NCBI GenBank assembly: GCA_963755705.1
Contig: CAVWKW010000003.1
Location: forward strand, 836,067-900,066
Length of the DNA stretch: 64,000 nt
Direction of reading: 5' to 3'
Source: an uncultured delta proteobacterium
GTDB taxonomy: Bacteria; Desulfobacterota; Binatia; Binatales; Binataceae
Part shown: piece after piece, positions 1 to 64,000 of the stretch
Layout: each line of letters opens with the position of its first letter
How positions within the stretch are numbered: position 1 is the stretch's first letter
Position numbers and translations under genes: made by a program
Notes under the pieces: model-generated
Seen by the model: the letters and a program-made list of their open reading frames with translations, nothing else
Database searches by the model: none
What the model was told of the DNA's origin: nothing

Positions 1-1095
1 CGCGCCCTGGCCGAGCAGGCGGCGCGCCTCGTTGGTCGAGGGGGCGAACTTGATCTGCTTGATCAGCTCGCAGATCCAGATGTCGTTCGCAATTCGATAT
101 ACCGGCGCATTCGCCGGCACCTCGCCGCGCTGAAATTTCGACTCGAAATGTTCTCGCGCCGCACGGGCTGCATCGGCGTCGTGGTATTCGGTGACGATCA
201 ATCCGGCCAGACGCTTCTTGGCCTCCATCGGATGAACCGCATGCGTGCGAATCTTCTCGAGCTCGGCGGCCGGCGTGTCGGTTAGAAGCTCGTAGTAGCG
301 GAGCATCAGCGGATCTGGCACCGACATCAGCTTGCCGAACATCTGGTCGGGCGCCTCGGCGATCCCGACGTAGTTGCCCAACGACTTGGACATCTTGCGC
401 ACGCCGTCAAGACCTTCGAGCAACGGCAGCGTCATCACAACTTGCGGCTCATGCTCCATCGAGCGTTGCAGGTCGCGGCCCACCAACAGATTGAATTTCT
501 GATCGGTGCCGCCAATCTCGACGTCGGCGCCCAGCGCGACCGAGTCGTAGCCCTGGATTAGCGGGTACAGCAATTCGTGCAGGAACAGCGGCTCTTGCGC
601 CTCGAGGCGTTTTTCGAAATCGTCGCGCTCGAGCATCCGCGCCACGCTCTGCTTGGCCGCTAGCTGGATCAGCCGGCTGACGCCCATCTCGCCCATCCAT
701 TCGCTGTTGAAACGGACTTCGGTGCGATCGGGATCGAGAATTTTGAACGCCTGCGAGCGATAGGTCTCGGCGTTGGCCACAATCTCCTCGCGGCTTAAAG
801 GCGGCCGGGTCTCCGAGCGGCCGGTAGGATCGCCGATCATAGCGGTGAAATCCCCGACCAGAAAAATCACGGTATGCCCGTCATCCTGGAAATCGCGCAG
901 CTTCTTGAGCGTGAGCGAGTGCCCCAGGTGCAAATCCGGCGCGGTTGGGTCCATCCCGAGCTTGATCCGCAGCGGCCGCCCGAGCTTGAGCTTGGCCTCG
1001 AGTTCCGTGGGCGAAATGACTTCGACCGCGCCACGCACGAGCGCCCGCATCCGTTCGGCGCTGTTTCCGGTTTCTCTTTTCGCTGTTCCGCTCAC
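1..1095 (-). CDS. tyrS: tyrosine--tRNA ligase (runs off the window's left edge; C-terminus missing)
   Basis: Manual translation of the minus strand gives [44 protein letters not shown] (HIGH-like) and later KMSKS. Start is GTG 1095 or ATG 1050. Absent from the ORF track because it is truncated. Confidence 0.95.
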
Positions 1096-1222
1096 GGTCC
1101 TGCTCTTCGGACCATCAGCGTACCGGAAACCGGGGTCCGATCAAAAACCCCGTCCGTACCGGGCAGCCGCTGCGTGAGACATCAACGCGGAGCCCGCGGG
1201 TCGGGATAGCCCGACGCGATCG

Positions 1223-1690
1223 CTACGGCTTCTCGTGGTCGGGGCCGTGCGAGTTTCCTGGTGAGCGTGCGAATTGGCCGCGCCGGTGAGCCGGGGCCGA
1301 GACCACCAGACGGCGATGGCGCAAACGCGCGCGCAAGGCTGGCAGCGTGGCAAGGCGAAGGGTTCCGTCCTGCCGATGCCGCAGCGCGCAATCCAAATAT
1401 TTTCTGCGCCCGGTACCGCAAGCGCGTGGCAGCGTCCGCCGCGCGAAACACGCGGGACCGTAGAACTCGCCCAGCAGGAAGAATTGGACCTCGGTCAACT
1501 CGCCGACGCACGACCCGATCCGCAAGTAGTCGCCAAACGCGCCGCAATGGCGCACCAGCTCGCTTCGCGTCATCGAATGCGACCCCGAGTGCGGAGTGCC
1601 GGGATTGCCGCAGAGCAATGCGCTGATCCGGAAAAAGAACCGTAGCGCCGCGGCAGCCGAGCGGAACCTCGGACTGAATTTGCGATTCAT
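1223..1690 (-). CDS. hypothetical protein (Cys/Arg-rich)
   Basis: 155-aa ORF fills the gap upstream of tyrS on the same strand; no recognisable motif. Confidence 0.35.
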   Translation of the reverse strand: MNRKFSPRFRSAAAALRFFFRISALLCGNPGTPHSGSHSMTRSELVRHCGAFGDYLRIGSCVGELTEVQFFLLGEFYGPACFARRTLPRACGTGRRKYLDCALRHRQDGTLRLATLPALRARLRHRRLVVSAPAHRRGQFARSPGNSHGPDHEKP

Positions 1691-1817
1691 ATGCCCCCCT
1701 TTTCTGGCCCGCGGCTCCGCAAAAGCGCGCGGTATAGCGTCCGAGCCAGAATGCGGCGAGCCGTGATCGCTGTTCAGCCCGCCTCTAGATGCATACGTAG
1801 CGCAGGAATAGCGTGTT

Positions 1818-1880
1818 TGTCAACTAGTAGACATATTAAATATCTATTAGTTACCATACTGCTGATATTAATCTTCCTAC
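1818..1880 (-). promoter_or_regulatory. candidate sigma70 -35 (TTGACA) inside a TGTC-N8-GACA palindrome, with an AT-rich UP-like tract
   Basis: tgtcaactagtagaca at 1818-1833 reads TTGACA on the minus strand; 1830-1880 is very AT-rich in a GC-rich context. Confidence 0.35.
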
Positions 1881-1916
1881 AATCTGTAAAGGTCAGCGGA
1901 AGTGGTTGCCGCTTAC

Positions 1917-2570
1917 CTAAGCGCGCTGATTGTACCGGCCCATCGCGCGCTCCAGGCCATCGCCGACGATCGCCTCGGCCGCCTCGGCCGCGCGCGCCAG
2001 CGCTTTGGCGAACGCCTCGAGTTCGGGCGCACGCATCGGGCGCAGCAGATAGTCGCGCGGGTCGTCGCCTTCGGCCGGACGGCCCAGACCTATCCGCACG
2101 CGGATAAAATCAGTGCTGCCGAGAGACTCCGCGATCGAGCGCACGCCGCGGTTTCCGGCGTCGCCGCCGCCCTGCTTGATCCGCAGACGCTGCGCTTCAA
2201 GATCCATCTCGTCGTGGATCACGATCAGATTGGACGGAGAAATTTTAAAATATCCGAGAATCGCAGAGACGCAATCACCGGCGGCGTTGTAGAACGTCTC
2301 CGGCTCGACCAGGATCGCGCGATGGCCCGCAAGTTCGGCCTCGGCGGTGATGCCCGAAAATCGCCGGCGGTTCAGTTCAACGTTCTTGCTCCGCGCCAGA
2401 CGCTCGAGCGTCATGAATCCGACGTTGTGGCGCGAGCGCGCGTAGTCACCGCCCGGATTTCCGAGACCCGCGACCACCCATTCGATCGCGGCGCGCTCCT
2501 GCGCGGGTCCGTCGGAGGAAGAACGTTTCTGCCTGCGGAAGCCATCGAACAGCTTGCCGAGCTTGCTCAT
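1917..2570 (-). CDS. pth: peptidyl-tRNA hydrolase
   Basis: GLGNPG, RHNVGF, HDEMD motifs; ATG 2570 overlaps the hisC stop (ATGA). Confidence 0.93.
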   Translation of the reverse strand: MSKLGKLFDGFRRQKRSSSDGPAQERAAIEWVVAGLGNPGGDYARSRHNVGFMTLERLARSKNVELNRRRFSGITAEAELAGHRAILVEPETFYNAAGDCVSAILGYFKISPSNLIVIHDEMDLEAQRLRIKQGGGDAGNRGVRSIAESLGSTDFIRVRIGLGRPAEGDDPRDYLLRPMRAPELEAFAKALARAAEAAEAIVGDGLERAMGRYNQRA

Positions 2571-3706
2571 CGAGGACGGCGCGTGTCTGCGGACTGCTCG
2601 CCGACCAGGGGCGCGAGCGCACGAAACAGCGCGCGCATCTCGGCCGGAGTGCCGATCGAGATCCGGAGCGCGTCGCGCAACATCGGGGTCGCGAAATGCC
2701 GCACCAGTATTCCCGCCTGCCGGAGTCCACGCACCACAGGCGCAAGGTCGCGCCCCGTAATTCGCGCCAGCACGAAGTTGGCTTCCGAAGGCGGCACCAC
2801 GAAGCCGAGCTTGCGCAACCGCAGCACCGCGTCCGCGCGCGTCGCCTTGACGCGCTCCAGGTTGCGCCGCATCCATGCGTCATCGCCGAGCGCGGCCGCT
2901 CCCGCGGCAAGCGAAATCCGGCTCAGGTTGTAAGAATCTTTGACCTTGAGCAGCGCATCGATCACCGGCGGATGCGCAAAGCACAGCCCCAGGCGCATCC
3001 CGGCCAGCGAATACGATTTCGACAGTGTGCGGAGAATCACCATGTTCGGATGACGCCGCAACAGACGCAGCGCATTGTCCCTGGCGAAATCAACGTAGGC
3101 TTCGTCAACAATCAGCAGCCGGCCCTCGAGCGCGCGGGCGAGCGCGCCGAGTTTTGCGATCGGCGTAAAGCTGCCCGAAGGAGAATTTGGATTGCAGACG
3201 ATCGTCAGGCGCGCGCGAGCCTGCGCAAGTTCCTTCAGCGGAAGCGCGAAATCGCTGCCAAAGGGAATCCTGATTACGCGCGCCTCCTGAACCTCCGCCA
3301 GCGTGTCGTAAAGCGAGTAGGTCGGCACCGGATAGGCGACCTTGTCGCCCTCACCCAGCGCGGCCCTGAACACCATCGCGAGCAGCTCGTCGGAGCCATT
3401 GCCGGGCAGGATCATTTCGCGCGGCACCCCGTAGAGGCGCGCGGCCTCCGCAATAAATTCGTCGCCTCGCGGCGCCGGATAAAGCCGCAGTCCGTTGCGC
3501 GCCGCGCGCTCGACCGCGCGCCGCACCTTCGGCGACGGCGGATACGGATTTTCGTTGGTGTTGAGCTTGATCAGGCGCTCGCCCGCGCGCGGCTGCTCGC
3601 CGGGCGTGTACGCGGCCATCTGGTCGATCGAACGACGGAACATCGGGCCTGGCTTCCCTTCGCCGGCAGGTCGCGGCGGTTTGCGCTTGCGCGTCATTTC
3701 GATCAT
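2567..3706 (-). CDS. hisC: histidinol-phosphate aminotransferase
   Basis: KLNTNENPYPPS, VDEAY, RTLSKSYSLAGMRLG (PLP lysine); ATGA overlap with the upstream gene. Confidence 0.93.
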   Translation of the reverse strand: MIEMTRKRKPPRPAGEGKPGPMFRRSIDQMAAYTPGEQPRAGERLIKLNTNENPYPPSPKVRRAVERAARNGLRLYPAPRGDEFIAEAARLYGVPREMILPGNGSDELLAMVFRAALGEGDKVAYPVPTYSLYDTLAEVQEARVIRIPFGSDFALPLKELAQARARLTIVCNPNSPSGSFTPIAKLGALARALEGRLLIVDEAYVDFARDNALRLLRRHPNMVILRTLSKSYSLAGMRLGLCFAHPPVIDALLKVKDSYNLSRISLAAGAAALGDDAWMRRNLERVKATRADAVLRLRKLGFVVPPSEANFVLARITGRDLAPVVRGLRQAGILVRHFATPMLRDALRISIGTPAEMRALFRALAPLVGEQSADTRRPR

Positions 3707-4743
3707 TCGAGCGGCAACTCGACCCGAGCGCCGCTGCGCGCCGACCGGTAGCACGCATCGATCACCTCGACCGCGCGCAGGCCGTCGGCGCCGTCCGGAT
3801 ATGGCGCGGCGCGTCCACCGATCGCTTCGGCAAAATTGTGCGCGAGCGCGCGAAACGGCGCCAGCAGATCGTGCGGGTCGAACGACGCCATGATTTCCGC
3901 GCGGCCGTAGCCGGGCGCCTCGGACCCGTCGGCGCGCAAGATCGAAATATCGTTTCGCGGATAACCGAACATCACCCTGCCGCCGCTGCCATAGATCTCG
4001 ATCGCGGAGAGTCCGGGGGTGCTGCTCCAGCTAGCCTCGAGCACGCCGAGCGCGCCCGAGCGGAAGCGCAAGATCGCGACTCCGGTGTCCTCGACGTCGA
4101 TCTCTTTCCCAAGCGTGGCCACTTGTCCATCGACGGCCGCGACCGCGCCAAGATACCAGACCGCCAGGTCGGCAATATGCACGCCGAGATCGAGCATCGC
4201 GCCGCCGCCCGATTGGCTCGCCGTCGTGAACCATCGCTGACCCGGCGCCCATCCTTCCGGGCCGCCGTGCGACAGGCGCGCGCGGATGAAATGCGCAGTG
4301 CCGATCGCGCCCGCGTCGAGCGCGCGCTTGACCGAGGCTTCGATCGCTCCGTACCGCCGCTGCATCGCGACCATCAGCACGCGCCCTGCCGCGCGCGCGG
4401 CCTCGACCATCTGGCGTGCGTCGGCGGCATTGGGCGCCATCGGCTTTTCGCACAGCACGTGCGCTTTCGCGGCGATCGCGGCTAGCGCGTATTCGCAGTG
4501 CAGATGATTTGGAGTCAGAATCACCACCGCGTCGGGTTTTTCGCGCGCGAGCATCGTCGAGAAATCATCGTAGGCCGCCGGCCGCGCGCCGGCGTCAGGC
4601 CACATCGCCTCGGCCACCCGGCGAGCTTTCGCGAGCGTGCGGCTCTGCAGCGCGACAATCCGGAAATCGGCGACGCTCAAGAGCGCTGGAATATGCGCGC
4701 GTTCCGCAATCACGCCGGTTCCCGAAATTGCAACCCTGATCAT
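3703..4743 (-). CDS. Gfo/Idh/MocA-family oxidoreductase
   Basis: N-terminal Rossmann fold (GTGVIA), HVLCEKPM, GGGAMLDLGVH. Confidence 0.9.
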   Translation of the reverse strand: MIRVAISGTGVIAERAHIPALLSVADFRIVALQSRTLAKARRVAEAMWPDAGARPAAYDDFSTMLAREKPDAVVILTPNHLHCEYALAAIAAKAHVLCEKPMAPNAADARQMVEAARAAGRVLMVAMQRRYGAIEASVKRALDAGAIGTAHFIRARLSHGGPEGWAPGQRWFTTASQSGGGAMLDLGVHIADLAVWYLGAVAAVDGQVATLGKEIDVEDTGVAILRFRSGALGVLEASWSSTPGLSAIEIYGSGGRVMFGYPRNDISILRADGSEAPGYGRAEIMASFDPHDLLAPFRALAHNFAEAIGGRAAPYPDGADGLRAVEVIDACYRSARSGARVELPLE

Positions 4744-4760
4744 CCTTCTGGCCGCCACCC

Positions 4761-5021
4761 TTAATGCCCGACATCGCGCCGGACTTCACGCAGCATCCGT
4801 TTTCTGAATTCACGCGCGGTACATCGAAACTTGAACGCCTTGCGCTGGTTGATGAACAGCACTGGTACTTCCTGTCCGTATAAGGTCTCGAGCTCGGGCC
4901 GCTCGTCGAGCTCGACCCGCTCGAGGTGCGCGTCAAAGCGCGGCAGCTCCGCGCCGAGCACTTCTTCCATCTCGTGGCACAGCTCGCAATCGCGCCGTGT
5001 GTAAAGGATAAGCTCGATCAT
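4761..5021 (-). CDS. glutaredoxin-like protein (DUF836 type)
   Basis: LYTRRDCELC CxxC motif and YGQEVPVL; start re-set to MIELILY. Confidence 0.8.
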   Translation of the reverse strand: MIELILYTRRDCELCHEMEEVLGAELPRFDAHLERVELDERPELETLYGQEVPVLFINQRKAFKFRCTAREFRKRMLREVRRDVGH

Positions 5022-5103
5022 TGCGCGCAATCCGGCGAACGTCCGCTCCACTCTATCCGCGAACTTAAGGCAGTCCAAGCCGCTTGCGATTTCGCGCCGC
5101 CGC

Positions 5104-8100
5104 TCACTTGATCGTGTTGGGACGGATGATGTTGATCGGCAGGCCGAGGGTCTTCTTGACCAGTTCGGTCACCGAATGAATCGGCATCGGCACAATCGAC
5201 GGGTTGGCGATCGGACCATAGACATGCATGTACGCGGCGATGATCTCGCTGGTGCCGCCGGCGACATTGGTCCCGATCACGGGAATTTTGCTCACCAGCC
5301 AGTTGACCGTGTTGAATGGAAACAGCCCGAAGCTCATGTCCATCGTGTTCTGTGCGAGATTGAGGCTGCCGTTGGCGGTGATCGACATGACCGGTCCCTG
5401 GATCACGAATTGCTCAGTCCAGAACACGCCCCGCACGCCCTTCAAATCGACGAAGATGGTGTCGAACGGCAGGCCGGAGATGGTGGGATTGGGAATATTC
5501 GCGGTCAACCAGCTCTTCAGATCGATCATCGCGAGCATCCGTGAAATCACCGTGAAGCGATTGATCATGCCGTTGCGCATGGTCAGCGAGATCTTGCCGG
5601 CCAGCGTCTGAAAAAAATCCGAGTTGGTGTCGGCCCACAAATCCCCTGCCACCGACATCTTGCCCCGCACCGGCGGTTCCTTGTGCGTGCCAGAGAGCAT
5701 GAACAGAGGCCCGGAATCGATATCGACGACCTTGCCCTTGATTTGGACCCAGTCGTCTTTCTGACGTCCGCTGATGTCCAGGTCCATCACTCCGTGAAAC
5801 GCATTTGCGGTGAAGTTCCATACCCGCCAAGCGCCGTGGTCGTAGCTGAAATCGGTGCGGATGTTGGTCATCGGAAAGTCGCTCAAATGGCCCTTGGCGA
5901 CTTGGACGCGGCCCCTGACCGGCAGCGGAAAATGCGTCGGCGGCGTGGACGGCGACCACGGCATCCGGATGAATTTCAACACCTCGAAGTCGAGGTCCTG
6001 CGCGTTGGCGTCGATGTGCAGCACTGGATGCTCGAGATCCGCGATCGACATCGAGAAGGCAAGCGGCGCGCCCTCGAGCGTCGACGCCGGCATCGCCACC
6101 TGCATGGTGCGCCGCGTGAACGTGATCGTCGTGCCCTGCACCAGCATCGGCGAGCGCATGAAGCCGAATTTCACCTCGCCCTGGTTGAGCACAAACCTGC
6201 CGTCGGCGAGCAGGTCGCCGTGCCGCGCGGGATCAGCGCGCAGCTGGACCTTGCCGCCGATCGGCCCCGTTACCTGCAGGTCGGTAGGATCGACCACCAG
6301 CGCCAGCCACAGTCCCGCCTCCATCTGGTGAATATCAATAGTGGCCTTGCGGATGCTGGCGCCGTTGCGGTCGAAGCCCAGGACGCCGTTGACGGTGCCG
6401 TCGCCACCGGTGGTTGCGAGCGCAATGTGATCGAGCGTGAGTATGCCGGGTTCGATCAGTATAACGCCGCGGCGAAACTCGACCGGCGCGGGCGTGCCTT
6501 TTACCGTGACAACCAGCCGATTGGCTTCCAGGCGAACCTGATATTTGTCGGGCGGCGCAGGATGGTCAGGAACCAGGCGGCCCTCCGCGCTCAGCGCGAT
6601 CAGGATCCTGCCCCCGACCGATGCGAGGCGTTTGCGCGCTTCGAACTTGAGCGCCTCCATCGCGCGCATCTCGGCCGCGTAGAGATCGGCCATGTCGGCG
6701 TTGGCCTTGATCGCAAGGCGGTAGGGAATCCGGCTGAGCCCTCCGGCCAGATCGAGCCGCACCGCGATGTCACTCAACTGCGAGCGTCCGAGGGTCGCCG
6801 ATCCCTCGCTCGCATTCAAAACCCCGCCCGAGTAGTTCAGCGCCACCGCCAGATTGGAAATCGGCGGCAGCCGCAGATCGGAGGGCAACGGAAACGCCGC
6901 GCGCGAAAGCACCGCCGAAAACTGCAATCCTTCGCGAATCGAGTCGAGCGGTTTTGATCGGAACTTCGCCACCGTGGTGGTAAATTCGGCGGCCGCGAGT
7001 GACAGGTTTGCCGCGCTGACCTGATCGAGGGCGGCGCTCAGCGAGCGCGGCACTTCGCGAATATGCCGGAGCTGAGCCCGCACCGCGACCGCATCCACCG
7101 CAATTCCGCCGACATGAATCCTGACCTTGGGATCCTTGCCGAATGGATCCGTAACTTCCGCGTCACCCGAGAACAGTTCCTTGCCGGCATGATTGACAAC
7201 CACTCGATGCAGGATCGAGGACTCGGCCGACGCGGAAAAGTTCAGGCTGACAGAGTAACCTCCCAGCGGGTCGGGACCAGTAAGATCCCTGCCGGAGAGC
7301 GTCAGGCCTTTGAAGCTCATCGCGCCGCTGCCGGTGGCGGTGCCGTCATCGCCAAGTCCGAAGTCGAATTCTCCGGCACTCTCGCCCTCGGCACGCAGCG
7401 CGGCGGCCGCCGTCAGCGGTCCAAGCCGCGCATTCCAGTACATCACCTTGCCGCTCGCGACCTGATGCGGCGGAGTCTCGCGCCCGATTCCTCCACGCAG
7501 ATGTCCTGCTATACGCAGCCCGGCCAGAGGCTCGCGGACAAGGCGCGCGTCGAACGAAACGTGCCATACCGCGGAATCCCATCGCTTTCGATACGCGTTC
7601 ATCTCGACCCGATCGATCACGGTGCTTCCCGCCGAGTCGCGAACCGTTGCGTTGGTGATCTCGACTCGCCACGTGACGTTGCCGAGATCGTGCAGCGGAA
7701 TGAGCAGCCCCTGCACCGCTTCAGCGCCGGACATCGGCAGCGGCACCGAGGCGAGCTCGGAAGAACGCATCGGAACGGTAATGTCGGGACTTTCGAGCGT
7801 GAGACCGGCAAGCGGCAGTCCGCGCGAGAATAGCAATGCGTGGTAACCGATCGTCGCCCGGATTCGCGAGAGCTTGACGACCTCATGCGAGCCGCTTACC
7901 ACGCGCGGATCGTCGAGCTCGATTACCAGATGATCCCGCAGATGAAGATGAGATCTCGCGGGCGCGATATCCAGGCCGGTGCGGTTCTTCACCGCCGTCA
8001 GCATCGCGGCAACCAATCGCCCGCGATTGAGATAGACGCCAACGGCTCCCGCGGCAAGCAGGACCACAATCGAAAGGATAACTATCGCGGCGAGCCGCAG

Positions 8101-8154
8101 GATTCGCATTCTTGCCCGCTGGGGCCTTGCTGGTGCGAGTGACTTGGGCGGCAA
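5104..8154 (-). CDS. AsmA-like protein (N-terminal anchor, AsmA C-terminal domain)
   Basis: 1016 aa with an N-terminal TM helix, beta-rich body and AsmA_2-like C-terminus (GPVMSITANGSLNL...PFNTVN..V.KIPVIG). Confidence 0.75.
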   Translation of the reverse strand: MPPKSLAPARPQRARMRILRLAAIVILSIVVLLAAGAVGVYLNRGRLVAAMLTAVKNRTGLDIAPARSHLHLRDHLVIELDDPRVVSGSHEVVKLSRIRATIGYHALLFSRGLPLAGLTLESPDITVPMRSSELASVPLPMSGAEAVQGLLIPLHDLGNVTWRVEITNATVRDSAGSTVIDRVEMNAYRKRWDSAVWHVSFDARLVREPLAGLRIAGHLRGGIGRETPPHQVASGKVMYWNARLGPLTAAAALRAEGESAGEFDFGLGDDGTATGSGAMSFKGLTLSGRDLTGPDPLGGYSVSLNFSASAESSILHRVVVNHAGKELFSGDAEVTDPFGKDPKVRIHVGGIAVDAVAVRAQLRHIREVPRSLSAALDQVSAANLSLAAAEFTTTVAKFRSKPLDSIREGLQFSAVLSRAAFPLPSDLRLPPISNLAVALNYSGGVLNASEGSATLGRSQLSDIAVRLDLAGGLSRIPYRLAIKANADMADLYAAEMRAMEALKFEARKRLASVGGRILIALSAEGRLVPDHPAPPDKYQVRLEANRLVVTVKGTPAPVEFRRGVILIEPGILTLDHIALATTGGDGTVNGVLGFDRNGASIRKATIDIHQMEAGLWLALVVDPTDLQVTGPIGGKVQLRADPARHGDLLADGRFVLNQGEVKFGFMRSPMLVQGTTITFTRRTMQVAMPASTLEGAPLAFSMSIADLEHPVLHIDANAQDLDFEVLKFIRMPWSPSTPPTHFPLPVRGRVQVAKGHLSDFPMTNIRTDFSYDHGAWRVWNFTANAFHGVMDLDISGRQKDDWVQIKGKVVDIDSGPLFMLSGTHKEPPVRGKMSVAGDLWADTNSDFFQTLAGKISLTMRNGMINRFTVISRMLAMIDLKSWLTANIPNPTISGLPFDTIFVDLKGVRGVFWTEQFVIQGPVMSITANGSLNLAQNTMDMSFGLFPFNTVNWLVSKIPVIGTNVAGGTSEIIAAYMHVYGPIANPSIVPMPIHSVTELVKKTLGLPINIIRPNTIK

Positions 8155-8175
8155 GCTGACAGGCGCGAGCCGCGC

Positions 8176-10023
8176 CTAGTCGCCCTCGGCCATTCCCTCA
8201 CCGGCCGTTTCCGAGAACCCGGCGCGATGCTTGTTGCGCAGCGCGGTCTTGAGGACGCGATTGCGGATGCGAACCGACTTCGGCGTAACCTCGACCAGCT
8301 CTTCCTCGTCGATCCATTCGAGCGCGAGGTCGAGTGTCATCGGGCGGGCCGGCGAGATCCGGACCGCTTCGTCGTGGCCGGACGCGCGCATGTTCGTGAG
8401 CTTCTTCTCGCGGCACACGTTGACCGGAAGATTTATCTCGCGCGAGTACTCGCCCAGGACCATGCCTTCATAAACCGGCTGTCCGGGCGAAACGAAAAAA
8501 CGCCCGCGCTCTTGCAGATGAAAGATTGCGTACCCGGTCGCGGCGCCTTCGCGGTCTGAAACCATCGCACCGTTGGCGCGTGACAGGATCGGTCCGGCCC
8601 ATGGCGCGTAGCCGTTGAAGAGCGAATTCAGCACGCCGCTGCCGCGGGTATTTTCCAGGAACTTGCCGCGAAATCCGATAAGCCCGCGCGCCGGAACATC
8701 GTACTCGAGCCGTACGCGGCCGCCCGGATGCGTCACCATCGTGCGCATCTTTCCCTTTCGGACCGAAAGCAATTGCGTAACCACGCCGATATGCTCTTCC
8801 GGAATATCGACCATCAGGAGTTCCATCGGCTCGAGCAACTGACCGCCCGATTGCCGGGTGAGGACCGTCGGCTTGGAAACCTGAAGCTCGTAACCCTCAC
8901 GCCGCATGGTCTCGACGATCACGGCGAGCTGCAATTCGCCGCGTCCCATGACCCGCCACGCGTCGGGCGAAAGCTGCTCGACCCGGATACTGACGTTGCG
9001 CCGCGATTCGAGATCGAGCCGTTCGCCGAGCTTGCGCGAAGTAACGTAGTCGCCTTCGCGGCCGGCCCACGGCGAGTTGTTGACTGAAAAGGTCATCGCG
9101 ACGGTGGGTTCGTCGATTCGAATCGGCGCGAGCGGACGCGGGTTTTCGAGGTCCGCAATCGTTTCGCCAATCGCGACATCCTCGAGCCCGGCGATAATCA
9201 CAATGTCGCCCGCTTTCGCCGACTGCGCTTCAACGCGCTTGAGCCCCTGCCAGCTATACAGATGAGCGATCTTTACCGTGATCCGCGAACCGTCCAGCCG
9301 GCAGAGCGAATAGTTCTGCCCAACCGCGATCGAACCCGCCAGCATCCGGCCAATCGCCAGGCGGCCGACGTAGTCGTCGTAGTCGAGATTGTTGACTTGA
9401 AGCTGCAAGGTCGCGTCGGGATCGACCTCGGGTCCCGGAAGATGCTCGACGATCGCGTCGAACAGCGGGCTCAGATTAGTGCCGGGAACTTCGAGCTTGC
9501 TGGTCGCCGTGCCGGTGCGGGCATTGGTGTAGAACACCGGGAAATCAAGCTGCACGTCGTTCGCGTCAAGGTCGATGAAGAGATCGTAAACCTCGTCCAG
9601 GACTTCGACCGCGCGCGCGTCTGAACGATCGATCTTGTTGATGCAGACCATCGCGGTCATCCCGGCTTCGAGCGCCTTCTTCAGCACGAAGCGGGTCTGC
9701 GGCAGCGGGCCCTCGGACGCATCGACCAGCAGCAGAATACCGTCAACCATCGACAGCGTGCGTTCGACCTCGCCGCCGAAATCGGAATGGCCGGGAGTAT
9801 CGACGATATTGATCCGCGTCGAGCCCCACACGATCGAGGTGTTTTTCGCCATGATCGTGATGCCGCGTTCGCGTTCGAGCGCAAACGAGTCCATCACGCG
9901 GTCCTGCACGTTCTCGTTGGCGCGAAACACTCCCGATTGACGCAGCATCGCGTCCACCAGGGTGGTTTTGCCGTGGTCAACGTGCGCCACAATTGCAAGA
10001 TTTCGAATGTCTGGTCGTCGCAT
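8176..10023 (-). CDS. typA: translational GTPase TypA/BipA
   Basis: [45 protein letters not shown]; [11 protein letters not shown]. Confidence 0.97.
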
Positions 10024-10138
10024 TTTCTGGAGGCGGATACTAAAGCGCGGCCGAGCCGTGCCGGTTCGCCCGCGTGTCGAGATTATACCTGCTGCAAGCG
10101 GCCGAGTAAACGCGGCTGTTAAAAGGAACTCCTCAAGT

Positions 10139-10687
10139 CTACGGCGGTGGCGCGAGCTGCTTTTGCTCGTGCTGCTTCAGCCGGTTCAGGATTTCGCGCA
10201 TATTCTCGACCTCGCTGACCTTCCAGATTCCCGCCTCGCGCTTGAAGTGAATCCCCCAGGTCTTGCCCTGGCGGTCGGTGAACCTGGTGTATGCCGTATC
10301 GCCGCTGCGATGCATCAGCACGATCGAGCCGAGCACCGCGGCGGCCGGCATCTGCACGTCGCGGTCGCCATCTTCGACCTTCTGCCTGGCTTGCGCTTCG
10401 AGCAGATCCGCCGCCGGCTTCGACAGCATCGCGATCGCAGCCTGTCCGACCAGCGCGCCCAGCGGATTGTTGGCCGCCTGCTCCTGCACCATTTGCTTCC
10501 CGGCCCCTTCGACCACGCTTTGGAAATCGACGTAGCGCGCCGCGGCGTCACCGTCACGCGCGTCGATCGCCTGCTTCATCCATAGCACCGACCAGGTAGG
10601 CGAATTCGGAATGTAATAGCCAAGCCACCAACCCAGGACGATGAGGACCAGAATTGCGGTGAAATGGCGCAGCGCGAAACGCAGCAT
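10139..10687 (-). CDS. DUF2939-like membrane-anchored protein
   Basis: N-terminal TM helix followed by SP..S.....AI.ARD......YVDF.SV, the pattern I recall for DUF2939. Confidence 0.65.
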
Positions 10688-10694
10688 CAGAGAC

Positions 10695-11441
10695 TCATCG
10701 CGGACGGAGCAGGCTCGCCGCGGCTTTGTCGATCATCCACACGACCTCGCCATCCTCGGGCGCGATCAGTTGGGCCGGAAAGCGGTCGGGATCGCGCGGA
10801 CCCTCGATCACGTCGCGCACCGCCTCGGCCTTGCCCGCTCCGGTCGCGATAAACATCAGGCGCTGCGCATGATTCGCAAGCGCGGCCGTAAACGAGATTC
10901 GATTCGGCGGGTCGGCGGCAACCTTGACCGGGATCACCATGCGACGCGTTTCATGCAGCGCGCTCGTGTCTCCGGGAAAGAGCGAAAGCGTGTGCCGGTT
11001 ATCGCCCAGCCCGAGCATGATCAGATCGAAGCGCGGAAGTTCACCCTGGCCGGCGTTGAACGCGCGGCGCAACCCTTCTTCATACGCGAGCGCCGCCGCC
11101 TCGGGCGCAAGCTCTCCGGCAATACGATGAATCTGCGCCGGCTTGAGCGGCAGCTTCGACAACATCGTGCGATTCGCCATCGCGTAGTTCGAGAGCGGAT
11201 CCGACGCGGGAACGCATCGCTCATCACCCCAGAAAAATTGCACTTCCTTCCAATCGACGCTCAGCTCGAAGCGCTCCGCGATCACTTCGTAGACCCCGGC
11301 CGGAGTGCTGCCGCCGGAAAGCGCGATCATGAACTCGCCGTGAGTGCATACCGCCTCGCCGGAGTAGTGGACAATTTCCTCCGCCGCGTGAACGTACACC
11401 GACTGGGGATCGTCAAGAACGATTATCTTTGGCTCGCTCAT
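10695..11441 (-). CDS. pgl: 6-phosphogluconolactonase
   Basis: IALSGGSTP, FWGDERCVP, LGLGDNRHTLSLFPG. Confidence 0.95.
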   Translation of the reverse strand: MSEPKIIVLDDPQSVYVHAAEEIVHYSGEAVCTHGEFMIALSGGSTPAGVYEVIAERFELSVDWKEVQFFWGDERCVPASDPLSNYAMANRTMLSKLPLKPAQIHRIAGELAPEAAALAYEEGLRRAFNAGQGELPRFDLIMLGLGDNRHTLSLFPGDTSALHETRRMVIPVKVAADPPNRISFTAALANHAQRLMFIATGAGKAEAVRDVIEGPRDPDRFPAQLIAPEDGEVVWMIDKAAASLLRPR

Positions 11442-11521
11442 CTACCTCTCGCAATTGAATATAGAACTAGAGTAGCGGAGATCATCGCCCACGTTCCAGA
11501 CACGGGGGTGGTCGCTCCTTC

Positions 11522-12559
11522 TTGAAAGCCGAGAGCGAGCGATGGATTATGGCCAGAATGAAATCGGCGGCCAGCAAACGCGGACACGATTCAAGCCGGT
11601 CCCCCCATCACATGCATGAGGAATTTTTGCCTAAGGAATTGGCAAACATTCTGAATCCACAAACCGAACTACCCTCGATTGCAAAGAACCCTGCGCTCAC
11701 AGCCAAGATCGAGGACGCGATTCGGATGGTCCCGACTACGCATGAGTTGCTCCTCCGCGACGCGCGCAAGATGGACTTGCCCGCGACGACGATGGTTCAT
11801 CTCGTTCTTACGTCTCCTCCCTACTGGACGCTTAAGAAATACCGTGACGGCCCAGCGCAGCTGGGCTCCGTAGCGGATTACGATACATTTCTCAGCGACC
11901 TCGACGAGGTGTGGGAGCAATGCTATCGGGCTCTCGTGCCGGGCGGACGATTAGTCTGCGTGGTGGGCGACGTATGTCTCTCGCGCCGGAAAAATGAGGG
12001 ACGACATACGGTCGTTCCACTTCACGCCTCAATACAGGAGCATTGCCGCAAACTCGGATTCGACAACCTTGCACCCATCATTTGGCACAAGATCGCGAAT
12101 GCAGCGTACGAGGTAGACAACGGCTCACATTTTCTCGGCAAGCCGTTTGAGCCAAATGCTGTGATCAAGAACGACATAGAATTCATCCTCATGGAAAGAA
12201 GACCGGGAGGATACCGAACACCATCGGTCCCGACCCGAGTACTCAGTGTAATTCCGGCCGCAAAACACCAGGAATGGTTTCAGCAAATCTGGGAGGGATT
12301 AGGGGGAGCATCAACCCGTGAGCATCCGGCGCCGTATCCGTTGGAACTCGCCGAGCGATTGATTCGGATGTTCAGCTTCGTTGGAGACACGGTTCTTGAT
12401 CCTTTCCTCGGTACGGGCACCACTAGTGTTGCGGCGTCGCGCACTGGAAGAAACAGTATCGGTGTGGAGGTGGACCCCCACTACTTTGCAATGGCTCGCC
12501 GTCGTATCGAGGAAAGCGCCAGTAGCCTCTTTGCGAGCTGTGCTGTGAGCGTGCGCTGA
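11522..12559 (+). CDS. site-specific DNA methyltransferase, beta class (N4-C/N6-A family); start uncertain (may be ATG 11612)
   Basis: Catalytic TSPPY precedes HPAPYP and SAM-binding DPFLGTGTT, which is the beta-class order; lower GC than the flanks. Confidence 0.9.
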   Translation: MKAESERWIMARMKSAASKRGHDSSRSPHHMHEEFLPKELANILNPQTELPSIAKNPALTAKIEDAIRMVPTTHELLLRDARKMDLPATTMVHLVLTSPPYWTLKKYRDGPAQLGSVADYDTFLSDLDEVWEQCYRALVPGGRLVCVVGDVCLSRRKNEGRHTVVPLHASIQEHCRKLGFDNLAPIIWHKIANAAYEVDNGSHFLGKPFEPNAVIKNDIEFILMERRPGGYRTPSVPTRVLSVIPAAKHQEWFQQIWEGLGGASTREHPAPYPLELAERLIRMFSFVGDTVLDPFLGTGTTSVAASRTGRNSIGVEVDPHYFAMARRRIEESASSLFASCAVSVR

Positions 12560-12575
12560 AATCCGCGGCAGATTC

Positions 12576-13310
12576 ATGCGAAAAGCGCTTCCCCTAATTG
12601 ACGATCTCTTGAAGAAGGCAGTCGCGCACTATTGGCGCACGCTGAACCAACAATCTGAAAAGCAAAAATCCGGCGATGCTGACAGAGGTGGCCGAGCTGC
12701 GGTCACAGGCGGGAAGCAGATGGACGGCTTCTGCGAGCTAGTGCAAAAGATCTTGGTGTACAATCAATTGCCTGAAGCGAGCATCTATACTCGCGACAGA
12801 CTGGAACTACCCGGATACTTTCGGCCCACCAAGAGGTGGGACATGCTCGTGGTCCATGACGGACACCTGATAGCGGCGATCGAATTTAAGTCGCAGCTCG
12901 GTCCCTCCTTCGGTAACAACTTCAACAATCGTACTGAAGAGGCCTTGGGGAGTGCGGTAGACCTTTGGACCGCGTATCGCGAAGGCGCGTTTGGAAGAGA
13001 ACAGCCGCGCCCGTGGCTCGGCTGGGTGATGCTTTTGGAGGAATCTCCGCAATCGATGGCCCCCGTTGGACTCAAGGAGCCCCATTTTAAGGCCTTCGCC
13101 GAGTTCCGAGGCACGTCATATACCGCGCGCTACGAACTGCTGCTCAGGCGATTGATCTTGGAAAAAACTTATGATGGTGCCGCGTTGATCCTTGCAACCA
13201 CCAGCGGCGGTCCTAAAGGGCGCTTCCGGGAGCCGGCTAGCGACCTAACGATGAAGCGGCTCCTAGCTGGACTTGCGGGCCACGTCCTAACTTACGTCTC
13301 GGGCCAGTGA
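12576..13310 (+). CDS. PaeR7I/XhoI-family type II restriction endonuclease
   Basis: RAAVTGGKQMDGF, LPGYFRPTKRWD, AIEFKSQLGPSFGNNFNNRTEEALG (PD-(D/E)xK); adjacent to the MTase. Confidence 0.88.
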   Translation: MRKALPLIDDLLKKAVAHYWRTLNQQSEKQKSGDADRGGRAAVTGGKQMDGFCELVQKILVYNQLPEASIYTRDRLELPGYFRPTKRWDMLVVHDGHLIAAIEFKSQLGPSFGNNFNNRTEEALGSAVDLWTAYREGAFGREQPRPWLGWVMLLEESPQSMAPVGLKEPHFKAFAEFRGTSYTARYELLLRRLILEKTYDGAALILATTSGGPKGRFREPASDLTMKRLLAGLAGHVLTYVSGQ

Positions 13311-13390
13311 ACATAGCCCGATCTTTATGCCCGATCGTGGCTGTGGCTTACGGCAATCTTGTACCTGTGCTTAGTGGCAGGTCGCGCGCT

Positions 13391-15424
13391 TCACCGCTTG
13401 AGTAGTTCGAGCGCGTGGGCGACGACGTTTTCGACCGTGAAGCCGAAATGCTTCATGACCTCCGCCGACGGCCCCGAGGCTCCAAAGGTCGTCATCCCGA
13501 CGACGCTGCCGTCGAGCCCGACCCATTGGTACCAACTCATCGGCACACCGGCTTCGATCGCCAGGCGCTTGCGATTCGCAGGAGGAAGCACCGAATCGCG
13601 ATAGCTCGCGTCCTGTTTCTCGAACAGCTCGAAGCTCGGCATCGAGACCACGCGCACCGCACGTCCCTGCTTTTCGAGCTGCTCCTTGGCGCCGAGCGCG
13701 AGCTGCACTTCGGAACCCGTCGCGAGCAGGAGAATCTCCGGCGCCTTGCCCGCGGTCTCCGCCAGCACGTAGGCGCCACGCGCGAGGCCGCTGGCCGGCG
13801 CGGTCTTGCTGCGATCGATCGTCGGAACCTTCTGCCGTGAGAGCGCCAGCAACACCGGTCCGCCCTTATGCTTCATCGCGGCGCGCCATGCCTCCGCGGC
13901 CTCATTGGCGTCGCCGGGACGAATCACGACCAGATTCGGAATCGCGCGCATCGCCGTGAGTTGCTCGACCGGCTCGTGCGTGGGACCGTCCTCGCCGACT
14001 CCGATCGAATCGTGAGTGAAGACGAATACCACATGGATTCCCATGAGTGCGGCCAGCCGGATCGACGCGCGGCAATAGTCGGTGAACACGAAGAACGATG
14101 AGCCGTAAGAAACGAACCCACCGTGCAGCGCGATTCCGTTCAGGATCGAGCACATCCCATGCTCGCGGATTCCGAAATGGAGATTGCGGCCCGCGTAATT
14201 TCCTTTCTCGAAGCTGCCGCCGTCTTTTACATCGGTGAAGGTCGATTCATTCAAATCCGCCGACCCGCCGAAGAGTCCCCACATCTTCGCCGTGATCGCT
14301 GCCTCCGCCTTGGACGCAGATTCGCGCGTCGCGAGGTTATCAGCAGGAGTGAAGACCGGTAGCGCAGCGTCCCAGCCCTTTGGCAATTCGCCGCTTAGCA
14401 TCCCGGTGAATTCGGCGGCCTCTGATGCGCTCGCCTTGGTCCAGCCCTTGAAGCGCTCGTTCCAGTCTTTCTCGAATGCTTCCCCGCGCTCGACGCAGCG
14501 GCGGAACTCGGTCAGCGCCTGGTCTGGGACATAGAATGCCGGCTCGACCGGCCATCCGTAAAATTCCTTGGTCAGCTTCACCTCTTCGACCCCGAGCGCG
14601 TTGCTGTGCGCCTTCGGAGTTCCCTGGCGATGCGGGCTGCCGTAGCCGATTATCGAGCGCACCCGGATGAGCGAAGGCCGCCCGGTCTCCGCGATTCCGT
14701 TTTCGATCGCGGCCGACAGCGCGCCGAGATCGTTGGCGTCTTCGACCACCTGCGTATGCCAGCCGTACGCGTCGAAGCGCTTGCATACATCTTCGGAAAA
14801 CGACAAGTCGGTGTACCCGTCGATCGTGACGTGATTGTCGTCGTAGAGATAAACGATATTGCCGAGTCCCAGATGTCCCGCGATCGACGCGGCCTCGCTC
14901 GCCACCCCTTCCATCAGATCGCCGTCGCTCACGATCGCGAACACGCGATGCTTGAACAACTCGCCTGCGCCTTTTCCAAACCGCGCATCGATATGCTTGG
15001 CCGCTATCGCCATCCCGACTCCGTTGCCGAAGCCCTGCCCGAGAGGTCCCGTCGTGGTCTCGACTCCCACCGTATGCGGATGCTCCGGATGCCCCGGCGT
15101 CAGGCTGCCGAGCTGGCGAAAGCGCTTGATCTCGTCGAGCGAGAGCGCGTAGCCCGAAAGATAGAGCAGCGCGTACAGCAGCATCGAGCCGTGCCCGGCC
15201 GAGAGCACAAAGCGGTCGCGCCCGAACCATTTAGGATTCTTCGGGTTGTGGCGCATGAAGCGCGTCCACAGCAGATACGCCGCCGGCGCCATCCCCATCG
15301 GCAGGCCGCAATGCCCTGAGTTCGCTTTCTGAACCGCGTCGATCGTGAGGACGCGGATGGAATTTATGCAGAGCTCGTCGAGTTGAGTCCGATCAATTTT
15401 GATATCGGCTGCGGATGCCACCAT
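13391..15424 (-). CDS. tkt: transketolase
   Basis: [54 protein letters not shown]. Confidence 0.98.
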
Positions 15425-15508
15425 ATTTCTCCACGGTCAAAGGACAAGTTTTTCAAACATAGAAATAATCAGTCAGACCGGCCAGGCTCGATACGTTGGC
15501 GCGTGCCG

Positions 15509-15883
15509 CTACCATTGATTATCGTTGCCGCCGTCTTTGCTGGTGTCGCCCGCCTTGCGGCGCATCAGGCTCACAGCACCCTTGGCTTCGCCCTTGTCGC
15601 CGAACGACATCGCGGCGGCGAAGCGTTCTGCGATCGCGCGCATCATCGCGCCCTCGGCCGGATCGAGCTCTGCGCCAAGCCCCGCCAGCCGCTCCATCGC
15701 GCGCCGAATCGCCGCGATCGCCGCCGGCATATCGCCCCGATCGCGCATCGCGACCGCGTTGCGCAGCCCCTCGCGCACTTCCGCGATTGCGGGACGCGCG
15801 GCGGGACCAATCACGATCTCCAGTTCACCCAGGCTGTCGGCGAGCTTCAAAAACGAATCAATCGCGGCGGCATTCTCACTCAC
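15509..15883 (-). CDS. hypothetical helical protein
   Basis: 124-aa ORF with host-like codon usage, co-oriented upstream of tkt. Confidence 0.6.
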   Translation of the reverse strand: MSENAAAIDSFLKLADSLGELEIVIGPAARPAIAEVREGLRNAVAMRDRGDMPAAIAAIRRAMERLAGLGAELDPAEGAMMRAIAERFAAAMSFGDKGEAKGAVSLMRRKAGDTSKDGGNDNQW

Positions 15884-16036
15884 ATCGCAATTGTTTCATT
15901 TGTGCGCGTTCGCGTTCAAGTTAAGCGTTGCGGAAACCCACCTGACGATACGCCCGGCCACGTACTTTTCCTCGATCGTGATTTGGTCCATGATGAATGA
16001 GAATCGCCCACGGAGGATGCTAGGGCATCGATAACG

Positions 16037-17287
16037 ATGAGAAAGATACTGGATCGCCGCGTGGTGGTCACGGGAAGCGGCCTGGTGACCCCGATTGGAA
16101 TCGGAATCGAAGACAACTGGGATTCCCTGATGCATGCGCGTTCGGGGATCGGCCCAATCACGCGCTTCGACGCCTCGCAGTTCACCGCCCGGATCGCCGG
16201 CGAGGTCAAGGGATTCGTCCCCGAGGACTGGATCGAAAAGCGCGACGTCAAGAAGATGGATCTTTTCATCCAGTACGCCGTCGCCGCGAGCGAGCAAGCG
16301 ATGCGCCAGTCGGGCTTCAAGATCACCGACGCGAATGCCGACAATGTCGGCGTGCTGATCGGCAACGGGATCGGCGGCCTGTGCACGATCGAGGAGTATC
16401 ACAAGCAGTTCCTCGCCACCGGCCTCAAGCACATCACGCCGTTTTTCATCCCGAAACTTATCTCGAACCTCGCCTGCGGACAGATCTCGATTCGCTACGG
16501 CGCACGCGGCGTCAGCTTCACCACCACCAGCGCCTGCGCTTCCGGCAGCCATGCGATCGGCGAGGCCTATCGCATGATCAGGCTTGGCTACCTTGACGCC
16601 GCAATCGCGGGCGGCTCGGAAGCCGCGCTGACCGCCCTCGGTGTCGGCGGCTTTTGCGTGATGCGCGCGCTATCGACCCGCAACGACGCGCCCGAGAAGG
16701 CCAGCCGTCCGTTCGACAAGGATCGCGACGGCTTCGTGATGTCGGAAGGCGCGGCCGCTCTGATTCTCGAAGATCGCGACGCCGCGCTCGCGCGCGGAGC
16801 GAACATCATGGCCGAGATCGTCGGCTACGCCGCCAACTCCGACGCCTATCACATCACCTCGCCCTCTCCCGAAGGCCGCGGCGCAGCGCGATGCATGCAA
16901 ATGTGCCTCGAAGAGAACGACCTTGATCCCAACGAGGTCGATTATATCAACGCCCACGGCACTTCGACCGAACAGGGCGATATCGCGGAGACCCAGGCGG
17001 TCAAGAAAGTTTTCGGCGAGCGCGCCGTCAAGGTTCCCATCAGCTCGACCAAGTCGATGACCGGGCACACGCTCGGCGCTGCGGGCGCGATCGAATCGGT
17101 CTACACGATTTTGGCGATCCAGCGCGGGATGATCCCGCCGACCATCAACCAGGAGCATCCCGACCCCGAGTGCGACCTGGACTACGTGCCCAATCAAGCC
17201 CGGCCCGCAAAGATTCGCATCGCGCTCAACAACTCGTTCGGGTTCGGCGGCACCAATACGACGCTTGCCTTCCGGCCGGCGGTTTAG
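16037..17287 (+). CDS. fabF: beta-ketoacyl-ACP synthase II
   Basis: SACASG (catalytic Cys), NAHGTST, GHTLGAAG, NNSFGFGGTN. Confidence 0.97.
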   Translation: MRKILDRRVVVTGSGLVTPIGIGIEDNWDSLMHARSGIGPITRFDASQFTARIAGEVKGFVPEDWIEKRDVKKMDLFIQYAVAASEQAMRQSGFKITDANADNVGVLIGNGIGGLCTIEEYHKQFLATGLKHITPFFIPKLISNLACGQISIRYGARGVSFTTTSACASGSHAIGEAYRMIRLGYLDAAIAGGSEAALTALGVGGFCVMRALSTRNDAPEKASRPFDKDRDGFVMSEGAAALILEDRDAALARGANIMAEIVGYAANSDAYHITSPSPEGRGAARCMQMCLEENDLDPNEVDYINAHGTSTEQGDIAETQAVKKVFGERAVKVPISSTKSMTGHTLGAAGAIESVYTILAIQRGMIPPTINQEHPDPECDLDYVPNQARPAKIRIALNNSFGFGGTNTTLAFRPAV

Positions 17288-17299
17288 GTTTTTTCCCAC

Positions 17300-18277
17300 A
17301 TGGGTTCCAGAATTATTGCGACCGGGCGCGCCCTGCCGCGCACTCCCGTTTCCAACCAGGATCTCGAACGCTTCATCGAGACCTCCGACGAATGGATTCG
17401 CTCGCGCACCGGAATCGGCCAGCGCTACACCATGCGCTCGGGCGAGTCGCTGGCGGAGATCGCGCTGAACGCAAGCCGGATCGCGCTCGAGCGCGCCAGC
17501 CTCAAGCCGAAAGACCTCGACGCGATCATCGTCGGCACCGTGTCCTCCGAGTTCGCGTTCCCTTCCTTCGCATGCCAGGTGCAAAACCTGCTCGGCGTCG
17601 ATTCGATTCCCGCCTACGACGTTGCCGCCGCATGCTCGGGCTTCGTGTACGCACTCTCGGTCGCCGACGCGCACATGCGCGCGGGCGATTTCAGCAAGGT
17701 CTTGGTCATCGGCACCGACGCGCTCTCGACCTTCGTTGATTGGAACGACCGGCGAACCTCCGTGCTCTTTGGCGACGGCGCCGGCGCCGCAGTCCTGGTT
17801 TCCGAACCCGGACCACGCGGAGTGCTGGGAAGCCTGCTGCGCTCTTCGGGACAGCATTGGGGGTTGCTCTCGCTGCGTGCGACCGGAATCCGCTCGACGC
17901 TCGACGCAGAGGCGCGCCGCGACCCTGCCGACTCGATCAAGATGAAAGGTCCCGAGCTGTTCAAGATCGCGGTCAAGAGCATGGAGGAAGTCAGCCGCCA
18001 GGTTGCCGAGCGCGCGCACGTCAAGCTCGAGGACGTGAACCTGGTGGTCGGTCATCAGGCCAACATGCGCATCATCAATGCGGTCGCGGAGCGGCTCGGC
18101 CTGCCGCCCGAAAAAGTCTTCATCAATATCGAACGCTACGGAAACACCTCCGCCGCTTCAGTCCCGATCGCGCTGGACGAGGCGCTCGAGCAGGGCCGCA
18201 TCCGCGACAACGACCTGGTGATGCTCAACGCGTGCGGCGGCGGCCTTACCTGGGGCGCGAACCTGCTGCGCTGGTAG
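17300..18277 (+). CDS. fabH: beta-ketoacyl-ACP synthase III
   Basis: AACSGF, GHQANMRII, YGNTSAAS, GGGLTWG. Confidence 0.95.
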   Translation: MGSRIIATGRALPRTPVSNQDLERFIETSDEWIRSRTGIGQRYTMRSGESLAEIALNASRIALERASLKPKDLDAIIVGTVSSEFAFPSFACQVQNLLGVDSIPAYDVAAACSGFVYALSVADAHMRAGDFSKVLVIGTDALSTFVDWNDRRTSVLFGDGAGAAVLVSEPGPRGVLGSLLRSSGQHWGLLSLRATGIRSTLDAEARRDPADSIKMKGPELFKIAVKSMEEVSRQVAERAHVKLEDVNLVVGHQANMRIINAVAERLGLPPEKVFINIERYGNTSAASVPIALDEALEQGRIRDNDLVMLNACGGGLTWGANLLRW

Positions 18278-18298
18278 CCGGGCTTAGTCTCAGCGATC

Positions 18299-19219
18299 AT
18301 GCCCGCCGACCTGCCCGACCGGCGCGTAACCTTCATCCTCGGCAAGGGCGGCGTTGGAAAAACCACGCTCGCCGCCGCGCTGGCTTTGGCGCGCGCCAAC
18401 GCCGGGGCGCACACCCTGCTGATCGAGACCGACGCGCGCGCACCGATGGCGACGGCGCTCGGCGTCGAGCGCTCCTACAGTCCGGTCGAAGCCGCGCCCA
18501 ACCTGTTCACGATGCTGCTCGACGGCGGCCACGCGCTCGAGGAATACCTGGCGATGGTGGTGCCGGGACGCATGCTGTTGCGCGCGGTGTTCGCGAGCCG
18601 GCTGTACCAATTCTTTGTGCAGGCCGCGCCGGGACTGCGCGAGCTGGTGATGCTCGGCAAAATCTATTACGAGAGCGGACGCAAGGAGCGCCGCCGCAAC
18701 CTCTGGGATTCGATTATCGTCGATGCTCCTTCCAGCGGGCAGGCGCTCGCCCTGCTGCGCATGCCGACCGCGGCGCGCGCGACTTTTCGCCAGAGCGTGG
18801 TCGGCAACGAAGCCGCCAATATCGGCAAATGGCTGCGCGACCGCGACACCTGCGCCATCGTCGAGGTCACCACCGCCGACTCGCTCGCGATGTCCGAGGT
18901 GCTCGAGATGCACGCGACGCTGAGCGGGATGCAGCTTGCGCCCTCTCGGGTGTTCTTCAATCGCCTGGCCTCGGTCGATTTTGATTCCGCCGATGTCGCC
19001 GCGATGCTCGGTGGCCATCCCAAAGCGGGCGATTCCCGCTCCCGCGCCCATCTGGCCGAAATCGCGCTGGCCGAGATTGCCCGCGCCGCCCATTCGCGTG
19101 CCGCGCTCGCGCGCGCCCGCCGCGAAACCGGAACCCCGGTTCTCGAAATACCCGAACTTCCCGATCTGCACGGCCGCGATTTAATAAATGCACTTGCTTC
19201 GTTTATGGCTTCTCCGTGA
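18299..19219 (+). CDS. ArsA/GET3-related P-loop ATPase
   Basis: Deviant Walker A GKGGVGKTT, DAPSSG switch region, PGLRELVMLGK. Confidence 0.8.
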   Translation: MPADLPDRRVTFILGKGGVGKTTLAAALALARANAGAHTLLIETDARAPMATALGVERSYSPVEAAPNLFTMLLDGGHALEEYLAMVVPGRMLLRAVFASRLYQFFVQAAPGLRELVMLGKIYYESGRKERRRNLWDSIIVDAPSSGQALALLRMPTAARATFRQSVVGNEAANIGKWLRDRDTCAIVEVTTADSLAMSEVLEMHATLSGMQLAPSRVFFNRLASVDFDSADVAAMLGGHPKAGDSRSRAHLAEIALAEIARAAHSRAALARARRETGTPVLEIPELPDLHGRDLINALASFMASP

Positions 19220-19326
19220 ATATGGATTCAGCGCGGCATCCACCTTGCGGGGATGACCGGACCAAAGTGTAGCGCTGCTGCCCGCCGGGTTCGGAGAGCC
19301 GCCCTAATTGTTCGACGGGGAAACGG

Positions 19327-19632
19327 ATGAAACTGCATCACTTGTCTATCCTTGCATTAACCGGATGGTTCATGGTCGTGGCTCCCGCGCCCAATGCGAT
19401 CGGAAAATTCGACGTCGGAGCGCCAATCTCAAAATGGACCGTGCGCTCGACCATGTTCCGCACCGAGCGCGATTGCGAATCGTATCGCGCCCGCGCCGCA
19501 TCGCACGGACTCGAAATTCAGCCTAACGCCGATCAGTTTGTGACCGACGACGAGCTGGGCAAGCCGATCGTTCCCAAGTCGGCCTCGCGATGCGTTGACG
19601 CCGGAAAGCCTTCGATCGATCTTCCCGGCTAG
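19327..19632 (+). CDS. small exported protein (paralogue of 59899-60183)
   Basis: Signal-peptide-like N-terminus, FDVGAPISKW motif, two Cys. Confidence 0.65.
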   Translation: MKLHHLSILALTGWFMVVAPAPNAIGKFDVGAPISKWTVRSTMFRTERDCESYRARAASHGLEIQPNADQFVTDDELGKPIVPKSASRCVDAGKPSIDLPG

Positions 19633-19697
19633 CGAAACTGGCGCGCTGGAATTCGCGCGGATTCGCAAATACCCTTGGCTGTGAGGTATCCGCGAGC

Positions 19698-21635
19698 ATG
19701 AGCGAGGCCGAGCGCAATAACCAGCGCGTGCGCGAACCCTGGATTATCAGGACCTACGCCGGATTCGGTGACGCGCGCCAAGCCAACTCGCGCTTTCACC
19801 AGAATCTCAAGGCGGGCCAGCGCGGCCTCTCGATCGCCTTCGATCTCCCCACCCAAAACGGCTACGACCCCGACGCTCCGGTCGCCACGGGCGAAGTCGG
19901 CAAGGCCGGCGTCTCGATCTGCCACTGGCAGGACATGGAGGCGCTGTTCGAGGGAATTCCGCTCGCCCAGATCAACACCTCGATGACGATCAATGCGACC
20001 GCGCCGTTCCTGCTCGCGCTCTACCTGGTCGTCGCGGAGAAGCACGGCGCGCCGTGGACGGAACTGCGCGGGACCACCCAGAACGATCTGATGAAAGAAT
20101 TCGTCGCGCGCGGCACCTCGATCTTCGACCCGGAAATGTCGTTCCGGCTCTCGACCGAACTAATCAAGTTCGCGGTCGAGCGCGTCCCGAACTGGAACCC
20201 GATCAACTGCTGCGGCTACCACTACATGGAAAGCGGCGCCGGCCCGGCCGAGGAGATCGGCTACGCCTTCGGCAATGCGATGCTGCTCCTCGACGCGCTG
20301 CGCGAAAATATCGCGCCCGCGGCGTTCGAGCAGACCGTGCGCCGCATTTCGTTCTTCATCAACAGCGGTATCGAGCTGGTGCCGGAGATCTGCAAAATCC
20401 GCGCGTACTTCAGCCTCTGGCGCGAGCTGTGCCATTCCGAGTACGGCATCGACGAAGTCGCCTTCCGCGCCGGATGCCAGGTGCGCTCGCTCTCGCTCAC
20501 CGAGCAGCAGCCCGAGGTCAATATCATCCGCATCGCCTACGAGGCGCTGCCGGTCACGATCTCCGCGGCGGCGCGCGTCAACGCTTTGCAGTTACCCGGC
20601 TTCCGCGAGGCGATGGCGCTGCCCGATCAGGCCGAGCAAACCCTGTCGCTGCGCACGCAGCAGGTGCTGATGCATGAAACCGGCATCACGAAATACGGCG
20701 ACATCTTCGCGGGCAGCAAAGTAATCGAGGGTCTCACTGCCGAAATTTCGCAACGCGCGCGGACGATCGCGACGGAATTGCGCACCGCCGGTTACTCGCG
20801 CTCGATCGGGATCGTCGCCGGAGAACTGACGCGCGCACTCGCCGAGCGCCAGCGCAAACTCGAAACCGGCGAGATCGTACAGGTCGGCGTCAACTCATTT
20901 CTGGGCGAGATCGGACTGATCGGACTGGCGGCCGAAAGCGCCGACAATTCTGAAGACGGCGCGCAGGCCTCGATCGAAAAAGATCGCGTTAACGCGATCG
21001 CGCGCTGGCGCAAGCATCGCGACAACGCCGCCGTCGCGAGCGCTGGCGATGCGCTCGCGCGCGCCGCCGCCGCAAAGCAACCGACGATGGAGGCCACGCT
21101 CGCGCTGGCGCGCGCGGGCGGCACCGTCGGCGAATGGACCGACGCGATCGTGCGCGCCAGCCACGGCCGCTACACCCCGCCGATCCTCGAAGCGCGCGGC
21201 GCGGTCGCCTCGTTTTCGATCGCTCATGCGCCGCGCAAGATGAAAATCGCGCTCGGCAAAGCCGGCCTCGACGGACATATCAACGCGGTCAAGCTGCTGG
21301 CGCATGCCTGCATGCAGGCCGGGATGGAAGTGGTGCTGGCGGGCTTCAAACAGACCGCGGCCCAGATGGTCGAAACGGCGCTCCAGGAAGACGTGGACGT
21401 GCTCGCGATTTCGAGCCTGGCCGGAGCGCACATGGCGATCGCGCGCGACGCCCTTGCGATACTGCATCGGCGCGGCGCCGGCGACGTCCGTGTCGTGATG
21501 GGCGGTATCATTCCCGAACCCGACCGCGCGCGCCTGGTTGTGATGGGGGTGCGGGCGGTCTTCACGCCCAAGGACTCGAACCTGGCCGAAATCGTCGGAC
21601 AGATTGCGGCGCTGGGACCTCGCGCGCAAATATAA
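19698..21635 (+). CDS. B12-dependent acyl-CoA mutase, Ecm/MeaA (ethylmalonyl-CoA mutase)-like
   Basis: PWIIRTYAG, GLSIAFDLPTQNGYD, TTQNDLMKEF, and C-terminal B12-binding GKAGLDGH. Confidence 0.8.
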   Translation: MSEAERNNQRVREPWIIRTYAGFGDARQANSRFHQNLKAGQRGLSIAFDLPTQNGYDPDAPVATGEVGKAGVSICHWQDMEALFEGIPLAQINTSMTINATAPFLLALYLVVAEKHGAPWTELRGTTQNDLMKEFVARGTSIFDPEMSFRLSTELIKFAVERVPNWNPINCCGYHYMESGAGPAEEIGYAFGNAMLLLDALRENIAPAAFEQTVRRISFFINSGIELVPEICKIRAYFSLWRELCHSEYGIDEVAFRAGCQVRSLSLTEQQPEVNIIRIAYEALPVTISAAARVNALQLPGFREAMALPDQAEQTLSLRTQQVLMHETGITKYGDIFAGSKVIEGLTAEISQRARTIATELRTAGYSRSIGIVAGELTRALAERQRKLETGEIVQVGVNSFLGEIGLIGLAAESADNSEDGAQASIEKDRVNAIARWRKHRDNAAVASAGDALARAAAAKQPTMEATLALARAGGTVGEWTDAIVRASHGRYTPPILEARGAVASFSIAHAPRKMKIALGKAGLDGHINAVKLLAHACMQAGMEVVLAGFKQTAAQMVETALQEDVDVLAISSLAGAHMAIARDALAILHRRGAGDVRVVMGGIIPEPDRARLVVMGVRAVFTPKDSNLAEIVGQIAALGPRAQI

Positions 21636-21684
21636 TCTTAAGCCACGTCGCCGAAGTCTCATCCGGCCCGAGGGAAAACCACCC

Positions 21685-22185
21685 ATGTCGATCCGCATCC
21701 TGAAGACCCGCATCCTGAAGCCAATTTCCGCCGCGATCGTTCTGACGGCGATCGCCCTGTGCGCGCCCGCCCATGCCGGCGAGCCGCGTCCATGGCTATG
21801 CCGCGACAAGCCGGTATTCTCCTCCGAGCACATGATGAACTACGACCTTTCCGCCCGCGCCGGCCTGCAATGGCAGATTTTCTTCATGACTTACGATCCC
21901 AACTCCGCCCACGACGGCTTCGAAATAACCGACTCGAAAGAAGTAGGCCTCCGCGGCGTAACCCAGACCGGCAAGCTCTCCCCCGGCCGCTATTTCACGG
22001 CCGCGATGTACCGTCAGAGCGCGGGCGTATGGGTATGTCACAAATACTCGCGCCTGCAACCAAGCCCCAAAGGTATAGTCGCCAACATCTGCTACGGCCG
22101 CCAGGAACCCACCTGCCTCGTGACGCTAACAGTAAAAGACAACCTCTCCATAATGGCCCCAGTAGTCCCCGTCCCCATGCCCTGA
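21685..22185 (+). CDS. exported hypothetical protein
   Basis: Signal peptide (…ALCAPAHA), four Cys in the mature part; start at MSIRILK. Confidence 0.6.
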   Translation: MSIRILKTRILKPISAAIVLTAIALCAPAHAGEPRPWLCRDKPVFSSEHMMNYDLSARAGLQWQIFFMTYDPNSAHDGFEITDSKEVGLRGVTQTGKLSPGRYFTAAMYRQSAGVWVCHKYSRLQPSPKGIVANICYGRQEPTCLVTLTVKDNLSIMAPVVPVPMP

Positions 22186-22208
22186 CCAGTCAGTTACACA
22201 TTAAGTAC

Positions 22209-22234
22209 GGCGGATTTTAATCCGCCTCTTTGTT
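22209..22234 (+). terminator. hairpin GGCGGAT-ttta-ATCCGCC plus T-rich tail (intrinsic terminator or REP-like)
   Basis: Perfect 7-bp stem followed by tctttgtt, 23 nt after the 22185 stop. Confidence 0.5.
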
Positions 22235-22301
22235 GCGGACACCTCGCCCTGAAAGGGAGAGGCCAGGTAAGCGGCCCGAAGATTGTGGGACTCGTCGCCT
22301 A

Positions 22302-23078
22302 ATGACAATCGAAATCCACAAGCCCTACCAGGTGTATCTTGATGACAGCACCCAAGATCGCCATGGCCAAAAAGTCGTAGCGATAACCGGCTATCTCGCG
22401 ACCGTCGAAGCGTGGTTGAAATTTGAGGATGATTGGCGAGGCGTGCTCAGGCGCGGGCCGTTCCCATATTTTCATGCAACCGATTTTCTCGCGCGTCAGC
22501 CGCCGTTCAATAACGGTTGGTCTGACGCGGAACGAAACGAGTTCACGGAACGCATAACGGTGACGGCTTCTGGATATCCAACATTGGGAATCGGATGTGC
22601 CATCATTTGCGATGAATACGAGCGCGCTTTTCCTACGGATATATCTGAAGAGTGGAAAGACCCGCGTCTATTTGCCCTGTTCGGGCTGCTCTGCTTGTTA
22701 TCTGGAACAACAGACAAGAAGAATACTCGCTTTACTTTTCCGCAGCCGTTGCATTTTTTGGTCGAGCGACAGAAGCATTTTGTGGGCAACGCAATCGAAT
22801 TGTTTTATGCCTATAAAGATAAAATGGACAAGGAACATCGGTTTGCTGATATAGCGCATGGTTCCAGAGAAGAGTATCTGCCTCTCCAGGCAGCGGACCT
22901 GTTAGTTTACGAAACCACGCGAAAACTGGTTGAACAAATTCATGATCCTCATGCGACGATGCGAAAGCCGTTCGGCAATTTGGCACGAAAAGGTAATCTT
23001 GTACTCCTCGATCTCCCCGAAGATATGTTGAGAAAATATGTTGAATTGCTGCGCGAAGAGAGACTAGGGACCGCCTGA
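22302..23078 (+). CDS. DUF3800-domain protein
   Basis: VYLDDS, W..FE.DW, FHATD, LQAADL pattern; lower GC. Confidence 0.7.
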   Translation: MTIEIHKPYQVYLDDSTQDRHGQKVVAITGYLATVEAWLKFEDDWRGVLRRGPFPYFHATDFLARQPPFNNGWSDAERNEFTERITVTASGYPTLGIGCAIICDEYERAFPTDISEEWKDPRLFALFGLLCLLSGTTDKKNTRFTFPQPLHFLVERQKHFVGNAIELFYAYKDKMDKEHRFADIAHGSREEYLPLQAADLLVYETTRKLVEQIHDPHATMRKPFGNLARKGNLVLLDLPEDMLRKYVELLREERLGTA

Positions 23079-23176
23079 TTTCTATTTTTCTCTCCACCCC
23101 CCGCGGATTGTCGGTAGCGATGCACTCACAGTACAGTCCGATTGTGCAGTTTTTCGTCGCCCGACTCCGAATGCTC

Positions 23177-23212
23177 CCCCTTCCCCTCCGGGAAGGGGTC
23201 AGGGGTTAGGTC
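23177..23212. repeat. REP-like palindrome CCCCTTCCC-ctcc-GGGAAGGGG with ccctaacccctgacc-type flank
   Basis: Perfect 9-bp arms at 23177-23185 and 23190-23198; resembles a common intergenic repeat family (from memory). Confidence 0.5.
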
Positions 23213-23303
23213 GATCTTACCGGCAGCATTTGCGCGCGGCGCGAGGCTCGCGCTTCTTCCGCCAGCCTCGTGACGCCCGGACGAGGATGCTGCTGCAAAG
23301 AAA

Positions 23304-23448
23304 CACAGGCTAAAGCCTGTGCCACCTAAGAAAATGCTCGCTGCGCCCAACATCGGCAGAGCCTGCCAGCATGAGAAAGTTCGCAAGCCAGAAGGCACGA
23401 CTCCTCAGAAATTTGACTTGTTTTAAGTGGCACAGGCTTCAGCCTGTG
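23304..23448. repeat. inverted REP doublet (REPIN-like)
   Basis: cacaggctaaagcctgtgccac (23304-23325) and gtggcacaggcttcagcctgtg (23427-23448) are reverse complements at 21/22; each is an 8-bp hairpin with a GTGG tetranucleotide. Confidence 0.75.
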
Positions 23449-23519
23449 TCTTCCGCTCTCGACCCGTGCGCAGTTCTCGCGGATGGCAAGCACTTAAAAT
23501 CGGAAAATCGCAGGAGAGT

Positions 23520-23825
23520 CTAAGCTGCCTTGAGCGGACGAGCGCGTCCGATCCGCGCCTGCTCCTTCGGACTATGCATCGCGTCCCACAAGTCGTTGCG
23601 CCGCTGTACATTCAGCCAGAAATCCGGGCTGTTGCCGAACACGCGCGCCAGGATCAGAGCCGTCGCGGCGGTCACGTTGCGGCGGTCATTGCACAACTCG
23701 TTGACGTGCTTGCGCTGCACACCCATAGCTTCTGCGAGCGCTCCTTGAGTCAGGCCAAGCGGTTCCATGAACTCCTCCACCAGGATTTCACCGACCGTCG
23801 CCGGCTTACGCTTCGTCATCAGCAT
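23520..23825 (-). CDS. higA: HigA-family antitoxin (HTH)
   Basis: GEILVEEFMEPLGLTQGALAEAMGV.RKHVNELCN.RR.VTA.TAL.LARVFGNSPDFWLN.Q. Confidence 0.9.
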   Translation of the reverse strand: MLMTKRKPATVGEILVEEFMEPLGLTQGALAEAMGVQRKHVNELCNDRRNVTAATALILARVFGNSPDFWLNVQRRNDLWDAMHSPKEQARIGRARPLKAA

Positions 23826-23858
23826 GGCGCCGCTCTCCCACTCGAAGATCAGCCTAAT
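23826..23858 (-). pseudogene. possible C-terminal remnant of a HigB/RelE toxin
   Basis: The 11 codons directly upstream of higA read IRLIFEWESGA, resembling the HigB W-R-L-x-F-x-W motif; an in-frame TAA lies 3 codons upstream and there is no toxin ORF. Confidence 0.4.
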
Positions 23859-23971
23859 AGTACATTATGCAAGTACGTCTGGAAAATCGGCCCCTAAGAA
23901 TCTCCCTTTCCGGGCGAGGGATCAGACGGACGGGCGAGGGACATCGGCGAGGGGCCATAAACTACTTCGAG

Positions 23972-24010
23972 CAAAAAAACAAGGCTGAACTGTTCAGCCT
24001 TGTTTTTTTG
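23972..24010. repeat. perfect 39-bp palindrome with A7/T7 tails
   Basis: caaaaaaacaaggctgaac-t-gttcagccttgtttttttg (19-bp arms). Confidence 0.9.
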
Positions 24011-24033
24011 ACAATTTGTGCACAATTGAACAC

Positions 24034-24729
24034 ATGGATGAGCAAATCACTCCCGGCGACCTCTCTGCGCCCGAAATTCCAACCGTTCTCGAACAGCCCC
24101 CTATCTCCGACCGGAGACTTGCGGCTAATCGCGCGAATGCCCTGCTCTCGACCGGACCTCGCTCTGCGCGCGGCAAGGCGCGCTCCGCGATGAACGCCGT
24201 CAAGCACGGCGTTCTCGCGAAGCGCCGCGCCCGCGCGAGGTCCGGCGTCCTCTCGCGAGGGCTCGTGATCCCGACGCTCGAAGGCCATCGCGAGTCCGCA
24301 CAGTTCCGAGCGCTGATGGCCTCGCTGATCGCCGACCGCAAACCCGTCGGGGCCCTGGAAATGCTGATGGTGCAGGAGATCGGCGTATGCACCTGGCGGC
24401 TGCGCCGCTTGCTCAAATTCGAGAATCGCGCCGCCTATCTGACCTCGCTCACATGGACCGCGGAGACTGACGCCGACGGCGAATACGAATACAAGTGCGA
24501 CAACGTCCTCGAGCCAGCCGGGCTCAACGGCCTCTCGATGCCCGATCCCGACGAGGTCGTGATGATCAGCCGCTACGAAAACGGCCTGATGCGCCACCTG
24601 TTCCGCGCGATCGATCAGCTCGATCGGATGCAGCGCCAGCGCCGCGCCGGAGCCTCAGAATCAGGTACCGAAAAAGCGCCTAAAACGAACCCGTCAAGCC
24701 ATATTATCGAGCATTCTCAAGGAGAATAA
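24034..24729 (+). CDS. hypothetical protein of the 'ANRxNAxxSTGPR' family
   Basis: RRLAANRANALLSTGPRSARGKARSAMNAVKHG motif and C-terminal RYE..L.R.L.RA...L..MQ.QR. Confidence 0.75.
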   Translation: MDEQITPGDLSAPEIPTVLEQPPISDRRLAANRANALLSTGPRSARGKARSAMNAVKHGVLAKRRARARSGVLSRGLVIPTLEGHRESAQFRALMASLIADRKPVGALEMLMVQEIGVCTWRLRRLLKFENRAAYLTSLTWTAETDADGEYEYKCDNVLEPAGLNGLSMPDPDEVVMISRYENGLMRHLFRAIDQLDRMQRQRRAGASESGTEKAPKTNPSSHIIEHSQGE

Positions 24730-24860
24730 TTTTCCGGCAACATAAAAAGATACCAAACGAACCCACCGGAAACGCGCGAGATCAAAAAATCCAAGGCCCT
24801 ACCTTGCCCAGAGCTTTCAGCTCAAAGGATCGAATCTGGAAGTGCGGCCGAAAAGACTGA

Positions 24861-24909
24861 TGGAGGCGGCGATCGGATTCGAACCGATGCATGGAGGTTT
24901 TGCAGACCT
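24861..24909 (-). repeat. att site: 49-bp copy of the tRNA-Cys 3' end
   Basis: Identical to 41782-41830; spans the anticodon arm to CCA; identity breaks at both flanks. Confidence 0.97.
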
Positions 24910-24972
24910 GCGAGCGGAGCGAGCGGCCGCCAACAGTCGCACTAAGGTGCAGTCTTTACGGGCTTTTCACGC

Positions 24973-26166
24973 TCACCCTTTCTGCTCTCTACTGCTCGGA
25001 ACTGCAGCCTGCTCGATCATAGTTTGATCATAGTCGCGCGCACGGCTTATCGGTGTGACCTTGGAGCGCTTGGCCTGCTTGCCCATATACTTTGCGAGAC
25101 GATCCATCGCGTCGATCAAGTCGTCGTCAGCCGTTATGTTGTAGCGATCCAGCATGGAGCGAGTTTTGTGGCCGCTTATCTCCATCGCGACGGTGTCACT
25201 TACTCCTGCGCGCTTGAGATTGCGCACTCCCGTGCGGCGCAGGTCGTAGGGCAGGATGCCTTTGACTCCGCCGACCAGCCCGACCTCAGAACAAGCCTTG
25301 ATCCATGCCGTATTGTACGAAGCGATGGGCCTCGGCTCCGTGCCTTCGCCATTTCTGATCTTGAAGTGATAGAAAACGTTCGGACAGTCCGGTCTTCGCC
25401 GCGCTAGAGCGCGCTCGATGATTTCCCAAAGCTCTCCAACCAGCGGAAGGCGCCTAGGTTCGCGGTTCTTGCTGCTGCGACGCGGCAGAAGGAGCACTCG
25501 GTTCTCAATATCGATTGAGCTCCAAAGCATTCCGAGGACCTCCCTTGGCCGCCAAGGCACGAGCGACATAAATGTGATTGGATCCTTAAGGCGCTCGGGA
25601 AGGCGCGAACGGATAGCAAGAAAGGTCGCTTGATCTATAAAGCCCTCACGAATCCCGTCGCTGAGATCGAATTGCCGCGGAAAAGCGGGAACATTCGCCG
25701 ACGAGAGTTCACCGTTCTCCACCGCAAGGTTGAACATACGTTTGAGGATCGAGACTTCGTGATTGACGCTAGCCTTCGCCGCTCCTTCGGCCAGCCGGTC
25801 GCGTCGGTAGCGCACAATCTGGCTGGTCATGATCTCGATGGCTCGAAGATCTCCGAAAGCTGGCCGCAGGTGGAGAAGGCGAACACTGAGCGCCTTCATG
25901 TGCTGGTTGTTAACGCGATAGTCGCTCTCGATTGCGGACGCCATCTCGTCGAACGTCAACCGTTCTGCGCGCGTTCCAATATAGCTCGCGCCACCGACCC
26001 TGGCCTTGGCAAATTGCTCCAAGAGAACCTTCATCGCCTTTTTCTCGTCGGGCGTGTGCGCGGTTCGGCGTACGGGCTTACCGCGATGAGCAAACTGGAT
26101 GAACCAGTTCTCCGATCCAGGCTGTTTGTAGATACTGCCGACTCCCCTAATTGTCTTCCTTTCCAT
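24973..26166 (-). CDS. tyrosine recombinase/integrase
   Basis: N-terminal arm-binding-like GVGSIYK..W.IQF; catalytic R (WRPRE), K (SSKN), YDLRR, SGHKT, RY; SD CAGGAG before ATG 26166. Confidence 0.93.
   Translation of the reverse strand: MERKTIRGVGSIYKQPGSENWFIQFAHRGKPVRRTAHTPDEKKAMKVLLEQFAKARVGGASYIGTRAERLTFDEMASAIESDYRVNNQHMKALSVRLLHLRPAFGDLRAIEIMTSQIVRYRRDRLAEGAAKASVNHEVSILKRMFNLAVENGELSSANVPAFPRQFDLSDGIREGFIDQATFLAIRSRLPERLKDPITFMSLVPWRPREVLGMLWSSIDIENRVLLLPRRSSKNREPRRLPLVGELWEIIERALARRRPDCPNVFYHFKIRNGEGTEPRPIASYNTAWIKACSEVGLVGGVKGILPYDLRRTGVRNLKRAGVSDTVAMEISGHKTRSMLDRYNITADDDLIDAMDRLAKYMGKQAKRSKVTPISRARDYDQTMIEQAAVPSSREQKG
25013..25036 (+). repeat. tandem 11-bp repeat pair, putative Int arm-type site
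   Basis: tcgatcatagtttgatcatagtcg, 23/24 identical to 41691-41714. Confidence 0.7.
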
Positions 26167-26545
26167 TCGGCGCTCTCCTGATCGTATCTCGCAGTCTCTT
26201 TTCGTTGTATCTTTGAATGCCTTCAAGTTCGAAGAGGGTTCTGCCTCCAATGTGGACGACGAACGGCAATTCCCGGACACGGTGCCATATCCATGACTGC
26301 GAGACGCCCAATATTCTAGCAGCGGTCTTGGCGTCAACGTTCCGAACCCTCGTCGGATCGTTGTCGTGTGGCACGGCGGCGCTCGACACTGCTGCGCTCG
26401 GCGCTTCTACGCTTTCAACACGATCATCGAGGGCAGCCAGCGCGACGCGCGCCTGTAAACGCAGATCGCGCGCTCTTTGCGGCGCGAGTTCACGCACCAG
26501 TTCCGGGCGCCGAGCTACTGCATCGAGAGAAAGGTCAAACTCCAT
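26147..26545 (-). CDS. excisionase-like HTH protein
   Basis: VDAKTAARILGVSQSWIWHR..LPF...IGGRTLF (HTH_17/Xis pattern); overlaps the int start. Confidence 0.75.
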   Translation of the reverse strand: MEFDLSLDAVARRPELVRELAPQRARDLRLQARVALAALDDRVESVEAPSAAVSSAAVPHDNDPTRVRNVDAKTAARILGVSQSWIWHRVRELPFVVHIGGRTLFELEGIQRYNEKRLRDTIRRAPNGKEDN

Positions 26546-26614
26546 GGACGTGGCTCCAACTATCACAGAGAATCGCTCAAAAAAAGGAAGCTGAGATAGC
26601 GGTATGATTTAGTA

Positions 26615-26624
26615 GCTACATAGC
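26615..26624. promoter_or_regulatory. operator-like palindrome GCTA-CA-TAGC upstream of xis-int
   Basis: Extends to AGCTA-CA-TAGCT in an AT-rich intergenic region; same 10-mer at 32771 and 33840. Confidence 0.7.
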
Positions 26625-27022
26625 TAACACAAAAAGAATTTCAATGCAAGAGAAAACGAGCGGCACGGAAACAACGGTTCGCCGCGGAGTCCCTTCGCTG
26701 TCTCCCGCCCGCGTCCCGGAGGGAAGGGCGCTCCGATGCTTGTTTGAGTGCGCAGCATTGAAAGCGCCGCCCTCTCAACCGAGTCTGGAGGGCGGCGCAA
26801 GATTCCGGGATGCGCGTGGCGGAGCGTAGCAACCGTGCCGGACGCTGCGTTCGGCGCGGTTGCCCGCGGAGCGCGCGCCACCATTACAGCGGCGCGCAGC
26901 GGAGCGCGAGCGGCGCGATGCGCCGCGTGGCCTCGCGGCGAAGCTTGCGCAGCCCGAGCGTCCGCGCTCACAGCGCAACGCCGATGAAAAAATGTTTCGA
27001 CGGCAAGGTTGGGCAAGACCAG

Positions 27023-29755
27023 TCACCTTCTGATGCCGTGGGCAGGGGTGATGTTCCGGCGCGGCGGTTCTGGAACGATCTTGATGTCTCTTCGCTCGTT
27101 CAGGTTGAGGCGTTCCAGGGCAATCGACTTTTCGCGGTTGCGCCCCACAGCTGAGTCGAGTCTGGCACGGTCGTCGGTGTACAAGCTCATCGCATGCCGA
27201 GCCCGGCTGATCGAGACGTAAAACTGTTTGCGGTTTACGAGTTCAGCCGAGCGAGCGGTATCGATATTAGCGATCACGCGATCAACCGTGGACCCCTGGC
27301 TGGAATGCGAAGTCGAGGCGTAACCGTAGTCGATGTGCTTCAGACGATCGATTGCCGCGCTGATCTCGCGCCCGTTGTCGCTGCGCAGGCGAGCTTTGTG
27401 ATCGTCGATTGCGACGACTGTCGCAAACTCTCCATTGGCGACACCGAGCGCACGATCCGGCGCGCGGAATTGAATCCGGTCGCCCGCTCCGAGAACGCGA
27501 CGCTCCTGATGGAAGACCTCGACTCCGGATAGGCGCGAAGGATCGTAGCTGACAGCTTTTCCGCTTTCATACCGCACCACCATTTGGTTCCGTTCCGGGG
27601 TGATTGCTTCGATCCGGGCATAACTTCCGCGGTCGATGCCCAGCCGCGCACTTCCCCGCCGGAATCGGAGCACGTCGTCAACTTCGTAACTCTGCGCTCG
27701 TTTGCGCTGAGGGCGGGTCAGAACGCGGTTTACAAGCACGATCTGTTCTCGTCTATCGGAGCCGATGTGTCCGCGTTCCTTGAAGGCTGCGCGAATGGCG
27801 GCGTTCAACTGGCGGCGCTCGTCGTTGGCAGGGCTGACGACGAGCACCTTTTCACCTGCCTCGTGCGCGCCAAGATATTCGCGCGCAATCGCCGCGTGGC
27901 GCTCATTCGGATCGACAATCTCGCGGATGCGACCCTGCTGCTCGAGGAGTGCGATTGCGCCTCCAATCTCTCCGCGCGAAGCGAGCGTGACCGCTTCACG
28001 CAGTCCGGGATCGAGTTGGCGACGAATAGTCTCCAATCGCGCGATGGGCATGCCCGCTTGCTGCATCTGCTGGATGGGCCGGCCAGCCTCGATGGCGTGG
28101 TGCTGGCGCTGGTCGCCGACGAAGACGACCCGACCGACTTCGGCCTCTCGCGCCTTGTGCAGCAGCGCGTTCATCTGGCGAGTGCCGAGCAGGCTCGACT
28201 CATCGATGATCCACAACTCTTTGGCTGCGCGATCAGGAAGCGGGCCGGCGAGCAGGCTCGCCACGGTCCGGGATTCGATTCCGGCTTCGGAAAGCGCCTT
28301 TACGGCGCGCGTGGTCGGAGCGAAACCGCGTACCGCGTAGCCAGCGCTCTCAGCGAAGTCGTTGAGCGCTCCGACCGTGGTAGTCTTCGCCGCGCCCGCG
28401 CGCCCTTCGATCGAGGTAAGCCAATCGGTGGCAGTCAGCGTCAGCACCGCCGCCTGAGCCTGCTCGGCGGATAGCGAGCGCGCGGCTGCCCAACTGCGCG
28501 CGTCTGGTTCAGTGGCGATTGCGTCGGAATGCCCTCTGCTAGCGCGCATGAGTTCGAGATTCTCGCGCTCAAGCACCACCATCTCCGGGGTGGTGAAAAC
28601 GACTCCCGGAAACGAAGGGGAAACAGCAAGGGCGATTAGATCGCCACGTGATTCCCGAATACCGGTCTCGCACCGCACGCCTTCCAGGTCGGCGATTCCC
28701 ATGGCGTACTGAAGAGCGGTGCGCTCCAGAGCGCGCCGGTCAGTGACGGCTTCGCGTTCGGTGTTGTGAGCTACGCTGAATCTGACCGCTTCCTCGATCC
28801 CAGCCGGAGAGACTGTCCGCGAGGGTCCGCGTGCGAGCGCGTGTTCCGAAATCTCGGCGAGCGCGATTCGATTGTCATGGGCGCGCGCCTGCCACTCCGC
28901 GCGAAGCTGGTTTTCGTCACGCTTTTCTTTGGCACGCCGGCTCTGATGGGCGGCGATCTGGGCCGCTGCCGCTCCGGTTGAGTTTTGGCGGGAAAGAAGT
29001 GCTTCGATGTCCTGGCGTCTACGCGAAAACGCCATTACCTGTTCGCGCGTATATCCTTGTAGCTCCCAGCGTCCGTCGGACGCGGTAAGGCTGATTCGAT
29101 ATCCAAGCGCTTGGACTTCGCGGGCGAGTTCCGAGCGATAAACCGCAGTCGCAAGGCTCTGGCTGCGATAGATCTCTATCGGGTCCAGGCTCCGCCACAT
29201 GCCGTCTGGCCGCAGCGTCATGTTGGCGATTACGACGTGGGTGTGGAGGTGAGGGTCAGGGCCGTAGCCGTCGTGGGTCCCAGTCTCCGAAGGTCGCGCC
29301 GCGATGTGCTCGAAGCGGGCCGCAACGAAATTGCCGGTGGTAACCCACTCCTGTCCGCGATGTCGGCGCGCTTGGGCGAACTGTTCAAGTTCCGAAAGCG
29401 CTCGCTCGACCGCGCGCCGATGCGCCTCTACCAGCCGCGCATCTTCGCCAACCAGCGCCTGGATACTGACTGACTTCGGCGCATTAAACGTCGCGTCCCA
29501 ACCTGCGCGGCGGTCGTCACGGCCAGCGGCAGCACTGACCAGGACTTCGCCGCTACCGGGTCTGGTTCCGCGCAGCACGGCCCGAAAATCTTCCTCGCTG
29601 ACTGCGCCGCTCAGCCCGAGGATCTCGGCGGCTCTTCCATACCATTCGCCGGTGACGCGGTGCGATTCGGTATAGTAGTCGTCCTCGGAGTATTTCTCCT
29701 GATAGTAGGTCTCGGCTTGGCCTACACTAAGCGCGCCTTTCGACATTACCAGCAT
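27023..29755 (-). CDS. MOB-F (TrwC/TraI-like) relaxase-helicase
   Basis: N-terminal YY…DDYY, D.TF.APKSVS, PHLHTH (HUH), helicase GRAGAAKTT / IIDESS / GDQRQH / YASTSHSSQG.TVD. Confidence 0.93.
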   Translation of the reverse strand: MLVMSKGALSVGQAETYYQEKYSEDDYYTESHRVTGEWYGRAAEILGLSGAVSEEDFRAVLRGTRPGSGEVLVSAAAGRDDRRAGWDATFNAPKSVSIQALVGEDARLVEAHRRAVERALSELEQFAQARRHRGQEWVTTGNFVAARFEHIAARPSETGTHDGYGPDPHLHTHVVIANMTLRPDGMWRSLDPIEIYRSQSLATAVYRSELAREVQALGYRISLTASDGRWELQGYTREQVMAFSRRRQDIEALLSRQNSTGAAAAQIAAHQSRRAKEKRDENQLRAEWQARAHDNRIALAEISEHALARGPSRTVSPAGIEEAVRFSVAHNTEREAVTDRRALERTALQYAMGIADLEGVRCETGIRESRGDLIALAVSPSFPGVVFTTPEMVVLERENLELMRASRGHSDAIATEPDARSWAAARSLSAEQAQAAVLTLTATDWLTSIEGRAGAAKTTTVGALNDFAESAGYAVRGFAPTTRAVKALSEAGIESRTVASLLAGPLPDRAAKELWIIDESSLLGTRQMNALLHKAREAEVGRVVFVGDQRQHHAIEAGRPIQQMQQAGMPIARLETIRRQLDPGLREAVTLASRGEIGGAIALLEQQGRIREIVDPNERHAAIAREYLGAHEAGEKVLVVSPANDERRQLNAAIRAAFKERGHIGSDRREQIVLVNRVLTRPQRKRAQSYEVDDVLRFRRGSARLGIDRGSYARIEAITPERNQMVVRYESGKAVSYDPSRLSGVEVFHQERRVLGAGDRIQFRAPDRALGVANGEFATVVAIDDHKARLRSDNGREISAAIDRLKHIDYGYASTSHSSQGSTVDRVIANIDTARSAELVNRKQFYVSISRARHAMSLYTDDRARLDSAVGRNREKSIALERLNLNERRDIKIVPEPPRRNITPAHGIRR

Positions 29756-29758
29756 GGC

Positions 29759-31552
29759 TCAGATCCGTTTCCTGCGTGTGCTCGCCGCTGCGGGACCAAG
29801 CGCGATCACCTGCGATCGCCGCGCTGGCTTCACCAGCGCGGGCAGATTGACGCGCGGGATGAAACCTTCCTGCCGGACTTGGGGCGCGAGATAGTCGAAG
29901 CGCACGAACGAGCGGTGATGACCGGTGACGCAGAGGTAGCCCGACAGCGGCTGGAGCAGCTGCATCTCGGCGGGCATCACCGCCGGTTCCGTCGTTCGCT
30001 GTTCGCGGATACCGAACGAGTATTGCTCCCGATGACTCGCGTTGGCGCTCAGGTGGCCGCGCTCAACCTCGCGCTCGCCGATCTGCGCGCTGCACCACTG
30101 GGCCGTTTCAGGCTCTCCGGTTCTGAGAATCAGCTTGGTGGCGGGCGAGGCGACCAAGGTGGCGGCCTGGTTGACGCCGTAGATGGTCCGCAGTTGCGTA
30201 ATAGCCTGAAAGCCGAGCACGACCGCCAGCCCGCGCTTGCGGCCGCGGACGACCAGATCCTCGAGCTTCGCTTGCCGTCTCAACACCGGAAGCTCGTCTG
30301 CAACGATCCAGACCTGTTCCTGTCTGCGCGGCCCAAGTTCCCGGCTCAGCAGCCGGTGGATGATGCAATCCAGCCAAACGCTCTGCAACTGCAGTGCTGC
30401 GTCTTTGGATTCTTCGGACGAGGTCAGGAACAGCCAGCCCTGTCGCTTCGCCGACCATTCCAATGCGCTCCAACTTCGCGGCGCGTTCTCGGGCAGGAAG
30501 TGAAAGGCCTTGGTCGCGTTGGCGGCGGTGGCGACGATGCCGGCGCCCTGCTCGTGCGCTCCGGGATCGATCAGCGCTTCGGCTGGCGTCCCGATAAGCG
30601 CCCGTCTGAGTTCGGCGCGCGGCAGCGTGAGCAGGCGCGGGATCGACGACGCTTCCCTGGGCTCGGCTATTCGGAAGATGCTGGTCAGCAGCGTCCGGCT
30701 GCTCTGACGGAAAAAGAAGCTCGCCCCGCCCTCGTGATACGCGTCCGGTGGGTCAGGGAGGAGCGAGGCGGCCAGCGCCTCGCAGTCGGCGTCGTGACTT
30801 TCATCGCGAAGCTCGCGCCACGGTGACCAGCGCGGGCAACGGGCATCGAGCGGATTGAGGATGAAGTCGCCGCGCCCGGGTTGATAGAACTCGGAGACGA
30901 ACTCGCACTCCGGGTCAACCACGACCGCGGTTTCACCGCGCTCCTCTATCTGCCGAAGCAGCGAACGTATGGCGACCGACTTGCCGGACCCAGTCGAGCC
31001 GGTGACGAGAAAGTGTTGGCACTCAAGCGCGCGCGGTATGCGAACGCCGGCGAGCCGAATGCCAGCGCGGCCGACCAGCTTGCGGGCGAGTTTGCGTGCT
31101 GGAACCAGAGTGATGCCGCGAATATGTCTGGCTTCGCAAGGAGCGCTGCGCACAAAGAGAATTGTCACGGCGGCGGCTTCGATCAGACCGGTCAGCGCCG
31201 CTCCCCATGGTGCGTAGTGCCAGTACCACGCAGCGAATGAGCCGCCGAGATAATACTTGTAATTGAGAAAGGCGTACATGCTGGCGATGGTGTAGCGCCC
31301 GCCGCGATAGAGGAGCGATGCGAAGGTCAGCGGAATCTCCTGGGTCAGGAACCACGCCAGAAACCAGCGGATGAAGTAGCGATGTGCGGCCGGACCGCCG
31401 TAATGCCCGCTCCAGTGCCAGACCAGGCAGATGGTCATCTCGATCCAGAGCGCCGCGGTCAGGAGGACGTAACGCAGCGCCTCTCTGAGTCTGAACTCCA
31501 GCGAAGCATAAAGGGCGTGTTCGTGGATTGCCTGACGAATGATGGGCGTCAT
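29759..31552 (-). CDS. type IV coupling protein (TrwB/TraD-like)
   Basis: N-terminal TM segments, Walker A GSTGSGKS, VVVDP..EF, Walker B IVADELP, LGFQ...QL..IYG. Confidence 0.9.
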   Translation of the reverse strand: MTPIIRQAIHEHALYASLEFRLREALRYVLLTAALWIEMTICLVWHWSGHYGGPAAHRYFIRWFLAWFLTQEIPLTFASLLYRGGRYTIASMYAFLNYKYYLGGSFAAWYWHYAPWGAALTGLIEAAAVTILFVRSAPCEARHIRGITLVPARKLARKLVGRAGIRLAGVRIPRALECQHFLVTGSTGSGKSVAIRSLLRQIEERGETAVVVDPECEFVSEFYQPGRGDFILNPLDARCPRWSPWRELRDESHDADCEALAASLLPDPPDAYHEGGASFFFRQSSRTLLTSIFRIAEPREASSIPRLLTLPRAELRRALIGTPAEALIDPGAHEQGAGIVATAANATKAFHFLPENAPRSWSALEWSAKRQGWLFLTSSEESKDAALQLQSVWLDCIIHRLLSRELGPRRQEQVWIVADELPVLRRQAKLEDLVVRGRKRGLAVVLGFQAITQLRTIYGVNQAATLVASPATKLILRTGEPETAQWCSAQIGEREVERGHLSANASHREQYSFGIREQRTTEPAVMPAEMQLLQPLSGYLCVTGHHRSFVRFDYLAPQVRQEGFIPRVNLPALVKPARRSQVIALGPAAASTRRKRI

Positions 31553-31893
31553 GACGGTATCTCCTTGCTCTTCAGCACCTGTGCGACGTGCTCCTTGGCG
31601 GTCTGTTCGGCGGAGTCGATGATCTCGTCGACCACCTCCGCTCCCAGCGTGTGGTCCAGCGAATGCAAGATGACGGAGCGGGTCTTGGCGACCTCGAAGA
31701 TGAGCTGCGCGTACTCATCCAAGGATTGGATTTTTGTCTGAGGCTCCATCGCTGACGGAGCGGCGCCGAGGTAGCGCGCAGCGAGAATTTTGCGAATCAG
31801 ATCGCTTTCGGTCACGCTTCGGCGGCGCGCTTCGGCCGCAAGCTGATCGGCGATTTCTTCCGGGACTCGGGTTGAGATCGATCGGGAGTTCAT
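31549..31893 (-). CDS. ribbon-helix-helix relaxosome accessory protein (TrwA-like position)
   Basis: SISTRVPEEIADQLAAEARRRSVTESDLIRKIL; first gene of an RHH-T4CP-relaxase operon. Confidence 0.75.
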   Translation of the reverse strand: MNSRSISTRVPEEIADQLAAEARRRSVTESDLIRKILAARYLGAAPSAMEPQTKIQSLDEYAQLIFEVAKTRSVILHSLDHTLGAEVVDEIIDSAEQTAKEHVAQVLKSKEIPS

Positions 31894-32069
31894 GTGTGGT
31901 TCTCCAAAGTCTGCTGTAGACGGGTGTTTACACTGATTTGGCGAGGACTTAGACCGCTTCGCACCTCTTCCTGTAGACAGCGTCTACCCAATGTTTTCGG
32001 GTACTTGCACGAATCGCGTTCATCCAGGCGATGAGTGACGTGTCAATTCCCAAACACGTGCGAAGCACG
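31894..32069. other. candidate oriT
   Basis: Intergenic region upstream of RHH-T4CP-relaxase; CTGTAGAC repeated at 31914 and 31971; hairpin GTAGAC-agc-GTCTAC at 31973-31987. Confidence 0.45.
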
Positions 32070-32369
32070 TCAGCCGACCTTCCGCTGATGGCAATCACGA
32101 TTCGCCCTTGGCGCTGCCGTTGGATGAAGACTGGAGCGGAGACACGGCGTGACTGGCTGTTCAGGAGAGCGCGCCCACAAATGGAACTCACGATCAGCTT
32201 GGCCGAAGGCACTGAGAATCTCCGGAATCAGCGCCTTCAAGTCCACAGCGTTGCCGTGAACGTGCTCGTAGTAGCGCGCGTAACTTTCGAGGTCGGCATT
32301 CAGATCGCCGGCTAGCTTCACGCGTACCTGCAGGAAACGAAGCGGCTTTGCGATGCGTGCGAGTTTCAT
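32070..32369 (-). CDS. DUF2274-like protein
   Basis: MKL…V.L..DL.ADL..YA……V….LIP.IL..F…DREF pattern; SD GGAGGT. Confidence 0.65.
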   Translation of the reverse strand: MKLARIAKPLRFLQVRVKLAGDLNADLESYARYYEHVHGNAVDLKALIPEILSAFGQADREFHLWARSPEQPVTPCLRSSLHPTAAPRANRDCHQRKVG

Positions 32370-32406
32370 ATCGGACCTCCACCAATGCATACTTGGAAAC
32401 GACTGC

Positions 32407-32745
32407 TCAGAAGGGCGCGAGGTAAGTCAGCAAATGGACGGCGATCAGGGCGGCCCAAGCCGCTACTCCGCCAGCCAGCAGGCGCCCTGCTCGTGGGTAG
32501 CTGCCGATCGCGTACAGGATCACTGACAAGGCGAAGTTCAGCATTATTACGGCGTGAGCGACGGGACCTACCAGCATGTCCTGAATCGCGCCCAGCGTCT
32601 GATCCCACGGCATGGCATCAGCGTATTGCGCGGCCCGCGACGGCTGGGCTCGTAGCGCGAACAGGGCGGCGGCGCAGGCGGCGATGAGCCATCTGAGGTT
32701 CAATTTCGGCGCATGGTTTACCGCGGTTGGAGTCATGGGCAACAT
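32407..32745 (-). CDS. TrbC/VirB2-family pilin
   Basis: Signal peptide, then MPWDQTLGAIQDMLVGPVAHAV (TrbC motif) and two hydrophobic helices. Confidence 0.75.
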   Translation of the reverse strand: MLPMTPTAVNHAPKLNLRWLIAACAAALFALRAQPSRAAQYADAMPWDQTLGAIQDMLVGPVAHAVIMLNFALSVILYAIGSYPRAGRLLAGGVAAWAALIAVHLLTYLAPF

Positions 32746-32770
32746 CCGTTCTTGGCTAGGTGACTACTTC

Positions 32771-32819
32771 GCTATGTAGCGAGATATCGGACGAATGTCA
32801 AGCACAAGGATCCGTCCGA
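32771..32819 (-). promoter_or_regulatory. candidate promoter/operator of the pilin-mob unit
   Basis: Minus-strand TTGACA (32796-32801) lies within TCGGACG-N19-CGTCCGA; GCTATGTAGC (32771-32780) lies at the expected -10 position. Confidence 0.6.
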
Positions 32820-32847
32820 ATGAAACGGCCGGGGGCTTGTTGGCGGG

Positions 32848-33513
32848 CTACTCGGTCAGATAGCCGAGCTGGGAGAGCCGCACAGTGGCGGCCTCGACGG
32901 ATACATCGAACGCAAGCGAAATACGCTGGCAGAGCGCTGACGCTTCTGGCGAGCCCTTGGCAACCGGCAGCCGCTCAGAGCGATTCTGCAAATACGCCGC
33001 GACCGCGCGCCGCGCGAAGCTCTCCGGCATCAACAGCGCGCCACCGGCGTAGCCTGCCTGCCATTCCGCCCAGTCAACCACGCGGCTGGTCGGAAGCAAG
33101 TCCTTCCAGTAACAGCGCTGCGGACTGTCAGACACCGCATACTGATCATACAGCCACGTGTGCAGCATCACGTGGCCATATTCGTGGGCCAGTGTCATGC
33201 GCAGGCGATTGCTGCGAGTTCGCTGTTCCCAGAGTTCCCGCGCGATCTTGACGATCGGCTTCCCGCCCCGGTGGAAGAGGGTCACGCCGAAGGTCTGGTA
33301 GGTGTCATCGGACAGGTCCGCAGCAATGTCGAAGTCGGCAGCGTCGCGCTCGATAAGCAGGGTGAAGGCTTCGGTTGGGACTGGAATCCGGTCAAACCCG
33401 TAGCGCTCGCGCAGGAAGGTAGTGATGGTCTGCTCGCTGCGCTCATCCAATTCTGATGACTCCCAGAATGGACGCTTGCGGAAACGCCCGGTCCTGTCCG
33501 GTATCATCTTCAC
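32848..33513 (-). CDS. ImmA/IrrE-family metallopeptidase
   Basis: RLRMTLAHEYGH (HExxH), EWQA..AGG.LLMP, F.VS.EAA..RL. Confidence 0.88.
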   Translation of the reverse strand: MKMIPDRTGRFRKRPFWESSELDERSEQTITTFLRERYGFDRIPVPTEAFTLLIERDAADFDIAADLSDDTYQTFGVTLFHRGGKPIVKIARELWEQRTRSNRLRMTLAHEYGHVMLHTWLYDQYAVSDSPQRCYWKDLLPTSRVVDWAEWQAGYAGGALLMPESFARRAVAAYLQNRSERLPVAKGSPEASALCQRISLAFDVSVEAATVRLSQLGYLTE

Positions 33514-33833
33514 GGTCTTTTCTTGCGCTTTACTTCCCGCCGAAACGCCTTCCAGCCTGCGGCGAGTTCCTGCGCACTGTTAACGGTCGTTGCGCTGAGG
33601 TCGGCGGGAAACCGCCCTGCCAAAAAGTAGAGCACATCCGAATCGATCTTGAGAACCTTTGCGAGTTGTTCAAGGACTTCGTCGGAAGGCTTGCGCCGAT
33701 CGTGTTCAAGGTCAACCAGGAACGGAATCGAGATCGGTTTGCCATCGGAGTTGCGCACTTCCGCCACCACTTCGCGCCCGGCCAGCCCCAGCTCCTTGCG
33801 CCGCTCAACGATAAACTGCCCCAGTGTTTGCAT
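33510..33833 (-). CDS. XRE-family HTH repressor (ImmR-like)
   Basis: LGQFIVERRKELGL…S..FL.DLEHDRRKPS.EVL..LA.VL; ATGA overlap with immA. Confidence 0.85.
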   Translation of the reverse strand: MQTLGQFIVERRKELGLAGREVVAEVRNSDGKPISIPFLVDLEHDRRKPSDEVLEQLAKVLKIDSDVLYFLAGRFPADLSATTVNSAQELAAGWKAFRREVKRKKRP

Positions 33834-33839
33834 AATTGA

Positions 33840-33849
33840 GCTATGTAGC
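33840..33849. promoter_or_regulatory. operator-like palindrome GCTA-TG-TAGC, 7 nt upstream of the repressor ATG
   Basis: Third copy of the 10-mer. Confidence 0.7.
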
Positions 33850-33969
33850 ATATTTGCAAAAGCGCCGTAAGCCTCTGCTTGGCGCCGCCCGGAGCATGAG
33901 TCAACCGCGCGGCGGCGAGTACCGGACTTTTGCTCAGCAGGCCTCAAGTAATACGGCGGGCTGAAGTAT

Positions 33970-35274
33970 CTATCTTCCGAATAGTTCGTTATCGATGACG
34001 CCGGTGTTGAGCTTTTGTGTGCCCGGATCAAGACGCATCGTGAGGAGCAAGTCCGTCCGATCGCCCGGGACGAAAAACTCGTTGGCGAGTTCCATCTCGT
34101 TTCCACCGCCATCGGGCATAGTTCGTACGCTCCAAAGGGGCACTGCGGAATCTTCGAATCCGGGATGCTCTAGATCATAGCCGAGCAGGACGAACGTCTC
34201 GCTGTCAATGTAAATGCGCGCGCGGAGCGGCCGAACCGAGATGAGGCCTAATAAAGAGGATGCCTGTAATTGGACGGGGCTGGCCTCCATGACGTAGGCA
34301 GAGCGCAACTCGAAATTCTCTTGGCCCAGTTCGATCCGATGTCCCGAGCGGATTATCCCCGCCGGCTTCGTTTCGGCATGCAGGCAGGCAAGAACGGATT
34401 GAACTCCGAGTAAGCGAAACTTGTACGCCATCGGTGGCGGAGAAACGTATTCCCACCAGAACTGAGTACATCCGTAGGTACACTGATCTGAGGCGTATAC
34501 CAAGCCGAAAAATGAATTGGACCCGCCTCCGAAGATCCACCAGAGTGCATCACCCCATGAAATATATCCGATCGAACTGCCTGAAACGTCCCACTCGCCG
34601 GGATCCTCAAGGTCGCTCCATGCGATCGAATAGTCCCTGGAGCGGCCGCACTTCATGCCGCGAACTCTCCACTCGAAGGGAATCTTCACGGAGACTCTTG
34701 GAATCGGCTCGACTTTGCTGCGATGCGCGTAGCGTATGAAGATGAGCGTATTGCACGGTCCCTCCGACCGGAAGTCGTCATCATCGTCGCGAGGTATCAG
34801 AGCATTCGACTCGGCGTTGACCGCATAGGCTTGTGAGCGGTTTGAACTAAACAGCATTACGTCATCGGGCACAAACGGACCCCAATGCCAGTTGTACGCC
34901 ACCTTCATCGCTGCGTTCGGATCGTTGACATCAACCAGCGGAAAAGGAAAGCCTGCGACGTAATTATGCACCTCATTCCCGTTGACTAGACGCACTTGAC
35001 CCGAGTACTGCTCGGTAAGTTTTCGAAAGCGAGGCGGCCAGTCAATACGCTCGGTCGGCACGACTGTGGCCCTGAGTCCGTGAGCAATCGCAAATTTCAG
35101 CGCGGCGGGAAGATATTTCGCATACAGGTCAAGGTTGTTGCGATCGACAATTGTGCCGACGCGAGGCGGTTCGGGCGCGTTCGATTGGTAAGGCGTCCCG
35201 GCGCATGCGTTGCGCGCCACGCAGGCCAGCAGAAGCGCGATGGCAACGCCGATGCTCGCACGATTGTGCCCCAT
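33970..35274 (-). CDS. DUF1329-family exported protein (possible lipoprotein)
   Basis: GTIVD..N...Y..YLP…TEQYSGQV…NYVAGFPFP.…DP.AA.K.AYNW matches my recall of DUF1329; signal peptide contains LLLAC. Confidence 0.7.
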   Translation of the reverse strand: MGHNRASIGVAIALLLACVARNACAGTPYQSNAPEPPRVGTIVDRNNLDLYAKYLPAALKFAIAHGLRATVVPTERIDWPPRFRKLTEQYSGQVRLVNGNEVHNYVAGFPFPLVDVNDPNAAMKVAYNWHWGPFVPDDVMLFSSNRSQAYAVNAESNALIPRDDDDDFRSEGPCNTLIFIRYAHRSKVEPIPRVSVKIPFEWRVRGMKCGRSRDYSIAWSDLEDPGEWDVSGSSIGYISWGDALWWIFGGGSNSFFGLVYASDQCTYGCTQFWWEYVSPPPMAYKFRLLGVQSVLACLHAETKPAGIIRSGHRIELGQENFELRSAYVMEASPVQLQASSLLGLISVRPLRARIYIDSETFVLLGYDLEHPGFEDSAVPLWSVRTMPDGGGNEMELANEFFVPGDRTDLLLTMRLDPGTQKLNTGVIDNELFGR

Positions 35275-35411
35275 TCGCTATTCTCCGTTCACGCCGGTCT
35301 TGCACGAAGGCGTGGCCTCAAAGCCCGGCAATACAGGGCGCGCCGATGTCTCGCGATCTAGATACCATATACCATGAGAGCGGCTCCCAAGAGGATCAAC
35401 CGGATGGAACT

Positions 35412-38400
35412 TCAAGGAGACGGTGCTACAGGCACGCAAGGCCACGACCCACCGCCGAACCATGAACAGAAGGAGCCCGATGAAAGGGTCAAGGTATCTT
35501 CGGGCGACCCGCACGTATTAGTGCATGGATTTCCGGATCCAAGGGCCGTTGGCATCGAACCCACCACCAATCTCTGCGTTGTTTGAGGTGTCGGTGTCGT
35601 GATGTCAGCCGTATCCAGATTCACCGGGAGCCCGCCATACTGGGCGAGACCTCCAAGACCATAAAGCGATACATTCCGCTGCGCCATCAGCTCTGAACTA
35701 ACATAGAGAGAAAATGTTAAGCCGCCGCCAATGGTAAAGCTTCCTCCTCCCTTGCCGTTCCCCTTTCCCTTCATCCCGAACTGCCCTGACGGTGGGGCAG
35801 GGCCACCCCCACCACCACCGCCGCCGCCACAGCCGGCGCTGAATAGTCCTAGCGGATCGGAGAAGTTGGTGGGGCTGTCGAAGGAGTAGGCGAAAAGATT
35901 GGCTTGGCCGCCGACGAAGCCGATCGGATCGGGTGAGAGGAAGCGCCCGAGGAGCGGATTGTAGTAGCGCGCGCGAAGATCGTAGAGCCCGCTGGGATCG
36001 GATTCGCGCCCGAGATATTGAAATGGATTCGCCACCGTCGGTCCGCCCATTGCTGGCGACGCTCCATACGGACCGTATTGGTATTGAACGGCGAACGCGC
36101 CGCTGGAATTCACCAGCCCCGCGACCGATCCGGGCGCCTCGGCGAGCATCGCGTAGATCTGGCCCGATTCGGAGAGTGAAAAATACCCGTCGAGGTTAAG
36201 CCCCGGTATCATATCCACCGTGCCCCCTGAAGTCTCTTGCTGCGCGACGTTGAGACCATCATAGACATACTGGGTGGTCGCACCGTTGTTCAGCAGCCCG
36301 ACACGGCGTCCCTCGGCATCATAGGTGAAGCTGCTTTGCACGCCACTTGTCGTCGAGGCGAGTTGATTGCGTTCGTTCCATGCATAGGTTGCGGATAGCG
36401 ACGGATCGAACGTCAGGTTGCCATTCCCGTCGGTCGTCGCTGGAGTGGTGTTCCAAGTGGCGAGCTGATTGCCGGCATCGTAGGTCGCCGTCATAGCGTA
36501 GGGCATATTGACAGTAGCCAGCGTCCCACCGAAGCTGTTTACTCGTCCATCCTGATCGTAACCATAGGTCAGGTTGCCCAGGTTGCCGCCGCCGGTACTG
36601 CTGTAGTTGATCGAGGTCGGATGCGAATCCGCATCGTAGCCGTAGCTGATCGTGACACTATTGGGCTGAGTGATGGTCTCCGGCCTTCCGTCAGCATCGT
36701 ACACGAAGCCAACCGCCTGCGTTCCGCGAGTCTCCGAAATGAGGTTGTCGTCATTATCATAGCTGTAGGCCGTCTGTGCCTGATTGCTCGCAGTCATCGT
36801 TTGGCGCCGCTGCGCGAGATCATAGGTATAGCTGACACCTGCATTGAGGGTCGCGGACACATACGAGGTAGTCAACGGATCATCGAGCCCGTCGTAGGTC
36901 GCCGTCAGCGTGTCGCCCGCGCTGCCGGTGCCGCTGTCGTGAGCGCTGGTCAAGCGATTTCCACCGTCGTAAACGTAAGCGGTCTGGGTCTGATTATATC
37001 CCGCTGTTTTGCTGGTATTATATTGCGCGGTGATCAAGCGGCTAAGCCCGTCGTAGGTGAACTGATCGGTCAACGAGCGACCATCGGTTATACTGGTAAC
37101 GTTTCCGAGTGGGTCCATATCAGCCGTTTCACACCGATTGGCGCCATCGCAGCGCTGGACCGTATTATACTGGTAGTTGCGGCTGTAGATTAATTGATGG
37201 CCGTTCGCGTCAGTGACGGTGACCAGATTTCCCAGCGGGTCGTAAGCGAGTTGTGTAACCGCGCCGGTCGCATCAGTCATTTTGGTCACACGATTCATCG
37301 CGTCGTACACAAACGACGAGGTCTTCTGCAACGCGTCTTCGACCGAGGTCAGGCGACCCACCGTGTCATAGCCGAGAGTGAATACCGCGCTCAGCGGATC
37401 GGTGACCATCTGCAAGTCTCGCGACGAATCGTAGGCAAAGCTGGTCGTGTTCTGGAGCGCATCGGTCAAGGTTAGCATCTGCCCCGCCGAATTATAGGTT
37501 GCCCTCACTGTATTCCCCAGCGGATCGGTTCGGGTCGTCGCGTTGCCGTAGCCATCGATAGAAATGCTGGTTTTGTGGCCGAGCGGATCGGTCACGCTGG
37601 TTAGCTGGCTGAAGCTTGGATCGTACGTGTAAGAAGTGGTCGCTGCCTGCGGTGTCCCGGACAGTTGAGTAATGGAGAGGATGTTTCCGTAGGAACCATA
37701 GACGTAAGTAGTGGTCCGTCCGAGCTGATCGGTAACGGATGTAACCTCACTGGTATTTGCATCAACAACATATTGTGTAACCTGCTGTTCAGGTTCTCCT
37801 TCCGCCTGAGTGTCCTCGGTGATGTAGTCGTTGCCGTTGAAATTCAATTCGCGAACATAATTTCGGGGATCCGTGATTTTAGCCCAAGCAGCAGGGCCGT
37901 TTCCCTGCATCCCAGATGGGTACTGGTAGCTGTAGTTTCCAAGCACTCCAGTCGTTGATGTTAGGCGATGAACGCTGCTGTAGCTGATAGCGCCAGTCGC
38001 CGCGACCTGATATTCCACGATTCCGGTCATATCCGCCTTGGTTCCCGTCCAATCAAAGGTGGTCCACGCGCCATCCGCATTATAGAAAGAAGTCATCTGG
38101 GCGTCTGAATTATAAGCATAAATTACGGTTCGCCCCGCGCTATCGACAGCCTGTGTAATTTGGCCCGGATTGCTCGATTCGGTGTAGTAGAGGTTGATGT
38201 AACGGCCATCGGTATCCGTGATCTCGGTTGGGTTGCCAGACGAATTTCTGACGACATTGACCTGGTTTCCATAGCGATCAGTAATCGAGGCCAGTGCTGC
38301 ACCGTTTGGAAAATAGAAAGTCTCGCCATCCTTGCGGCGCACATTCCACCCCGGTTCCGAAGAATTATACGATACCACGGCAGCGAAGAAGCTCCCGGGA

Positions 38401-38894
38401 TTGTTCGTGCATTGAAACACTGCATCGGTATAGTCGGTACAGTTGTTTTTGCTACAGGATGAGGTCCGGGCACAATTAAACTGCGCCCCGTCGGGCATCA
38501 CGATCTGCATGTTCGTGTAGTTGCCGTTGTTCACGTAGCTCTGTGAGAACAACTGGAGATCATAGTTCGAGGTCATCCCGACCCCGAAATCGAACGTGAT
38601 CGTATTACCGGCGCCGTCCACCTCCTGGGAACGATAGGTGCGCGTGAGCACAAGCGGGATTGGCCCCGGCAGAGTGAGATCGGTCGTCGAGAATTCATAG
38701 TAACCGCGCGCCAGTGCGGTTAGCGGCTCCTCCGGATTAGGTCCGTTGGCGGGAATCATGGCTTCGCCGCCGAAGATGTCGGTCAGGGGTTGGATTGTAG
38801 TCAGTTGCGGCTGAGCCATTCTTGGCCAGATCGCGAAACCGGCCACCAGCAGTAGGATAACCGAGAACCATCGAAAAGGGTGAACGAGCTTCAT
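35412..38894 (-). CDS. Sec-exported Rhs/YD-repeat protein with DUF6531-like N-terminus and Rhs core
   Basis: Signal peptide; TDL.LPGPIPL..TRTY.S; many YD repeats; core YQYLGRE.D.SGLY…ARYY.P.LGRFLSPDPIG…N.FAY…P…SDPLGL. Confidence 0.92.
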   Translation of the reverse strand: MKLVHPFRWFSVILLLVAGFAIWPRMAQPQLTTIQPLTDIFGGEAMIPANGPNPEEPLTALARGYYEFSTTDLTLPGPIPLVLTRTYRSQEVDGAGNTITFDFGVGMTSNYDLQLFSQSYVNNGNYTNMQIVMPDGAQFNCARTSSCSKNNCTDYTDAVFQCTNNPGSFFAAVVSYNSSEPGWNVRRKDGETFYFPNGAALASITDRYGNQVNVVRNSSGNPTEITDTDGRYINLYYTESSNPGQITQAVDSAGRTVIYAYNSDAQMTSFYNADGAWTTFDWTGTKADMTGIVEYQVAATGAISYSSVHRLTSTTGVLGNYSYQYPSGMQGNGPAAWAKITDPRNYVRELNFNGNDYITEDTQAEGEPEQQVTQYVVDANTSEVTSVTDQLGRTTTYVYGSYGNILSITQLSGTPQAATTSYTYDPSFSQLTSVTDPLGHKTSISIDGYGNATTRTDPLGNTVRATYNSAGQMLTLTDALQNTTSFAYDSSRDLQMVTDPLSAVFTLGYDTVGRLTSVEDALQKTSSFVYDAMNRVTKMTDATGAVTQLAYDPLGNLVTVTDANGHQLIYSRNYQYNTVQRCDGANRCETADMDPLGNVTSITDGRSLTDQFTYDGLSRLITAQYNTSKTAGYNQTQTAYVYDGGNRLTSAHDSGTGSAGDTLTATYDGLDDPLTTSYVSATLNAGVSYTYDLAQRRQTMTASNQAQTAYSYDNDDNLISETRGTQAVGFVYDADGRPETITQPNSVTISYGYDADSHPTSINYSSTGGGNLGNLTYGYDQDGRVNSFGGTLATVNMPYAMTATYDAGNQLATWNTTPATTDGNGNLTFDPSLSATYAWNERNQLASTTSGVQSSFTYDAEGRRVGLLNNGATTQYVYDGLNVAQQETSGGTVDMIPGLNLDGYFSLSESGQIYAMLAEAPGSVAGLVNSSGAFAVQYQYGPYGASPAMGGPTVANPFQYLGRESDPSGLYDLRARYYNPLLGRFLSPDPIGFVGGQANLFAYSFDSPTNFSDPLGLFSAGCGGGGGGGGGPAPPSGQFGMKGKGNGKGGGSFTIGGGLTFSLYVSSELMAQRNVSLYGLGGLAQYGGLPVNLDTADITTPTPQTTQRLVVGSMPTALGSGNPCTNTCGSPEDTLTLSSGSFCSWFGGGSWPCVPVAPSP

Positions 38895-39421
38895 CGGCCG
38901 CCCTCCTCTCGATCCGCCAGCGTGTTGACTGTGAGTATCCGGCCGCCGCGAATATCGCGATTCTCAATCTTCGCGGTTCGCTTTGTATTTGTGACCGTCG
39001 GAGAGGTTGAGACTAGCGCTGTGTCGGCTAATTCGATCGGAAAGCCGAACACCCCGCTTGCCCTTCCGTATAGCTCCGCCGCTGCGTAGCTGCTTGGCGC
39101 GGTGGAGAGGGAAGGTTGGGCATTGCCCTGCGGCGGATTGGTTATTGTAATAGATAGCAGATTTCCTACCGGATCGTACGAATAGGTGGCTGTTGTTCCC
39201 GATGGGTTCGTGACCGAAGTCAGACGCCCCGCAGGGTCGTACGCATAGGTGATATTCTGCGCAACGGCGAGCGACCCACTGGCGAGCACGATCATGGTCG
39301 TTAGCGCCAGCAGGAGAGCGAATCTGGCGAAAGCATCATGTGCGATCGCCAGACGCTCTTGAAACCGTTGTTTTCTTTGCACTGCGCGACGGTTACAAAG
39401 CTGGCTGTTCGATGAGGCCAT
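38891..39421 (-). CDS. small exported protein with two YD repeats
   Basis: SD GGAGGGAG before ATG 39421; hydrophobic signal …SLAVA, then ITYAYDPAGRLTSVT and YSYDPVGNLLSIT; ATGA overlap with rhs. Confidence 0.7.
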   Translation of the reverse strand: MASSNSQLCNRRAVQRKQRFQERLAIAHDAFARFALLLALTTMIVLASGSLAVAQNITYAYDPAGRLTSVTNPSGTTATYSYDPVGNLLSITITNPPQGNAQPSLSTAPSSYAAAELYGRASGVFGFPIELADTALVSTSPTVTNTKRTAKIENRDIRGGRILTVNTLADREEGGR

Positions 39422-39605
39422 GGCTCCCTCCCATTTACAGACCATCGTCGCTGCGAGCTGCCGCTTCGGCGCGCATGTTCGGAAATGCACTTTGCGGCGC
39501 ACTGTTGCTCGCTATTGCACTTCTGCTCTCGTACCGCTAGAGCATCTGAAAGTCAAGCGCGCCCACATACCGTGAAATAGAGGGTCGGCATAACGGCTAA
39601 GAGTC

Positions 39606-41291
39606 ATGACTAGTTCACCTCTTGGTACAGGTCAGGTTACGGACCGATTGGAGAATCCCCGCTATTCGATGGACGAGTACCGAGAACGCTCGGTGCCTGC
39701 CATTGCCCCGACCGGCGGCTACCTGACAATCGCGCAGGCGTCCTGCTTATCGATCATCAGTGGAGCGGCACTGGCAACAGCGTTTCCGAAGGTATCACTT
39801 GGACTTCTAGCGTGGGGTGCTTTCGTCCCACTGTATTTCGCGATCGACGGCGCGCGGCTGAGGCGAGTCTTCTGGCTAACATGGCTGCAACAGCTCACGT
39901 TCTTGATTTGTACACTTTACTGGCTCTGGATCCCCCTTCACGTCGATGGTCACAAGCCAATCGTGATTGCAGCCGGGACGATCTTCTTCGTGACGGTTGT
40001 GGAAGCTTTGTTCGGCGCGGCATCTGTTCTCAGCGCCGAATTCATAAGTCGGAGGCTCAGTATATCGCGCTTGATCAGCTATTCTGTTGCGTGGACCGTT
40101 TTCGAATGGGTTCGAAGCTTCTTTCCTGTTGGCTTTCCGTGGAATCCGCTGGGCGACGCGCTGTTCAGCGAAATTACGGTGATTCAGATTGCTGAAGTAG
40201 TCGGAGTTTTCGGATTATCCGCGCTGATTGTTTTTGTAAACGTCGCGCTATGGGAGATAGCGGCTGCAGGGCTCTCCGGAAAGCAGAAGACTCGAGAAAC
40301 ATTTTCTCTGGCGATAGTCATAGCTATGGTGATCGGATTCGGGATACTGCGAACGCGAGAACTCGAACAGATACCGCCGGCGGGCCATTTGACGGTTGCG
40401 ATGGTTCAGGGAAACATCCCTCAGAGCGCGAAATGGGACCCCGCGCAACTTCCACCCACATTCAAGATTTACTCAGACGCAACAGAAGCAGCAGCGCATT
40501 CGCGACCCGACCTAATCATCTGGCCGGAGACGGCTGCCGACTTTTTCTTTCAGCCATTGAATGCTTATCCGTGGGCGTTCAGAACCGATGCTCAATACTG
40601 GGCACGGTTGGCCAGCTTAGCTGCGCGGCTCGGAGTACCGATCCTGTTCGGCGCGCCCGCGCTCGATATTGGCCGCGACCTGAAGACACGTAATCGCGCT
40701 TACCTGCTCGGTGGCGACGGACGCGTCTGCGACTACTACGATAAGATCGAGCTAGTGCCGGTTGGAGAATACGTTCCCGTTCTGCTGAGACATTTTGTAA
40801 AACGAATGGTCGAGGCGCCTTCCGACTTCTTCCCTGGCAACCGGCAGACCGTATTCAATGTGGGAACCGCTCGAATCGGAGTTTTGATCTGCTACGAATC
40901 ACTCTTCCCGTACTTGAGCCAACACGTGGTGCGCAGGGGCGCCAATGTCCTTGTGAATATTACGAATGATGCGTGGTATGGCCGCAGCTCGGCACCGTAC
41001 CAATTGCTCGCTATGACCGTGATGCGCGCGGTCGAGAACCGCACCCCTGTGATCAGGGTTGGAAACACGGGAATCAGTGCAATTATTACGGCGGTCGGCC
41101 GCATTCAGGGCGCTACTCAACTATTCACGCGCACGACTGAGATAGAGACGGTCGAGTGGAAAAATGTCCGCGCGTTCTATTCTCAATCGGGCGATGTCTT
41201 CGCTTGGGTGTGCTCAGCGCTGCTCGCGCTCGGTTTGCTCGCAACGGCAGCGATGTCGATCCGGGACCGCACGGGCGCCTCGCCTAGGTGA
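39606..41291 (+). CDS. lnt: apolipoprotein N-acyltransferase
   Basis: Multi-TM N-terminus with GFPW; nitrilase triad WPE, YDKIELVPVGEY, ICYES; NITNDAWYG, RAVENR. Confidence 0.93.
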   Translation: MTSSPLGTGQVTDRLENPRYSMDEYRERSVPAIAPTGGYLTIAQASCLSIISGAALATAFPKVSLGLLAWGAFVPLYFAIDGARLRRVFWLTWLQQLTFLICTLYWLWIPLHVDGHKPIVIAAGTIFFVTVVEALFGAASVLSAEFISRRLSISRLISYSVAWTVFEWVRSFFPVGFPWNPLGDALFSEITVIQIAEVVGVFGLSALIVFVNVALWEIAAAGLSGKQKTRETFSLAIVIAMVIGFGILRTRELEQIPPAGHLTVAMVQGNIPQSAKWDPAQLPPTFKIYSDATEAAAHSRPDLIIWPETAADFFFQPLNAYPWAFRTDAQYWARLASLAARLGVPILFGAPALDIGRDLKTRNRAYLLGGDGRVCDYYDKIELVPVGEYVPVLLRHFVKRMVEAPSDFFPGNRQTVFNVGTARIGVLICYESLFPYLSQHVVRRGANVLVNITNDAWYGRSSAPYQLLAMTVMRAVENRTPVIRVGNTGISAIITAVGRIQGATQLFTRTTEIETVEWKNVRAFYSQSGDVFAWVCSALLALGLLATAAMSIRDRTGASPR

Positions 41292-41690
41292 GCGCGGGAG
41301 CTTCAATGGAGACGATCTATTATAATTGTTTCCAAGCTGGTCCGAGAGCTCTGCAACGTTCTCAGTGAAACGCACAGGATGACTCGGATCAACGTAAGGT
41401 TTGTCGCGAACACGATCATCCGCGCTCTCGGCCTGCTTGAATCGATCTTCCAGACGGGGTTCCAACTGTTCTGCGAACGAAACACGAATTGATTGGGCTC
41501 CTGTGGGTCTGAGGCGCCCAATCGACGTGGAATACTTCATAGTGGCGCGAGGTGAATAAAAGTAGCACGCGGTCGATGTCAAGATGCGGGAGTCGCGCCA
41601 ATCTGGGCCTTTAACTGTTCCCAAGAATCATCGCGTCTTAGCTTACCGGGAAGCCTCGGTCTCGGTTTTTCACCAGCACGGCGGTGTGGT

Positions 41691-41714
41691 TCGATCATAG
41701 TTCGATCATAGTCG
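41691..41714 (+). repeat. tandem 11-bp repeat pair, putative Int arm-type site
   Basis: tcgatcatagttcgatcatagtcg, 67 bp inside the tRNA-side att. Confidence 0.7.
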
Positions 41715-41781
41715 AACCGGATCGTGCGACCCGACCGAACGTGTGCCAGCAGAAAACTTGCTTTATTTACGGGGTATTGTT

Positions 41782-41857
41782 TGGAGGCGGCGATCGGATT
41801 CGAACCGATGCATGGAGGTTTTGCAGACCTCTCCCTTAACCACTTGGGTACGCCGCC
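41782..41857 (-). tRNA. tRNA-Cys (GCA)
   Basis: 76-nt cloverleaf: GGCGGCG/CGCCGCC acceptor stem, GAGGT-CTGCAAA-ACCTC anticodon arm, TTCGAAT T-loop, encoded CCA. Confidence 0.97.
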
Positions 41858-41972
41858 CCGCGCGATGATTCAAAACTCTCGGGAAGGGAAGAGTTATCAT
41901 GCCATCCCACGCCTATCAATTCGAGGCGCGGCGACGCGGCCGGAAACGCACCCGGGCGGGCGCGGCGATCAT

Positions 41973-44471
41973 CTAACCCGCGGTTACAGGAATCAGATGA
42001 GTCTCGAGCTCGCCGCGCACGCGGGCGCATTCAAGTTCGATCGAATCGATGATTGCTGTGGCGGGACCGTCGGTCGAGCCTGCGCGCGCCTGCGCCTCGA
42101 GCTCGCGGCATAGCGCATGCAGCCGCTTCGCGCCGAAGTGTCCGCAGCTTCCCTTGAGCGCGTGCGCCGCATAGGCAATCGAGCTTCCATCGCCCGCATC
42201 GACACCCAAGCGCATCGCAGCCACGCGATCGCCAAGGTCGGACAGGAACACCGTGATGAGCTGGCGAAGGAACTCGGGACCGTCATCGGCCGCGGATTCG
42301 AGGCTGCGCAGCGCCGCAGGATCGACCGCGGGAGGCTCGGCGTCGCTCCTGTCGCTCGAGGTTTCGCGCCGCGCCGCATCGGCCGCGCGCGGCAGCGACG
42401 TTTCGATCGACGCCGGCCCGCCGCCTGGAAGCCACTGCGACAGAATCGCAGCCAGATCTTCGGGCAAAAATGGTTTGCTCAGATAGTCGTCCATCCCGGC
42501 GTCAAGGCATTTCTGCCGATCACCGGCGAGCGCGTGCGCGGTCAAACCAATGATTGCGATTTTGGCGGCGGCGCCGACCAGGCGCCGAATCTCGCGCGTC
42601 GCCTCGTACCCGTCCATCTCCGGCATCTGGCAATCCATCAGCACGATGTTGTAGGCAGTGCGCGCGAGCGCGTCGAGCGCCTCGCGCCCGTTGGTCACCG
42701 ATTCGGCGCGGCAACCCAATCGCTCGAGCATCTTGAGCGCCACCCTGCGATTGACCGGATGATCTTCCACCAGCAGGATTCGCGCCCGTTCGGGCGCCGC
42801 GTGCGGAAACGATTGCGCAATCTCGCGAAATGGCTTGAGCTGAATCTGACGGCGCGGCGCCGCCGCCAGCTCCGCTTGCGGGTGATCGGGCGAGCATGCG
42901 ATCGCGGTACTCAGCCAACTCGACAACTCCGATTGGCGCACCGGCTTGACCAGCGCGGCGAACATCCCGGCCGAGCGCATCGCGGGGCCGTCAGGACGCT
43001 CTCCCAGATGGCAAATTCCCACCATCGGGGTTCCCGCAAACCTTGCGTGCGCGGAAAGCTGGCGCGCCAATGCAAGTCCTTCCATCCCCGCCATATTGCA
43101 ATCGATCACAATCGCATCCACATCCGCGCCGGGTACCGCGCCCGAAACTATCGCAAGAGTCTCTGCCGAAGTCGTTGCCAGTTCGCATCTGACTCCCCAC
43201 GAATTCAATTGCCGGGACAAAAGCCGCGCACCAAGACTATCGGGCGCGCACAGAAGAACGTTCCGGCCGCGCAGATTTGTCATCGGCGTGGCGATGCTTT
43301 CGGCGTCGTCCGCTCCGAGCATGAAGCGTGCGGTGAACCAGAAATTGCAGCCTCGCGCCGGCGCGCTCTCGACCCCGATCTCGCCGCCCATTCGCGCAAC
43401 GATCTCGGCCGAGATCGCGAGCCCGAGCCCGGTCCCGCCATGACGCCGCGTGGTCGAGCCGTCGGCTTGATAAAATGCCCGGAAGAGAGATTTTTGCGCC
43501 TCGGCCGGAATGCCCGGCCCGGTATCCCGAACCGAAAACCGCAGGATCGCATCCGCGCTCGACGCGCCTGCGCATTCCACCGTCACCGCGACGCCGCCTG
43601 CCTCGGTAAACTTGATCGCATTTCCGATCAGATTTACCAGCACCTGCCGAAGCCGCACCGGATCGCCGCGCAGCCGCGGTGGAACCGCGCTGTCAACGAA
43701 GGTTGCGAGCTCGATTCCGGTCCGCTGCACTTGCTCGGAGAACAGTCCGATCACGCTTTCGAGAGTCTCGGCCGGGCTGAAGTCGATCTCTTCGAGCCGC
43801 AGCTTGCCCGCCGAGACCTTCGAGAAATCCAGAATGTCATTAATAATGCGCAGGAGCGCGTGCGCGCTGGACCATACCACCTCGCCGAACTCGCGCTGAT
43901 CGGAATCGAGCGTAGTGTCGAGCAGCATCCGGGTCATCCCGACGATCGCATTCATCGGGGTGCGAATCTCGTGGCTCATGTTCGCCAGAAAGGCGGATTT
44001 CATAGCCACCGCCTCCAGCGCGTCGTCGCGGGCACAGACGATTCCCGCCTCGAGCCGTTTTCGCTCGATCGCGCTCAGCAGCGACCGAATCAGCAGCCTT
44101 CGGTCCAGCGGCTTGATCAGATAGTCCTGCGCGCCGAGCTTGATAATCTCGCGGCTGAGCGGTTCGTGGTCGATCTCGCCCAGCACCACGATCGGGAGAC
44201 GCATCGCCGCGCTGGCGACGCGCGCAAACGCCTGCTCAGGCGTGCATCCGGAAAGGGCGGCATCAAGGATCACGAGATCGAGGCGATGATGGCGCAGGCA
44301 TTCGAGTCCCGCCTCAAGCCGCGGCGCGGTTGTCAGTTCGAAACGCGCTCCGGGACTGCCGGCCAAAAGGTTTCCGATCAGCCGTTCGTCGGCGGGATTG
44401 CCTTCGATCAAAAGGACGTGGATCGGAGTGTCAGGCATCGTCAGGTCGGATCTGGAGCTTCCGACCATCAT
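41973..44471 (-). CDS. hybrid histidine kinase REC-HisKA-HATPase-REC-REC-HPt
   Basis: FLANMSHEIRTPMN, NLIGNAIKFT, DTGPGI, GGTGLGL, LMDCQMPEMDG, AHALKG; no TM segment. Confidence 0.93.
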   Translation of the reverse strand: MMVGSSRSDLTMPDTPIHVLLIEGNPADERLIGNLLAGSPGARFELTTAPRLEAGLECLRHHRLDLVILDAALSGCTPEQAFARVASAAMRLPIVVLGEIDHEPLSREIIKLGAQDYLIKPLDRRLLIRSLLSAIERKRLEAGIVCARDDALEAVAMKSAFLANMSHEIRTPMNAIVGMTRMLLDTTLDSDQREFGEVVWSSAHALLRIINDILDFSKVSAGKLRLEEIDFSPAETLESVIGLFSEQVQRTGIELATFVDSAVPPRLRGDPVRLRQVLVNLIGNAIKFTEAGGVAVTVECAGASSADAILRFSVRDTGPGIPAEAQKSLFRAFYQADGSTTRRHGGTGLGLAISAEIVARMGGEIGVESAPARGCNFWFTARFMLGADDAESIATPMTNLRGRNVLLCAPDSLGARLLSRQLNSWGVRCELATTSAETLAIVSGAVPGADVDAIVIDCNMAGMEGLALARQLSAHARFAGTPMVGICHLGERPDGPAMRSAGMFAALVKPVRQSELSSWLSTAIACSPDHPQAELAAAPRRQIQLKPFREIAQSFPHAAPERARILLVEDHPVNRRVALKMLERLGCRAESVTNGREALDALARTAYNIVLMDCQMPEMDGYEATREIRRLVGAAAKIAIIGLTAHALAGDRQKCLDAGMDDYLSKPFLPEDLAAILSQWLPGGGPASIETSLPRAADAARRETSSDRSDAEPPAVDPAALRSLESAADDGPEFLRQLITVFLSDLGDRVAAMRLGVDAGDGSSIAYAAHALKGSCGHFGAKRLHALCRELEAQARAGSTDGPATAIIDSIELECARVRGELETHLIPVTAG

Positions 44472-44681
44472 CCCAAATCCAAGATATGTGCCGATTTTGG
44501 AATTGGTTTGCGGACAGTTTGTCTATCATTTGCGACTCAACGTAGCGCGCTGAATTTCATATCAAGACCACCCCAGCCACAAATCGGCCGCCGCACCGGC
44601 AAAACTTTGGCGCCGAGGTTCTATTTCGCATCACCGTGCGATATATCCCGAATCAATCCATCGATTGCTGAGGATAAAGGC

Positions 44682-45503
44682 ATGTCTGAACCAACCGCCG
44701 AATCCGCGAACCCGAGCGCCGCTGCACCATCGAACTTCGATTGGACCGCGATCATCGACGACCTCAACCGCCTGCTTCGGCTGCGCACCACTCCGATCGG
44801 GATGAAGCTCTACGCGACGGTCGAAGAGATGGAAGCGATCCCGAAAATCCGGCGGCCGAAATCGATCCACACCACCGATCAGATCGTCGCGCAGGCTGCC
44901 CGCCTTGGATGGACCGTCGGAATCACGGCGAAGGATTTGGTCGGGCCGCAATGCGGCGCGGTCATCGGACTTCATCCGCAGAACGAGGAGTGGCTCTCGG
45001 GCAAAGCGATGTCAGGCGTATGGTTTTCGACCCTCGCGGATTCCGCGGCCCATCAGCGCGCGATGGACACCGTCCCGTACGGCCGCTACTCCGCGATGGC
45101 GGTAGCGCCGCTTGCGTCGGGACGGCTGAACCCTCCGGATATCTGCCTCATCTACGCGACGCCGGGACAGATGATCCTGTTCATCAACGGCCTGCAATGG
45201 GCGGGCTACAAGAAATTCAACTGGGGCGTCGTCGGGGAGTCAGCCTGTGCCGATTCATGGGGCCGCGCTCTCAGAACGCGCGAGCCGAGCCTGTCGATTC
45301 CCTGCTACGCCGAACACCGCTACGGCGGAGTGCTCGACGACGAGTTGCTGCTCGCGACGCCGCCCGAGTTCGTGCCCAAAGCGATCGAAGGGATGAAGCG
45401 GCTGGCCGCCAATGGGCTGCGCTATCCGATTCCGCAGTACGGAATCCAGTCGGATGCGCGCGCGGGGTTGTCGGTCTCGTACGGCTCGCGCGACAAAAGC
45501 TGA
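44682..45503 (+). CDS. DUF169-family protein
   Basis: L.L.T.PIG.K…, CG…GL, PD…LIY.TP.Q…, ES.CAD, PCY.E pattern; it is the 3' part of the 1128-aa track ORF. Confidence 0.75.
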   Translation: MSEPTAESANPSAAAPSNFDWTAIIDDLNRLLRLRTTPIGMKLYATVEEMEAIPKIRRPKSIHTTDQIVAQAARLGWTVGITAKDLVGPQCGAVIGLHPQNEEWLSGKAMSGVWFSTLADSAAHQRAMDTVPYGRYSAMAVAPLASGRLNPPDICLIYATPGQMILFINGLQWAGYKKFNWGVVGESACADSWGRALRTREPSLSIPCYAEHRYGGVLDDELLLATPPEFVPKAIEGMKRLAANGLRYPIPQYGIQSDARAGLSVSYGSRDKS

Positions 45504-45508
45504 GCGAT

Positions 45509-46954
45509 CTATTTTCCGCCCAACGCAGCGGTGCCCGGATGCCTGCGCGAGCCGAGGAAGATCACCAGGTCTTCCAGATCGGCCGGCGACAGATTTCCCG
45601 CATAGGCCGGCATGTTGTAGCCGCCGTTCATGATCCGAATCGTCAGGTCGTCTTTGGTCAGGCGATCGCCCACAAAACTCAGGTCAGGTCCGCGATGACC
45701 TCCGTTGCCGGAGATCTGATGGCAGAATTCGCATCCCTTCTCGTGGAACAGCTTCGCACCGTTGGCAATCGGACCCGCGCTCACTCCAACGATCTCCGGT
45801 GAGAGCGGTTGCGCGGTAAAATCGGGCGACCACGGCTCGCGAATCGCCTCGACCCACAGCGTCGCGATCATCATGACGATCACGATCACCGCGGCTACCG
45901 CCCACGGCCGGTTGCGCGGATGACGTTCGCCCGTGTTCGACACGATCGGCACGATCAGCAGGACGATCACTCCGACCAGCGGCGCCAGCAGGATCACCGG
46001 CGTCGTCATCTTGTGCGGGATCAGCGCCAGCAGCGCGAAGTACCACAGCAGATACCAGTCGGGCGCGGGGTCGCGCGCGAGCAAGCTCGGATTCGGCGGA
46101 GGACCGAGTTTGGGCGGACCGAAAATCGCGGCGAGCACGACGATCGCGATCACCACCGCGACGCAGAAGACTACATCGCGCCACGCCGCGTCGGGCCAGA
46201 ACGGCACCCCGCGCTTTTCGACCAGCTCGTCATATTTCTGATGATAGGTCGCGGGATCTACCGGCTCTCCCGCGACCGGCGGCTCGGAGATTCCGTCGTG
46301 CAGCACCAGGAACAGATGAATTCCGACGACGGCGAAGATAATCGCCGGAATAAAAAATACGTGGAACGCGAAAAATCGCGAGAGCGTGGCGCCGCCGATA
46401 GTTTTTCCGGCCAGCAGAAAATGCGCCATCATCGTGCCGACTATCGGCATCCGCCCGGCCTGCTCCGCGCCGACCACGATCGACCACACCGCGTTTTGAT
46501 CCCAGCGCAAAAGCTGCCCGGTGAATCCCATCGCGAGCGTCAGGAACAGGAGCACCACTCCCGTAACCCAGTTGAACTCGCGCGGGTACTTGTAGCAGCC
46601 CATGATGAAGACCTGGGTCATGTGAATCCCGACCAGCAGGACCATCGCCGACGCGCCGAAATAATGCATCCCGCGCAGGAGGTTCCCCAACAGCGCCTGC
46701 GTCGTGATGAATTGCAGAGCTTGATACGCGTCGCCGCTCGACGAGATGTAGGAAGTGGAAAGCGCGATCCCGGTCACCACCTGGATCATGAATGCGACCA
46801 GCGTCGCGCTGCCGAACACGTACCACCATCCGGTGTCGGGCGGGACCGGATGACGCGCGAGGTCGCCCATCATCTTGATGAGACCGGTGCGCTCCTCGAA
46901 CGCGTCTACCAGCGGCTGGACGAGTCTCATCGCGGCGCGCACCAGCTTACTCAT
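45509..46954 (-). CDS. qcrB: cytochrome b (bc complex) with fused C-terminal cytochrome c
   Basis: GWWYVFGS, RGMHYFGAS…HM, RFFAFH…H, PDWY (PEWY-equivalent), C-terminal CEFCH…MP. Confidence 0.9.
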   Translation of the reverse strand: MSKLVRAAMRLVQPLVDAFEERTGLIKMMGDLARHPVPPDTGWWYVFGSATLVAFMIQVVTGIALSTSYISSSGDAYQALQFITTQALLGNLLRGMHYFGASAMVLLVGIHMTQVFIMGCYKYPREFNWVTGVVLLFLTLAMGFTGQLLRWDQNAVWSIVVGAEQAGRMPIVGTMMAHFLLAGKTIGGATLSRFFAFHVFFIPAIIFAVVGIHLFLVLHDGISEPPVAGEPVDPATYHQKYDELVEKRGVPFWPDAAWRDVVFCVAVVIAIVVLAAIFGPPKLGPPPNPSLLARDPAPDWYLLWYFALLALIPHKMTTPVILLAPLVGVIVLLIVPIVSNTGERHPRNRPWAVAAVIVIVMMIATLWVEAIREPWSPDFTAQPLSPEIVGVSAGPIANGAKLFHEKGCEFCHQISGNGGHRGPDLSFVGDRLTKDDLTIRIMNGGYNMPAYAGNLSPADLEDLVIFLGSRRHPGTAALGGK

Positions 46955-47478
46955 CCGATTGGCACCGCGCTGGTCCGAATCTCGACCATCCCGTTGTTCA
47001 CTCTGACCGGATATTGAAACAGCGGGCGCGGCGGCGGTCCGCCGGCGACCGTGCCGTTGGAGTAGTACACTCCGCCGTGGCACGGACACATGAACAGGTT
47101 CGCGTCCGGGAGCCATCTGACCGGGCATCCGAGATGCGTGCAGTTAACGGCGAACGCGGTGAACTCTCCGCTCGCGTCGCGGCGCAGCCACGCGGCGGTC
47201 TCTGCGGTGACTCCCGCCCACGCCATCGGCGAAGGATCGCGGAACGAGACCAGCACCGTTTTGCCGACCGCAAAGCTCTCGGCCTTGCCGATCGGCCGCC
47301 AGATAGCGGGAAACTTTCTGATCAGCGGACCGATCAGAAATCCCACGATCGGCACCGCGACCAGCGCGGCCGCAAGGCCCATCAATCCGAGCGAAAGCTT
47401 GACCACGAACGCGCGGCGTTCCGGACTGAGAGCGTCGCCGGCGGGCGCGGGGGCGCGATTTTCACCATCACTCGTCAT
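46951..47478 (-). CDS. qcrA: Rieske 2Fe-2S subunit
   Basis: Tat-like RR plus TM helix; CTHLGC and CPCHGG. Confidence 0.93.
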   Translation of the reverse strand: MTSDGENRAPAPAGDALSPERRAFVVKLSLGLMGLAAALVAVPIVGFLIGPLIRKFPAIWRPIGKAESFAVGKTVLVSFRDPSPMAWAGVTAETAAWLRRDASGEFTAFAVNCTHLGCPVRWLPDANLFMCPCHGGVYYSNGTVAGGPPPRPLFQYPVRVNNGMVEIRTSAVPIG

Positions 47479-47692
47479 GCACCAACTCTCCAATCCAGCG
47501 CGAAAGCGCGAACGCGATCAGGATCAACCCGACGACGGAAAAGGCATACGACGTGATGAGCCCGAACGCTCCGAACGTGATCCCCAGCGCCATCACCGCG
47601 GGCTGATAGGTGGGCGCGGGCACGCGCTCCGGCTTGGGCGCGGTCCATCCTTGAGCAATTTTTCTATCTATCTGATCTGCATCCGATGGCAT
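47468..47692 (-). CDS. small two-TM subunit (oxidase subunit IV-like)
   Basis: 74 aa; P.P.Y.PA.MALGI…G…W..E; embedded in the operon. Confidence 0.6.
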   Translation of the reverse strand: MPSDADQIDRKIAQGWTAPKPERVPAPTYQPAVMALGITFGAFGLITSYAFSVVGLILIAFALSRWIGELVHDE

Positions 47693-47696
47693 CAGT

Positions 47697-48515
47697 TCAT
47701 CCTCTCGTTATGCCGACAGCGCCGGGGTGGCTGTGCACTTCCGGCTCCGAATACCATCGGGCCATCACAAACATAATCGCACCCAGAAAAAACATTCCGC
47801 CCGGCACCCACATCAGAAGTCCGCCAAGCTGCTGATCGACCGCGGGCGTCAGGCCCCATCCGTCCCGCAGCGTCAACAGGATTCCGAGCGAGTCGGCGGG
47901 ATGCAGGTACGCGGAGTAGAGACCAGGATTCGCGAAGGTGAGAAGTATCCCAAGCACGCTGTTCGCGACCATCGCCGTCGCAAGGTAGATGATCGCGAGC
48001 ATCGGCTCCATCTGCGCGCTCGCGACCGGCGCGAAAATCGGCCACCAGAAAATGGTCGCGGTCACGAGGAAGCACAGATGCTCGAAGATATGCACGTCCT
48101 CACTCGCGAGCGTCGCGTCGTAGAGCGCGGGCCAGTGCCAAATCCACAGCACCGCCATCGCGAGCGTCCACGCGACCGCGGGCGCCGCCAGTATCCGCTC
48201 GATCCGCGCGAGCATCGGCACCGCGAGAATCGCCCGGACAAATTTTTCCGAGAGGCCGAGAATCAGCAGCGGCGGCACGATCAGGATGAGAATCAGATGC
48301 TGCAGCATGTGAGCGCTGAACAGATACTCGTCCGAGAGCGCATCGAGCGGGGAGACCAGCGCAAGAAACATCGCAACAACCCCGGCGACGAACCACGGAG
48401 CGCGCGAATAATCGCCACGATGCGCGAGCGCATACGCCGCGAGCAGCGCGATGCATCCGATCACGATCGACGGATCGAAATCCCACGCGCGGAGCAGGTT
48501 GCCGAGTCCGTTCAC
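47697..48515 (-). CDS. ctaG: CtaG-type (caa3) cytochrome oxidase assembly factor
   Basis: SPLD.L…LFSAHM.QH, W.WH.P.LY, DQQLGG.LMW; GTGA overlap. Confidence 0.85.
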   Translation of the reverse strand: MNGLGNLLRAWDFDPSIVIGCIALLAAYALAHRGDYSRAPWFVAGVVAMFLALVSPLDALSDEYLFSAHMLQHLILILIVPPLLILGLSEKFVRAILAVPMLARIERILAAPAVAWTLAMAVLWIWHWPALYDATLASEDVHIFEHLCFLVTATIFWWPIFAPVASAQMEPMLAIIYLATAMVANSVLGILLTFANPGLYSAYLHPADSLGILLTLRDGWGLTPAVDQQLGGLLMWVPGGMFFLGAIMFVMARWYSEPEVHSHPGAVGITRG

Positions 48516-49069
48516 AGGATCGCCCACAGGTACACGATGCTGAAAATCACGACCCATACCGCATCGACGAAATGCCAATAGATCCCGACCGCCTCGAAAG
48601 CGTCGGCCTCGCGTTCGCTGCCGACCAGACGATTACTCGCCGCCAGCCCGGCAACGATCGCGATCGCGACCAGCCCAATGAAAACATGCAGGCCATGAAA
48701 CCCGGTCAGCGTGAAGAACGTGGTCGCGAACAGATTGCGATTCACCGCGACGCCGTGCTGGTACAACCCGACGTATTCGAGCGCCTGCCCCGACAGGAAC
48801 AGCGCGCCGAGAATGACGGTCACGACGAGCCACGCGAGAGTCGCGCGATGCGCGCGAGCGCGGTAGCTGCTGGCTGCCATGATCATCGTCGCGCTGCTCG
48901 CGAAGAGCAGAATCGAGAACAGTCCCGTGCGCAGCGGATTCAGCGCGGTCGCCGCGGTCGGTCCGGCGCCCGGATACGAATGATAAAAGACGTACGCGAT
49001 GATCAGCAGCAAAAAGAAATTCGCCTCTGACAGGATAAACAGGCTCACCGCGAGTTTCCCCTTGCGCAT
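48512..49069 (-). CDS. ctaE: cytochrome c oxidase subunit III
   Basis: LFILSE..FF, FF.LTGFHGLHV, YWHFVD.VW. Confidence 0.92.
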   Translation of the reverse strand: MRKGKLAVSLFILSEANFFLLLIIAYVFYHSYPGAGPTAATALNPLRTGLFSILLFASSATMIMAASSYRARAHRATLAWLVVTVILGALFLSGQALEYVGLYQHGVAVNRNLFATTFFTLTGFHGLHVFIGLVAIAIVAGLAASNRLVGSEREADAFEAVGIYWHFVDAVWVVIFSIVYLWAIL

Positions 49070-49073
49070 CGCC

Positions 49074-50744
49074 CTACCCTTCGCCTAACGCGGCCGCGAC
49101 TCGCTCGTCAGCGCGGTCTGGATGCTTCAAGTCCCACAGCGGACGCCGCCCATGCACAGGAGGCACCAGCGTGAAATTCTCGGGCGGCGGCGGTGACGAG
49201 GTCGCCCATTCGAGCGTCCACGCATCCCACGGGTTGTCGCCCGCAACCTTGCCCGAGGCGAGGCTCAGGTAAACGTTCCACAGAAACACCAGCACCGAGG
49301 CGAGCAGGATGAACGCGCCGATCGTCGAAAGCATGTTCAGGATCATCCATCCGGGCAAATCCGGATAGGTATACACCCGCCGCGGCATCCCCATCATGCC
49401 GAGTGGATGCATCAGAAAGAACGTCAGGTTGAATCCGATCAGCGTCAGCCAGAAATGCCAGATGCCGAGCCGCTCATCGAGCATGCGGCCGGACCACTTC
49501 GGAAACCAGTAATAGAGTCCCGCGAAAATCGCGAGCGCGGTCCCGCCGAAGAGCACGTAATGGAAATGCGCGACCAGATAGTAAGTGTCGGTGAGTTGCC
49601 AATCGATCGGAATCACCGCGAAGCTGATCCCGGTCAGTCCGCCAATCGTGAACATCGCGATAAATCCCAGTGCGAACATCATCGAGGTCGTGAACCGAAT
49701 TCTTCCGTGATAGAGCGTCACCGTCCAATTGAAAATCTTGACGCCGGTCGGCACCGCAATCGACATGCTGGTGAAGACGAAGAACAGGTCATAGACGTTG
49801 CCCATGCCGACCGCGAACATGTGATGCGCCCACACGGTGAATGACAGAAACGCGATCGCGACCGTCGATGCGGCGACGAATCCGTAGCCATAAATCGGCT
49901 TGCCCGAAAACACCGGGATAACTTCCGAGATCATCCCGAAGGCGGGCAGAACCATGATGTAGACCTCGGGATGCCCGAAGCCCCAAAAGTAGTGCTGCCA
50001 CAAAAGCGCAGACCCCCCGAACGCCGGCGCGAAGACATGCGAGTTCAGCAGGCGGTCCGCCAGCAGCATCACCAGCGCGCCATTAAGAACCGGCAGCGCC
50101 ATCAGGATCAGAAACGAGTTGACCAGGGTCATCCAGACGAACAGCGGCAGGCGGCGAATCGTCTGGCCCTGCACGCGCAGGTTCACGATTGTCACGATCA
50201 TGTTGATCGCGCCCGCGATCGAGCTGATGCCGAGGCAGGTCAGCGCCAGCACCCAGTAGGTCAGTCCGTTGGAGATCGAGAACGCGGGCTCGGAGAGCGG
50301 CGTATAGCTGAACCACCCGGCATTCGGTGCGCCACCGGCGAAGAAACTGAAGTAGAGGAGAATTCCCGCGAATAGCTGGAGCCAGAAGCTCATCGCGTTG
50401 AGCCGCGGAAACGCAACGTCGCGCGCGCCGATCATCAGCGGAATCGCGTAGATCGACATCCCCGCCAGCATCGGCATCACGACCAGAAAGATCATCGTGG
50501 TGCCGTGCATCGTGAAGATCTGGTTGAAGGTGTCGGGTCCGAGAAAATGATTGTTCGGCACCGCGAGCTGGATGCGGATCAAGAGCGCCTCGATCCCGCC
50601 GATTCCGAAGAACAGCAGCGACGAGAGCATGTACATGATCCCGATCTGCTTGTGATCGACCGACGCGACCCACGCGAGCAGTCCCCTGCGGGCGGCTGCC
50701 GCGCTCGGCTCGCCGGCGCGCGTTCTGATCGCGAGGCCGCTCAC
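49074..50744 (-). CDS. ctaD: cytochrome c oxidase subunit I (A1 type)
   Basis: DHK.IG, HGTTM, GHPEVY, WAHHM, HFHY; GTG start overlaps the subunit II stop. Confidence 0.96.
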   Translation of the reverse strand: MSGLAIRTRAGEPSAAAARRGLLAWVASVDHKQIGIMYMLSSLLFFGIGGIEALLIRIQLAVPNNHFLGPDTFNQIFTMHGTTMIFLVVMPMLAGMSIYAIPLMIGARDVAFPRLNAMSFWLQLFAGILLYFSFFAGGAPNAGWFSYTPLSEPAFSISNGLTYWVLALTCLGISSIAGAINMIVTIVNLRVQGQTIRRLPLFVWMTLVNSFLILMALPVLNGALVMLLADRLLNSHVFAPAFGGSALLWQHYFWGFGHPEVYIMVLPAFGMISEVIPVFSGKPIYGYGFVAASTVAIAFLSFTVWAHHMFAVGMGNVYDLFFVFTSMSIAVPTGVKIFNWTVTLYHGRIRFTTSMMFALGFIAMFTIGGLTGISFAVIPIDWQLTDTYYLVAHFHYVLFGGTALAIFAGLYYWFPKWSGRMLDERLGIWHFWLTLIGFNLTFFLMHPLGMMGMPRRVYTYPDLPGWMILNMLSTIGAFILLASVLVFLWNVYLSLASGKVAGDNPWDAWTLEWATSSPPPPENFTLVPPVHGRRPLWDLKHPDRADERVAAALGEG

Positions 50745-51673
50745 TTGAGCGTCTCCATGTAGGCGACCAGAGCCTGCGCCTGCGTGTCGCTTAACTGGAA
50801 ATTCGGCATGTGAGTTTCGGGCTTGATCACGTTCGGATTCTCGAGCCACTTCAGGAGATTGGCGGGGGTGTTTGCGGCAGCTCCCGCCGCAATCGTGCTC
50901 CGATCCGCCAGGTGAGTCAGATCGGGACCGATCCGCTGGTTACCCAGCGTGCCGGCAACCGTGTGACAATTGATACAGGTCTGCTCGCGGAAGATCTGCG
51001 CGCCTTGCGCGGCGACGCCCGCCGTCGGGACCGCGGGCACCTTCAGTTGGCTGCGCTGCCAGGCGGCAAAGTCCGCGGGGGTTTGCGCTATCAGCAGTAT
51101 CCGCATCCACGCGTGTTGATTGCCGCAGAACTCGGCGCAGGTTCCAAGGTACGCGCCGGGTTTGTCGGCGCTGATCCAGACGTGATTCGGATGCCCCGGT
51201 ATCGCGTCGATCTTGCGGCCCAGCTCGGGCACCCAGAAATCATGAATCACATCGGCGGCCTCGACATCGATCAGAATCGGGCGGCCGACCGGGATGTGAA
51301 TCTCGTTGGCGGTGACAACTCCGGAGCCAAGGTAGTCGGCCTCCCACCACCATTGATGGCCGACCACGCGCAGGTCAGGCATGTGGCCGGCGACGGGAGG
51401 ATCCGACGCCTGAATGGTGCGGACGGTGAAGCCGAAAATCACGATCAGCAGCAGCGCGGGAATCACCGTCCAGATTATTTCGAGCCGCGGATTACCGAAC
51501 TCCTGGCGCGCGTCGGCGGCGCCCTCGCGGTCGCGATAGCGGATCACCGCGACCGTCATAAGCGTCGCGACCAGCGCAAAGATCGCGAACATCACCAGCA
51601 GGATCGCCAGGAACAAATGGTAGATCGATGCAGCTTCAGGCGAAAACGGGTTAAGTGTGGGTACGCCTGCCAT
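50741..51673 (-). CDS. ctaC: cytochrome c oxidase subunit II with C-terminal cytochrome c (caa3 type)
   Basis: DVIHDFW, CAEFCGNQHAWM (CuA site), CINCH heme c motif. Confidence 0.95.
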   Translation of the reverse strand: MAGVPTLNPFSPEAASIYHLFLAILLVMFAIFALVATLMTVAVIRYRDREGAADARQEFGNPRLEIIWTVIPALLLIVIFGFTVRTIQASDPPVAGHMPDLRVVGHQWWWEADYLGSGVVTANEIHIPVGRPILIDVEAADVIHDFWVPELGRKIDAIPGHPNHVWISADKPGAYLGTCAEFCGNQHAWMRILLIAQTPADFAAWQRSQLKVPAVPTAGVAAQGAQIFREQTCINCHTVAGTLGNQRIGPDLTHLADRSTIAAGAAANTPANLLKWLENPNVIKPETHMPNFQLSDTQAQALVAYMETLK

Positions 51674-51795
51674 CGCGCTTAAGTGATCGGCCCATTCCCG
51701 CAGCTCTCATGCGACGCCGATAACTGCGAACCGTAGCGCCGCGTTGTCCCTCTTTCAAGCGACAATCTGAGAAAGTCCGGAAATTGTGCGGCGTC

Positions 51796-52470
51796 TCAGG
51801 GCGTCTCTTCAAGCAGCTCGGGCGAATCGAACTTGGGGTTGTTAAGCTGCGGTGACACCCGCGTGGTGAGCAGAAGATCATCGGGGGCCGGCGCGAGCAT
51901 CGGTTTCAGCGCCATCGCGTCGCGGCACAGCGGATTCATCCAGTCGTCGGCGCGCGCGTCGGACAGTATCACCGGCATCCGATCATGATACGGCGCCATG
52001 GTGGCGTTAGCGGCGGTCGTGATGATGGTAAAAGTCGTATGCCAATTGCCGGGCTCTTTCTGCCAGGCTTCGTAGAGACCCGCGAACAAAAGCAAGCCGC
52101 CGTCGCCGCGATGAAACCAGATCGGACGGCGGGCGGTTTTGGGACCGGTCCATTCAAAAAAGCCGTCGGCGGGAATCACGCAGCGCCGGCTCTGGAACGC
52201 GTCGCGAAACACGGGGCGCGCCTCCAAGCCCTCTGCGCGCGCGTTGATATAGCGCGCGGCTTGCCTGGCGTCCTTGGCCCACCAGTTTACGAGACCCCAG
52301 GTCGCAGCTTCGGCTCTTCGATTCTCGTATTCGAGGCGAACGATAAAGTACGGTTGCGTCGGCGCGATATTGTAGCGCGGGCGGTAGTCGGGGATTGATT
52401 CGATTGGAACGCCAAGCTCGGCTGCGAGTGCGTTCCCGTCGCGGCGAGTGATTGTGAATCGCCCACACAT
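51796..52470 (-). CDS. SRAP/HMCES abasic-site crosslinking protein
   Basis: N-terminal MCGRF, YNIAPTQ, INAR.E, RC.IPADGFFEW, HDRMPVIL. Confidence 0.93.
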   Translation of the reverse strand: MCGRFTITRRDGNALAAELGVPIESIPDYRPRYNIAPTQPYFIVRLEYENRRAEAATWGLVNWWAKDARQAARYINARAEGLEARPVFRDAFQSRRCVIPADGFFEWTGPKTARRPIWFHRGDGGLLLFAGLYEAWQKEPGNWHTTFTIITTAANATMAPYHDRMPVILSDARADDWMNPLCRDAMALKPMLAPAPDDLLLTTRVSPQLNNPKFDSPELLEETP

Positions 52471-52619
52471 GATAAATTTTCTTGACTATTACTGACTATT
52501 CGATGGTCCGGGACTTATGTCTTGCCGCTGCCCGGCGCGCGCAGGAGATGCTTTGCGAAGAATCGCAGCACAAGCGTTCGAGGTCGAGCGCACTCTAATA
52601 TGCCTTCGCCGGAATCAGA

Positions 52620-52937
52620 TCACTCGCCACCCGGACCGGCAACAAACACACTGCCCTTTTTTCCAATATGCAGACACTGGGTATAGTTATTGCCCGCATA
52701 GTCTGCATCGCAAATCGGCCTGTCCACTGCGGGACACTTATACACATGCGCGTCAATCGGAGTGCATTGGGACAGATTGAAGGTCAACTCTGTCTGATTC
52801 AACGCCGCGGCCTGAGGAGTCGGAGTGTTGGTCGAGCATCCGGCCAGTAATATCCCAGCAAAAGCGATACCGGCTAATGTTCCGACGCGAGTTTTGAATA
52901 GAGGATTTCTCAAACTCTGCTTGCGCGTAATCTCCAT
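52620..52937 (-). CDS. small Cys-rich lipoprotein
   Basis: Lipobox LAGC plus four further Cys. Confidence 0.65.
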   Translation of the reverse strand: MEITRKQSLRNPLFKTRVGTLAGIAFAGILLAGCSTNTPTPQAAALNQTELTFNLSQCTPIDAHVYKCPAVDRPICDADYAGNNYTQCLHIGKKGSVFVAGPGGE

Positions 52938-53044
52938 GTCTTACCTCTCTTTCCAGTAGTCGTTGAAGCAATACGTGTTACGAGATTACGCGCATCCGAT
53001 ACCAATTACTATTTTTATTCTGTGCGCCAGCGCGGCTTCAGCGC

Positions 53045-53836
53045 CTACGGAGCTTCGGACAATTTCACCTTTTGAACCTGATCGGGTGAGATCCATCCCT
53101 GCTGGGCGAAGTGCTGCGAAAGATAGGCAACCACCTGGTCAGCGGTCTTGTCGCTCAGGTACGCGACCTGCGAGGTATAGGTCTTCGCGCCTCCGGCTGC
53201 GACGTTGGCCGCCGCCATGCCCGCGGTTGCGCCGCCCTGGGCCGCCGCTCCCGCGCCCATCGTGACGGCGGCGCCGGGCATCCGGCCGCTGTCGGCGTGA
53301 GTCGTGAATTGCAGCAGCGATTGCCGCGCGCCGGCGGTTACGCGGTATACATTCACCTGCGTATCGAGTTTCGAGGCGCCCGCGCCGAAGCCAATCACCA
53401 GCCGGCGCAGACGATTGCCTTCGTCAACATTCAGAAACTCACCGTCGATCAGCAGGTCGCCTTCCTGCGAAACGGTGTTGGCATTCCCGCGCACGACGGT
53501 GAATCCCAGATCGCCGAGCTGTTTGGCAACTTCCGCCGCCAGCGCGTCAGCCGCTTCCTTGCCGATCGCGTCCTCGCGCTGCTCCGCCGGAGTGCTGGAA
53601 AAGCTATTCAAGATTCGCGCGCCGATCGCGGTATTCTCGGAGACCTGCGATGCGGAGAACGCGAAATCGTCCACCACGATTCGCGCGGGACGGACCGAAG
53701 AGGTGGTCACCAGCGGTGTTCCGCTCGAGTCCGGCGTGACGGACGCGCCCGCGCATCCGGCAAACATCACCGCAATCGCCAGGCTCACCAATCGATTCCG
53801 CCTCGAACCCGCGGTTCCTCGTATGCTTGATTTCAT
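53045..53836 (-). CDS. DUF4410-like lipoprotein
   Basis: FAGC lipobox-like; EG.F..VDEGNRLRR.VIGFGAGAS motif. Confidence 0.75.
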   Translation of the reverse strand: MKSSIRGTAGSRRNRLVSLAIAVMFAGCAGASVTPDSSGTPLVTTSSVRPARIVVDDFAFSASQVSENTAIGARILNSFSSTPAEQREDAIGKEAADALAAEVAKQLGDLGFTVVRGNANTVSQEGDLLIDGEFLNVDEGNRLRRLVIGFGAGASKLDTQVNVYRVTAGARQSLLQFTTHADSGRMPGAAVTMGAGAAAQGGATAGMAAANVAAGGAKTYTSQVAYLSDKTADQVVAYLSQHFAQQGWISPDQVQKVKLSEAP

Positions 53837-53971
53837 GTTCGTCTGTCCTCCCCCTCTCATTCGCTGGCGGACCCGGATGTCCGCGGCGGACAGGATATCA
53901 GTACGCCGCCACTTCGGAGAGGCTTCGGAAGGATGAATTTGGTCCCGCAGGAGACCGAAAGATGTTCGCGA

Positions 53972-54328
53972 TTAGCGGTCCAACCATTTCGGATTGTTGA
54001 TCGCGAGCGCGTCGGCCAGCGACTCCCGCACATGCGCGCGCATCGCGGGATCATCGACGCTGATCGCTCCCTCGCGAATACGCAGCGCAAGCTCGGCGCT
54101 GAGCGCCTCGAGCTCGCCGCCGTGCCCGAGAATCGCGGTCAGCCGCCGGAGCTCAGCATCGGCCTGCGCGGCGCGCATTTCGGCCTCACGGCGGACGACG
54201 CTTAGCGCGTTGATTGTCACGCGAGTTTTAAAGCGATGATACCCCGTGAGCGTGGGCATCAACTCTTCTTCGAGATACTTCACCGCCGCACCCAGCAGGG
54301 TCGGGGCGTCGGGCATGCTGCGTGGCAT
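53972..54328 (-). CDS. DUF6285-like small protein (LvaB-like)
   Basis: P….L..A…YL..E..P.L.G..RF..RV..NAL..V.RE…K.L.INNPK pattern; follows the kinase. Confidence 0.7.
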   Translation of the reverse strand: MPRSMPDAPTLLGAAVKYLEEELMPTLTGYHRFKTRVTINALSVVRREAEMRAAQADAELRRLTAILGHGGELEALSAELALRIREGAISVDDPAMRAHVRESLADALAINNPKWLDR

Positions 54329-54350
54329 TATCGAATCACGTCCTTTGCGC

Positions 54351-55361
54351 TCACTCGTCGCGCCCTTCGATCAAGGTCAGGAAATCCCACAGCGGTTCCT
54401 CGATCCGCCGGCCGATCGCGCATCGCTCGATTCCGGTTTCCTCGATTCCGCGCATCCCCATCCTTAGACATCCGATCGCCCACTTGACGCAGCCAAACCC
54501 CTCCCAGAAACGAACCGCCTTGGGATCGACGCGCGCCCCACCGGCTTTCTCGTATGCGGCGAACAGATCCTCGCGCTTGCCGAATCCTCCGACCGGGCCG
54601 CGGCCCCCGAAGCGCCAGGTTTTGACGCAGACCCATCCGAGGTCCTGCATCGGATCGCCGCTCTGCGCGATCTCCCAATCGAGCAGCAGGCGGATGCCGT
54701 CGTTCTCGCCGACGATAAAATTACCGGTGCGAAAATCGCCGTGAACCACCGTCCGCCGCGGATTTTTCGGCGCGTTCTCGGCCGACCACTTGAGCCCAAG
54801 CTCGACCGCCGGATGCCGCAGGCCGTAGTAGTCGGCGATTCGATATTGCGCCGCCACCAGTTGCTCCGCGTCTTGGTAGGGGAGAAAAGGGACCTCGGCC
54901 AGGTCGATTCGATGGATCGCAGCCAGGATCTTGCCGCACTGCGCCGTCATGATCGAGCGCGCATGCGCGAATTTGTCCTCGCGCACGATCTTCGGCCCGA
55001 GCGTCTCGCCCGCCACTCTCTCCGTGATGTAGCCTGGACCGAGGCCGTCGGAGGGTTCGAGAATTGCGCGCACCCGCGGCGCGGGAACGCCCCCGCGCAC
55101 CGCCGCGATCATGATGAGCGCATCCTGGTCGCCGGTTATGTGCGGAGAAATGTCCGCGAGCGGGTTCGGCTGATCAACCGCGCCGGCGCTCGAAAGCTGG
55201 ACGATAAATTCCTCGCGCCGGACGCCGATCTCGGCGTCGAACGACCAGGTGGTTTTGTTGGCGCCGCCGGTCAGCCGCTGCAGACCGTGAATCGTGCCGG
55301 GCGCGCCGATTCGGCGGCCTACAACCTCGCCGAGGCGCGACGCGAAATCATTAGCGCTCAC
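54351..55361 (-). CDS. APH-family phosphotransferase (LvaA-like)
   Basis: LTGGA, HGDFRTGN, LDWE..GDP..DLGW. Confidence 0.88.
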   Translation of the reverse strand: MSANDFASRLGEVVGRRIGAPGTIHGLQRLTGGANKTTWSFDAEIGVRREEFIVQLSSAGAVDQPNPLADISPHITGDQDALIMIAAVRGGVPAPRVRAILEPSDGLGPGYITERVAGETLGPKIVREDKFAHARSIMTAQCGKILAAIHRIDLAEVPFLPYQDAEQLVAAQYRIADYYGLRHPAVELGLKWSAENAPKNPRRTVVHGDFRTGNFIVGENDGIRLLLDWEIAQSGDPMQDLGWVCVKTWRFGGRGPVGGFGKREDLFAAYEKAGGARVDPKAVRFWEGFGCVKWAIGCLRMGMRGIEETGIERCAIGRRIEEPLWDFLTLIEGRDE

Positions 55362-55391
55362 GATGATGCAAACCGGACGCGGATGCCGCCG

Positions 55392-56657
55392 TCACTGCGC
55401 TTCGCGATGGCCGAAGCCGAACAGGATCTGCGCAACCCGGCGCATCTGAATTTCCTCGGAGCCTTCGGTGATCCGGTAGCGGCGATGATGCCGATAGATA
55501 TGCTCGAACGGCTTGTGGCGCGAATATCCCATTCCGCCGTGCACCTGCATCGCGCGGTCGGCCGCCTCGCACACCAGCCGATTCGCGCGGTAATTGCACA
55601 TCGCCACTTTGTCCGACAGCTTGAGCGCGACCTCGGGCTTGGACATCTGGTCCATCTCCCAGGCGGTCTTGTGGATGAGCGTGCGAAGCATCGCGGCCTC
55701 AGTGTGCAGCTCGACCAGAGGCCACTGGATCGCCTGGTTCTGCGCGAGCGGTTTGCCAAACGGTTTGCGCTCCTTGGCGTACTTGACCGCCTCGTTGATG
55801 CAGAACTGCGCCGCGCCCAGCGACGACGCCGCCTGCCGGATGCGATTCTCGTGCACGAAGTGCTGCGCGACCGCCAAGCCGTTATCGAGATCGCCCAGCA
55901 CTTCGCCCGCCGGAATGCGGATGTTGGTGAGCGAGATGCGTGGATGGTCGGTCGGCATGTTGAAGGTCCACAGGTACTCTTCGATCTTGAACCCGGGACT
56001 GTCGGTCGGAACGAGGAAGCATCCGATGCCGCGCGCGCTGCCGTCGCGATTGCTGTGGCGTGCAAAGATGAAATCGTGGGTGGCGGCGTGGACGCCAGTG
56101 TTCCACATTTTGGCGCCGTTGATCACCCACTGGTCGCCGTCGCGAACCGCCCGCGTTTCCATCCAGGTCGCATCGGAGCCGTGATTGGGCTCGGTCAGGC
56201 CAAAGGCGATGCGCATGGTGCCGTCGAGCAGCTTGGGGATCCATTCCTTTTTCTGCTCCGGAGTGCCGAAGTCGCGGAACATCAGGACGGTCGGCATGTT
56301 GCCGACGATCGAATTTTCGTTCTGCAGGTCGTTGTGGAGGCCGAGTCCTTTGGCGGCCAGGTACTCGCGAATCACCGCCATCGCGAGGTTGGTGCCGTCC
56401 TTGCCGCCGTATTCGCGGGGCAGCGCGTAGCGGAAATGGCCGGCCTTGTCGGCCCGGCGGCGCATCTCGCGCAGAAGTTCCTCCCAGTCGTGGCGCGGAA
56501 GGCCGCCGTTTTCGAAATCGGTGCGAGCCCATTCGCGGCGATGGTCGAAGAACCGGATATTGTCGTTTTCGCGCTCGAGCGGCTTGATCTCGCGCTCGAT
56601 AAAATCGTCAAGTTCTTTCAGGTAGGCGGTAACGTCGGCCGGAATCTGAAAATCCAC
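55392..56657 (-). CDS. acyl-CoA dehydrogenase (ACAD10/11/LvaC-like)
   Basis: FGLTEP.HGSDA, ING.KMW, QVHGG.G, ITEG..E; SD GAGGAG before GTG 56657. Confidence 0.92.
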   Translation of the reverse strand: MDFQIPADVTAYLKELDDFIEREIKPLERENDNIRFFDHRREWARTDFENGGLPRHDWEELLREMRRRADKAGHFRYALPREYGGKDGTNLAMAVIREYLAAKGLGLHNDLQNENSIVGNMPTVLMFRDFGTPEQKKEWIPKLLDGTMRIAFGLTEPNHGSDATWMETRAVRDGDQWVINGAKMWNTGVHAATHDFIFARHSNRDGSARGIGCFLVPTDSPGFKIEEYLWTFNMPTDHPRISLTNIRIPAGEVLGDLDNGLAVAQHFVHENRIRQAASSLGAAQFCINEAVKYAKERKPFGKPLAQNQAIQWPLVELHTEAAMLRTLIHKTAWEMDQMSKPEVALKLSDKVAMCNYRANRLVCEAADRAMQVHGGMGYSRHKPFEHIYRHHRRYRITEGSEEIQMRRVAQILFGFGHREAQ

Positions 56658-56745
56658 GCTGTTTCTCCTCGGAAGCGATCGAACATACCGATCGTTTAGC
56701 AAAGGATGGGATGAAGGGAAAGCTCGGTGCGCAGACCGTGCCGCT

Positions 56746-57576
56746 TCACTCGGCAGCGGTGTTCGCGCCCTGCACGACGATTACGCAGCGGTCCTCGCCC
56801 GGCACCTCGTCCAGCGGCATCGCGACTTCGTCGGCGAATTTCTTGCCCACGATCAGCAGCCGCCCGGGCGTCTGCTTGAATAACTGCTTCAGGCTGCGCT
56901 CGCCCAGCACGTCAGAGTGAAATTGGCGGCCAAGCTTTTTGCGCGCGTCGTGAACCATGTCGAGCAGCTCGTCGCCGGTATTCTCGACTCGTCCCGAGAC
57001 CATCAGGGCGCGCAGTTTGGCGCGGGTTGGCCGCGCGATCCGAACCGCCAGTCCGAGCGCGGCCTGCCCATCGGCGCTCGAATCGAACGCCGCATAAACC
57101 CGCTCGAACGGGTGCGCGGTGCCCTGCACAAACACCCCAACGTTGATGGGCAGCGCCTTGGCGTGTGCGAGGACTTCGTGCACCACGCCGCCCATCGCGC
57201 CGCCTGCGGAATTCGCGCGATGATACCCAAGGATGATCCATGAAACCCGCGCACTTTGCGCGGTGGCAAGGATGTCGTGCGCGGCGTCCGCCGACCATAT
57301 CGCTTGTGGTGAAATCTCGACCCCTCGCGCGCGCGCGTACGCCATCGCAACGTCGAGAGCCGCTGAGGTGGGCGCGGCAGGATGCTCCGACCCAGGACGC
57401 GCCGAGGTCGCATCCGCAGCCGGGCGGACCAGCGCTAGCACGCGCACTGGAGGATCCTCGGCCTCACGCGCGGCGAAGGCAATTGAGAGCAGCGGAGCGA
57501 CGCCCTCCGGATTCGCAACCGGCACCAGTAATCCCCGATTGCGATCGGGTTCCGTATCCGATTGCTCTAAATCCAC
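56746..57576 (-). CDS. universal-stress-protein-like domain protein
   Basis: LLVPVANP…, IILGYH, G.V…VL…P.NVG pattern as in the C-termini of cation/H+ antiporters; start uncertain. Confidence 0.55.
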   Translation of the reverse strand: MDLEQSDTEPDRNRGLLVPVANPEGVAPLLSIAFAAREAEDPPVRVLALVRPAADATSARPGSEHPAAPTSAALDVAMAYARARGVEISPQAIWSADAAHDILATAQSARVSWIILGYHRANSAGGAMGGVVHEVLAHAKALPINVGVFVQGTAHPFERVYAAFDSSADGQAALGLAVRIARPTRAKLRALMVSGRVENTGDELLDMVHDARKKLGRQFHSDVLGERSLKQLFKQTPGRLLIVGKKFADEVAMPLDEVPGEDRCVIVVQGANTAAE

Positions 57577-57816
57577 CGCGTAGTTCGTTCGACCTGGATA
57601 AAACGAACGCCGAATGTGAAATGATCCTTCGGCGTCTGACGCTTCGAATGCTAGCCGGAACCAAAAGTACTCGCAAGGAAGCAAATTCGGTCACGAATTA
57701 TCAAGCGAGCAACTACCATCGTTCGGTCGCGGATACTATCGAGCGATCGCATTTACCTGAGCGCAAGAATCGGGGAAAATGGACGCGGCGCTGGTGGAAG
57801 AATCGAAGGAGACTTA

Positions 57817-59886
57817 TTGATAGTGGCGAGAAGGAATTGGCGGCGTTGTAGATCCGTCCCACACATCGCGCTGGCGCTGCTGTTTCTGCTCTTCCTATCT
57901 TATCCCGCGATCGGGAAGGCTGCCTCGTTCGCCGGCGTCCTTACCTATCACAACGACAATCTTCGTACCGGCCAAAATCTTTCCGAAACGATCCTCACGC
58001 CCTCCAACGTCAACTCGGCGCAGTTCGGTCTGCTGTTCACCGCGAGCGTTGATGCTCAGATATACGCGCAGCCGCTGTATGTACCGGCGGTGGCCATTCC
58101 AAAGAATGGCACGCACAATATCGTGATCATCGTGACCGAGAACGACAGCGTTTACGCATTCGACGCGGACACCGCCGGACCAGCCTTGTGGCACACCAGT
58201 CTCTTGAGCAACGGCGCGATTGCGATTCCTGCCGGCGATACCGGATGCGGCGATTTGACCCCGCTCATCGGAAGCACCAGCACGGGCGTGATCGATCCTG
58301 CCACGAATATCTTGTACCTAACGGCCGCCACCAAAGAAGCGAATGGGACTTACGTCTATCGCCTGCACGCACTGGACGTCGCCAACGGGTCCGAGGAGCG
58401 AACCTCTCCGATCGTGATTCAGGGTTCAGTCGCGAGCACCGGATCCAACGCGAAGAGTGGCCAGATCTCACTGTCAGCTTTTTTCAATAATCAGCGGTCC
58501 GCGTTGCTGCTCGACGGCAGCGTACTTTACATGGCGTTTTCGTCGCATTGCGATTTCCCTCCGTACAATGGTTGGGTTGTTGGCTATAACAAGACCTCGC
58601 TTTCGCAGTTGGCGCTCTACAGCATCGATCCAGATGGAACCGACGGCGGCATCTGGATGAGCGGCGGCGGATTGGCGGCCGACGCAACCGGAGACGTTTA
58701 CCTCGCGACCGGCAACGGCACCTTCGACGCCAACATCGGCGGCCCAGACTACGGTGACAGCTTGATGCGGCTCACTCCTTCCGGCACGAGCTTCAAGGTC
58801 AACACCTATTTCACCCCGTCTAACCAGCTCGGCCTCTCCCAGTCCGATCAGGATCTTGGGTCAGGCGCCTTGCTACTCCTGCCGGATCAACCGACTGCGC
58901 CGACGCATCTTGCAATAGGCATGGGCAAGCAGGGCGTGCTCTATCTGGTCAACCGCGATGGAATGGGCGGTTATCAGACGGGAGCCAACGGCGCCGACAA
59001 CGTAGTCCAGGAGATCAGCGGGGTCGGAGGCATGTTCAGCACGCCTGCCTATTTCAGCAACAACATTTACATTAGTCGCGCTAACCAATTTCCGCAGCAA
59101 TACTCGATCAGTAATGGGATGCTGTCGAACCCGCCGGTTCAGACCTTCCCTGTGACCTTCGCGTGGCCCGGCGCGACGCCGTCGATTTCGGCTGACGGAA
59201 GCGAGAACGCGATTCTGTGGATGATCGCCAACATGAATAACATCGCGGTGCTTTATGCGCTCGACGCCTCAAACATCAGCACCGAACTGTATGACAGCTC
59301 GCAGAACGCAACCCGTGACATGGCTGGAACCTACAACAAATTCCAGGTTCCCACCGTCGCCAATGGGAAAGTCTACGTCGCCACGCAGACCCAGCTCGCC
59401 GTGTATGGGTTGCTCGCCGGTTCCAGTCCCACGCCAACCAACACCGCGACGCCGCAGCCGACGCCAGGCGCGGAAAACGTGGTGACAGTGACGCACACGG
59501 TTACCGGCATCGCGCATCCGGGAAACTCACGCAGCGGCGGCACGTTTATGCTGAGCAACGCAACCGGCGCCGCGGAGACGATCAACTCGGTGACGGTGAC
59601 CTTCAGCAACGCGGCAATGTTCAAATCGGCGAGGCTGAACGCCATCCACGCAACCGCGACGCGTTCGTCGAAAGTGACGCCACCGGCGGCGCAAACTCTG
59701 TTCACATTCAAAACACCGCTGAAGCTCCCGCCCAAGAAGAATGCCACGTTCCATCTGAATTTCACCGCGATCAAGGGAGCAGCCGCTCCGTCGGAACAGG
59801 TGGTAACCGGCGTCGCCACGTCGAGTTCGGCTCCGATGCTGGGGCTGCCGGGCAGCCTTGGATCCGTTTCACCGCCAACGAAATGA
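57817..59886 (+). CDS. secreted PQQ-like beta-propeller protein with Pro/Thr linker and C-terminal beta domain
   Basis: Signal peptide; VLTYHND..RTG.N..ET.LTP.NV, GG.W.SG.G.A.D, KF..PT.ANGKVYV. Confidence 0.75.
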   Translation: MIVARRNWRRCRSVPHIALALLFLLFLSYPAIGKAASFAGVLTYHNDNLRTGQNLSETILTPSNVNSAQFGLLFTASVDAQIYAQPLYVPAVAIPKNGTHNIVIIVTENDSVYAFDADTAGPALWHTSLLSNGAIAIPAGDTGCGDLTPLIGSTSTGVIDPATNILYLTAATKEANGTYVYRLHALDVANGSEERTSPIVIQGSVASTGSNAKSGQISLSAFFNNQRSALLLDGSVLYMAFSSHCDFPPYNGWVVGYNKTSLSQLALYSIDPDGTDGGIWMSGGGLAADATGDVYLATGNGTFDANIGGPDYGDSLMRLTPSGTSFKVNTYFTPSNQLGLSQSDQDLGSGALLLLPDQPTAPTHLAIGMGKQGVLYLVNRDGMGGYQTGANGADNVVQEISGVGGMFSTPAYFSNNIYISRANQFPQQYSISNGMLSNPPVQTFPVTFAWPGATPSISADGSENAILWMIANMNNIAVLYALDASNISTELYDSSQNATRDMAGTYNKFQVPTVANGKVYVATQTQLAVYGLLAGSSPTPTNTATPQPTPGAENVVTVTHTVTGIAHPGNSRSGGTFMLSNATGAAETINSVTVTFSNAAMFKSARLNAIHATATRSSKVTPPAAQTLFTFKTPLKLPPKKNATFHLNFTAIKGAAAPSEQVVTGVATSSSAPMLGLPGSLGSVSPPTK

Positions 59887-59898
59887 TCCGCCGTGGCG

Positions 59899-60183
59899 CT
59901 ACTTGGACGATTCGGGTTTAGCCGCGCCCAGCCTGGGATCGTCCTCCGAGATACAGATCGACGACTTGAGACGGCTCAAGGTGGCCGTCGCTGCGGGATC
60001 TTTGGTGGCATGGCCGATCTCCGTCTCGAGTTCGGCGATACAACTGCCCTTGACGCTGAACACGAAGCCGCGCTGCCATTGCTTCAGCGGCGCGGACACG
60101 TCGAAACTGCCGCCTTTTGATATCGGCGGCATCAGCATGTACCAGAGAGACAGCGTCAGTGCGGCTGCGTGGCGAAATTTCAT
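59899..60183 (-). CDS. small exported protein (paralogue of 19327-19632)
   Basis: MKFRHAAAL…WYM.MPP…FDVSAPLKQW…C…C…DDPRL. Confidence 0.65.
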   Translation of the reverse strand: MKFRHAAALTLSLWYMLMPPISKGGSFDVSAPLKQWQRGFVFSVKGSCIAELETEIGHATKDPAATATLSRLKSSICISEDDPRLGAAKPESSK

Positions 60184-60217
60184 TCTACTAGATCGCCTAT
60201 GCTAGAGGCTCGGATTC

Positions 60218-62635
60218 GTGTTGCGTGTTCCTCTCCTCTCTTATCATGGGTGCGCGATTCTCGCGATTCTCGCGTGCGTGGCGTTCTCTCCATGCGCCGC
60301 CGCCGCGCCCTCGACGCGCCACTTCTCCGGCAGCGTGGTCGATTCGATCGGCAAGCCGGTCGCCGGCGTAGTTCTGCGCGTTCAATCCTCCAATGGGGTC
60401 ATCGCGGCGAAGTCCCGAAGCGACGCGTCCGGCCACTTCGCGCTGGAACTGAGTCCGGGAACCTACCGGCTCACTGCCGACCATGCGGGTTTCGAGAGTG
60501 CGCAGCGCGCGATCACCGTCGCCGCCACGTTTAATCCGGCGCCGATCGTAATCGCGATGAAATCGGTAGGGCCATTGACCTTGCAGGGGGTGACGGCGCA
60601 GCTCGACCGCGCCCGCAATGATCTCTCGCCCGAAACCGGCGGCACCGCATACCGGTTTGATCAGCCTGCCATCCAGCGGCTGCCCGAGGGGCAGGACACC
60701 GCCCTCGCGCAAGTGCTGCAGCAGGCGCCTGGCGTCAGCCAGGACAGTTACGGTCAGGGTCAGGAGCAGATCCATATCAACGGCGAGAACGGCGGCGGAG
60801 TTCAATACCGCATCAACGGCGTGTTCCTGCCGGAAGCAGTCACCAGCTTCGGCGAGCTGTTCAGCCCCCGTTTCGTAAACAGCGTCACGCTCCTGACCGG
60901 CGCGCTCCCCGCTCAATTCGGATGGCGCAACGAGGGTGTGATCGACATTCACACCAAGGATGGATGCTCCGGCGGCGGCGCGAGCAACAACAATTTTTCA
61001 TTCTTTGGCGGCCAGCATACGACGATGCAGCCGAGCTTCGAGCTGGGCGGGTGCGAGGGACGTTTCAGCTATTACGTGGCCGGATCCTATATGCAAAATG
61101 ATCTCGGACTGCAATCGCCCACCTCGAGCCCTGATCCGGGTCACGATCGCACCTATCAGGGCCAGGGCTTCGCGAACCTGTCGTGGCTGATCAATTCCAC
61201 GACGCGCCTCTCGCTGATCGCCGGCACGTCGGTAAACTATTTCCAGATTCCGCCCGAGCCGGGCATCCCGCAGCAACACGTGCTGAGCGGCGTGCCGAGC
61301 TATCCGTCCGCGAACGTCCGCGAGAGCGAGTTCGAGCAAAGTTATTACGACATCCTGTCGCTCCAGGGATCGATCGGCGCGGATACCACCTATCAGCTAG
61401 CTGCGTTCAACCGTTACTACTCGTTGACCTACAATCCCGATCCGGTAGGCGATCTCATCTACAATGGAGTCGCCGCGAAGATTCTGCACACCAGCTTCAT
61501 CAGCGGATTGCAGGAAGACACCCGCTACCGCCTCAGCTCCACCGACACGATTCGCGCGGGATTTTATTTCAGCGGCGAGGCTATCGAGCTCGACGATCAT
61601 GCCGAGACTTTTCCGGCGAAGGACGGGGTGCAGACCGGCACGACTCCAATCTCGATCGTCGATGACCACAATCAAATTGCGTGGCTGCTGGGATTCTATG
61701 CGCAGAACGAATGGCATCCGACCGAGAAGCTGACCATCAACATCGGCGCGCGATGGGACCTGATGAGCGCGTTCGTCACCCAGAATCAGTTCAGCCCGCG
61801 CGTGGGAGTTGAGTACGCATTGTTTCCCGGCACCATCCTGCACGGCGGCTACGCGCGCTATTTCAAGGTCCCGCCGTTTGACCAGGTCGCGCTCGAGACC
61901 GTCAAGGCATTCGCCAACACCACCAACGCCGCGCCGGTCAACAGCGGCAACGATCGTATTCCGGCCGAGCGCGACGACTACTTCGACGCGGGCATCCGCC
62001 AACGCATCTTCGGCGGCCTCAACGCGGGAGTGGACGGCTTTTACAAAATCGGGCACGACCAGCTCGACCTCGCGCAGCTCGCCGGCAGCGTGGTCACCGC
62101 GCCGCTTAGTTATTCGCAGAGCCGCGCATGGGGCTCGAGCTTCAGCCTCAACTACAAGCGTGAGTCGCTCACCGCGTACTTCAACTTCGCGTACTCGGTC
62201 CTGCAGGCGAAGAACATCGATGCGGGCGCGTTCCTCGCCGACGATGCCGCCGAGATCAGCTATATCGCGAAACATTGGGTGACGCTCGACGACAACCAGA
62301 TGTTCGTCGGCTCGGGCGGTGTGTCCTACAATCTGTTTGGATTTCTGCTCACCGCGGATGCGATCTGGGGCAGCGGTTATCGCCGCGGCTTCGCCAACTC
62401 AGGAGAGCTGCCGCCGATCCTGCAATTCAACGCCGGCCTCGTGCGCACGTTCAAGATCCCGCAATTCGGTCCGGTCGAGGGCCGCATCGCGATGATCAAC
62501 CTGTTCGATCACAGCTACGAAATTCGCAACGGCACCGGCATCGGAGTGTTCTCGCCGTCGTTCGGACCTCGGCGCGCGCTTTACGGAGGAATCCGGATCC
62601 CGCTGGGACAGGCAGCCCGCAGCGCGCAGCCTTGA
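60218..62635 (+). CDS. TonB-dependent receptor with N-terminal carboxypeptidase-regulatory-like domain
   Basis: SG.V.D..G.PV.G..V; plug L…PGV; barrel motifs GARWD, FSPR.G, NLFD..Y. Confidence 0.88.
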   Translation: MLRVPLLSYHGCAILAILACVAFSPCAAAAPSTRHFSGSVVDSIGKPVAGVVLRVQSSNGVIAAKSRSDASGHFALELSPGTYRLTADHAGFESAQRAITVAATFNPAPIVIAMKSVGPLTLQGVTAQLDRARNDLSPETGGTAYRFDQPAIQRLPEGQDTALAQVLQQAPGVSQDSYGQGQEQIHINGENGGGVQYRINGVFLPEAVTSFGELFSPRFVNSVTLLTGALPAQFGWRNEGVIDIHTKDGCSGGGASNNNFSFFGGQHTTMQPSFELGGCEGRFSYYVAGSYMQNDLGLQSPTSSPDPGHDRTYQGQGFANLSWLINSTTRLSLIAGTSVNYFQIPPEPGIPQQHVLSGVPSYPSANVRESEFEQSYYDILSLQGSIGADTTYQLAAFNRYYSLTYNPDPVGDLIYNGVAAKILHTSFISGLQEDTRYRLSSTDTIRAGFYFSGEAIELDDHAETFPAKDGVQTGTTPISIVDDHNQIAWLLGFYAQNEWHPTEKLTINIGARWDLMSAFVTQNQFSPRVGVEYALFPGTILHGGYARYFKVPPFDQVALETVKAFANTTNAAPVNSGNDRIPAERDDYFDAGIRQRIFGGLNAGVDGFYKIGHDQLDLAQLAGSVVTAPLSYSQSRAWGSSFSLNYKRESLTAYFNFAYSVLQAKNIDAGAFLADDAAEISYIAKHWVTLDDNQMFVGSGGVSYNLFGFLLTADAIWGSGYRRGFANSGELPPILQFNAGLVRTFKIPQFGPVEGRIAMINLFDHSYEIRNGTGIGVFSPSFGPRRALYGGIRIPLGQAARSAQP

Positions 62636-62694
62636 CACCTATGTCAGCGCCGGCTTGGTGCGCTATAGGAAAACGCGGCAGGAGGATCCCGGCG

Positions 62695-63585
62695 ATGCGT
62701 GAGCGGCGAAACAAAACTGACAGGTCCAATTCCAGCACGAAAGATTCCCGCGCCTTCGAGACGATCGAGGTGGAAGTTGACGGAGCGCTCGGCCGTCTGC
62801 TCCTCAATCGTCCCGAACGCCTAAACGCGATCAGCACGACGATGCTGCAAGAGATCGTCGAAGCGGCCAGGTGGTTCGACAGCCATCGCGAGCTGCGCGT
62901 CGTCATCGTAAGGGGCGCGGGCCGGGCCTTCTGCGCCGGCGCCGATCTGCAAAATTCACCGGCCGCCGCCGCAATGCCGCAAGCGCGCCACAGTTGGATC
63001 TACCGTCGCGAGGCGGGACAGTACGGTCTACGCGCCGCCGACGCCCTGGAGCAGATGCGCGCGGTGACGATCGCGCAGGTCCACGGCTATGCCGTCGGCG
63101 GCGGCGTCGTCTTCGTCTCCGCCTGCGACCTGCGCGTAGCCGCCGACGACGCGTCGTTCTTTATTCCCGAGATCGATCTCGGCATCCCGCTGACCTGGGG
63201 CGCGATCCCCCGCCTCGTCCGGGACATCGGACCCGCACTGACCAAGGAACTGGTGATGACGTGCAGGCGCTTCGCACCACCCGAGGCGAAAGCGATCGGG
63301 TTCATCAATCGAGTAGTGCCAGCCGCAGACCTCGAACGCGAAGTGAATCAACTCGCCGCCGAACTGATTGCCAAGCCCTCGGTGCCGATCGCAATCACCA
63401 AAGAGCACGTCAACGCGGTCGCCCGCGCGACAGGAGCAACATCATTCGCCGACGGCGATTCACTGATCGCAGCTCTCGCCGACGAAGAATCGCGAGCCGC
63501 CCGGAGCACCTACATGGCAAGAACGATCAGCCGCCGCAGCTCCGCCCACGCCGCGAAATCCTCGCGCGGCAGAGACCCGCGCTGA
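62695..63585 (+). CDS. enoyl-CoA hydratase/isomerase family protein
   Basis: LNRPE.LNAI, FCAGADL, VHGYAVGGG, F.IPE..LG; SD AGGAGG before ATG 62695. Confidence 0.9.
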   Translation: MRERRNKTDRSNSSTKDSRAFETIEVEVDGALGRLLLNRPERLNAISTTMLQEIVEAARWFDSHRELRVVIVRGAGRAFCAGADLQNSPAAAAMPQARHSWIYRREAGQYGLRAADALEQMRAVTIAQVHGYAVGGGVVFVSACDLRVAADDASFFIPEIDLGIPLTWGAIPRLVRDIGPALTKELVMTCRRFAPPEAKAIGFINRVVPAADLEREVNQLAAELIAKPSVPIAITKEHVNAVARATGATSFADGDSLIAALADEESRAARSTYMARTISRRSSAHAAKSSRGRDPR

Positions 63586-63758
63586 ATCGTGCACGCGGCC
63601 GATCATCGCAAGGTCGCGCTCCGAGCTTGGCGCCGGTGTGCATGGAAACTCTGGCCAGCCAGCGTGTGGAAAACCCGGAATTGCGCCGGTTATCTGCGTG
63701 TTCACTTCGGGTGTAGAATCCACCCTTGATGCTGCTACACCGTCTTCACACCGAATCG

Positions 63759-64000
63759 TCATCGGACGCCCTGACCAGCGCCATAATAGATCGCGTCCAG
63801 CGTCTTGAGCGCGAACAGGCGGAGCTTCGCGCGCGGCTGGATGGCGAGCGCCAGCTTCGATTTCTCGCGGCGCAGATCGTCGGAGCGGCGCAATTTGCGC
63901 CGGTCATCGGTGCTGCGGTCGAGAACTTCGCCCAAGCGATGCGCGCGCCGGCCCCTCGCGGACGCGCTGGCGGACTCGCCCGCGCGCGCGGTGCCTGGCG
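63759..64000 (-). CDS. 3' end of an unidentified CDS (runs off the window's right edge)
   Basis: Open frame …RLGEVLDRSTDDRRKLRRSDDLRREKSKLALAIQPRAKLRLFALKTLDAIYYGAGQGVR*. Confidence 0.5.
   Translation of the reverse strand, partial: PGTARAGESASASARGRRAHRLGEVLDRSTDDRRKLRRSDDLRREKSKLALAIQPRAKLRLFALKTLDAIYYGAGQGVR

Follow-up and report, generated by a model that had tools for sequence, protein, structure and literature searches.

The locus analysed here raises the question of what kind of element lies between two copies of part of a tRNA-Cys gene in a 64,000-nucleotide stretch of DNA (the window), and by which route it could move. An IME (integrative mobilizable element) carries a site-specific integration module and its own relaxase and/or oriT and is without complete mating-pair formation (MPF). 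We are largely confident that the region, from an uncultured soil bacterium of Candidatus Binataceae, is such an IME of about 16.9 kb, and that its own integrase, a tyrosine recombinase, inserted it into the 3' part of tRNA-Cys.

Boundaries of the island and the empty site

The sole tRNA gene that ARAGORN detected in the window is an intact tRNA-Cys(GCA) on the minus strand (41782..41857), whose 3' 49 nt (41782-41830) constitute the tRNA-proximal att core. A direct repeat of these 49 nt, 100% identical and at a spacing of 16,921 bp, was found at 24861..24909 (minus strand), where the displaced copy of tRNA-Cys positions 28-76 forms the tRNA-distal core. The perfect 49-bp att duplication reported in the preliminary description, with its 5' boundary at the anticodon arm, was thereby confirmed: the repeat extends, in the direction of the tRNA, from the second base of the anticodon stem (position 28) to the 3' CCA, and the anticodon arm at its start reads AGGT-CTGCAAA-ACCT. 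A 29-nt sub-pattern of the repeat (up to three mismatches) occurred at just these two sites and in none of 100 shuffles, and no third, degenerate copy of the core (at least 28 of 49 matches) was present within 20000-46000.

It had also been suggested that the tRNA-Cys locus should be compared in related genomes, and this comparison uncovered an empty site in the metagenome contig L083. This contig is 94% identical at the nucleotide level to both window flanks and has the same tRNA-Cys sequence as the window; the left flank of the window follows directly after its single tRNA-Cys core, the two alignments overlapping by exactly 49 bp. Because tRNA-Cys and the left flank are directly adjacent in L083, the 16,921 bp between the cores represent an insertion. 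The insertion of the island in tRNA-Cys is shown directly by this comparison; its exact ends, the genes it contains and how it relates to other elements are likewise established.

Williams is said to have described in 2002 sublocation classes of tRNA-integrating elements, including one with crossover in the anticodon loop. The att identity block, which reaches from the anticodon arm to the 3' terminus of the tRNA (positions 28-76), is consistent in its position with such a crossover but does not fix the exchange point, which leaves no trace because both cores are identical.

The arrangement could in principle be an assembly artefact, in which the assembler joined a free circular replicon or an excised element to the chromosome via the shared 49 bp. 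The sequence probably comes from a metagenome assembly, the metagenome runs used are k=31 contigs, which break at the 49-bp core and so confirm neither junction, and in X1-X3 the depth over the flanks was 2-3 times that over the cargo. However, strains without the element explain the depth difference equally well, Pfam identified neither a replication initiator nor a partition gene, and an integrase together with a core identical to the tRNA is what characterises elements that integrate. Therefore, the same biology (attP x attB at tRNA-Cys) would apply even to a misassembled region, and we regard an artefact as highly improbable compared with a genuine chromosomal insertion.

The integration module

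An int/xis pair had been assigned to the tRNA-distal end of the island, and Pfam searches recovered both genes there. The tyrosine integrase (24973..26166, minus strand; 397 aa from ATG 26166; Phage_integrase 48 bits, Int_N 30 bits) has R..R..H..Y residues that align with those of XerC-like 4a8e, and its closest homologue, P0241, is 93% identical and likewise 397 aa long. The integrase ORF as listed extends to TTG 26337. Overlapping the start of int is a gene for a small Xis-like HTH protein (26147..26566, minus strand), a putative recombination directionality factor whose match to HTH_17 (E=0.003) is below the curated cut-off; in L086 a 130-aa gene precedes int at the same position.

Two candidate arm-type sites, each consisting of two tandem copies of GATCATAGT, are located inside the cores. 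The one at 25013..25036, about 104 bp inside the distal core, is situated in the 3' end of int and is conserved in L086, and the one at 41691..41714 lies about 68 bp inside the tRNA-proximal core. Together they make up the 24-nt direct repeat D2, with 96% identity, and the 9-mer of the arm repeat occurs five times in the window against 0.24 expected, four of the five being at the candidate arm-type sites. The same int-att module (int 99% and 93% identical) was also found with other cargo or another backbone. Hence the island possesses a site-specific integration module, consisting of a tyrosine integrase and perfect 49-bp cores, with an empty counterpart in L083.

Transfer (Dtr) genes and the candidate oriT

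The preliminary description had recognised genes for an RHH protein, a type IV coupling protein (T4CP) and a MobF relaxase in trwA-trwB-trwC order. Pfam and NCBIfam searches found all three on the minus strand in this order, the RHH match being weak. The 910-aa product of 27023..29755 is a MobF (TrwC/TraI-type) relaxase with a C-terminal SF1B helicase, which scored 283.7 bits against Pfam TrwC (cut-off 25) and 259.3 bits against NCBIfam NF041492 MobF (cut-off 100), with AAA_30 and UvrD_C_2 domains in its C-terminal part. It is 35% identical to IncW TrwC over the full length (E 1e-136), and its PDB matches include TraI and TrwC. MOBF relaxases are defined by paired N-terminal tyrosines, a histidine triad and a C-terminal SF1B helicase; Y17/Y18, Y27/Y28 and H169-x-H171-x-H173 (PHLHTH) of the island relaxase are invariant in alignment A1. 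The TrwB/TraD-like T4CP (29759..31552, minus strand; 597 aa; Pfam TrwB_AAD_bind 297.5 bits) is 35% identical to IncW TrwB (E 7e-50) and matches PDB 1e9r, the TrwB structure, with E 6e-48; its translation contains GSTGSGKS (Walker A) and a hydrophobic N-terminus. The small RHH-like protein in the trwA position (31549..31893, minus strand), a putative relaxosome accessory factor, had a weak RHH_1/CopG match below the cut-off (E ~0.009) and no detectable similarity to TrwA (E 0.6), and the position of its gene is kept in relatives.

Between the DUF2274 and RHH genes lies a candidate oriT (31894..32075, minus strand), the most conserved non-coding block among relatives. It contains the inverted repeat IR1, ACGTGC-TTC-GCACGT (32056-32070), the invariant 15-mer TGACACGTCACTCAT (32031-32045) and a second inverted repeat, IR2 (32020-32034), which is followed by GTCTAC repeats before the RHH gene. 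Each of the two inverted repeats shows one compensatory pair. In each of 14 Binataceae loci, and in 9 of the 13 ICE loci over 6 kb, a single copy of the 15-mer is present, on the strand of the relaxase gene. The island therefore has a relaxase of its own that scores above the MobF cut-off, as well as a candidate oriT block.

The comparison with the R388-type Dtr region, for which IncW plasmid pHH2-227 (JN581942) served as the reference, revealed the same order and orientation, from accessory gene through T4CP to MobF relaxase-helicase. In R388 the oriT is upstream of the accessory gene, and so is the candidate oriT of the island. However, the IncW system is a plasmid, whereas the island is integrated and has no adjoining MPF operon, and its oriT is unrelated to that of IncW save for a short, weak GGTGCG..GTCTA resemblance to IncW intergenic sequence.

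A missing mating channel

Pfam searches of the main ORFs and tblastn with seven MPF proteins detected neither VirB4 nor an MPF operon, whether within the element or in the rest of the window. In this respect the earlier claim of no VirB4 or MPF operon stood, but as a statement that MPF genes are lacking it was incomplete, because a TrbC/VirB2 pilin gene and a DUF2274 gene are present. The 112-aa TrbC/VirB2-family pilin-like protein (32407..32745, minus strand) matched Pfam TrbC (PF04956) marginally, with 28.6 bits against a cut-off of 27.9. It has a signal peptide, two hydrophobic helices and an LPWDQTL..GPVAH motif; 10 of 11 orthologues matched the TrbC profile (best E 1e-12), and hhalign against TrbC of the ICE L090 gave a probability of 95.5% (E 1.4e-8) at 25% identity. 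This diverged pilin may be built into the pilus of a helper. The DUF2274 protein (32070..32390, minus strand; probable start 32369; Pfam DUF2274 43.8 bits) has its counterpart in the sister ICEs L009 and L090, where it closes the Trb operon, after TrbI-TraF and before the oriT motif. Thus, the pilin homologue is the only component of mating-pair formation retained, and the MPF is not complete. A hidden complete MPF in the element was excluded by sequence. The identification of the island as an ICE was also rejected: it is without the VirB4-family ATPase and the MPF set, both of which L009 and L090 have.

The backbone is headed by a regulatory pair. Its first gene (33510..33833, minus strand) encodes an XRE-family repressor of about 107 aa with weak HTH_3 and DicA-like matches, which is 90-98% identical in L001, L002, L008 and L016. 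The adjoining gene (32848..33513, minus strand) encodes an ImmA/IrrE-type M78 metallopeptidase (HEYGH; Peptidase_M78 25 bits against a cut-off of 22) and is paired with the XRE gene in relatives and in sister ICEs. By domain matches this is an ImmR/ImmA-type arrangement, an XRE gene next to an M78 peptidase with HEXXH. ICEBs1 has an ImmR/ImmA regulatory pair, and the island resembles it in having an XRE-type repressor beside an M78/ImmA-type HEXXH metallopeptidase at the element head, the relationship at sequence level being limited to domain families.

The retained pilin-like gene and the element's own T4CP, together with several secreted or membrane cargo proteins of unassigned role, could suggest self-transmission without a canonical channel, by relaxase, T4CP and pilin alone or through an unrecognised cargo-encoded pore. 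However, no VirB4-family ATPase, VirB6, B8, B9 or B10 is present, and we know of no conjugation system of double-membrane bacteria that works without VirB4. Moreover, minimal relatives are without any cargo: the whole L001 element occupies at most 9.5 kb between housekeeping genes, so that no space is left for MPF. Such autonomous transfer is hardly credible. The channel is instead most likely borrowed from a related ICE, because the island has its own processing and docking proteins and no mating channel.

The preliminary description made no mention of the TrbC/VirB2 pilin, the DUF2274 protein, the XRE-ImmA pair, the oriT-like block or the 24-bp arm-type repeats.

Recurrence of the backbone and the sister ICEs

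A 7.1-kb backbone, whose end was placed at 33851 by comparison with L001, was found again at 14 or more loci of Binataceae. These adjoin other tRNA or tmRNA genes (tRNA-Glu, Asn, Arg, Thr, Ala, Val and tmRNA) and have other integrases, with relaxase identities of 60-88%. The proposal of an undescribed IME family in this lineage agrees with this recurrence and with our literature search, in which we found no paper on Binatota conjugative elements or on DUF2274.

In Binataceae there are also complete Trb-type ICEs that form a sister family (L009, L090, L097, L099, L100, L102, L105 and L115) with the order XRE-ImmA-TrbB-x-TrbC-TrbD-TrbE-TrbJ-x-TrbL-TrbF-TrbG-TrbI-TraF-DUF2274-oriT-accessory-T4CP-MobF; L009 ends in an integrase overlapping tRNA-Thr. 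The ICEs share with the island, in the same order, the XRE-ImmA head, TrbC, DUF2274, the oriT 15-mer, the T4CP and a MobF relaxase about 60% identical to that of the island, whereas TrbB, TrbD, TrbE/VirB4, TrbJ, TrbL, TrbF, TrbG, TrbI and the TraF peptidase (about 9-10 kb) are present in the ICEs and absent from the island. In terms of gene order, the island backbone is a sister ICE minus TrbB and TrbD to TraF. The closest plasmid relaxase, that of pACPOL1 (39%), likewise directly follows a VirB-type MPF. In X1, X2, X3 and X23, the four tested metagenomes among those holding the island, no L090-type ICE was detected at 85% nucleotide identity or above.

Since the backbone equals an ICE minus most MPF genes, the island might be a decayed, non-transferable remnant of a Trb-type ICE, inserted once and now inherited only vertically. 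The TrbC::DUF2274 fusion in the relative L002 looks like decay, no att repeat of at least 12 bp was detectable in L001 and L002, and no circle was observed in the k=31 contigs, which break at the 49-bp core. However, none of the island's transfer and recombination ORFs is truncated and their catalytic motifs are present, no difference has arisen between the two 49-bp cores, a 94%-identical relative is without the element, and near-identical int modules occur with other cargo. In addition, the reduced architecture has persisted over a relaxase divergence of 60-88% and recurs at tRNA sites of many kinds, which implies repeated movement after the deletion. We therefore hold a remnant to be unlikely. 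Our best reading of the gene comparisons is that the island is an IME derived from, and probably mobilised by, sister Trb-type ICEs. Its classification as an IME is borne out by the integrase, the Xis-like gene, the MobF relaxase, the T4CP, the candidate oriT and the absence of VirB4. Mobilisation in trans, as envisaged in the preliminary description, is made plausible by a sister ICE family with the same oriT motif.

Proposed route of mobilisation

In the integrated state, the XRE repressor heading a string of genes in a single direction would silence the element, and the adjacent ImmA-type protease would lift repression in response to a signal. Thereafter Int and the Xis-like protein would recombine the two 49-bp cores, probably aided by the arm repeats on both sides and with the exchange probably in or near the anticodon loop, whereby an intact tRNA-Cys would be restored and a circle released. 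The MobF relaxase and the RHH protein are predicted to nick the conserved oriT-like block between the DUF2274 and RHH genes, and the island's own coupling protein would hand the relaxase-DNA complex to the Trb-type (MPF_T) channel of another element. The likeliest helpers would be the sister ICEs of Binataceae, which match the island in gene order and in the oriT 15-mer.

Comparison with known IMEs

IMEs that bring their own relaxase, their own coupling protein or some MPF subunits form a recognised category (PMC5704250), of which the island, by its gene content, is a member in Binataceae. A few MPF subunits are found in SGI1 (TraN/TraH/TraG), in GISul2 and in an IncP island (TrbJ/TrbK/TrbL), and the subunits retained by SGI1 replace those of the helper (PMC5704250). 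Like these elements, the Binataceae island, as far as its genes tell, keeps a subset of helper-type mating-apparatus genes; the retained subunit is a pilin (TrbC/VirB2), or the TraF peptidase in ICE relatives. Unlike this comparison set, it also encodes its own relaxase and T4CP.

The MOBF IMEs of Mesorhizobium (IMEMlR88B-like) are chromosomal elements located beside tRNA genes, with an integrase and a MOBF relaxase and without MPF; their RDF gene is downstream of the relaxase, and they use Ti-like traACD, a virD4-like T4CP being found only in IMEs without traACD (PMC8627217). The island is likewise chromosomal and located at a tRNA gene, with an integrase, a MOBF relaxase and a putative RDF gene downstream of the relaxase gene, and without MPF. 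However, it differs in its TrwC-type relaxase-helicase, its own T4CP, the pilin gene, DUF2274 and the phylum of its host.

Cargo

Around the 7.1-kb backbone, both the integration module and the cargo, which comprises the RHS protein, DUF1329 and Lnt, are exchangeable. Outside the shared backbone, 33970..35274 (minus strand) encodes a DUF1329 protein with a signal peptide (Pfam DUF1329 38.5 bits). It is followed by a gene for a 1160-aa RHS-repeat protein (35412..38894, minus strand; RHS_repeat 156 bits in 8 stretches, DUF6531), in which the DPLGL core end precedes a C-terminal tip, about 170 aa long and unclassified, without any Pfam match; this protein is missing from runs X5-X8, which carry the same int. 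A small RHS-repeat protein of 203 aa (38891..39502, minus strand; RHS_repeat 47 bits) is encoded with a 4-bp overlap with the RHS start. The sole plus-strand gene of the element (39606..41291) encodes an apolipoprotein N-acyltransferase (Lnt) homologue (LNT_N 106.7 bits, CN_hydrolase 123.2 bits). The 136-aa ORF at 41214..41624 (minus strand) is an uncertain gene of no family and without a Pfam match; a 37% homologue of it is located upstream of trbC in L006.

Site-specific insertion into the tRNA-Cys gene

The only tRNA gene of the window is a tRNA-Cys(GCA) on the minus strand (41782-41857), and a perfect second copy of its 3'-terminal 49 nt (41782-41830) occurs in the same orientation at 24861-24909, 16,921 bp away. 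In the tRNA sense the repeat begins one base into the anticodon stem (AGGT-CTGCAAA-ACCT), at position 28, and extends to the CCA end. The preliminary description was correct in its coordinates and in its account of the repeat. When a 29-nt part of the repeat was searched for allowing up to 3 mismatches, only these two sites were found in the window and none in 100 shuffles. A third, degenerate copy of the core (at least 28 of 49 matches), which would have pointed to tandem islands, was not detected within 20000-46000.

An orthologue of the histidine kinase adjoining the tRNA, 93% identical, is encoded on the JGI metagenome contig L083, where the same tRNA-Cys is followed directly by the left flank of the window. 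The alignments of window 45691-41782 with L083 1-3886 (94% nucleotide identity) and of window 24909-23901 with L083 3838-4846 (93.7%) overlap by exactly the 49-bp core. Past the core, CCTCCA is followed by TCAATCTTTTCGCC in L083 and by TCAGTCTTTTCGGCC in the window. Since this close relative has an unoccupied site, the DNA between the two cores of the window is an insertion. The identical core is also present in the tRNA-Cys of two more distant loci, L084 and L085, with 68% protein identity in the kinase and 73% DNA identity over the locus. The element is inserted site-specifically into tRNA-Cys, and its insertion rebuilds the tRNA.

The metagenome runs holding the element were available as Logan contigs assembled with k = 31, and because the 49-bp core is longer than k, these contigs end at the core. 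Apparent joints in the runs X1-X8, examined for an excised circle or an empty site, were dismissed, as they had only 21-nt sides within the conserved T-arm. In the runs X1-X3 the chromosomal flanks were 2-3 times deeper than the cargo, which, given that related strains also map to the flanks, is weak evidence for a mixed population. That the arrangement in the window is an artefact of assembly threading is very improbable, and it would leave the biology unchanged.

Inside the cores we found a 24-nt direct repeat with one mismatch (25013-25036 and 41691-41714, about 104 bp and about 68 bp from the respective core), itself a tandem of GATCATAGT with 11-bp spacing. This 9-mer occurs five times in the window compared to 0.24 expected, and four of the five copies are within the 24-nt repeats. 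On the circle the GATCATAGT pairs would flank the core, a layout suggestive of arm-type integrase sites. One of the pairs lies within the int coding sequence and is kept in the Logan contig L086, which encodes a 93% identical integrase; owing to this location, its conservation does not represent independent evidence.

The DNA just outside the distal att (22000-24860) is low in GC (0.52-0.60 vs about 0.63) and encodes a DUF3800 protein (22230-23078), a HigA-like HTH ORF (23520-23825) and a 237-aa ORF without a Pfam match. Of the left flank only 23901-24860 is common to the window and L083, which has a RelA/SpoT gene beyond it, and metagenome contigs also part from the window at about 24770-24812. 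The region downstream of tRNA-Cys appears to be a variable hotspot in itself. On the other side of the element, a 1128-aa ORF (42117-45503, plus strand) runs opposite to the hybrid histidine kinase gene (minus strand, 41973-44471); in DNA of such high GC it is almost certainly spurious.

Gene content of the element

All genes of the element except lnt are on the minus strand. Those next to the distal att encode a tyrosine integrase (24973-26166) and an HTH_17 Xis-like protein (26147-26566), separated by a 456-bp spacer from the genes for the MobF relaxase-helicase (27023-29755; NCBIfam MobF 259 bits vs a cut-off of 100), a TrwB/TraD-type coupling protein (T4CP, 29759-31552; TrwB_AAD_bind 297 bits) and an RHH-like protein (31549-31893). 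Beyond a 176-bp non-coding block there follow DUF2274 (32070-32390), a TrbC/VirB2 pilin homologue (PF04956, 32407-32745), an ImmA/IrrE M78 peptidase with the motif HEYGH (32848-33513) and an XRE repressor (33510-33833). The remaining genes encode a DUF1329 protein (33970-35274), RHS-repeat proteins of 1160 aa (35412-38894) and 203 aa (38891-39502), Lnt (39606-41291, plus strand) and an uncertain ORF of 136 aa (41214-41624). Neither the 136-aa ORF nor the C-terminal tip of the large RHS protein matched any Pfam family.

The integrase ORF as listed begins with TTG at 26337, and the nearest homologue has 397 aa, which agrees with a start at ATG 26166; the catalytic Arg, Arg, His and Tyr line up with a XerC-like structure. 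The pilin homologue, DUF2274 and the XRE-ImmA pair are additions to the genes recognized in the preliminary description. The window pilin alone scores marginally (28.6 bits vs the gathering score of 27.9), and PF04956 was matched by 10 of 11 orthologues (best E 1e-12). By these profile scores the TrbC/VirB2 assignment is solid for the family and marginal for the window protein alone. An RHH-like fold was suspected for DUF2274; its single-sequence AlphaFold model (pLDDT 61, all-helical) was judged unusable, and a DUF2274 profile search of the PDB yielded nothing significant.

The element had been described as lacking an MPF operon, and this was right: Pfam and NCBIfam scans and tblastn with MPF proteins revealed neither VirB4 nor any other mating-pore gene in the element or the 64-kb window, the remainder of which consists of housekeeping genes.

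A conserved oriT-like block

Among the non-coding sequences of the family, conservation is highest in a stretch that begins directly after the DUF2274 stop codon. It comprises the inverted repeat ACGTGC-TTC-GCACGT (32056-32070), about 10 variable bases, the invariant TGACACGTCACTCAT (32031-32045) and a second inverted repeat, TCATC..GATGA (32020-32034). The 15-mer TGACACGTCACTCAT occurs once in the window, and exactly one copy on the relaxase strand was found in all 14 Binataceae loci covering the region. Each inverted repeat has a compensatory pair (T:A to C:G in 4 of 14 sequences, C:G to T:A in 3 of 14), and 94% of the inverted-repeat cells are paired overall vs 18-53% with the partner slid. 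The block (31894-32075) is a candidate oriT. Short repeats downstream of it track the RHH type, being GTCTAC in the window and L001 (a relative on a 4.58-Mb contig) and GTACAC in L012-like loci, as would be expected of binding sites for the accessory protein. The candidate is located upstream of the accessory gene, as is the oriT of R388. Its sequence is unlike the R388 oriT, except for a short, weak, low-scoring resemblance (GGTGCG..GTCTA) to the IncW nick region that could serve as a lead.

Relatives and modular structure

The relaxase has thousands of relatives. Relatives with a name come from Candidatus Binataceae or Binatus at 85-89% and 60-68% identity, and from Acidobacteriota at 41-43%. 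The string TrbC - DUF2274 - RHH - T4CP - relaxase is conserved in the Binataceae loci, with XRE-ImmA located either before it or behind the relaxase. TrbC directly precedes DUF2274 in 10 of the loci covering this region, a fusion of the two is present in one (L002), and three (L009, L014 and L015) are of the ICE type. The L002 fusion is a single 135-aa ORF (7163-7570) in which the N-terminal half of TrbC is joined with DUF2274; it probably represents a copy in decay.

In nearly all relatives a tRNA or tmRNA gene lies a few kb past the relaxase, convergent with the integrase gene; these are tRNA genes for Glu, Asn (two), Arg (two), Thr, Ala (three) and Val (two), plus tmRNA. The whole element of L001 (relaxase 88%), bounded by an enoyl-CoA hydratase gene and tRNA-Glu, takes up no more than 9.5 kb and encodes only XRE, ImmA, TrbC, DUF2274, RHH, T4CP, the relaxase, an integrase of 274 aa and a small Arm-DNA-binding protein. 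The window and L001 share 7.1 kb (33851-26741) at 84.7% nucleotide identity, whereas the int/xis module and the stretch from 33852 to the tRNA are different DNA. The element is therefore mosaic in structure: its backbone is conserved, its integration module is exchangeable, and it carries cargo.

The window integrase is rare, with one homologue 93% identical and the next 45%. The 93% copy is encoded in L086 behind T4CP and relaxase genes (78% DNA identity from the relaxase to the contig end), and this contig includes 30 nt of the same tRNA-Cys core before breaking off, as an assembly with k = 31 has to at that point. In the soil and mine-drainage runs X5-X8, int/xis is present at 99% identity (11 differences in 1564 nt) and a depth of about 40, with zero depth over the RHS-Lnt cargo. 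Since the integrase at 99% or 93% identity is accompanied by other cargo or another backbone, the same int-att module travels with different partners, and a sibling element with this module and other cargo therefore exists.

No att repeats of at least 12 bp between the neighbouring tRNA and the other end were found in L001, L002 or the other loci. In the compact elements of L001 and L002 the integrase gene overlaps the 3' end of tRNA-Glu and tRNA-Asn, respectively, and for these two either the att cores are very short or one end has decayed.

The XRE repressor is 95-98% identical in protein among the window (33510-33833), L001 (5932-6243), L002 (6072-6383) and L016 (5792-6103), while in the same elements the relaxases are only 66-88% and the adjacent ImmA 74-82% identical. 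This unusually strong conservation may reflect shared immunity or cross-regulation.

Trb-type sister ICEs in the same host family

The relaxase of the closest plasmid, pACPOL1 of Acidisarcina, is 39% identical to that of the window, and its VirB3, B4, B9, B10, B8 and B11 genes are directly upstream of NikA-like - T4CP - MobF. Tblastn with the MPF proteins of this plasmid led to the Binataceae locus L009. This locus encodes the C-terminal part of VirB4 (at the locus edge), two unclassified ORFs, TrbL/VirB6, VirB8, VirB9 (CagX) and TrbI/VirB10, and then a pilin-processing S26 peptidase of the TraF type, DUF2274, the 15-nt motif, an accessory ORF, T4CP, a MobF relaxase 60% identical to that of the window, and an integrase overlapping tRNA-Thr. 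With L009 TrbL as a query, 37 loci were recovered from JGI metagenomes. The long ones read XRE - ImmA - TrbB-like ATPase - orf114 - TrbC - TrbD - TrbE/VirB4 (886 aa) - TrbJ-like - orf168 - TrbL - TrbF - TrbG - TrbI - TraF - DUF2274 - oriT motif - accessory - T4CP - relaxase. The window backbone corresponds to such an ICE from which TrbB/orf114 and the stretch from TrbD to TraF are missing. Between the two, identity is about 60% for the relaxases and about 48% for the T4CPs, and the pilins are homologous yet distant (hhalign probability 95.5%, E 1.4e-8, 25% identity).

The gene preceding DUF2274 in the ICE type encodes a TraF-like S26 signal peptidase (L009 6582-7328; L014 25-210; NCBIfam TraF_Ti 85 bits with a cut-off of 100, Pfam Peptidase_S26 55.8 bits). 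In RP4, TraF matures the TrbC pilin.

Some of the relaxases in the Acidobacteriota loci at 41-43% identity (L046, L054, L056, L057, L065, L073, L074 and L081) come after VirB8, B10 and B11 genes (conjugative type). Others do not, such as that of L046, which has the NikA-like - T4CP - relaxase trio alone, with MPF absent within 10 kb. A conjugative/mobilizable split may exist in Acidobacteriota too.

Proposed mode of transfer

The genes for the integrase, Xis-like protein, relaxase-helicase and T4CP are intact, the mating channel is absent, and the oriT-like block is conserved and common to complete ICEs of the same host family. Together with the empty site in L083, these observations support the preliminary reading of an excisable element mobilized in trans. 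Very likely, the element is an IME derived from, and probably mobilized by, Trb-type ICEs. XRE/ImmA would control one long transcription unit ending with xis and int, excision would proceed via the 49-bp cores and nicking at the oriT-like block, and the element's own T4CP would dock on a Trb-type channel that another element, most likely a sister ICE, provides in trans. An ICE of the L090 type was not found at 85% nucleotide identity or above in X1, X2, X3 and X23, runs that hold the element and whose shallow depth means that this is not evidence of absence.

The missing channel could also mark a fixed remnant, which we consider unlikely: the reduced form is present at many insertion sites, implying that the channel was lost long ago and that the reduced form kept moving. 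Self-transfer independent of a channel, for which the element would have its own relaxase and T4CP, is the least credible reading and hardly to be expected.

A further reading, which we regard as rather doubtful, is that such islands are more than passengers: the diverged TrbC pilin and DUF2274 would be kept to remodel the pilus or channel of the helper ICE, so as to favour the islands' own transfer, change the recipient range or escape exclusion. SGI1 (TraN/H/G), GISul2 and an IncP island (TrbJ/K/L) are IMEs keeping a few MPF subunits, and those of SGI1 replace helper subunits (PMC5704250). The present case would be a pilin-level counterpart of SGI1 TraN/TraH/TraG, spread across an uncultured phylum.

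Comparison with known systems

Compared with an IncW plasmid, the full-length relaxase is 35% identical to TrwC (E 1e-136) and the T4CP 35% to TrwB (E 7e-50); the RHH protein showed no similarity to TrwA. According to a 2017 review, none of the canonical IMEs characterized had a MobF relaxase, and a VirD4 of their own was present in just two putative IMEs of streptococci (PMC5704250). A later catalogue for Mesorhizobium includes MOBF IMEs located at tRNA genes (PMC8627217). We found no paper mentioning DUF2274, and a literature search for "Binatota" and "conjugative" returned a single paper, on marine plasmid gene clusters, and none on Binatota conjugative elements. Binatota are not known to have cultured members.

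The element therefore represents a new family within a known kind, the IMEs. It is distinguished by combining a TrwC-type relaxase and a T4CP of its own with a retained pilin and an ImmR/ImmA-like switch; its integrases are swappable, and a parent ICE can be identified. As the kind is already well known, the value lies in cataloguing and evolution and not in a new concept. The element and its relatives form a matched ICE/IME pair in Binatota, with a shared oriT core, exchangeable integrases for at least eight different tRNA/tmRNA genes and an exact empty site, and provide a clean natural example of how a conjugative island turns into a mobilizable one once its mating channel is lost. The att cores, arm repeats, oriT block, relaxase, T4CP and pilin are concrete sequences that can be tested in a heterologous host.

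Cargo genes

The cargo (33970-41291) consists of a homologue of Lnt (apolipoprotein N-acyltransferase), DUF1329 and the two RHS-repeat proteins. As it shows, islands of this kind are a means by which envelope and competition genes move in soil. The large RHS protein has a DPLGL motif, beyond which it ends in an unclassified tip of about 170 aa; an obvious immunity gene is absent. It is unusual for a mobile island to carry an Lnt; a homologue (54%) is also encoded upstream of the related element in L013.

Follow-up and report, generated by a model that had tools for sequence, protein, structure and literature searches.

A palindrome on three promoters of an integrative mobilizable element as the likely operator of its XRE repressor

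When one short palindrome stands in front of several transcription units of a mobile element, which protein reads it? The question arises in a 64-kb window (the whole stretch of DNA that was analysed, 64,000 nucleotides) that carries a 16.9-kb integrative mobilizable element (IME) inserted in tRNA-Cys and marked at both ends by an exact repeat of the 49 nt at the tRNA 3' end (repeat family D5, 100% identity). A preliminary description had proposed that GCTA-NN-TAGC is the operator of the element's XRE/ImmA pair, forming a complete switch for autoregulation, excision and mobilisation. Every computational test run supports this operator, and we consider it likely, from the sequence evidence set out below, that the palindrome is bound by the element's own XRE repressor at three promoters. 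The excision and transfer switch would then be of the conventional, well-defined ImmR/ImmA type. The sites, their geometry, their conservation and their association with XRE all stood; “complete” is too strong. The element and its target comprise:

24861..24909, no strand assigned: distal att repeat, exact copy of the 3' 49 nt of tRNA-Cys (100% identity)
24973..26337, minus: tyrosine integrase (Pfam Phage_integrase and Int_N)
26147..26545, minus: excisionase-like HTH_17 protein, xis (weak Pfam HTH_17 match, translation)
26761..26798, minus: terminator-like hairpin between the relaxase gene and P1 (RNA fold)
27023..29755, minus: TrwC-type (MOBF) relaxase-helicase (Pfam PF08751, E=2.5e-84, plus AAA_30)
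29759..31552, minus: TrwB/TraD-type type IV coupling protein (Pfam PF10412, E=1.8e-88)
31549..31893, minus: ribbon-helix-helix (RHH) protein in the TrwA position (weak Pfam RHH_1/CopG matches)
31894..32069, minus: conserved non-coding spacer between the DUF2274 and RHH genes (alignment with five relatives)
32070..32390, minus: DUF2274 protein (Pfam PF10038, E=3.3e-11)
32407..32745, minus: TrbC/VirB2-like small “pilin-like” protein, first gene after P2 (Pfam PF04956)
32848..33513, minus: ImmA/IrrE-type M78 metallopeptidase, 221 aa (Pfam PF06114, 25 bits against a cut-off of 22)
33510..33833, minus: XRE-family repressor, 107 aa, the proposed binder (Pfam HTH_3, PDB profile, AF2, Foldseek)
41782..41857, minus: tRNA-Cys gene (ARAGORN, Rfam)
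41782-41830: att repeat at the tRNA, the 3' 49 nt of tRNA-Cys (repeat family D5)

No mating-pair-formation genes were found in the element, which makes it an IME and not an ICE. The true start of the integrase is probably near 26170, beside the xis stop codon, as tblastn matches begin at residue ~60; the xis ATG, at 26545, has a GGAG 8 nt upstream. The “pilin” of the preliminary description keeps its TrbC/VirB2 match, although this is borderline (28.6 bits against a cut-off of 27.9), and the gene probably starts at ATG 32736, a position conserved in relatives. The hairpin combines an 11-bp GC stem with a following UUUCAAU (-33.9 kcal/mol, z = -2.7). The DUF2274-RHH spacer is a candidate oriT: it is highly conserved across the five aligned relatives and contains inverted repeats and a TTGACA; it holds no copy of the palindrome, and its DNA fold is not significant (z = -1.2).

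The protein family assignments were obtained directly. For XRE, the Pfam HTH_3 match (E=3.8e-4, 20.9 bits) lies below the 23-bit gathering threshold, which counts against the operator reading. A PDB profile search matches DdrO and an immunity repressor, and the AF2 model (pLDDT 89) shows five helices and, at 87-104, one more at the C terminus. In Foldseek, the N-terminal domain superposes on that of DdrO (rmsd 1.5 A, 34% identity) and also aligns to the DNA-binding domain of ImmR (7t8i); P22 c2 (rmsd 1.0 A) and 434 were matched as well. We thus describe XRE as a DdrO/ImmR-like five-helix HTH protein, with DdrO and ImmR closest. The ImmA translation contains LAHEYGHVMLH, that is, an HEYGH motif. 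The immA start overlaps the xre stop codon (GTGA) in a translationally coupled pair, and immA adjoins xre in all related loci.

How specific is the palindrome? A scan for GCTATGTAGC or its reverse complement recovered exactly three copies in the window, at 26615-26624, 32771-32780 and 33840-33849, all intergenic, just as had been described, and inside the element. Chance expectation, put earlier at ~0.1 per 64 kb, comes down to 0.03 per window when recomputed with 100 dinucleotide-preserving shuffles of the window, none of which reached three copies. The degenerate form GCTANNTAGC returns the same three sites and none additional (0.23 expected), again bearing out that there is no further copy. 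Allowing one arm mismatch adds seven sites, against ~21 expected from mononucleotide shuffles, and none of the seven is intergenic within the element. Neither the exact nor the GCTANNTAGC scan gives a copy in the window's 47 kb of host DNA.

The three sites and their promoter elements are as follows.

26615..26624, no strand assigned: O1, GCTACATAGC on the plus strand, upstream of xis-int
26639..26644, minus: candidate P1 -35, TTGAAA, 14-nt gap to O1 (read from the sequence)
26644-26649, minus: alternative P1 -35, TTGCAT, 19-nt gap to O1
32745..32766, minus: conserved box 3' of O2 (information profile and alignment listing)
32771..32780, no strand assigned: O2, core palindrome, upstream of the pilin-like gene
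32796..32801, minus: P2 -35, TTGACA, 15 nt from O2, hexamer and spacing kept in relatives
33840..33849, no strand assigned: O3, 6 nt before the XRE ATG (33833)
33865..33870, minus: P3 -35, TTACGG, weak, 15 nt from O3

O1 lies 69 nt before the xis start codon (ATG at 26545, minus strand) and extends, flanks included, to a 14-bp palindrome (TAGCTA-NN-TAGCTA). O2 lies 34 nt before the conserved ATG of the pilin-like gene; here the 14-bp form (32769-32782, TCGCTA-CA-TAGCGA) is a perfect palindrome. Each copy follows a -35 hexamer at ~15 nt, which centres the palindrome on the -10 region (TAnnTA). At P2 this confirms the placement at the -10 position of a perfect TTGACA, and the -10 hexamer would be TACATA, the palindrome centre. 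The same order, -35 hexamer, 15-16 nt, then palindrome, recurs among relatives in all three promoter classes, with TTGACA perfect at P1 and P2 and a weak -35 at P3 (family consensus TTaCGn or TTcCGn, distance unchanged). In relatives the P1 palindrome stands 15-16 nt from a cTTGAC(A), so the window's own P1 -35 is less canonical, and its spacing counts against the operator reading. So does the fact that a simple sigma-70 scan called none of P1, P2 and P3, a miss attributable to the embedded -10 (TAnnTA), which lacks the final T. The distance from O3 to the XRE ATG is 6 nt, not 7 as first given, and we therefore predict that the xre mRNA is leaderless; in relatives the ATG follows the P3 palindrome by 5-10 nt, leaving no room for a Shine-Dalgarno sequence.

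The box beside O2 has the family consensus GAgtTAGTca..tAGCca (GAAGTAGTCACCTAGCCA in the window) and contributes additional TAGY half-sites, at 8 and 16 nt beyond the right arm of O2. An auxiliary half-site 8 nt away from the palindrome is found on its downstream side at P2 and, as a mirror image, on its upstream side at P3, an arrangement that suits a binding site for a protein and not a feature of the transcript.

We infer that P1 serves xis-int and P3 serves xre-immA. P2 probably serves the pilin-like and DUF2274 genes and reads through the oriT-like spacer into the RHH, coupling protein and relaxase genes. The spacer has a TTGACA without the palindrome, so a fourth promoter, for the relaxosome genes, is possible there; three operator promoters were found as described, and the earlier phrase “all three backbone transcription units” may count too few.

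Is this arrangement kept by selection? The comparison set comprised 97 related XRE loci (~900 kb) from Candidatus Binataceae MAGs and soil metagenomes. Exact GCTA-NN-TAGC matches number 174, of which 172 lie at the three promoter positions; the two elsewhere are about the chance rate. Palindromes are also absent from the host flanks of ~100 loci, and in the DNA covered the motif is thus element-specific and not frequent. The P3 palindrome stands 14-20 nt before the ATG of 89/97 related XRE genes, the P2 palindrome is kept at its position in 60 related loci and that of P1 in 22-23 related elements. These elements have truly diverged, with synonymous changes in 21-29% of conserved XRE codons and 31-38% of conserved ImmA codons. 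Sites, geometry and conservation are all direct observations. In the information profile of the related loci the arms are invariant, with maximal information; the central NN takes at least eight values (AG, TG, TA, GA, AA, CA, CG, GG, TT, TC); and the flanking DNA is scrambled, with near-zero information except at the -35 hexamer. Invariant arms, a free centre and scrambled flanks are the pattern of a dimer binding site, and a fixed distance from the -35, on the -10, is where a repressor would act. A palindrome on three -10 regions, at positions kept in about a hundred elements, is very probably the XRE operator.

Could another protein of the element, such as the TrwA-like RHH, the HTH_17 excisionase or DUF2274, bind the palindrome instead? 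Short repeats set close together are what RHH proteins bind, and R388 TrwA is a repressor of the operon that encodes it; half-sites spaced by 6 bp, and the TAGY repeats spaced by 8 bp at P2, would suit such a protein. The half-site spacing of 6 bp, from centre to centre, also counts against XRE, since the operators of 434, P22, SinR or DdrO, at 14-17 bp, are looser. However, the motif tracks the XRE protein rather than the RHH or xis-int modules, an association that is directly observed. Between two backbone variants with identical operators, RHH is only ~30% identical. Integrases fall into at least six lineages (20-30% identity; tRNA targets Cys, SeC, Asn, Glu, Val), and the xis genes are swapped with them; a P1 site nevertheless precedes every one of these xis-int lineages, the HTH_17 genes of relatives coming after it. 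P3 sites persist in loci without transfer genes (L009, L021, L089-L094), which have no RHH, DUF2274 or xis within reach. XRE is the only DNA-binding gene always adjoining a site, which favours it as the binder, and no other protein comes near it in conservation: XRE is 95-98% identical among related elements, under strong purifying selection, versus ~74% for ImmA, ~30% or ~80% for RHH and 64-88% for the relaxase. We therefore hold a different element protein to be very improbable.

Alternatively, the palindrome might simply be the -10 of a strong-promoter family read by host RNA polymerase, with no dedicated repressor and with conservation reflecting promoter strength. It does occupy exactly the -10 spot relative to the conserved TTGACA, and in some GC-rich bacteria, for example Caulobacter, the -10 consensus begins GCTA. 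Yet the conserved positions are symmetric and extend beyond the hexamer (G and C at 1-2 and 9-10) around a free centre; host DNA and host flanks lack the motif, as does the region upstream of tRNA-Cys; the mirrored auxiliary half-site makes no sense for RNA polymerase; and P3 carries the same box despite its weak -35. We find this account very improbable. Least probable of all is a host factor (a nucleoid protein or Binataceae chromosomal regulator) that silences the element while XRE/ImmA targets lie elsewhere: nearly all instances do come from one bacterial family, but host DNA has no copies, the site's fixed 5-10 nt from the XRE start is a hallmark of autoregulation, and the motif decays in L029, where XRE is frameshifted.

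Against XRE as the binder, covariation of recognition helix and operator is weak. XREs that carry the motif belong essentially to a single clade (helix ISIP[FY]LVDLE). The same GCTA-NN-TAGC core, here within an 18-bp palindrome, accompanies a distantly related Verrucomicrobial homologue (L040, 44% identical, helix ISPQYLNDIE).

With XRE as the repressor, we infer the following switch. In the integrated state an XRE dimer would sit on each operator and block RNA polymerase, keeping its own synthesis low and the excision and DNA-processing genes silent. A signal would activate the co-transcribed HEXXH metalloprotease ImmA, which, by analogy with ImmA/ImmR and IrrE/DdrO, may cleave XRE; a cut is predicted in loop 72-86, before C-terminal helix 87-104, and would abolish dimerisation. 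Loss of XRE would open all three promoters, Xis and Int would excise the element at the 49-bp att repeat, and the relaxase and coupling protein would deliver it through a helper type IV secretion system.

Among known systems, ICEBs1 of Bacillus subtilis shares an XRE-type repressor, an adjacent co-transcribed HEXXH anti-repressor protease and a transferable element in a tRNA gene; the N-terminal domain of our XRE model can be superposed on 7t8i, the DNA-binding domain of ImmR. In ICEBs1, besides its autoregulation, ImmR represses the promoter of xis and of the DNA-processing genes (PMC5812530). A single divergent operon, Pxis, covers excision there together with the entire conjugation machinery, whereas here three co-directional promoters have one operator each; the ICEBs1 int is expressed with immR-immA, while here int lies behind xis under the repressed promoter. 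ICEBs1 is an ICE, whereas the present IME, in a host of the uncultured phylum Binatota, has no mating-pair-formation genes; we saw no RapI/PhrI-type sensor gene in it, and sequence similarity is at the family level only.

DdrO/IrrE of Deinococcus provides the closest solved relatives of XRE, with a COG2856/M78 protease partner in both systems and similar recognition helices (ISVPYLSDLE in DdrO, ISIPFLVDLE here). The palindromic RDRM surrounds the transcription start of several promoters, the repressor's own included, and IrrE cleaves DdrO between its last two helices, abolishing dimerisation (PMC6868357). In contrast to this chromosomal DNA-repair regulon, the present system belongs to a mobile element. 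Its palindrome has a core of 10 bp (14 bp including the flanks), against the 17 bp of the RDRM; the C-terminal domain consists of three helices in DdrO, but of a loop and one helix in the AF2 model of XRE; and IrrE has an extra GAF-like domain, whereas ImmA is 221 aa.

Lambdoid cI/Cro systems (lambda, 434, P22 c2) share the five-helix HTH repressor fold and operators overlapping promoter hexamers. The lambda cI mRNA from PRM is leaderless, as predicted here for xre. Lambdoid regions have tandem tripartite operators, a Cro-like antagonist and a RecA-dependent self-cleaving S24 domain, all three absent from this element, whose single operators are spread over 7 kb and whose repressor is predicted to need a separate metalloprotease for inactivation. 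Finally, the transfer module resembles trwABC (MOBF) of R388 in its order of RHH accessory protein, TrwB-family coupling protein and TrwC-family relaxase-helicase, and in the conserved non-coding stretch that precedes them, a possible oriT; trwABC is on a plasmid, whereas here the module belongs to an integrated element and is predicted to lie beneath an upstream promoter controlled by XRE/ImmA.

An exact-match scan of the window finds three copies of GCTATGTAGC or its reverse complement, at 26615-26624, 32771-32780 and 33840-33849 (sites O1, O2 and O3), just as the preliminary description had located them. Dinucleotide-preserving shuffles give an expectation of 0.03 copies, not the roughly 0.1 first estimated, and none of 100 shuffles reached three; the gap between O3 and the xre start codon is likewise 6 nt and not 7. 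The degenerate form GCTANNTAGC returns the identical three sites and nothing further. When one arm mismatch is allowed, seven more sites appear in the window, which is below chance expectation; none falls in the intergenic DNA of the element, and additional degenerate operators were rejected on that basis. An Rfam scan matched the tRNA alone, with no known RNA element at the palindrome sites.

The 3'-terminal 49 nt of a tRNA-Cys gene recur exactly as a direct repeat, at 24861-24909 and 41782-41830 (16,921 nt apart), and the two copies delimit a 16.9-kb insertion. All of its backbone genes are on the minus strand.

Features of the insertion, in order of transcription after the tRNA gene
41782-41857, minus strand: tRNA-Cys gene, its 3' end duplicated in the direct repeat
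33970-39502 and 39606-41291: RHS-repeat cargo and the Lnt gene (Lnt on the plus strand)
33833-33510, minus strand: xre, gene of the proposed repressor XRE
33513-32848, minus strand: immA, M78 peptidase gene with HEYGH, its start overlapping the xre stop
32407-32745, minus strand: TrbC/VirB2-like (pilin-like) gene, followed by a DUF2274 gene
31894-32069, minus strand: 176-nt spacer, followed by a ribbon-helix-helix (RHH) gene
Minus strand: TrwB-type coupling protein gene, then TrwC-type relaxase gene
Minus strand: terminator-like hairpin, then xis (HTH_17), then tyrosine integrase gene

Because it encodes a relaxase and a coupling protein but no mating-pair-formation genes, we class the insertion as an integrative mobilizable element (IME). 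No homologues of VirB4, VirB6, VirB8, VirB9 or VirB10 were found among the genes between the repeats, which besides the relaxase and coupling protein encode XRE, ImmA, the TrbC-like, DUF2274 and RHH proteins, Xis, the integrase, RHS proteins, a DUF1329-like protein and Lnt. The tyrosine integrase is accompanied by flanking att repeats at tRNA-Cys. An NCBIfam search added nothing specific to the gene annotation.

Several details of the element and its surroundings deserve a record of their own. The RHS-repeat protein of the cargo is apparently in two pieces (203 aa and 1160 aa, with DUF6531), and it is joined by a 434-aa protein with a weak DUF1329 match and, encoded on the other strand, by an apolipoprotein N-acyltransferase (Lnt); in several relatives RHS genes again adjoin XRE. 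The TrbC/VirB2-like assignment is a borderline Pfam match (28.6 bits vs a cut-off of 27.9), and the protein has two very divergent variants in the family, 35-45% and 75-87% identical. A pilin-like gene with DUF2274 and no further type IV secretion component is odd in a mobilizable element. Towards each end of the element, about 100-150 nt inside the att repeats, there is one copy of the tandem repeat GACTATGATCRAACTATGATCGA (25013-25036 and 41691-41714), and these copies may be arm-type integrase binding sites. Outside the element lie a 32-nt inverted repeat at 23303-23449 (88% complementary, 83 nt between arms) and, at 23972-24010, a perfect 19-nt hairpin between runs of A and T that has the look of a bidirectional terminator.

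Each palindrome sits on the -10 region of a putative promoter: P1 for xis-int, P2 for the pilin-like gene and DUF2274, and P3 for xre-immA.

Promoter sites, minus-strand reading
Site 1 (P1): TA-GCTATGTAGC-TA, with the xis ATG 69 nt further on
Site 2 (P2): TTGACA, 15 nt, TC-GCTACATAGC-GA
Site 3 (P3): TTACGG, 15 nt, GCTACATAGC, 6 nt, ATG of xre

The 14 bp of site 2 form a perfect palindrome, and its centre, TACATA, occupies the expected position of the -10 hexamer. Ahead of site 1 the candidate -35 sequences are TTGAAA, at a distance of 14 nt, and TTGCAT, at 19 nt. As there is no space for a ribosome-binding site between O3 and the ATG, we predict a leaderless xre mRNA. That P1 starts a separate unit is supported by the terminator-like hairpin downstream of the relaxase gene. 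A generic sigma-70 promoter scan called none of P1, P2 and P3, because the tool requires the -10 hexamer to end in T, and our promoter calls therefore rest on the conserved -35 hexamer and the fixed spacing. The resulting consensus is a -35 hexamer, 15 nt, and GCTA-NN-TAGC. On the flank of O2 (window 32745-32766, and in relatives) auxiliary half-sites follow at 8-nt spacing, as GCTA-NN-TAGC-N4-TAGT-N4-TAGC; P3 has a mirror-image half-site, GCT, 8 nt upstream of O3, and P1 has its TA flanks only. These half-sites suggest binding beyond one dimer, for example by a cooperative second dimer; alternatively, they may be features of the transcription start.

There were 134 XRE homologues in the protein collection, and an alignment of 20 was used to scan species-representative genomes, which gave 43 loci; a metagenome scan gave 80 further loci. 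Nearly all of the genome loci belong to soil metagenome-assembled genomes (MAGs) of the phylum Binatota, assigned to Candidatus Binataceae or to "uncultured delta proteobacterium". All loci whose XRE is close (69-98% identical) have GCTA-NN-TAGC recurring at the same three places: 14-20 nt ahead of the XRE ATG (P3), in the gap from immA to the pilin-like gene about 1,050 nt downstream (P2), and in the gap separating the relaxase gene from xis, about 7,200-7,300 nt downstream (P1). Pooling 97 XRE copies (~900 kb), we counted exact matches at 89 P3, 60 P2 and 22-23 P1 positions, and only two matches elsewhere, about the chance rate. In information profiles built from non-redundant sequences, the eight arm positions are maximal and the central dinucleotide is free (at least eight values); a conserved -35 hexamer stands at a constant distance of 15-16 nt, and the rest of the flank carries almost no information.

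This conservation is not a product of recent common descent, since xre and immA have diverged at synonymous positions: among codons with a conserved amino acid, synonymous changes relative to the window amount to 21-29% in xre and 31-38% in immA. A search of IMG/VR returned no phage relatives. In the literature searched, the 10-mers were matched only in unrelated primer or eukaryotic contexts, never as an operator, and ICEs or IMEs of Binatota were not described in any paper found.

Four proteins of the element are candidate DNA binders that could read the palindrome: XRE, the RHH protein, Xis and possibly DUF2274. Between elements whose ImmA identity is about 74%, XRE keeps 95-98% identity. 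RHH identities in these elements are either about 80% or as low as about 30%, a split that reflects two backbone variants, and the coupling protein and relaxase are 56-90% and 64-88% identical, respectively. Behind the P1 site of the relatives there is always an HTH_17 protein and a tyrosine integrase, and these integrases belong to at least six lineages, 20-30% identical to one another, adjoining tRNA genes for Cys, SeC, Asn, Glu and Val. In one locus (L033), which has neither coupling protein nor relaxase, the site lies directly ahead of xis. Loci with xre and immA but no transfer genes still have the P3 site, and after immA they carry TTGACA and then a degenerate copy of the palindrome with its left arm intact. 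Where XRE is frameshifted (L029), the palindrome has decayed to GCTCTATGGC. Taken together, the identity contrasts, the integrase swaps and these exceptional loci mean that the palindrome follows XRE and no other gene.

Distant homologues offer a further comparison. XREs with the helix ISATYLNYLE (51-53% identical) have no such palindrome, and the distant XREs as a whole (38-53% identical) are without GCTA-NN-TAGC, apart from L040. In L039, L041 and L043 (38-43% identical; helix IGLAYINDIE), a palindrome of like layout, (C)CGCAT-NN-ATGCG(G), is found once per locus, about 70 nt ahead of the XRE start. L040, from a Verrucomicrobiae MAG, has an XRE 44% identical with a third helix type, and keeps the GCTA-NN-TAGC core. 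As a formal test of which protein binds, the covariation of helix and operator is weak. L040 reads TTGACA, 14 nt, the perfect 18-bp palindrome ATACGCTACTTAGCGTAT (9965-9982) and at once an ATG, and so displays the same core and leaderless layout in another phylum. L104, L106 and L117 each have XREs in tandem: the XRE that is 59-61% identical and has the same helix comes second, with no palindrome ahead of its gene, and immediately before it lies coding sequence for the C-terminal AAYxAFKREL motif of a further XRE paralogue.

The protein itself has an N-terminal XRE/cI-type helix-turn-helix domain. Pfam HTH_3 matches at E=3.8e-4 (20.9 bits, under the 23-bit cut-off), and a profile search of the PDB returns DdrO (E=4.7e-4) and a phage immunity repressor. 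In the AlphaFold (AF2) model (pLDDT 89), five helices, of which residues 36-43 form the recognition helix, are followed by a loop at 72-86 and a C-terminal helix at 87-104. In Foldseek the N-terminal domain matches that of DdrO (rmsd 1.5 A, 34% identity) and also superposes on the ImmR DNA-binding domain, P22 c2, SinR and 434. ImmA is a COG2856/M78 zinc metallopeptidase with HEXXH (PF06114 Peptidase_M78, 25.0 bits vs a cut-off of 22; HEYGH in the translation). The xre stop and immA start overlap as GTGA (33510-33513), the adjacency is kept in all full-length related loci, and the two genes are probably co-transcribed. XRE differs from its relatives at 2-5% of residues and ImmA at 24-26%; on these comparisons the purifying selection on XRE is extreme. 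Its conservation is not due to recent gene conversion, given the substantial synonymous divergence in its gene. From XRE to ImmA, across the 4-nt gene overlap, selective constraint drops sharply.

With a conserved palindrome on the -10 of three promoters, GCTA-NN-TAGC is best explained as the XRE operator. Bound at P3, XRE would exert negative autoregulation; at P2 it would silence the transfer functions, and at P1 the excision functions. ImmR of ICEBs1 represses Pxis and autoregulates (PMC5812530). By analogy with the ImmA/ImmR and IrrE/DdrO pairs, ImmA would relieve XRE repression, and it is predicted to cut XRE within residues 72-86, ahead of helix 87-104.

The preliminary description went further and spoke of a complete switch for autoregulation, excision and mobilisation. 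Its three sites hold, but two points limit the claim of completeness: no sensor gene or inducing signal for the XRE/ImmA switch is evident, and the spacer at 31894-32069 (minus strand, upstream of the RHH gene) has a TTGACA without the palindrome. That spacer, which is far better conserved among relatives than the promoter regions, contains the inverted repeats CGTGCTTCGCACG and GTAGACGCTGTCTAC. It is a candidate oriT, and may also hold a separate promoter of the TrwA (relaxosome) type. No nic site was identified in it, and an oriT hairpin was discarded as its fold was not significant.

Several copies of the element family can share a genome. Contig CAWJET010000001.1 has three (L004, L007 and L019), and other MAGs have two or three each (L003/L015, L006/L008 and L017/L026/L033). 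Co-resident copies have XREs about 97% identical, identical operators and different integrase lineages, and where a flanking tRNA gene was found, the tRNA neighbours differ. This implies that co-resident copies would cross-regulate, and argues against effective repressor-mediated exclusion. The promoter-operator cassettes (~35 bp) lie exactly at the module boundaries cargo/xre, immA/pilin and relaxase/xis, and could act as homology patches for the exchange of integrase and transfer modules. A wider reading, taking in this exchange and the selection on XRE, is that all IMEs of the family belong to one immunity group; we put it forward tentatively and think it rather unlikely. Were it true, one repressor pool would silence every copy, one ImmA activation would co-induce them, and the strong purifying selection on XRE would stem from its need to fit the numerous operators of many co-resident elements.

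To our knowledge, the soil phylum Binatota has no cultured representative. The predicted regulatory map of this mobile-element family, with one repressor, one protease and three operator-promoters, comes from sequence alone. The palindrome can be used to annotate such elements, and the boundaries between regulated and cargo genes, in metagenomes, and the repressor-operator pair (107 aa, 10-14 bp) is small enough for characterisation in a heterologous host. As for mechanism, the predicted switch is the known COG2856/XRE one, and conventional. Less ordinary are the -10 hexamer embedded exactly at the operator centre in all three promoters, the predicted leaderless repressor mRNA, the extreme purifying selection on XRE, and the combination of one repressor specificity with different integrases on several elements in a single chromosome. 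Across at least six swaps of integrase module and tRNA target the family has retained the same operator cassette, and the prediction places an ImmR/ImmA-type switch on mobilizable, not self-transmissible, elements outside Firmicutes.

Follow-up and report, generated by a model that had tools for sequence, protein, structure and literature searches.

What does an accessory copy of the lipoprotein enzyme Lnt do on a mobile element, next to the gene for an exported Rhs protein? To our knowledge, the Rhs toxins of diderms are viewed almost exclusively as type VI secretion system (T6SS) cargo. The locus considered here, which lies in a 64,000-nucleotide stretch of DNA (the window), departs from that picture. 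We find that a mobile element there carries a Rhs polymorphic-toxin locus independent of the T6SS and organised around a conserved unit of three genes: lnt, a gene for a small YD-repeat protein (mini-YD) and rhs.

Results

An integrative mobilizable element at tRNA-Cys

The ORFs for mini-YD, Rhs, a DUF1329-like protein and Lnt form the cargo of a ∼17-kb (16.9-kb) integrative mobilizable element at a tRNA-Cys gene. An earlier note on this DNA had described four cargo ORFs on a mobile element, and profile matches and a repeat at the tRNA gene bear this out. A perfect direct repeat of 49 bp (24861-24909 and 41782-41830) marks the two ends of the element. The left end, attL (24861..24909, no strand assigned), holds in displaced form the 3′ 49 nt of the tRNA-Cys(GCA) gene, which ARAGORN places at 41782-41857 on the minus strand and whose own 3′ 49 nt are attR (41782-41830), the right end. 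The minus strand encodes a tyrosine integrase (24973..26337; Pfam Phage_integrase and Int_N), a TrwC-type relaxase/helicase (27023..29755; TrwC, E 2.5e-84, AAA_30 and UvrD_C_2), a type IV coupling protein (29759..31552; TrwB_AAD_bind, E 1.8e-88, and TraG-D_C) and small transfer-associated proteins (31549..32745) with mostly weak Pfam matches, namely an RHH protein (31549-31893), a DUF2274 protein (32070-32390) and a TrbC/VirB2-like protein (32407-32745). On the same strand lie genes for an M78/ImmA-like peptidase (32848-33513; Peptidase_M78, E 1.8e-5) and an HTH protein (33510-34112; weak HTH_3 match), a pair (32848..34112) that we take, from general knowledge of ImmR/ImmA-type pairs, to be likely regulators of the element.

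Integrase, direct repeats flanking a tRNA gene, relaxase, coupling protein and an incomplete type IV secretion system (T4SS) together identify an integrative mobilizable element. Because a complete T4SS was not found in it, the TrbC-like and DUF2274 genes being the only T4SS genes present, the element is mobilizable and not self-transmissible. GC content is 0.54-0.60 in the cargo versus 0.62-0.67 in the flanks. The window also encodes a TonB-dependent receptor, and the host is a probable diderm and probable member of the Binataceae.

The Rhs and mini-YD proteins

The Rhs protein (1160 aa; 35412..38894, minus strand) comprises a Sec-type signal, a DUF6531 plug, a YD shell, a DPLGL autoproteolysis motif and a C-terminal tip. 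The signal-like N-terminus has K2 and R8 followed by a 14-residue hydrophobic stretch, the repeats match PF05593 in 8 stretches (E 1.9e-46) along with DUF6531 and TIGR01643, and the TIGR03696 core spans residues 940-1017, ending in ...SDPLGL at 1017. A repeat shell with an N-terminal plug, and a core that ends in a PxxxxDPxGL motif and is followed by a variable tip, are the features of Rhs/YD polymorphic toxins. As had been noted earlier, no PAAR or VgrG domain was found in the Rhs protein, and the scanned window ORFs include no T6SS gene. We considered a T6SS-delivered Rhs effector; the missing PAAR/VgrG domains and T6SS genes, with a Sec-type signal in their place, argue against one.

The tip (residues 1018-1160 plus stop, 143 aa; 35412..35843, minus strand) starts right after DPLGL, is Gly-rich and contains 6 Cys and hydrophobic stretches. 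A profile search found no known domain in it, known toxin domains included, and we presume that it is the toxin payload. Its only relative among 1.84e9 representatives is an orphan Rhs fragment (82% identity). Rhs orthologues at 10 further loci bear other tips, those of 6 orthologues being mutually unrelated; at one of these loci (L007) a tip with a weak DUF4258 (RNase-like) match is followed by a small cytoplasmic ORF, and an orphan tip is also present.

The mini-YD gene (38891..39502, minus strand; likely true start ATG 39421, giving 176 aa and matching the database call) overlaps the Rhs start with its stop by 4 nt, indicating translational coupling. The protein comprises a signal/anchor helix, one double YD hairpin/repeat and a disordered tail, and the AF2 model has four confident strands at residues 58-94 and a tail with pLDDT below 50. 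The family comprises 372 small YD(+TIG/IPT) proteins. Signal peptidase sites, read by eye, are predicted as AxA↓Q (the arrow marks cleavage) in the window, L001, L004, L005 and L007 and as AxA↓G in L068, L086, L087 and L176.

The accessory Lnt

Divergent from mini-YD lies the gene for the Lnt paralogue (561 aa; 39606..41291, plus strand; LNT_N and CN_hydrolase, PF20154 and PF00795). With 333 bits, the product passes the cut-off of TIGR00546, the lnt equivalog (132.9), and it has the E/K/C triad and the equivalents of W237, E343, Y388 and E389. This mapping of seven essential residues is based on an E. coli Lnt reference sequence and residue list. The earlier description of an intact lnt with its triad, divergent from a leftward unit, is thus confirmed by domains, residues and score. 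In the alignment, the seven residues are kept in 11/11 Rhs-linked and 60-61/61 core sequences, and only 5 columns discriminate the accessory from the core clade. By sequence, then, the accessory Lnt is nearly indistinguishable from core Lnt and gives no sign of a new specificity. Its dN/dS of 0.15 shows purifying selection. Two Lnt copies are apparently broken, L065 being called as 329 aa and L178 being split in two, and either break could be a long-read assembly error.

We compared the Rhs-linked copies with the core lnt of Binataceae, which the window Lnt matches at ∼50% identity. The core gene lies in alaS-phoH-X-lnt synteny at 42/42 loci, a context that is absent at the window lnt; the housekeeping lnt of E. 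coli has a context of the ybeZ-ybeY-ybeX-lnt type. In 94/100 neighbor-joining bootstraps the core clade left out all Rhs-linked Lnts, which themselves formed one clade in 42/100 (weak monophyly). Thus, the Rhs-linked Lnts represent lineages separate from the vertically inherited gene, and the position of the window lnt outside the core clade means that it is not the chance capture that the earlier note had named as a refutation. Its statement that Lnt is normally a single-copy core gene is too strong, given that 301 PLSDB plasmid records carry lnt homologues, some adjoining lspA. In a genome scan with patterns present in ∼80% of core-like Lnts, the three genomes with a Rhs-linked Lnt yielded no second lnt locus, and the Rhs-linked Lnt may sometimes be the only lnt of its genome.

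A conserved Lnt/mini-YD/Rhs unit

Among members of the Rhs-linked Lnt lineage with a readable upstream flank, a mini-YD gene followed by a Sec-signal Rhs gene adjoins lnt at 11/11 distinct loci (the window, L001, L004, L005, L006/L065, L007, L068, L086, L087, L176 and L178), usually head-to-head. Two of these, L176 and L178, were reached from the mini-YD side and therefore sample the linkage independently. The arrangement persists at Lnt identities to the window copy down to 46%, in unrelated genomic contexts with varying surrounding genes, and at L068 a single mini-YD/Rhs pair lies between two Lnts. Conversely, no Rhs gene was found within 10 kb of the core lnt at 61 Binataceae loci (0/61), and no Lnt was found at 80 generic YD loci from metagenomes (0/80). 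The close mini-YD/Rhs pair of L174 has no Lnt within 10 kb, so that a Lnt in cis is dispensable. Compared pair by pair, Lnt identity and Rhs core identity co-vary (Spearman 0.61, p 0.003). Mobile or island contexts recur: besides the integrative mobilizable element of the window, L086, L178, L176 and L001 have T4CP, relaxase, integrase, HTH_17 or rve_3 genes.

From this pattern we infer a functional coupling between the accessory Lnt and the pair of mini-YD and Rhs. We found no earlier description in the literature of this recurring three-gene unit, nor of a coupled mini-YD(+TIG) protein or a dedicated Lnt paralogue of Rhs. The earlier note had asked for conserved synteny of rhs, DUF1329 and lnt; Lnt, mini-YD and Rhs do recur together in 11 loci, but DUF1329 is absent from the other 10.

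The DUF1329-like gene occupies the immunity position

The fourth cargo gene encodes a DUF1329-like periplasmic protein (434 aa; 33970..35274, minus strand), matched in its N-terminal part by a partial Pfam DUF1329 hit (PF07044, E 1e-9), with 48 full-length relatives, annotated as DUF1329. Its AF2 model, of moderate confidence (pLDDT 75.9, pTM 0.80), has as best Foldseek match 3BUU of the LolA superfamily (E 8.8e-5, prob 1.00, TM(target) 0.54), with further matches to LolB, RseB and LprG, and we conclude from the model that the protein has a LolA-like open beta-barrel fold. The link between DUF1329 and LolA/LolB, drawn in the earlier note, is thus upheld by the fold and by the literature (PMC6394551).

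The gene sits 137 bp downstream of Rhs, in the immunity position, and has a dN/dS of 0.24. A DUF1329-like gene of 83% identity lies behind the orphan Rhs fragment bearing the same tip (L171-173), in an orphan tip/partner array in which the other tips are each followed by a CPBP/Rce1-like protein. Because the same tip and this homologue recur there together, we assign the DUF1329-like gene to the classical immunity slot. DUF1329 is missing from all 10 other Lnt/mini-YD/Rhs loci, where the gene after Rhs encodes a CPBP/Rce1-like protein (multi-pass in L001), small unassigned ORFs or a cytoplasmic 108-aa protein (L007). The comparison of loci indicates that the DUF1329-like gene is a swappable, tip-specific partner outside the conserved three-gene unit. 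The protein is probably an immunity factor, immunity and toxicity both being read from position only. Its task would be to neutralise the Gly-rich tip once in the periplasm, where the LolA-like cavity might sequester the tip. It had been observed that no small immunity gene follows the Rhs; there is indeed no small ORF, but the DUF1329-like gene itself holds that position, and its travelling with the same tip in an orphan array contradicts the suggestion that the locus is something other than a classical toxin-immunity pair; in this regard it looks like any polymorphic toxin locus.

Lipobox motifs

N-acylation of lipoproteins by the window Lnt is predicted from sequence, but a conserved lipobox substrate was not seen among the module proteins. 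Because no conserved lipobox was found in the mini-YD, Rhs or DUF1329-like proteins, the sequences show no lipidation of the Rhs payload or of DUF1329, and the earlier proposal of such lipidation is not supported. Plausible lipoboxes occur in immunity-slot ORFs of the window (LLLA↓C), L068 (LIG↓C) and L176 (FIG↓C); the one in the window DUF1329-like protein is not conserved in the 83%-identical homologue (LLLV↓C). The tip start, ...DPLGL↓FSAGCGGGG, contains a loosely lipobox-like SAGC that is kept in the orphan copy; the tips of L001 and L087 have no Cys at all, and that of L007 looks cytoplasm-acting.

Discussion

One explanation for the linkage is offered by AatD, a Lnt paralogue that acylates the N-terminal Gly of CexE after processing by signal peptidase I (PMC7943197). 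The Aat-CexE(Aap) system of enteric E. coli resembles our locus in having, on mobile DNA, a Lnt-family paralogue that is dedicated to the lipobox-less, Sec-exported protein encoded alongside it. Lnt itself can complement an aatD mutant (PMC7478709), so that a substrate without a lipobox is within reach of a canonical-looking Lnt. Our best guess, offered tentatively and by analogy, is that a module protein is anchored by lipid in an AatD-like way. The mini-YD and Rhs proteins would both be exported by Sec, and the Lnt paralogue, its active site facing the periplasm, would take an acyl chain off a phospholipid and attach it to an amino group on one of the module proteins, most plausibly the new N-terminus of mini-YD after the signal peptidase cut. 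Acylated mini-YD might then use its YD hairpin to dock the cocoon of Rhs, leaving a lipid-anchored toxin complex that could reach the outer membrane or the cell surface without a T6SS. Chemistry and compartment would match those of Aat, and for several relatives of mini-YD the predicted site is AxA↓G(G). Against this reading, the mature mini-YD of the window lineage is predicted to start with Gln and not with the Gly that AatD needs. AatD also differs in being short (∼400 aa) and of a separate, Enterobacterales-restricted lineage, whereas the window Lnt is full-length and canonical-looking. Unlike Aat, with its AatPABC exporter (LolCDE-like ABC, adaptor, TolC-like), the module has no Lol/ABC/TolC-like exporter that we could find, whether within the element or as a regular feature of the 10 related loci. 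L005 has a downstream RND pump that is unrelated. The fuller claim, that Rhs-linked Lnts are dedicated N-acyltransferases lipidating a lipobox-less part of the Rhs complex, be it mini-YD, Rhs at its N-terminus or the tip at the neo-N-terminus left by DPxGL cleavage, strikes us as possible but doubtful.

Alternatively, the accessory Lnt may N-acylate ordinary diacylglyceryl-Cys lipoproteins rather than mini-YD or Rhs, securing or boosting that activity in any recipient host, for instance for lipoprotein immunity proteins or under envelope stress from massive export of the 1160-aa cocoon. The enzyme is sequence-canonical by its score, its residues and the few discriminating columns; mobile lnt genes are common elsewhere, some beside lspA; immunity-slot ORFs of the window, L068 and L176 have plausible lipoboxes; the three scanned genomes yielded no second lnt; and the L174 pair lacks an adjacent Lnt. 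We nevertheless consider this unlikely, since it leaves unexplained why Lnt stays next to mini-YD/Rhs, and to nothing else, down to 46% identity, and why core lnt is never Rhs-linked. Moreover, immunity-slot proteins vary and many are non-lipoproteins, as in L001 and L007, and the window lipobox is not conserved in the 83%-identical homologue.

A third explanation, which we judge quite improbable, is that an ancestral insertion placed mini-YD/Rhs beside a duplicated lnt and the block then spread on mobile DNA with no functional interaction. The repeated island contexts are consistent with this, co-divergence of Lnt and Rhs is expected of any co-inherited block, and the two broken-looking Lnt copies would fit unless they are assembly errors. 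However, Lnt is under purifying selection with catalytic residues intact in all 11 aligned copies, and the Lnt/mini-YD junction persists while its surroundings, tip and immunity slot included, are reshuffled; L068 even has two Lnts. The single route proposed in the earlier note, in which Lnt, DUF1329 (carrying lipid) and the cocoon of Rhs make up one lipidation/export path for the Rhs payload or for DUF1329 and not a toxin-immunity pair, is right in its Lnt-Rhs linkage and can point to the LolA/LolB/LprG-like fold and the conserved SAGC, but it is largely refuted by the comparative data and very improbable, since DUF1329 follows the tip and not Lnt and is absent from every other module, other tips lack Cys or look cytoplasm-acting, and orphan tip/partner arrays are a hallmark of toxin-immunity cassettes.

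The locus shares with known Rhs/YD toxins, whether T6SS-linked in Proteobacteria or Sec-exported as WapA in Firmicutes, the DUF6531 plug, YD shell, DPxGL core end, variable tip, a gene downstream that is specific to the tip and, among relatives, arrays of orphan tips with their partners. It differs in combining the lack of PAAR, VgrG and T6SS with a Sec-type Rhs signal in a probable diderm, and in preceding Rhs with a coupled mini-YD(+TIG) and pairing it with a dedicated Lnt paralogue. Housekeeping Lnt (TIGR00546) has the same domain architecture and essential residues as the window copy, which instead lies outside the core clade and context, on an integrative element and linked to Rhs. Plasmid-borne lnt (sometimes lnt-lspA; Rhodobacterales, Rhodococcus and others) is likewise a second lnt on mobile DNA, but it is at most 35% identical, and no Rhs link appeared in the annotated features under the matches. 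Myxococcus SitA proteins are lipoprotein polymorphic toxins on mobile DNA, anchored in the outer membrane and delivered by outer-membrane exchange without a T6SS. They resemble the lipid-anchored delivery proposed here but carry a canonical lipobox, do not belong to the Rhs proteins and are not known to come with a Lnt of their own. Finally, DUF1329/LolA-superfamily members such as AmeB of Castellaniella (PMC6394551) and PDB 3BUU share Pfam family, fold and predicted periplasmic location with the window protein, but the genes of the window and L171-173 directly follow a Rhs tip and are not part of an RND/DUF1302 uptake or efflux cluster.

For the toxin/immunity catalogue, a LolA-fold protein at the immunity position and a tip whose only relative is an orphan fragment are new entries. 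The recurrent pairing of Rhs with a Lnt paralogue and a small YD adaptor, upheld by selection, offers a testable handle on how a Sec-exported Rhs cocoon would leave the periplasm, and some lineages of a "housekeeping" lipoprotein enzyme prove to be distinct accessories of interbacterial weaponry that travel on mobile elements. AatD, the only well-studied parallel, defined a new class of lipoprotein. If Rhs-linked Lnts do lipidate a lipobox-less module protein, bacterial protein lipidation away from cysteine would have a second case, independent of AatD, and a lipid-anchored Rhs toxin would represent a new, T6SS-free delivery route in diderm bacteria.

Cargo of an integrative mobilizable element

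All four ORFs that the earlier note had described were recovered at the coordinates it gave, with Pfam or NCBIfam domains. Three are encoded on the minus strand, namely a DUF1329-like ORF (33970-35274; Pfam DUF1329 match), an Rhs ORF (35412-38894; DUF6531 and eight RHS-repeat matches) and, directly before Rhs, the small YD-repeat protein mini-YD (38891-39502; one double YD repeat), and the fourth is a divergent Lnt ORF (39606-41291, plus strand; LNT_N and CN_hydrolase). These ORFs are the cargo of an integrative mobilizable element of 16.9 kb, bounded by a perfect 49-bp direct repeat (24861-24909 and 41782-41830) the second copy of which forms the 3′ part of tRNA-Cys. Besides genes for the integrase, TrwC relaxase and coupling protein, the element encodes RHH, DUF2274 and TrbC-like proteins and an M78-peptidase/HTH pair; it is classed as mobilizable because it lacks a complete T4SS. 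The GC content of the four cargo ORFs is 0.54-0.60, compared with 0.62-0.67 outside the element, and the flanking chromosomal genes are ordinary (transketolase, fabF/fabH, methylmalonyl-CoA mutase, cytochrome oxidase and a TonB-dependent receptor). Judging by protein matches, the host is probably one of the Binataceae.

Several other features of the window were recorded. A 24-nt repeat, TCGATCATAGTT[T/C]GATCATAGTCG, composed of two GATCATAG half-sites, occurs at 25013-25036 and 41691-41714 (23 of 24 positions identical), with ∼70-110 bp separating each copy from the nearer 49-bp repeat; both are candidate arm sites for integrase or excisionase. Immediately left of attL, the kilobase with the lowest GC of the window (0.514) holds a DUF3800 ORF (22230-23078), which may be a remnant of another island beside the tRNA-Cys integration site. 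An XhoI-type restriction-modification pair (N6/N4 DNA methylase, 11522-12559, plus; XhoI-family endonuclease, 12576-13310, plus) lies inside a lower-GC patch (0.54-0.58) with chromosomal genes on both sides. The 1128-aa ORF at 42117-45503 (plus) is mostly an antisense shadow of a hybrid histidine kinase (41973-44471, minus), and its 3′ end alone (about 44.76-45.39 kb, DUF169) resembles a real gene.

At its N-terminus the window Rhs has a Sec-type signal (K2, R8 and a 14-residue hydrophobic stretch). Its NCBIfam core domain (residues 940-1017) ends in SDPLGL and is followed by a Gly-rich C-terminal tip of 143 residues with six Cys, the presumed toxin payload. Like other Rhs polymorphic toxins, the locus has the repeats, the plug, a core with DPxGL, a variable tip and a partner gene, and its relatives include orphan arrays; it is a member of this kind. 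It does not belong with T6SS-delivered Rhs systems, and neither PAAR nor VgrG domains were found in the window Rhs, in agreement with the earlier note.

The Lnt ORF scores 333 bits against an NCBIfam lnt equivalog cut-off of 133. It contains the Glu-Lys-Cys triad that had been read from the sequence, and it keeps four further residues essential in E. coli Lnt, as judged against the E. coli Lnt sequence. The CN-hydrolase part also weakly matches NF010401 'conjugal transfer protein TraB' (E 1.4e-4, far under the cut-off), a hint that other transfer systems also carry Lnt-like nitrilase-fold proteins.

The accessory Lnt is specifically linked to mini-YD and Rhs

On the contigs inspected, the nearest relatives of the window Lnt (80, 77, 74, 59 and 53% identity) are all encoded divergently from a pair made up of a small YD protein and, after it, a Sec-type Rhs, in genomic surroundings unrelated to one another. 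More distant Lnts of about 50% identity (P0008/L086 and P0089/L087; L numbers denote related loci examined) have the same neighbors, and in L068 two Lnt paralogues flank the mini-YD/Rhs pair. When the search was begun from mini-YD, a divergent Lnt was again present on two of three long contigs (L176 and L178); on the third, L174, the pair adjoins secE-nusG-rpoBC and lacks an Lnt within 10 kb. The arrangement, hereafter the module, is thus found at 11 distinct loci, that of the window among them, and is not unique to this genome.

Two controls demonstrate the specificity of this link. Scanning GTDB representative genomes yielded 78 Lnt loci, of which 61 were core Binataceae copies, and none of these 61 had an Rhs within 10 kb; the upstream alaS-phoH-X context was found at all 42 core loci long enough for the test, as a vertically inherited lnt would show. 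Likewise, an Lnt was absent from all 80 generic YD loci drawn from metagenomes, in a scan whose mini-YD-pattern seeds retrieved chiefly YD(+TIG) proteins of generic or giant type and which serves as a negative control only, not as a census of modules.

In a neighbor-joining tree, the core lnt clade excluded all Rhs-linked Lnts in 94 of 100 bootstrap replicates, whereas monophyly of the Rhs-linked Lnts was weak (42 of 100). The window Lnt therefore belongs to the Lnt family but lies outside its core, vertically inherited set, contrary to what chance capture of a vertical copy would give. Lnt and Rhs-core identities co-vary across loci, and comparison of the window Lnt with that of L001 gave a dN/dS of 0.15, indicating purifying selection; phylogeny and selection both agree with a specific link to mini-YD/Rhs. 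Because the synteny recurs and the Lnt does not group with vertical copies, we conclude that the link is real.

No second lnt was found within the 64-kb window, the genome of which is itself not among the GTDB representatives matched in the scan. Nor was a second lnt locus obtained for the three representative genomes with a linked Lnt, although the scan patterns occur in about 80% of core-like Lnts. We rejected clade-specific changes at the active site of the accessory Lnt, since only five alignment columns were discriminating and none was at an essential residue.

Individual loci varied. The two L068 paralogues (2287-3873, minus; 9866-11575, plus) share 45% identity, and neither falls in the core clade; orphan Rhs fragments and an unknown ORF of 314 aa are close by. 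The Rhs-linked Lnt ORFs of L065 (the same locus as L006; 10001-11594) and L178 (7972-9702) were called truncated or split, although tblastn spans nearly the whole protein; these represent either long-read frameshift errors or decaying copies. Some modules occur in defence-island or mobile contexts: that of L086 adjoins a T4CP-like gene and Cas3/GSU0053/GSU0054 cas genes, those of L176 and L177 adjoin BilABCD-like ubiquitin-like-system genes and HTH_17, and that of L178 lies among relaxase, Multi_ubiq/ThiF/BubE, RES-domain and integrase genes.

The DUF1329-like gene as partner of the Rhs tip

The earlier note had grouped DUF1329 with Lnt and Rhs in one unit, to which it does not belong: in the other modules the slot after Rhs holds different genes, namely a CPBP/Rce1-like membrane protein in L001 (L086 also has one farther downstream), a cytoplasmic protein in L007, and small unknown ORFs in others. 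The Rhs tips are likewise mutually unrelated across loci. In L171-173, a DUF1329-like homologue of 83% identity directly follows a 334-aa orphan Rhs fragment, the tip of which is 82% identical to the window tip over 143 residues (72% over the whole 333-residue alignment with the window Rhs, DPLGLFSAGCGGGG to CVPVAPSP). This fragment is the only relative of the window tip among 1.84 billion representative proteins. Every other orphan tip in the L171-173 array is followed by a CPBP-like gene (in L171, 2076-11308, with the DUF1329-like gene after the last fragment), and it is apparently CPBP proteins that most often fill the immunity slot in the Rhs family examined. By gene order this is a classical orphan toxin-immunity arrangement, which argues that the DUF1329-like gene is a tip-specific partner. 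Most simply, the DUF1329-like protein would be the immunity protein of the window tip, and the proposal that the cassette is something other than a classical toxin-immunity pair is thus disfavored.

The LolA/LolB-like fold suggested for DUF1329 in the earlier note was borne out. An AF2 model (pLDDT 75.9, pTM 0.80) gave 3BUU (LolA superfamily), LolB, RseB and LprG as top Foldseek matches, a PDB sequence search having returned nothing significant, and DUF1329 has been assigned to the LolA superfamily (PMC6394551). The apparent lipobox is LLLA|C in the window protein and LLLV|C in the homologue; because it is not conserved and the AxA site is retained, the protein is probably soluble and periplasmic.

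Neither the window tip nor six of seven others had a known domain. In L007 ('Isosphaerales' MAG; 1034-1363 and 690-1013, both minus), the tip has a sub-threshold match to DUF4258 (RNase-like), and a signal-less 108-aa ORF comes next, with an orphan Rhs tip after it; entry into the target cytoplasm would therefore be needed for at least some Sec-Rhs tips of this family. A lipobox-like 'SAGC' after DPLGL was rejected as a general tip feature: the L001 and L087 tips have no Cys, and the context differs in the others.

Possible roles of the accessory Lnt

In proteins of the mini-YD family (372 matches), a signal sequence leads to a predicted cleavage site, AxA|Q or AxA|G, that lies a few residues ahead of the YD hairpin, and a TIG/IPT domain is usually present; the tail in the window lineage is predicted to be disordered. 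A Cys at the end of the hydrophobic segment in five of six lineages of a first eight-sequence alignment had suggested a lipoprotein, a reading ruled out among 120 members, where the Cys is unconserved even within sub-families and a plain AxA|Q/G SPase-I site is common. A lipobox scan for a hidden conserved small lipoprotein, covering every ORF of 30 aa or more at 11 loci, gave scattered, non-orthologous candidates only.

We tentatively favor a role in which the accessory Lnt would lipid-anchor a module protein, most likely mini-YD as an adaptor for Rhs. The best precedent for a dedicated Lnt paralogue is AatD, which N-acylates CexE/Aap at the N-terminal Gly left by SPase-I processing (PMC7943197). 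Because Lnt itself can complement an aatD mutant (PMC7478709), a canonical-looking Lnt is compatible with a non-lipobox acceptor. The window Lnt is not a member of the AatD system, since AatPABC are absent and the N-terminal Gly rule holds only partly. That the accessory Lnt is instead a canonical helper seems rather unlikely. Pure hitch-hiking beside mini-YD/Rhs is improbable, and the original suggestion of a route joining Lnt, DUF1329 and payload is very improbable. Mobile lnt copies per se are already known (301 plasmid records with an lnt copy).

A full-text literature search found no paper linking Lnt with Rhs functionally, and no description of the conserved accessory-Lnt/mini-YD/Sec-Rhs unit.
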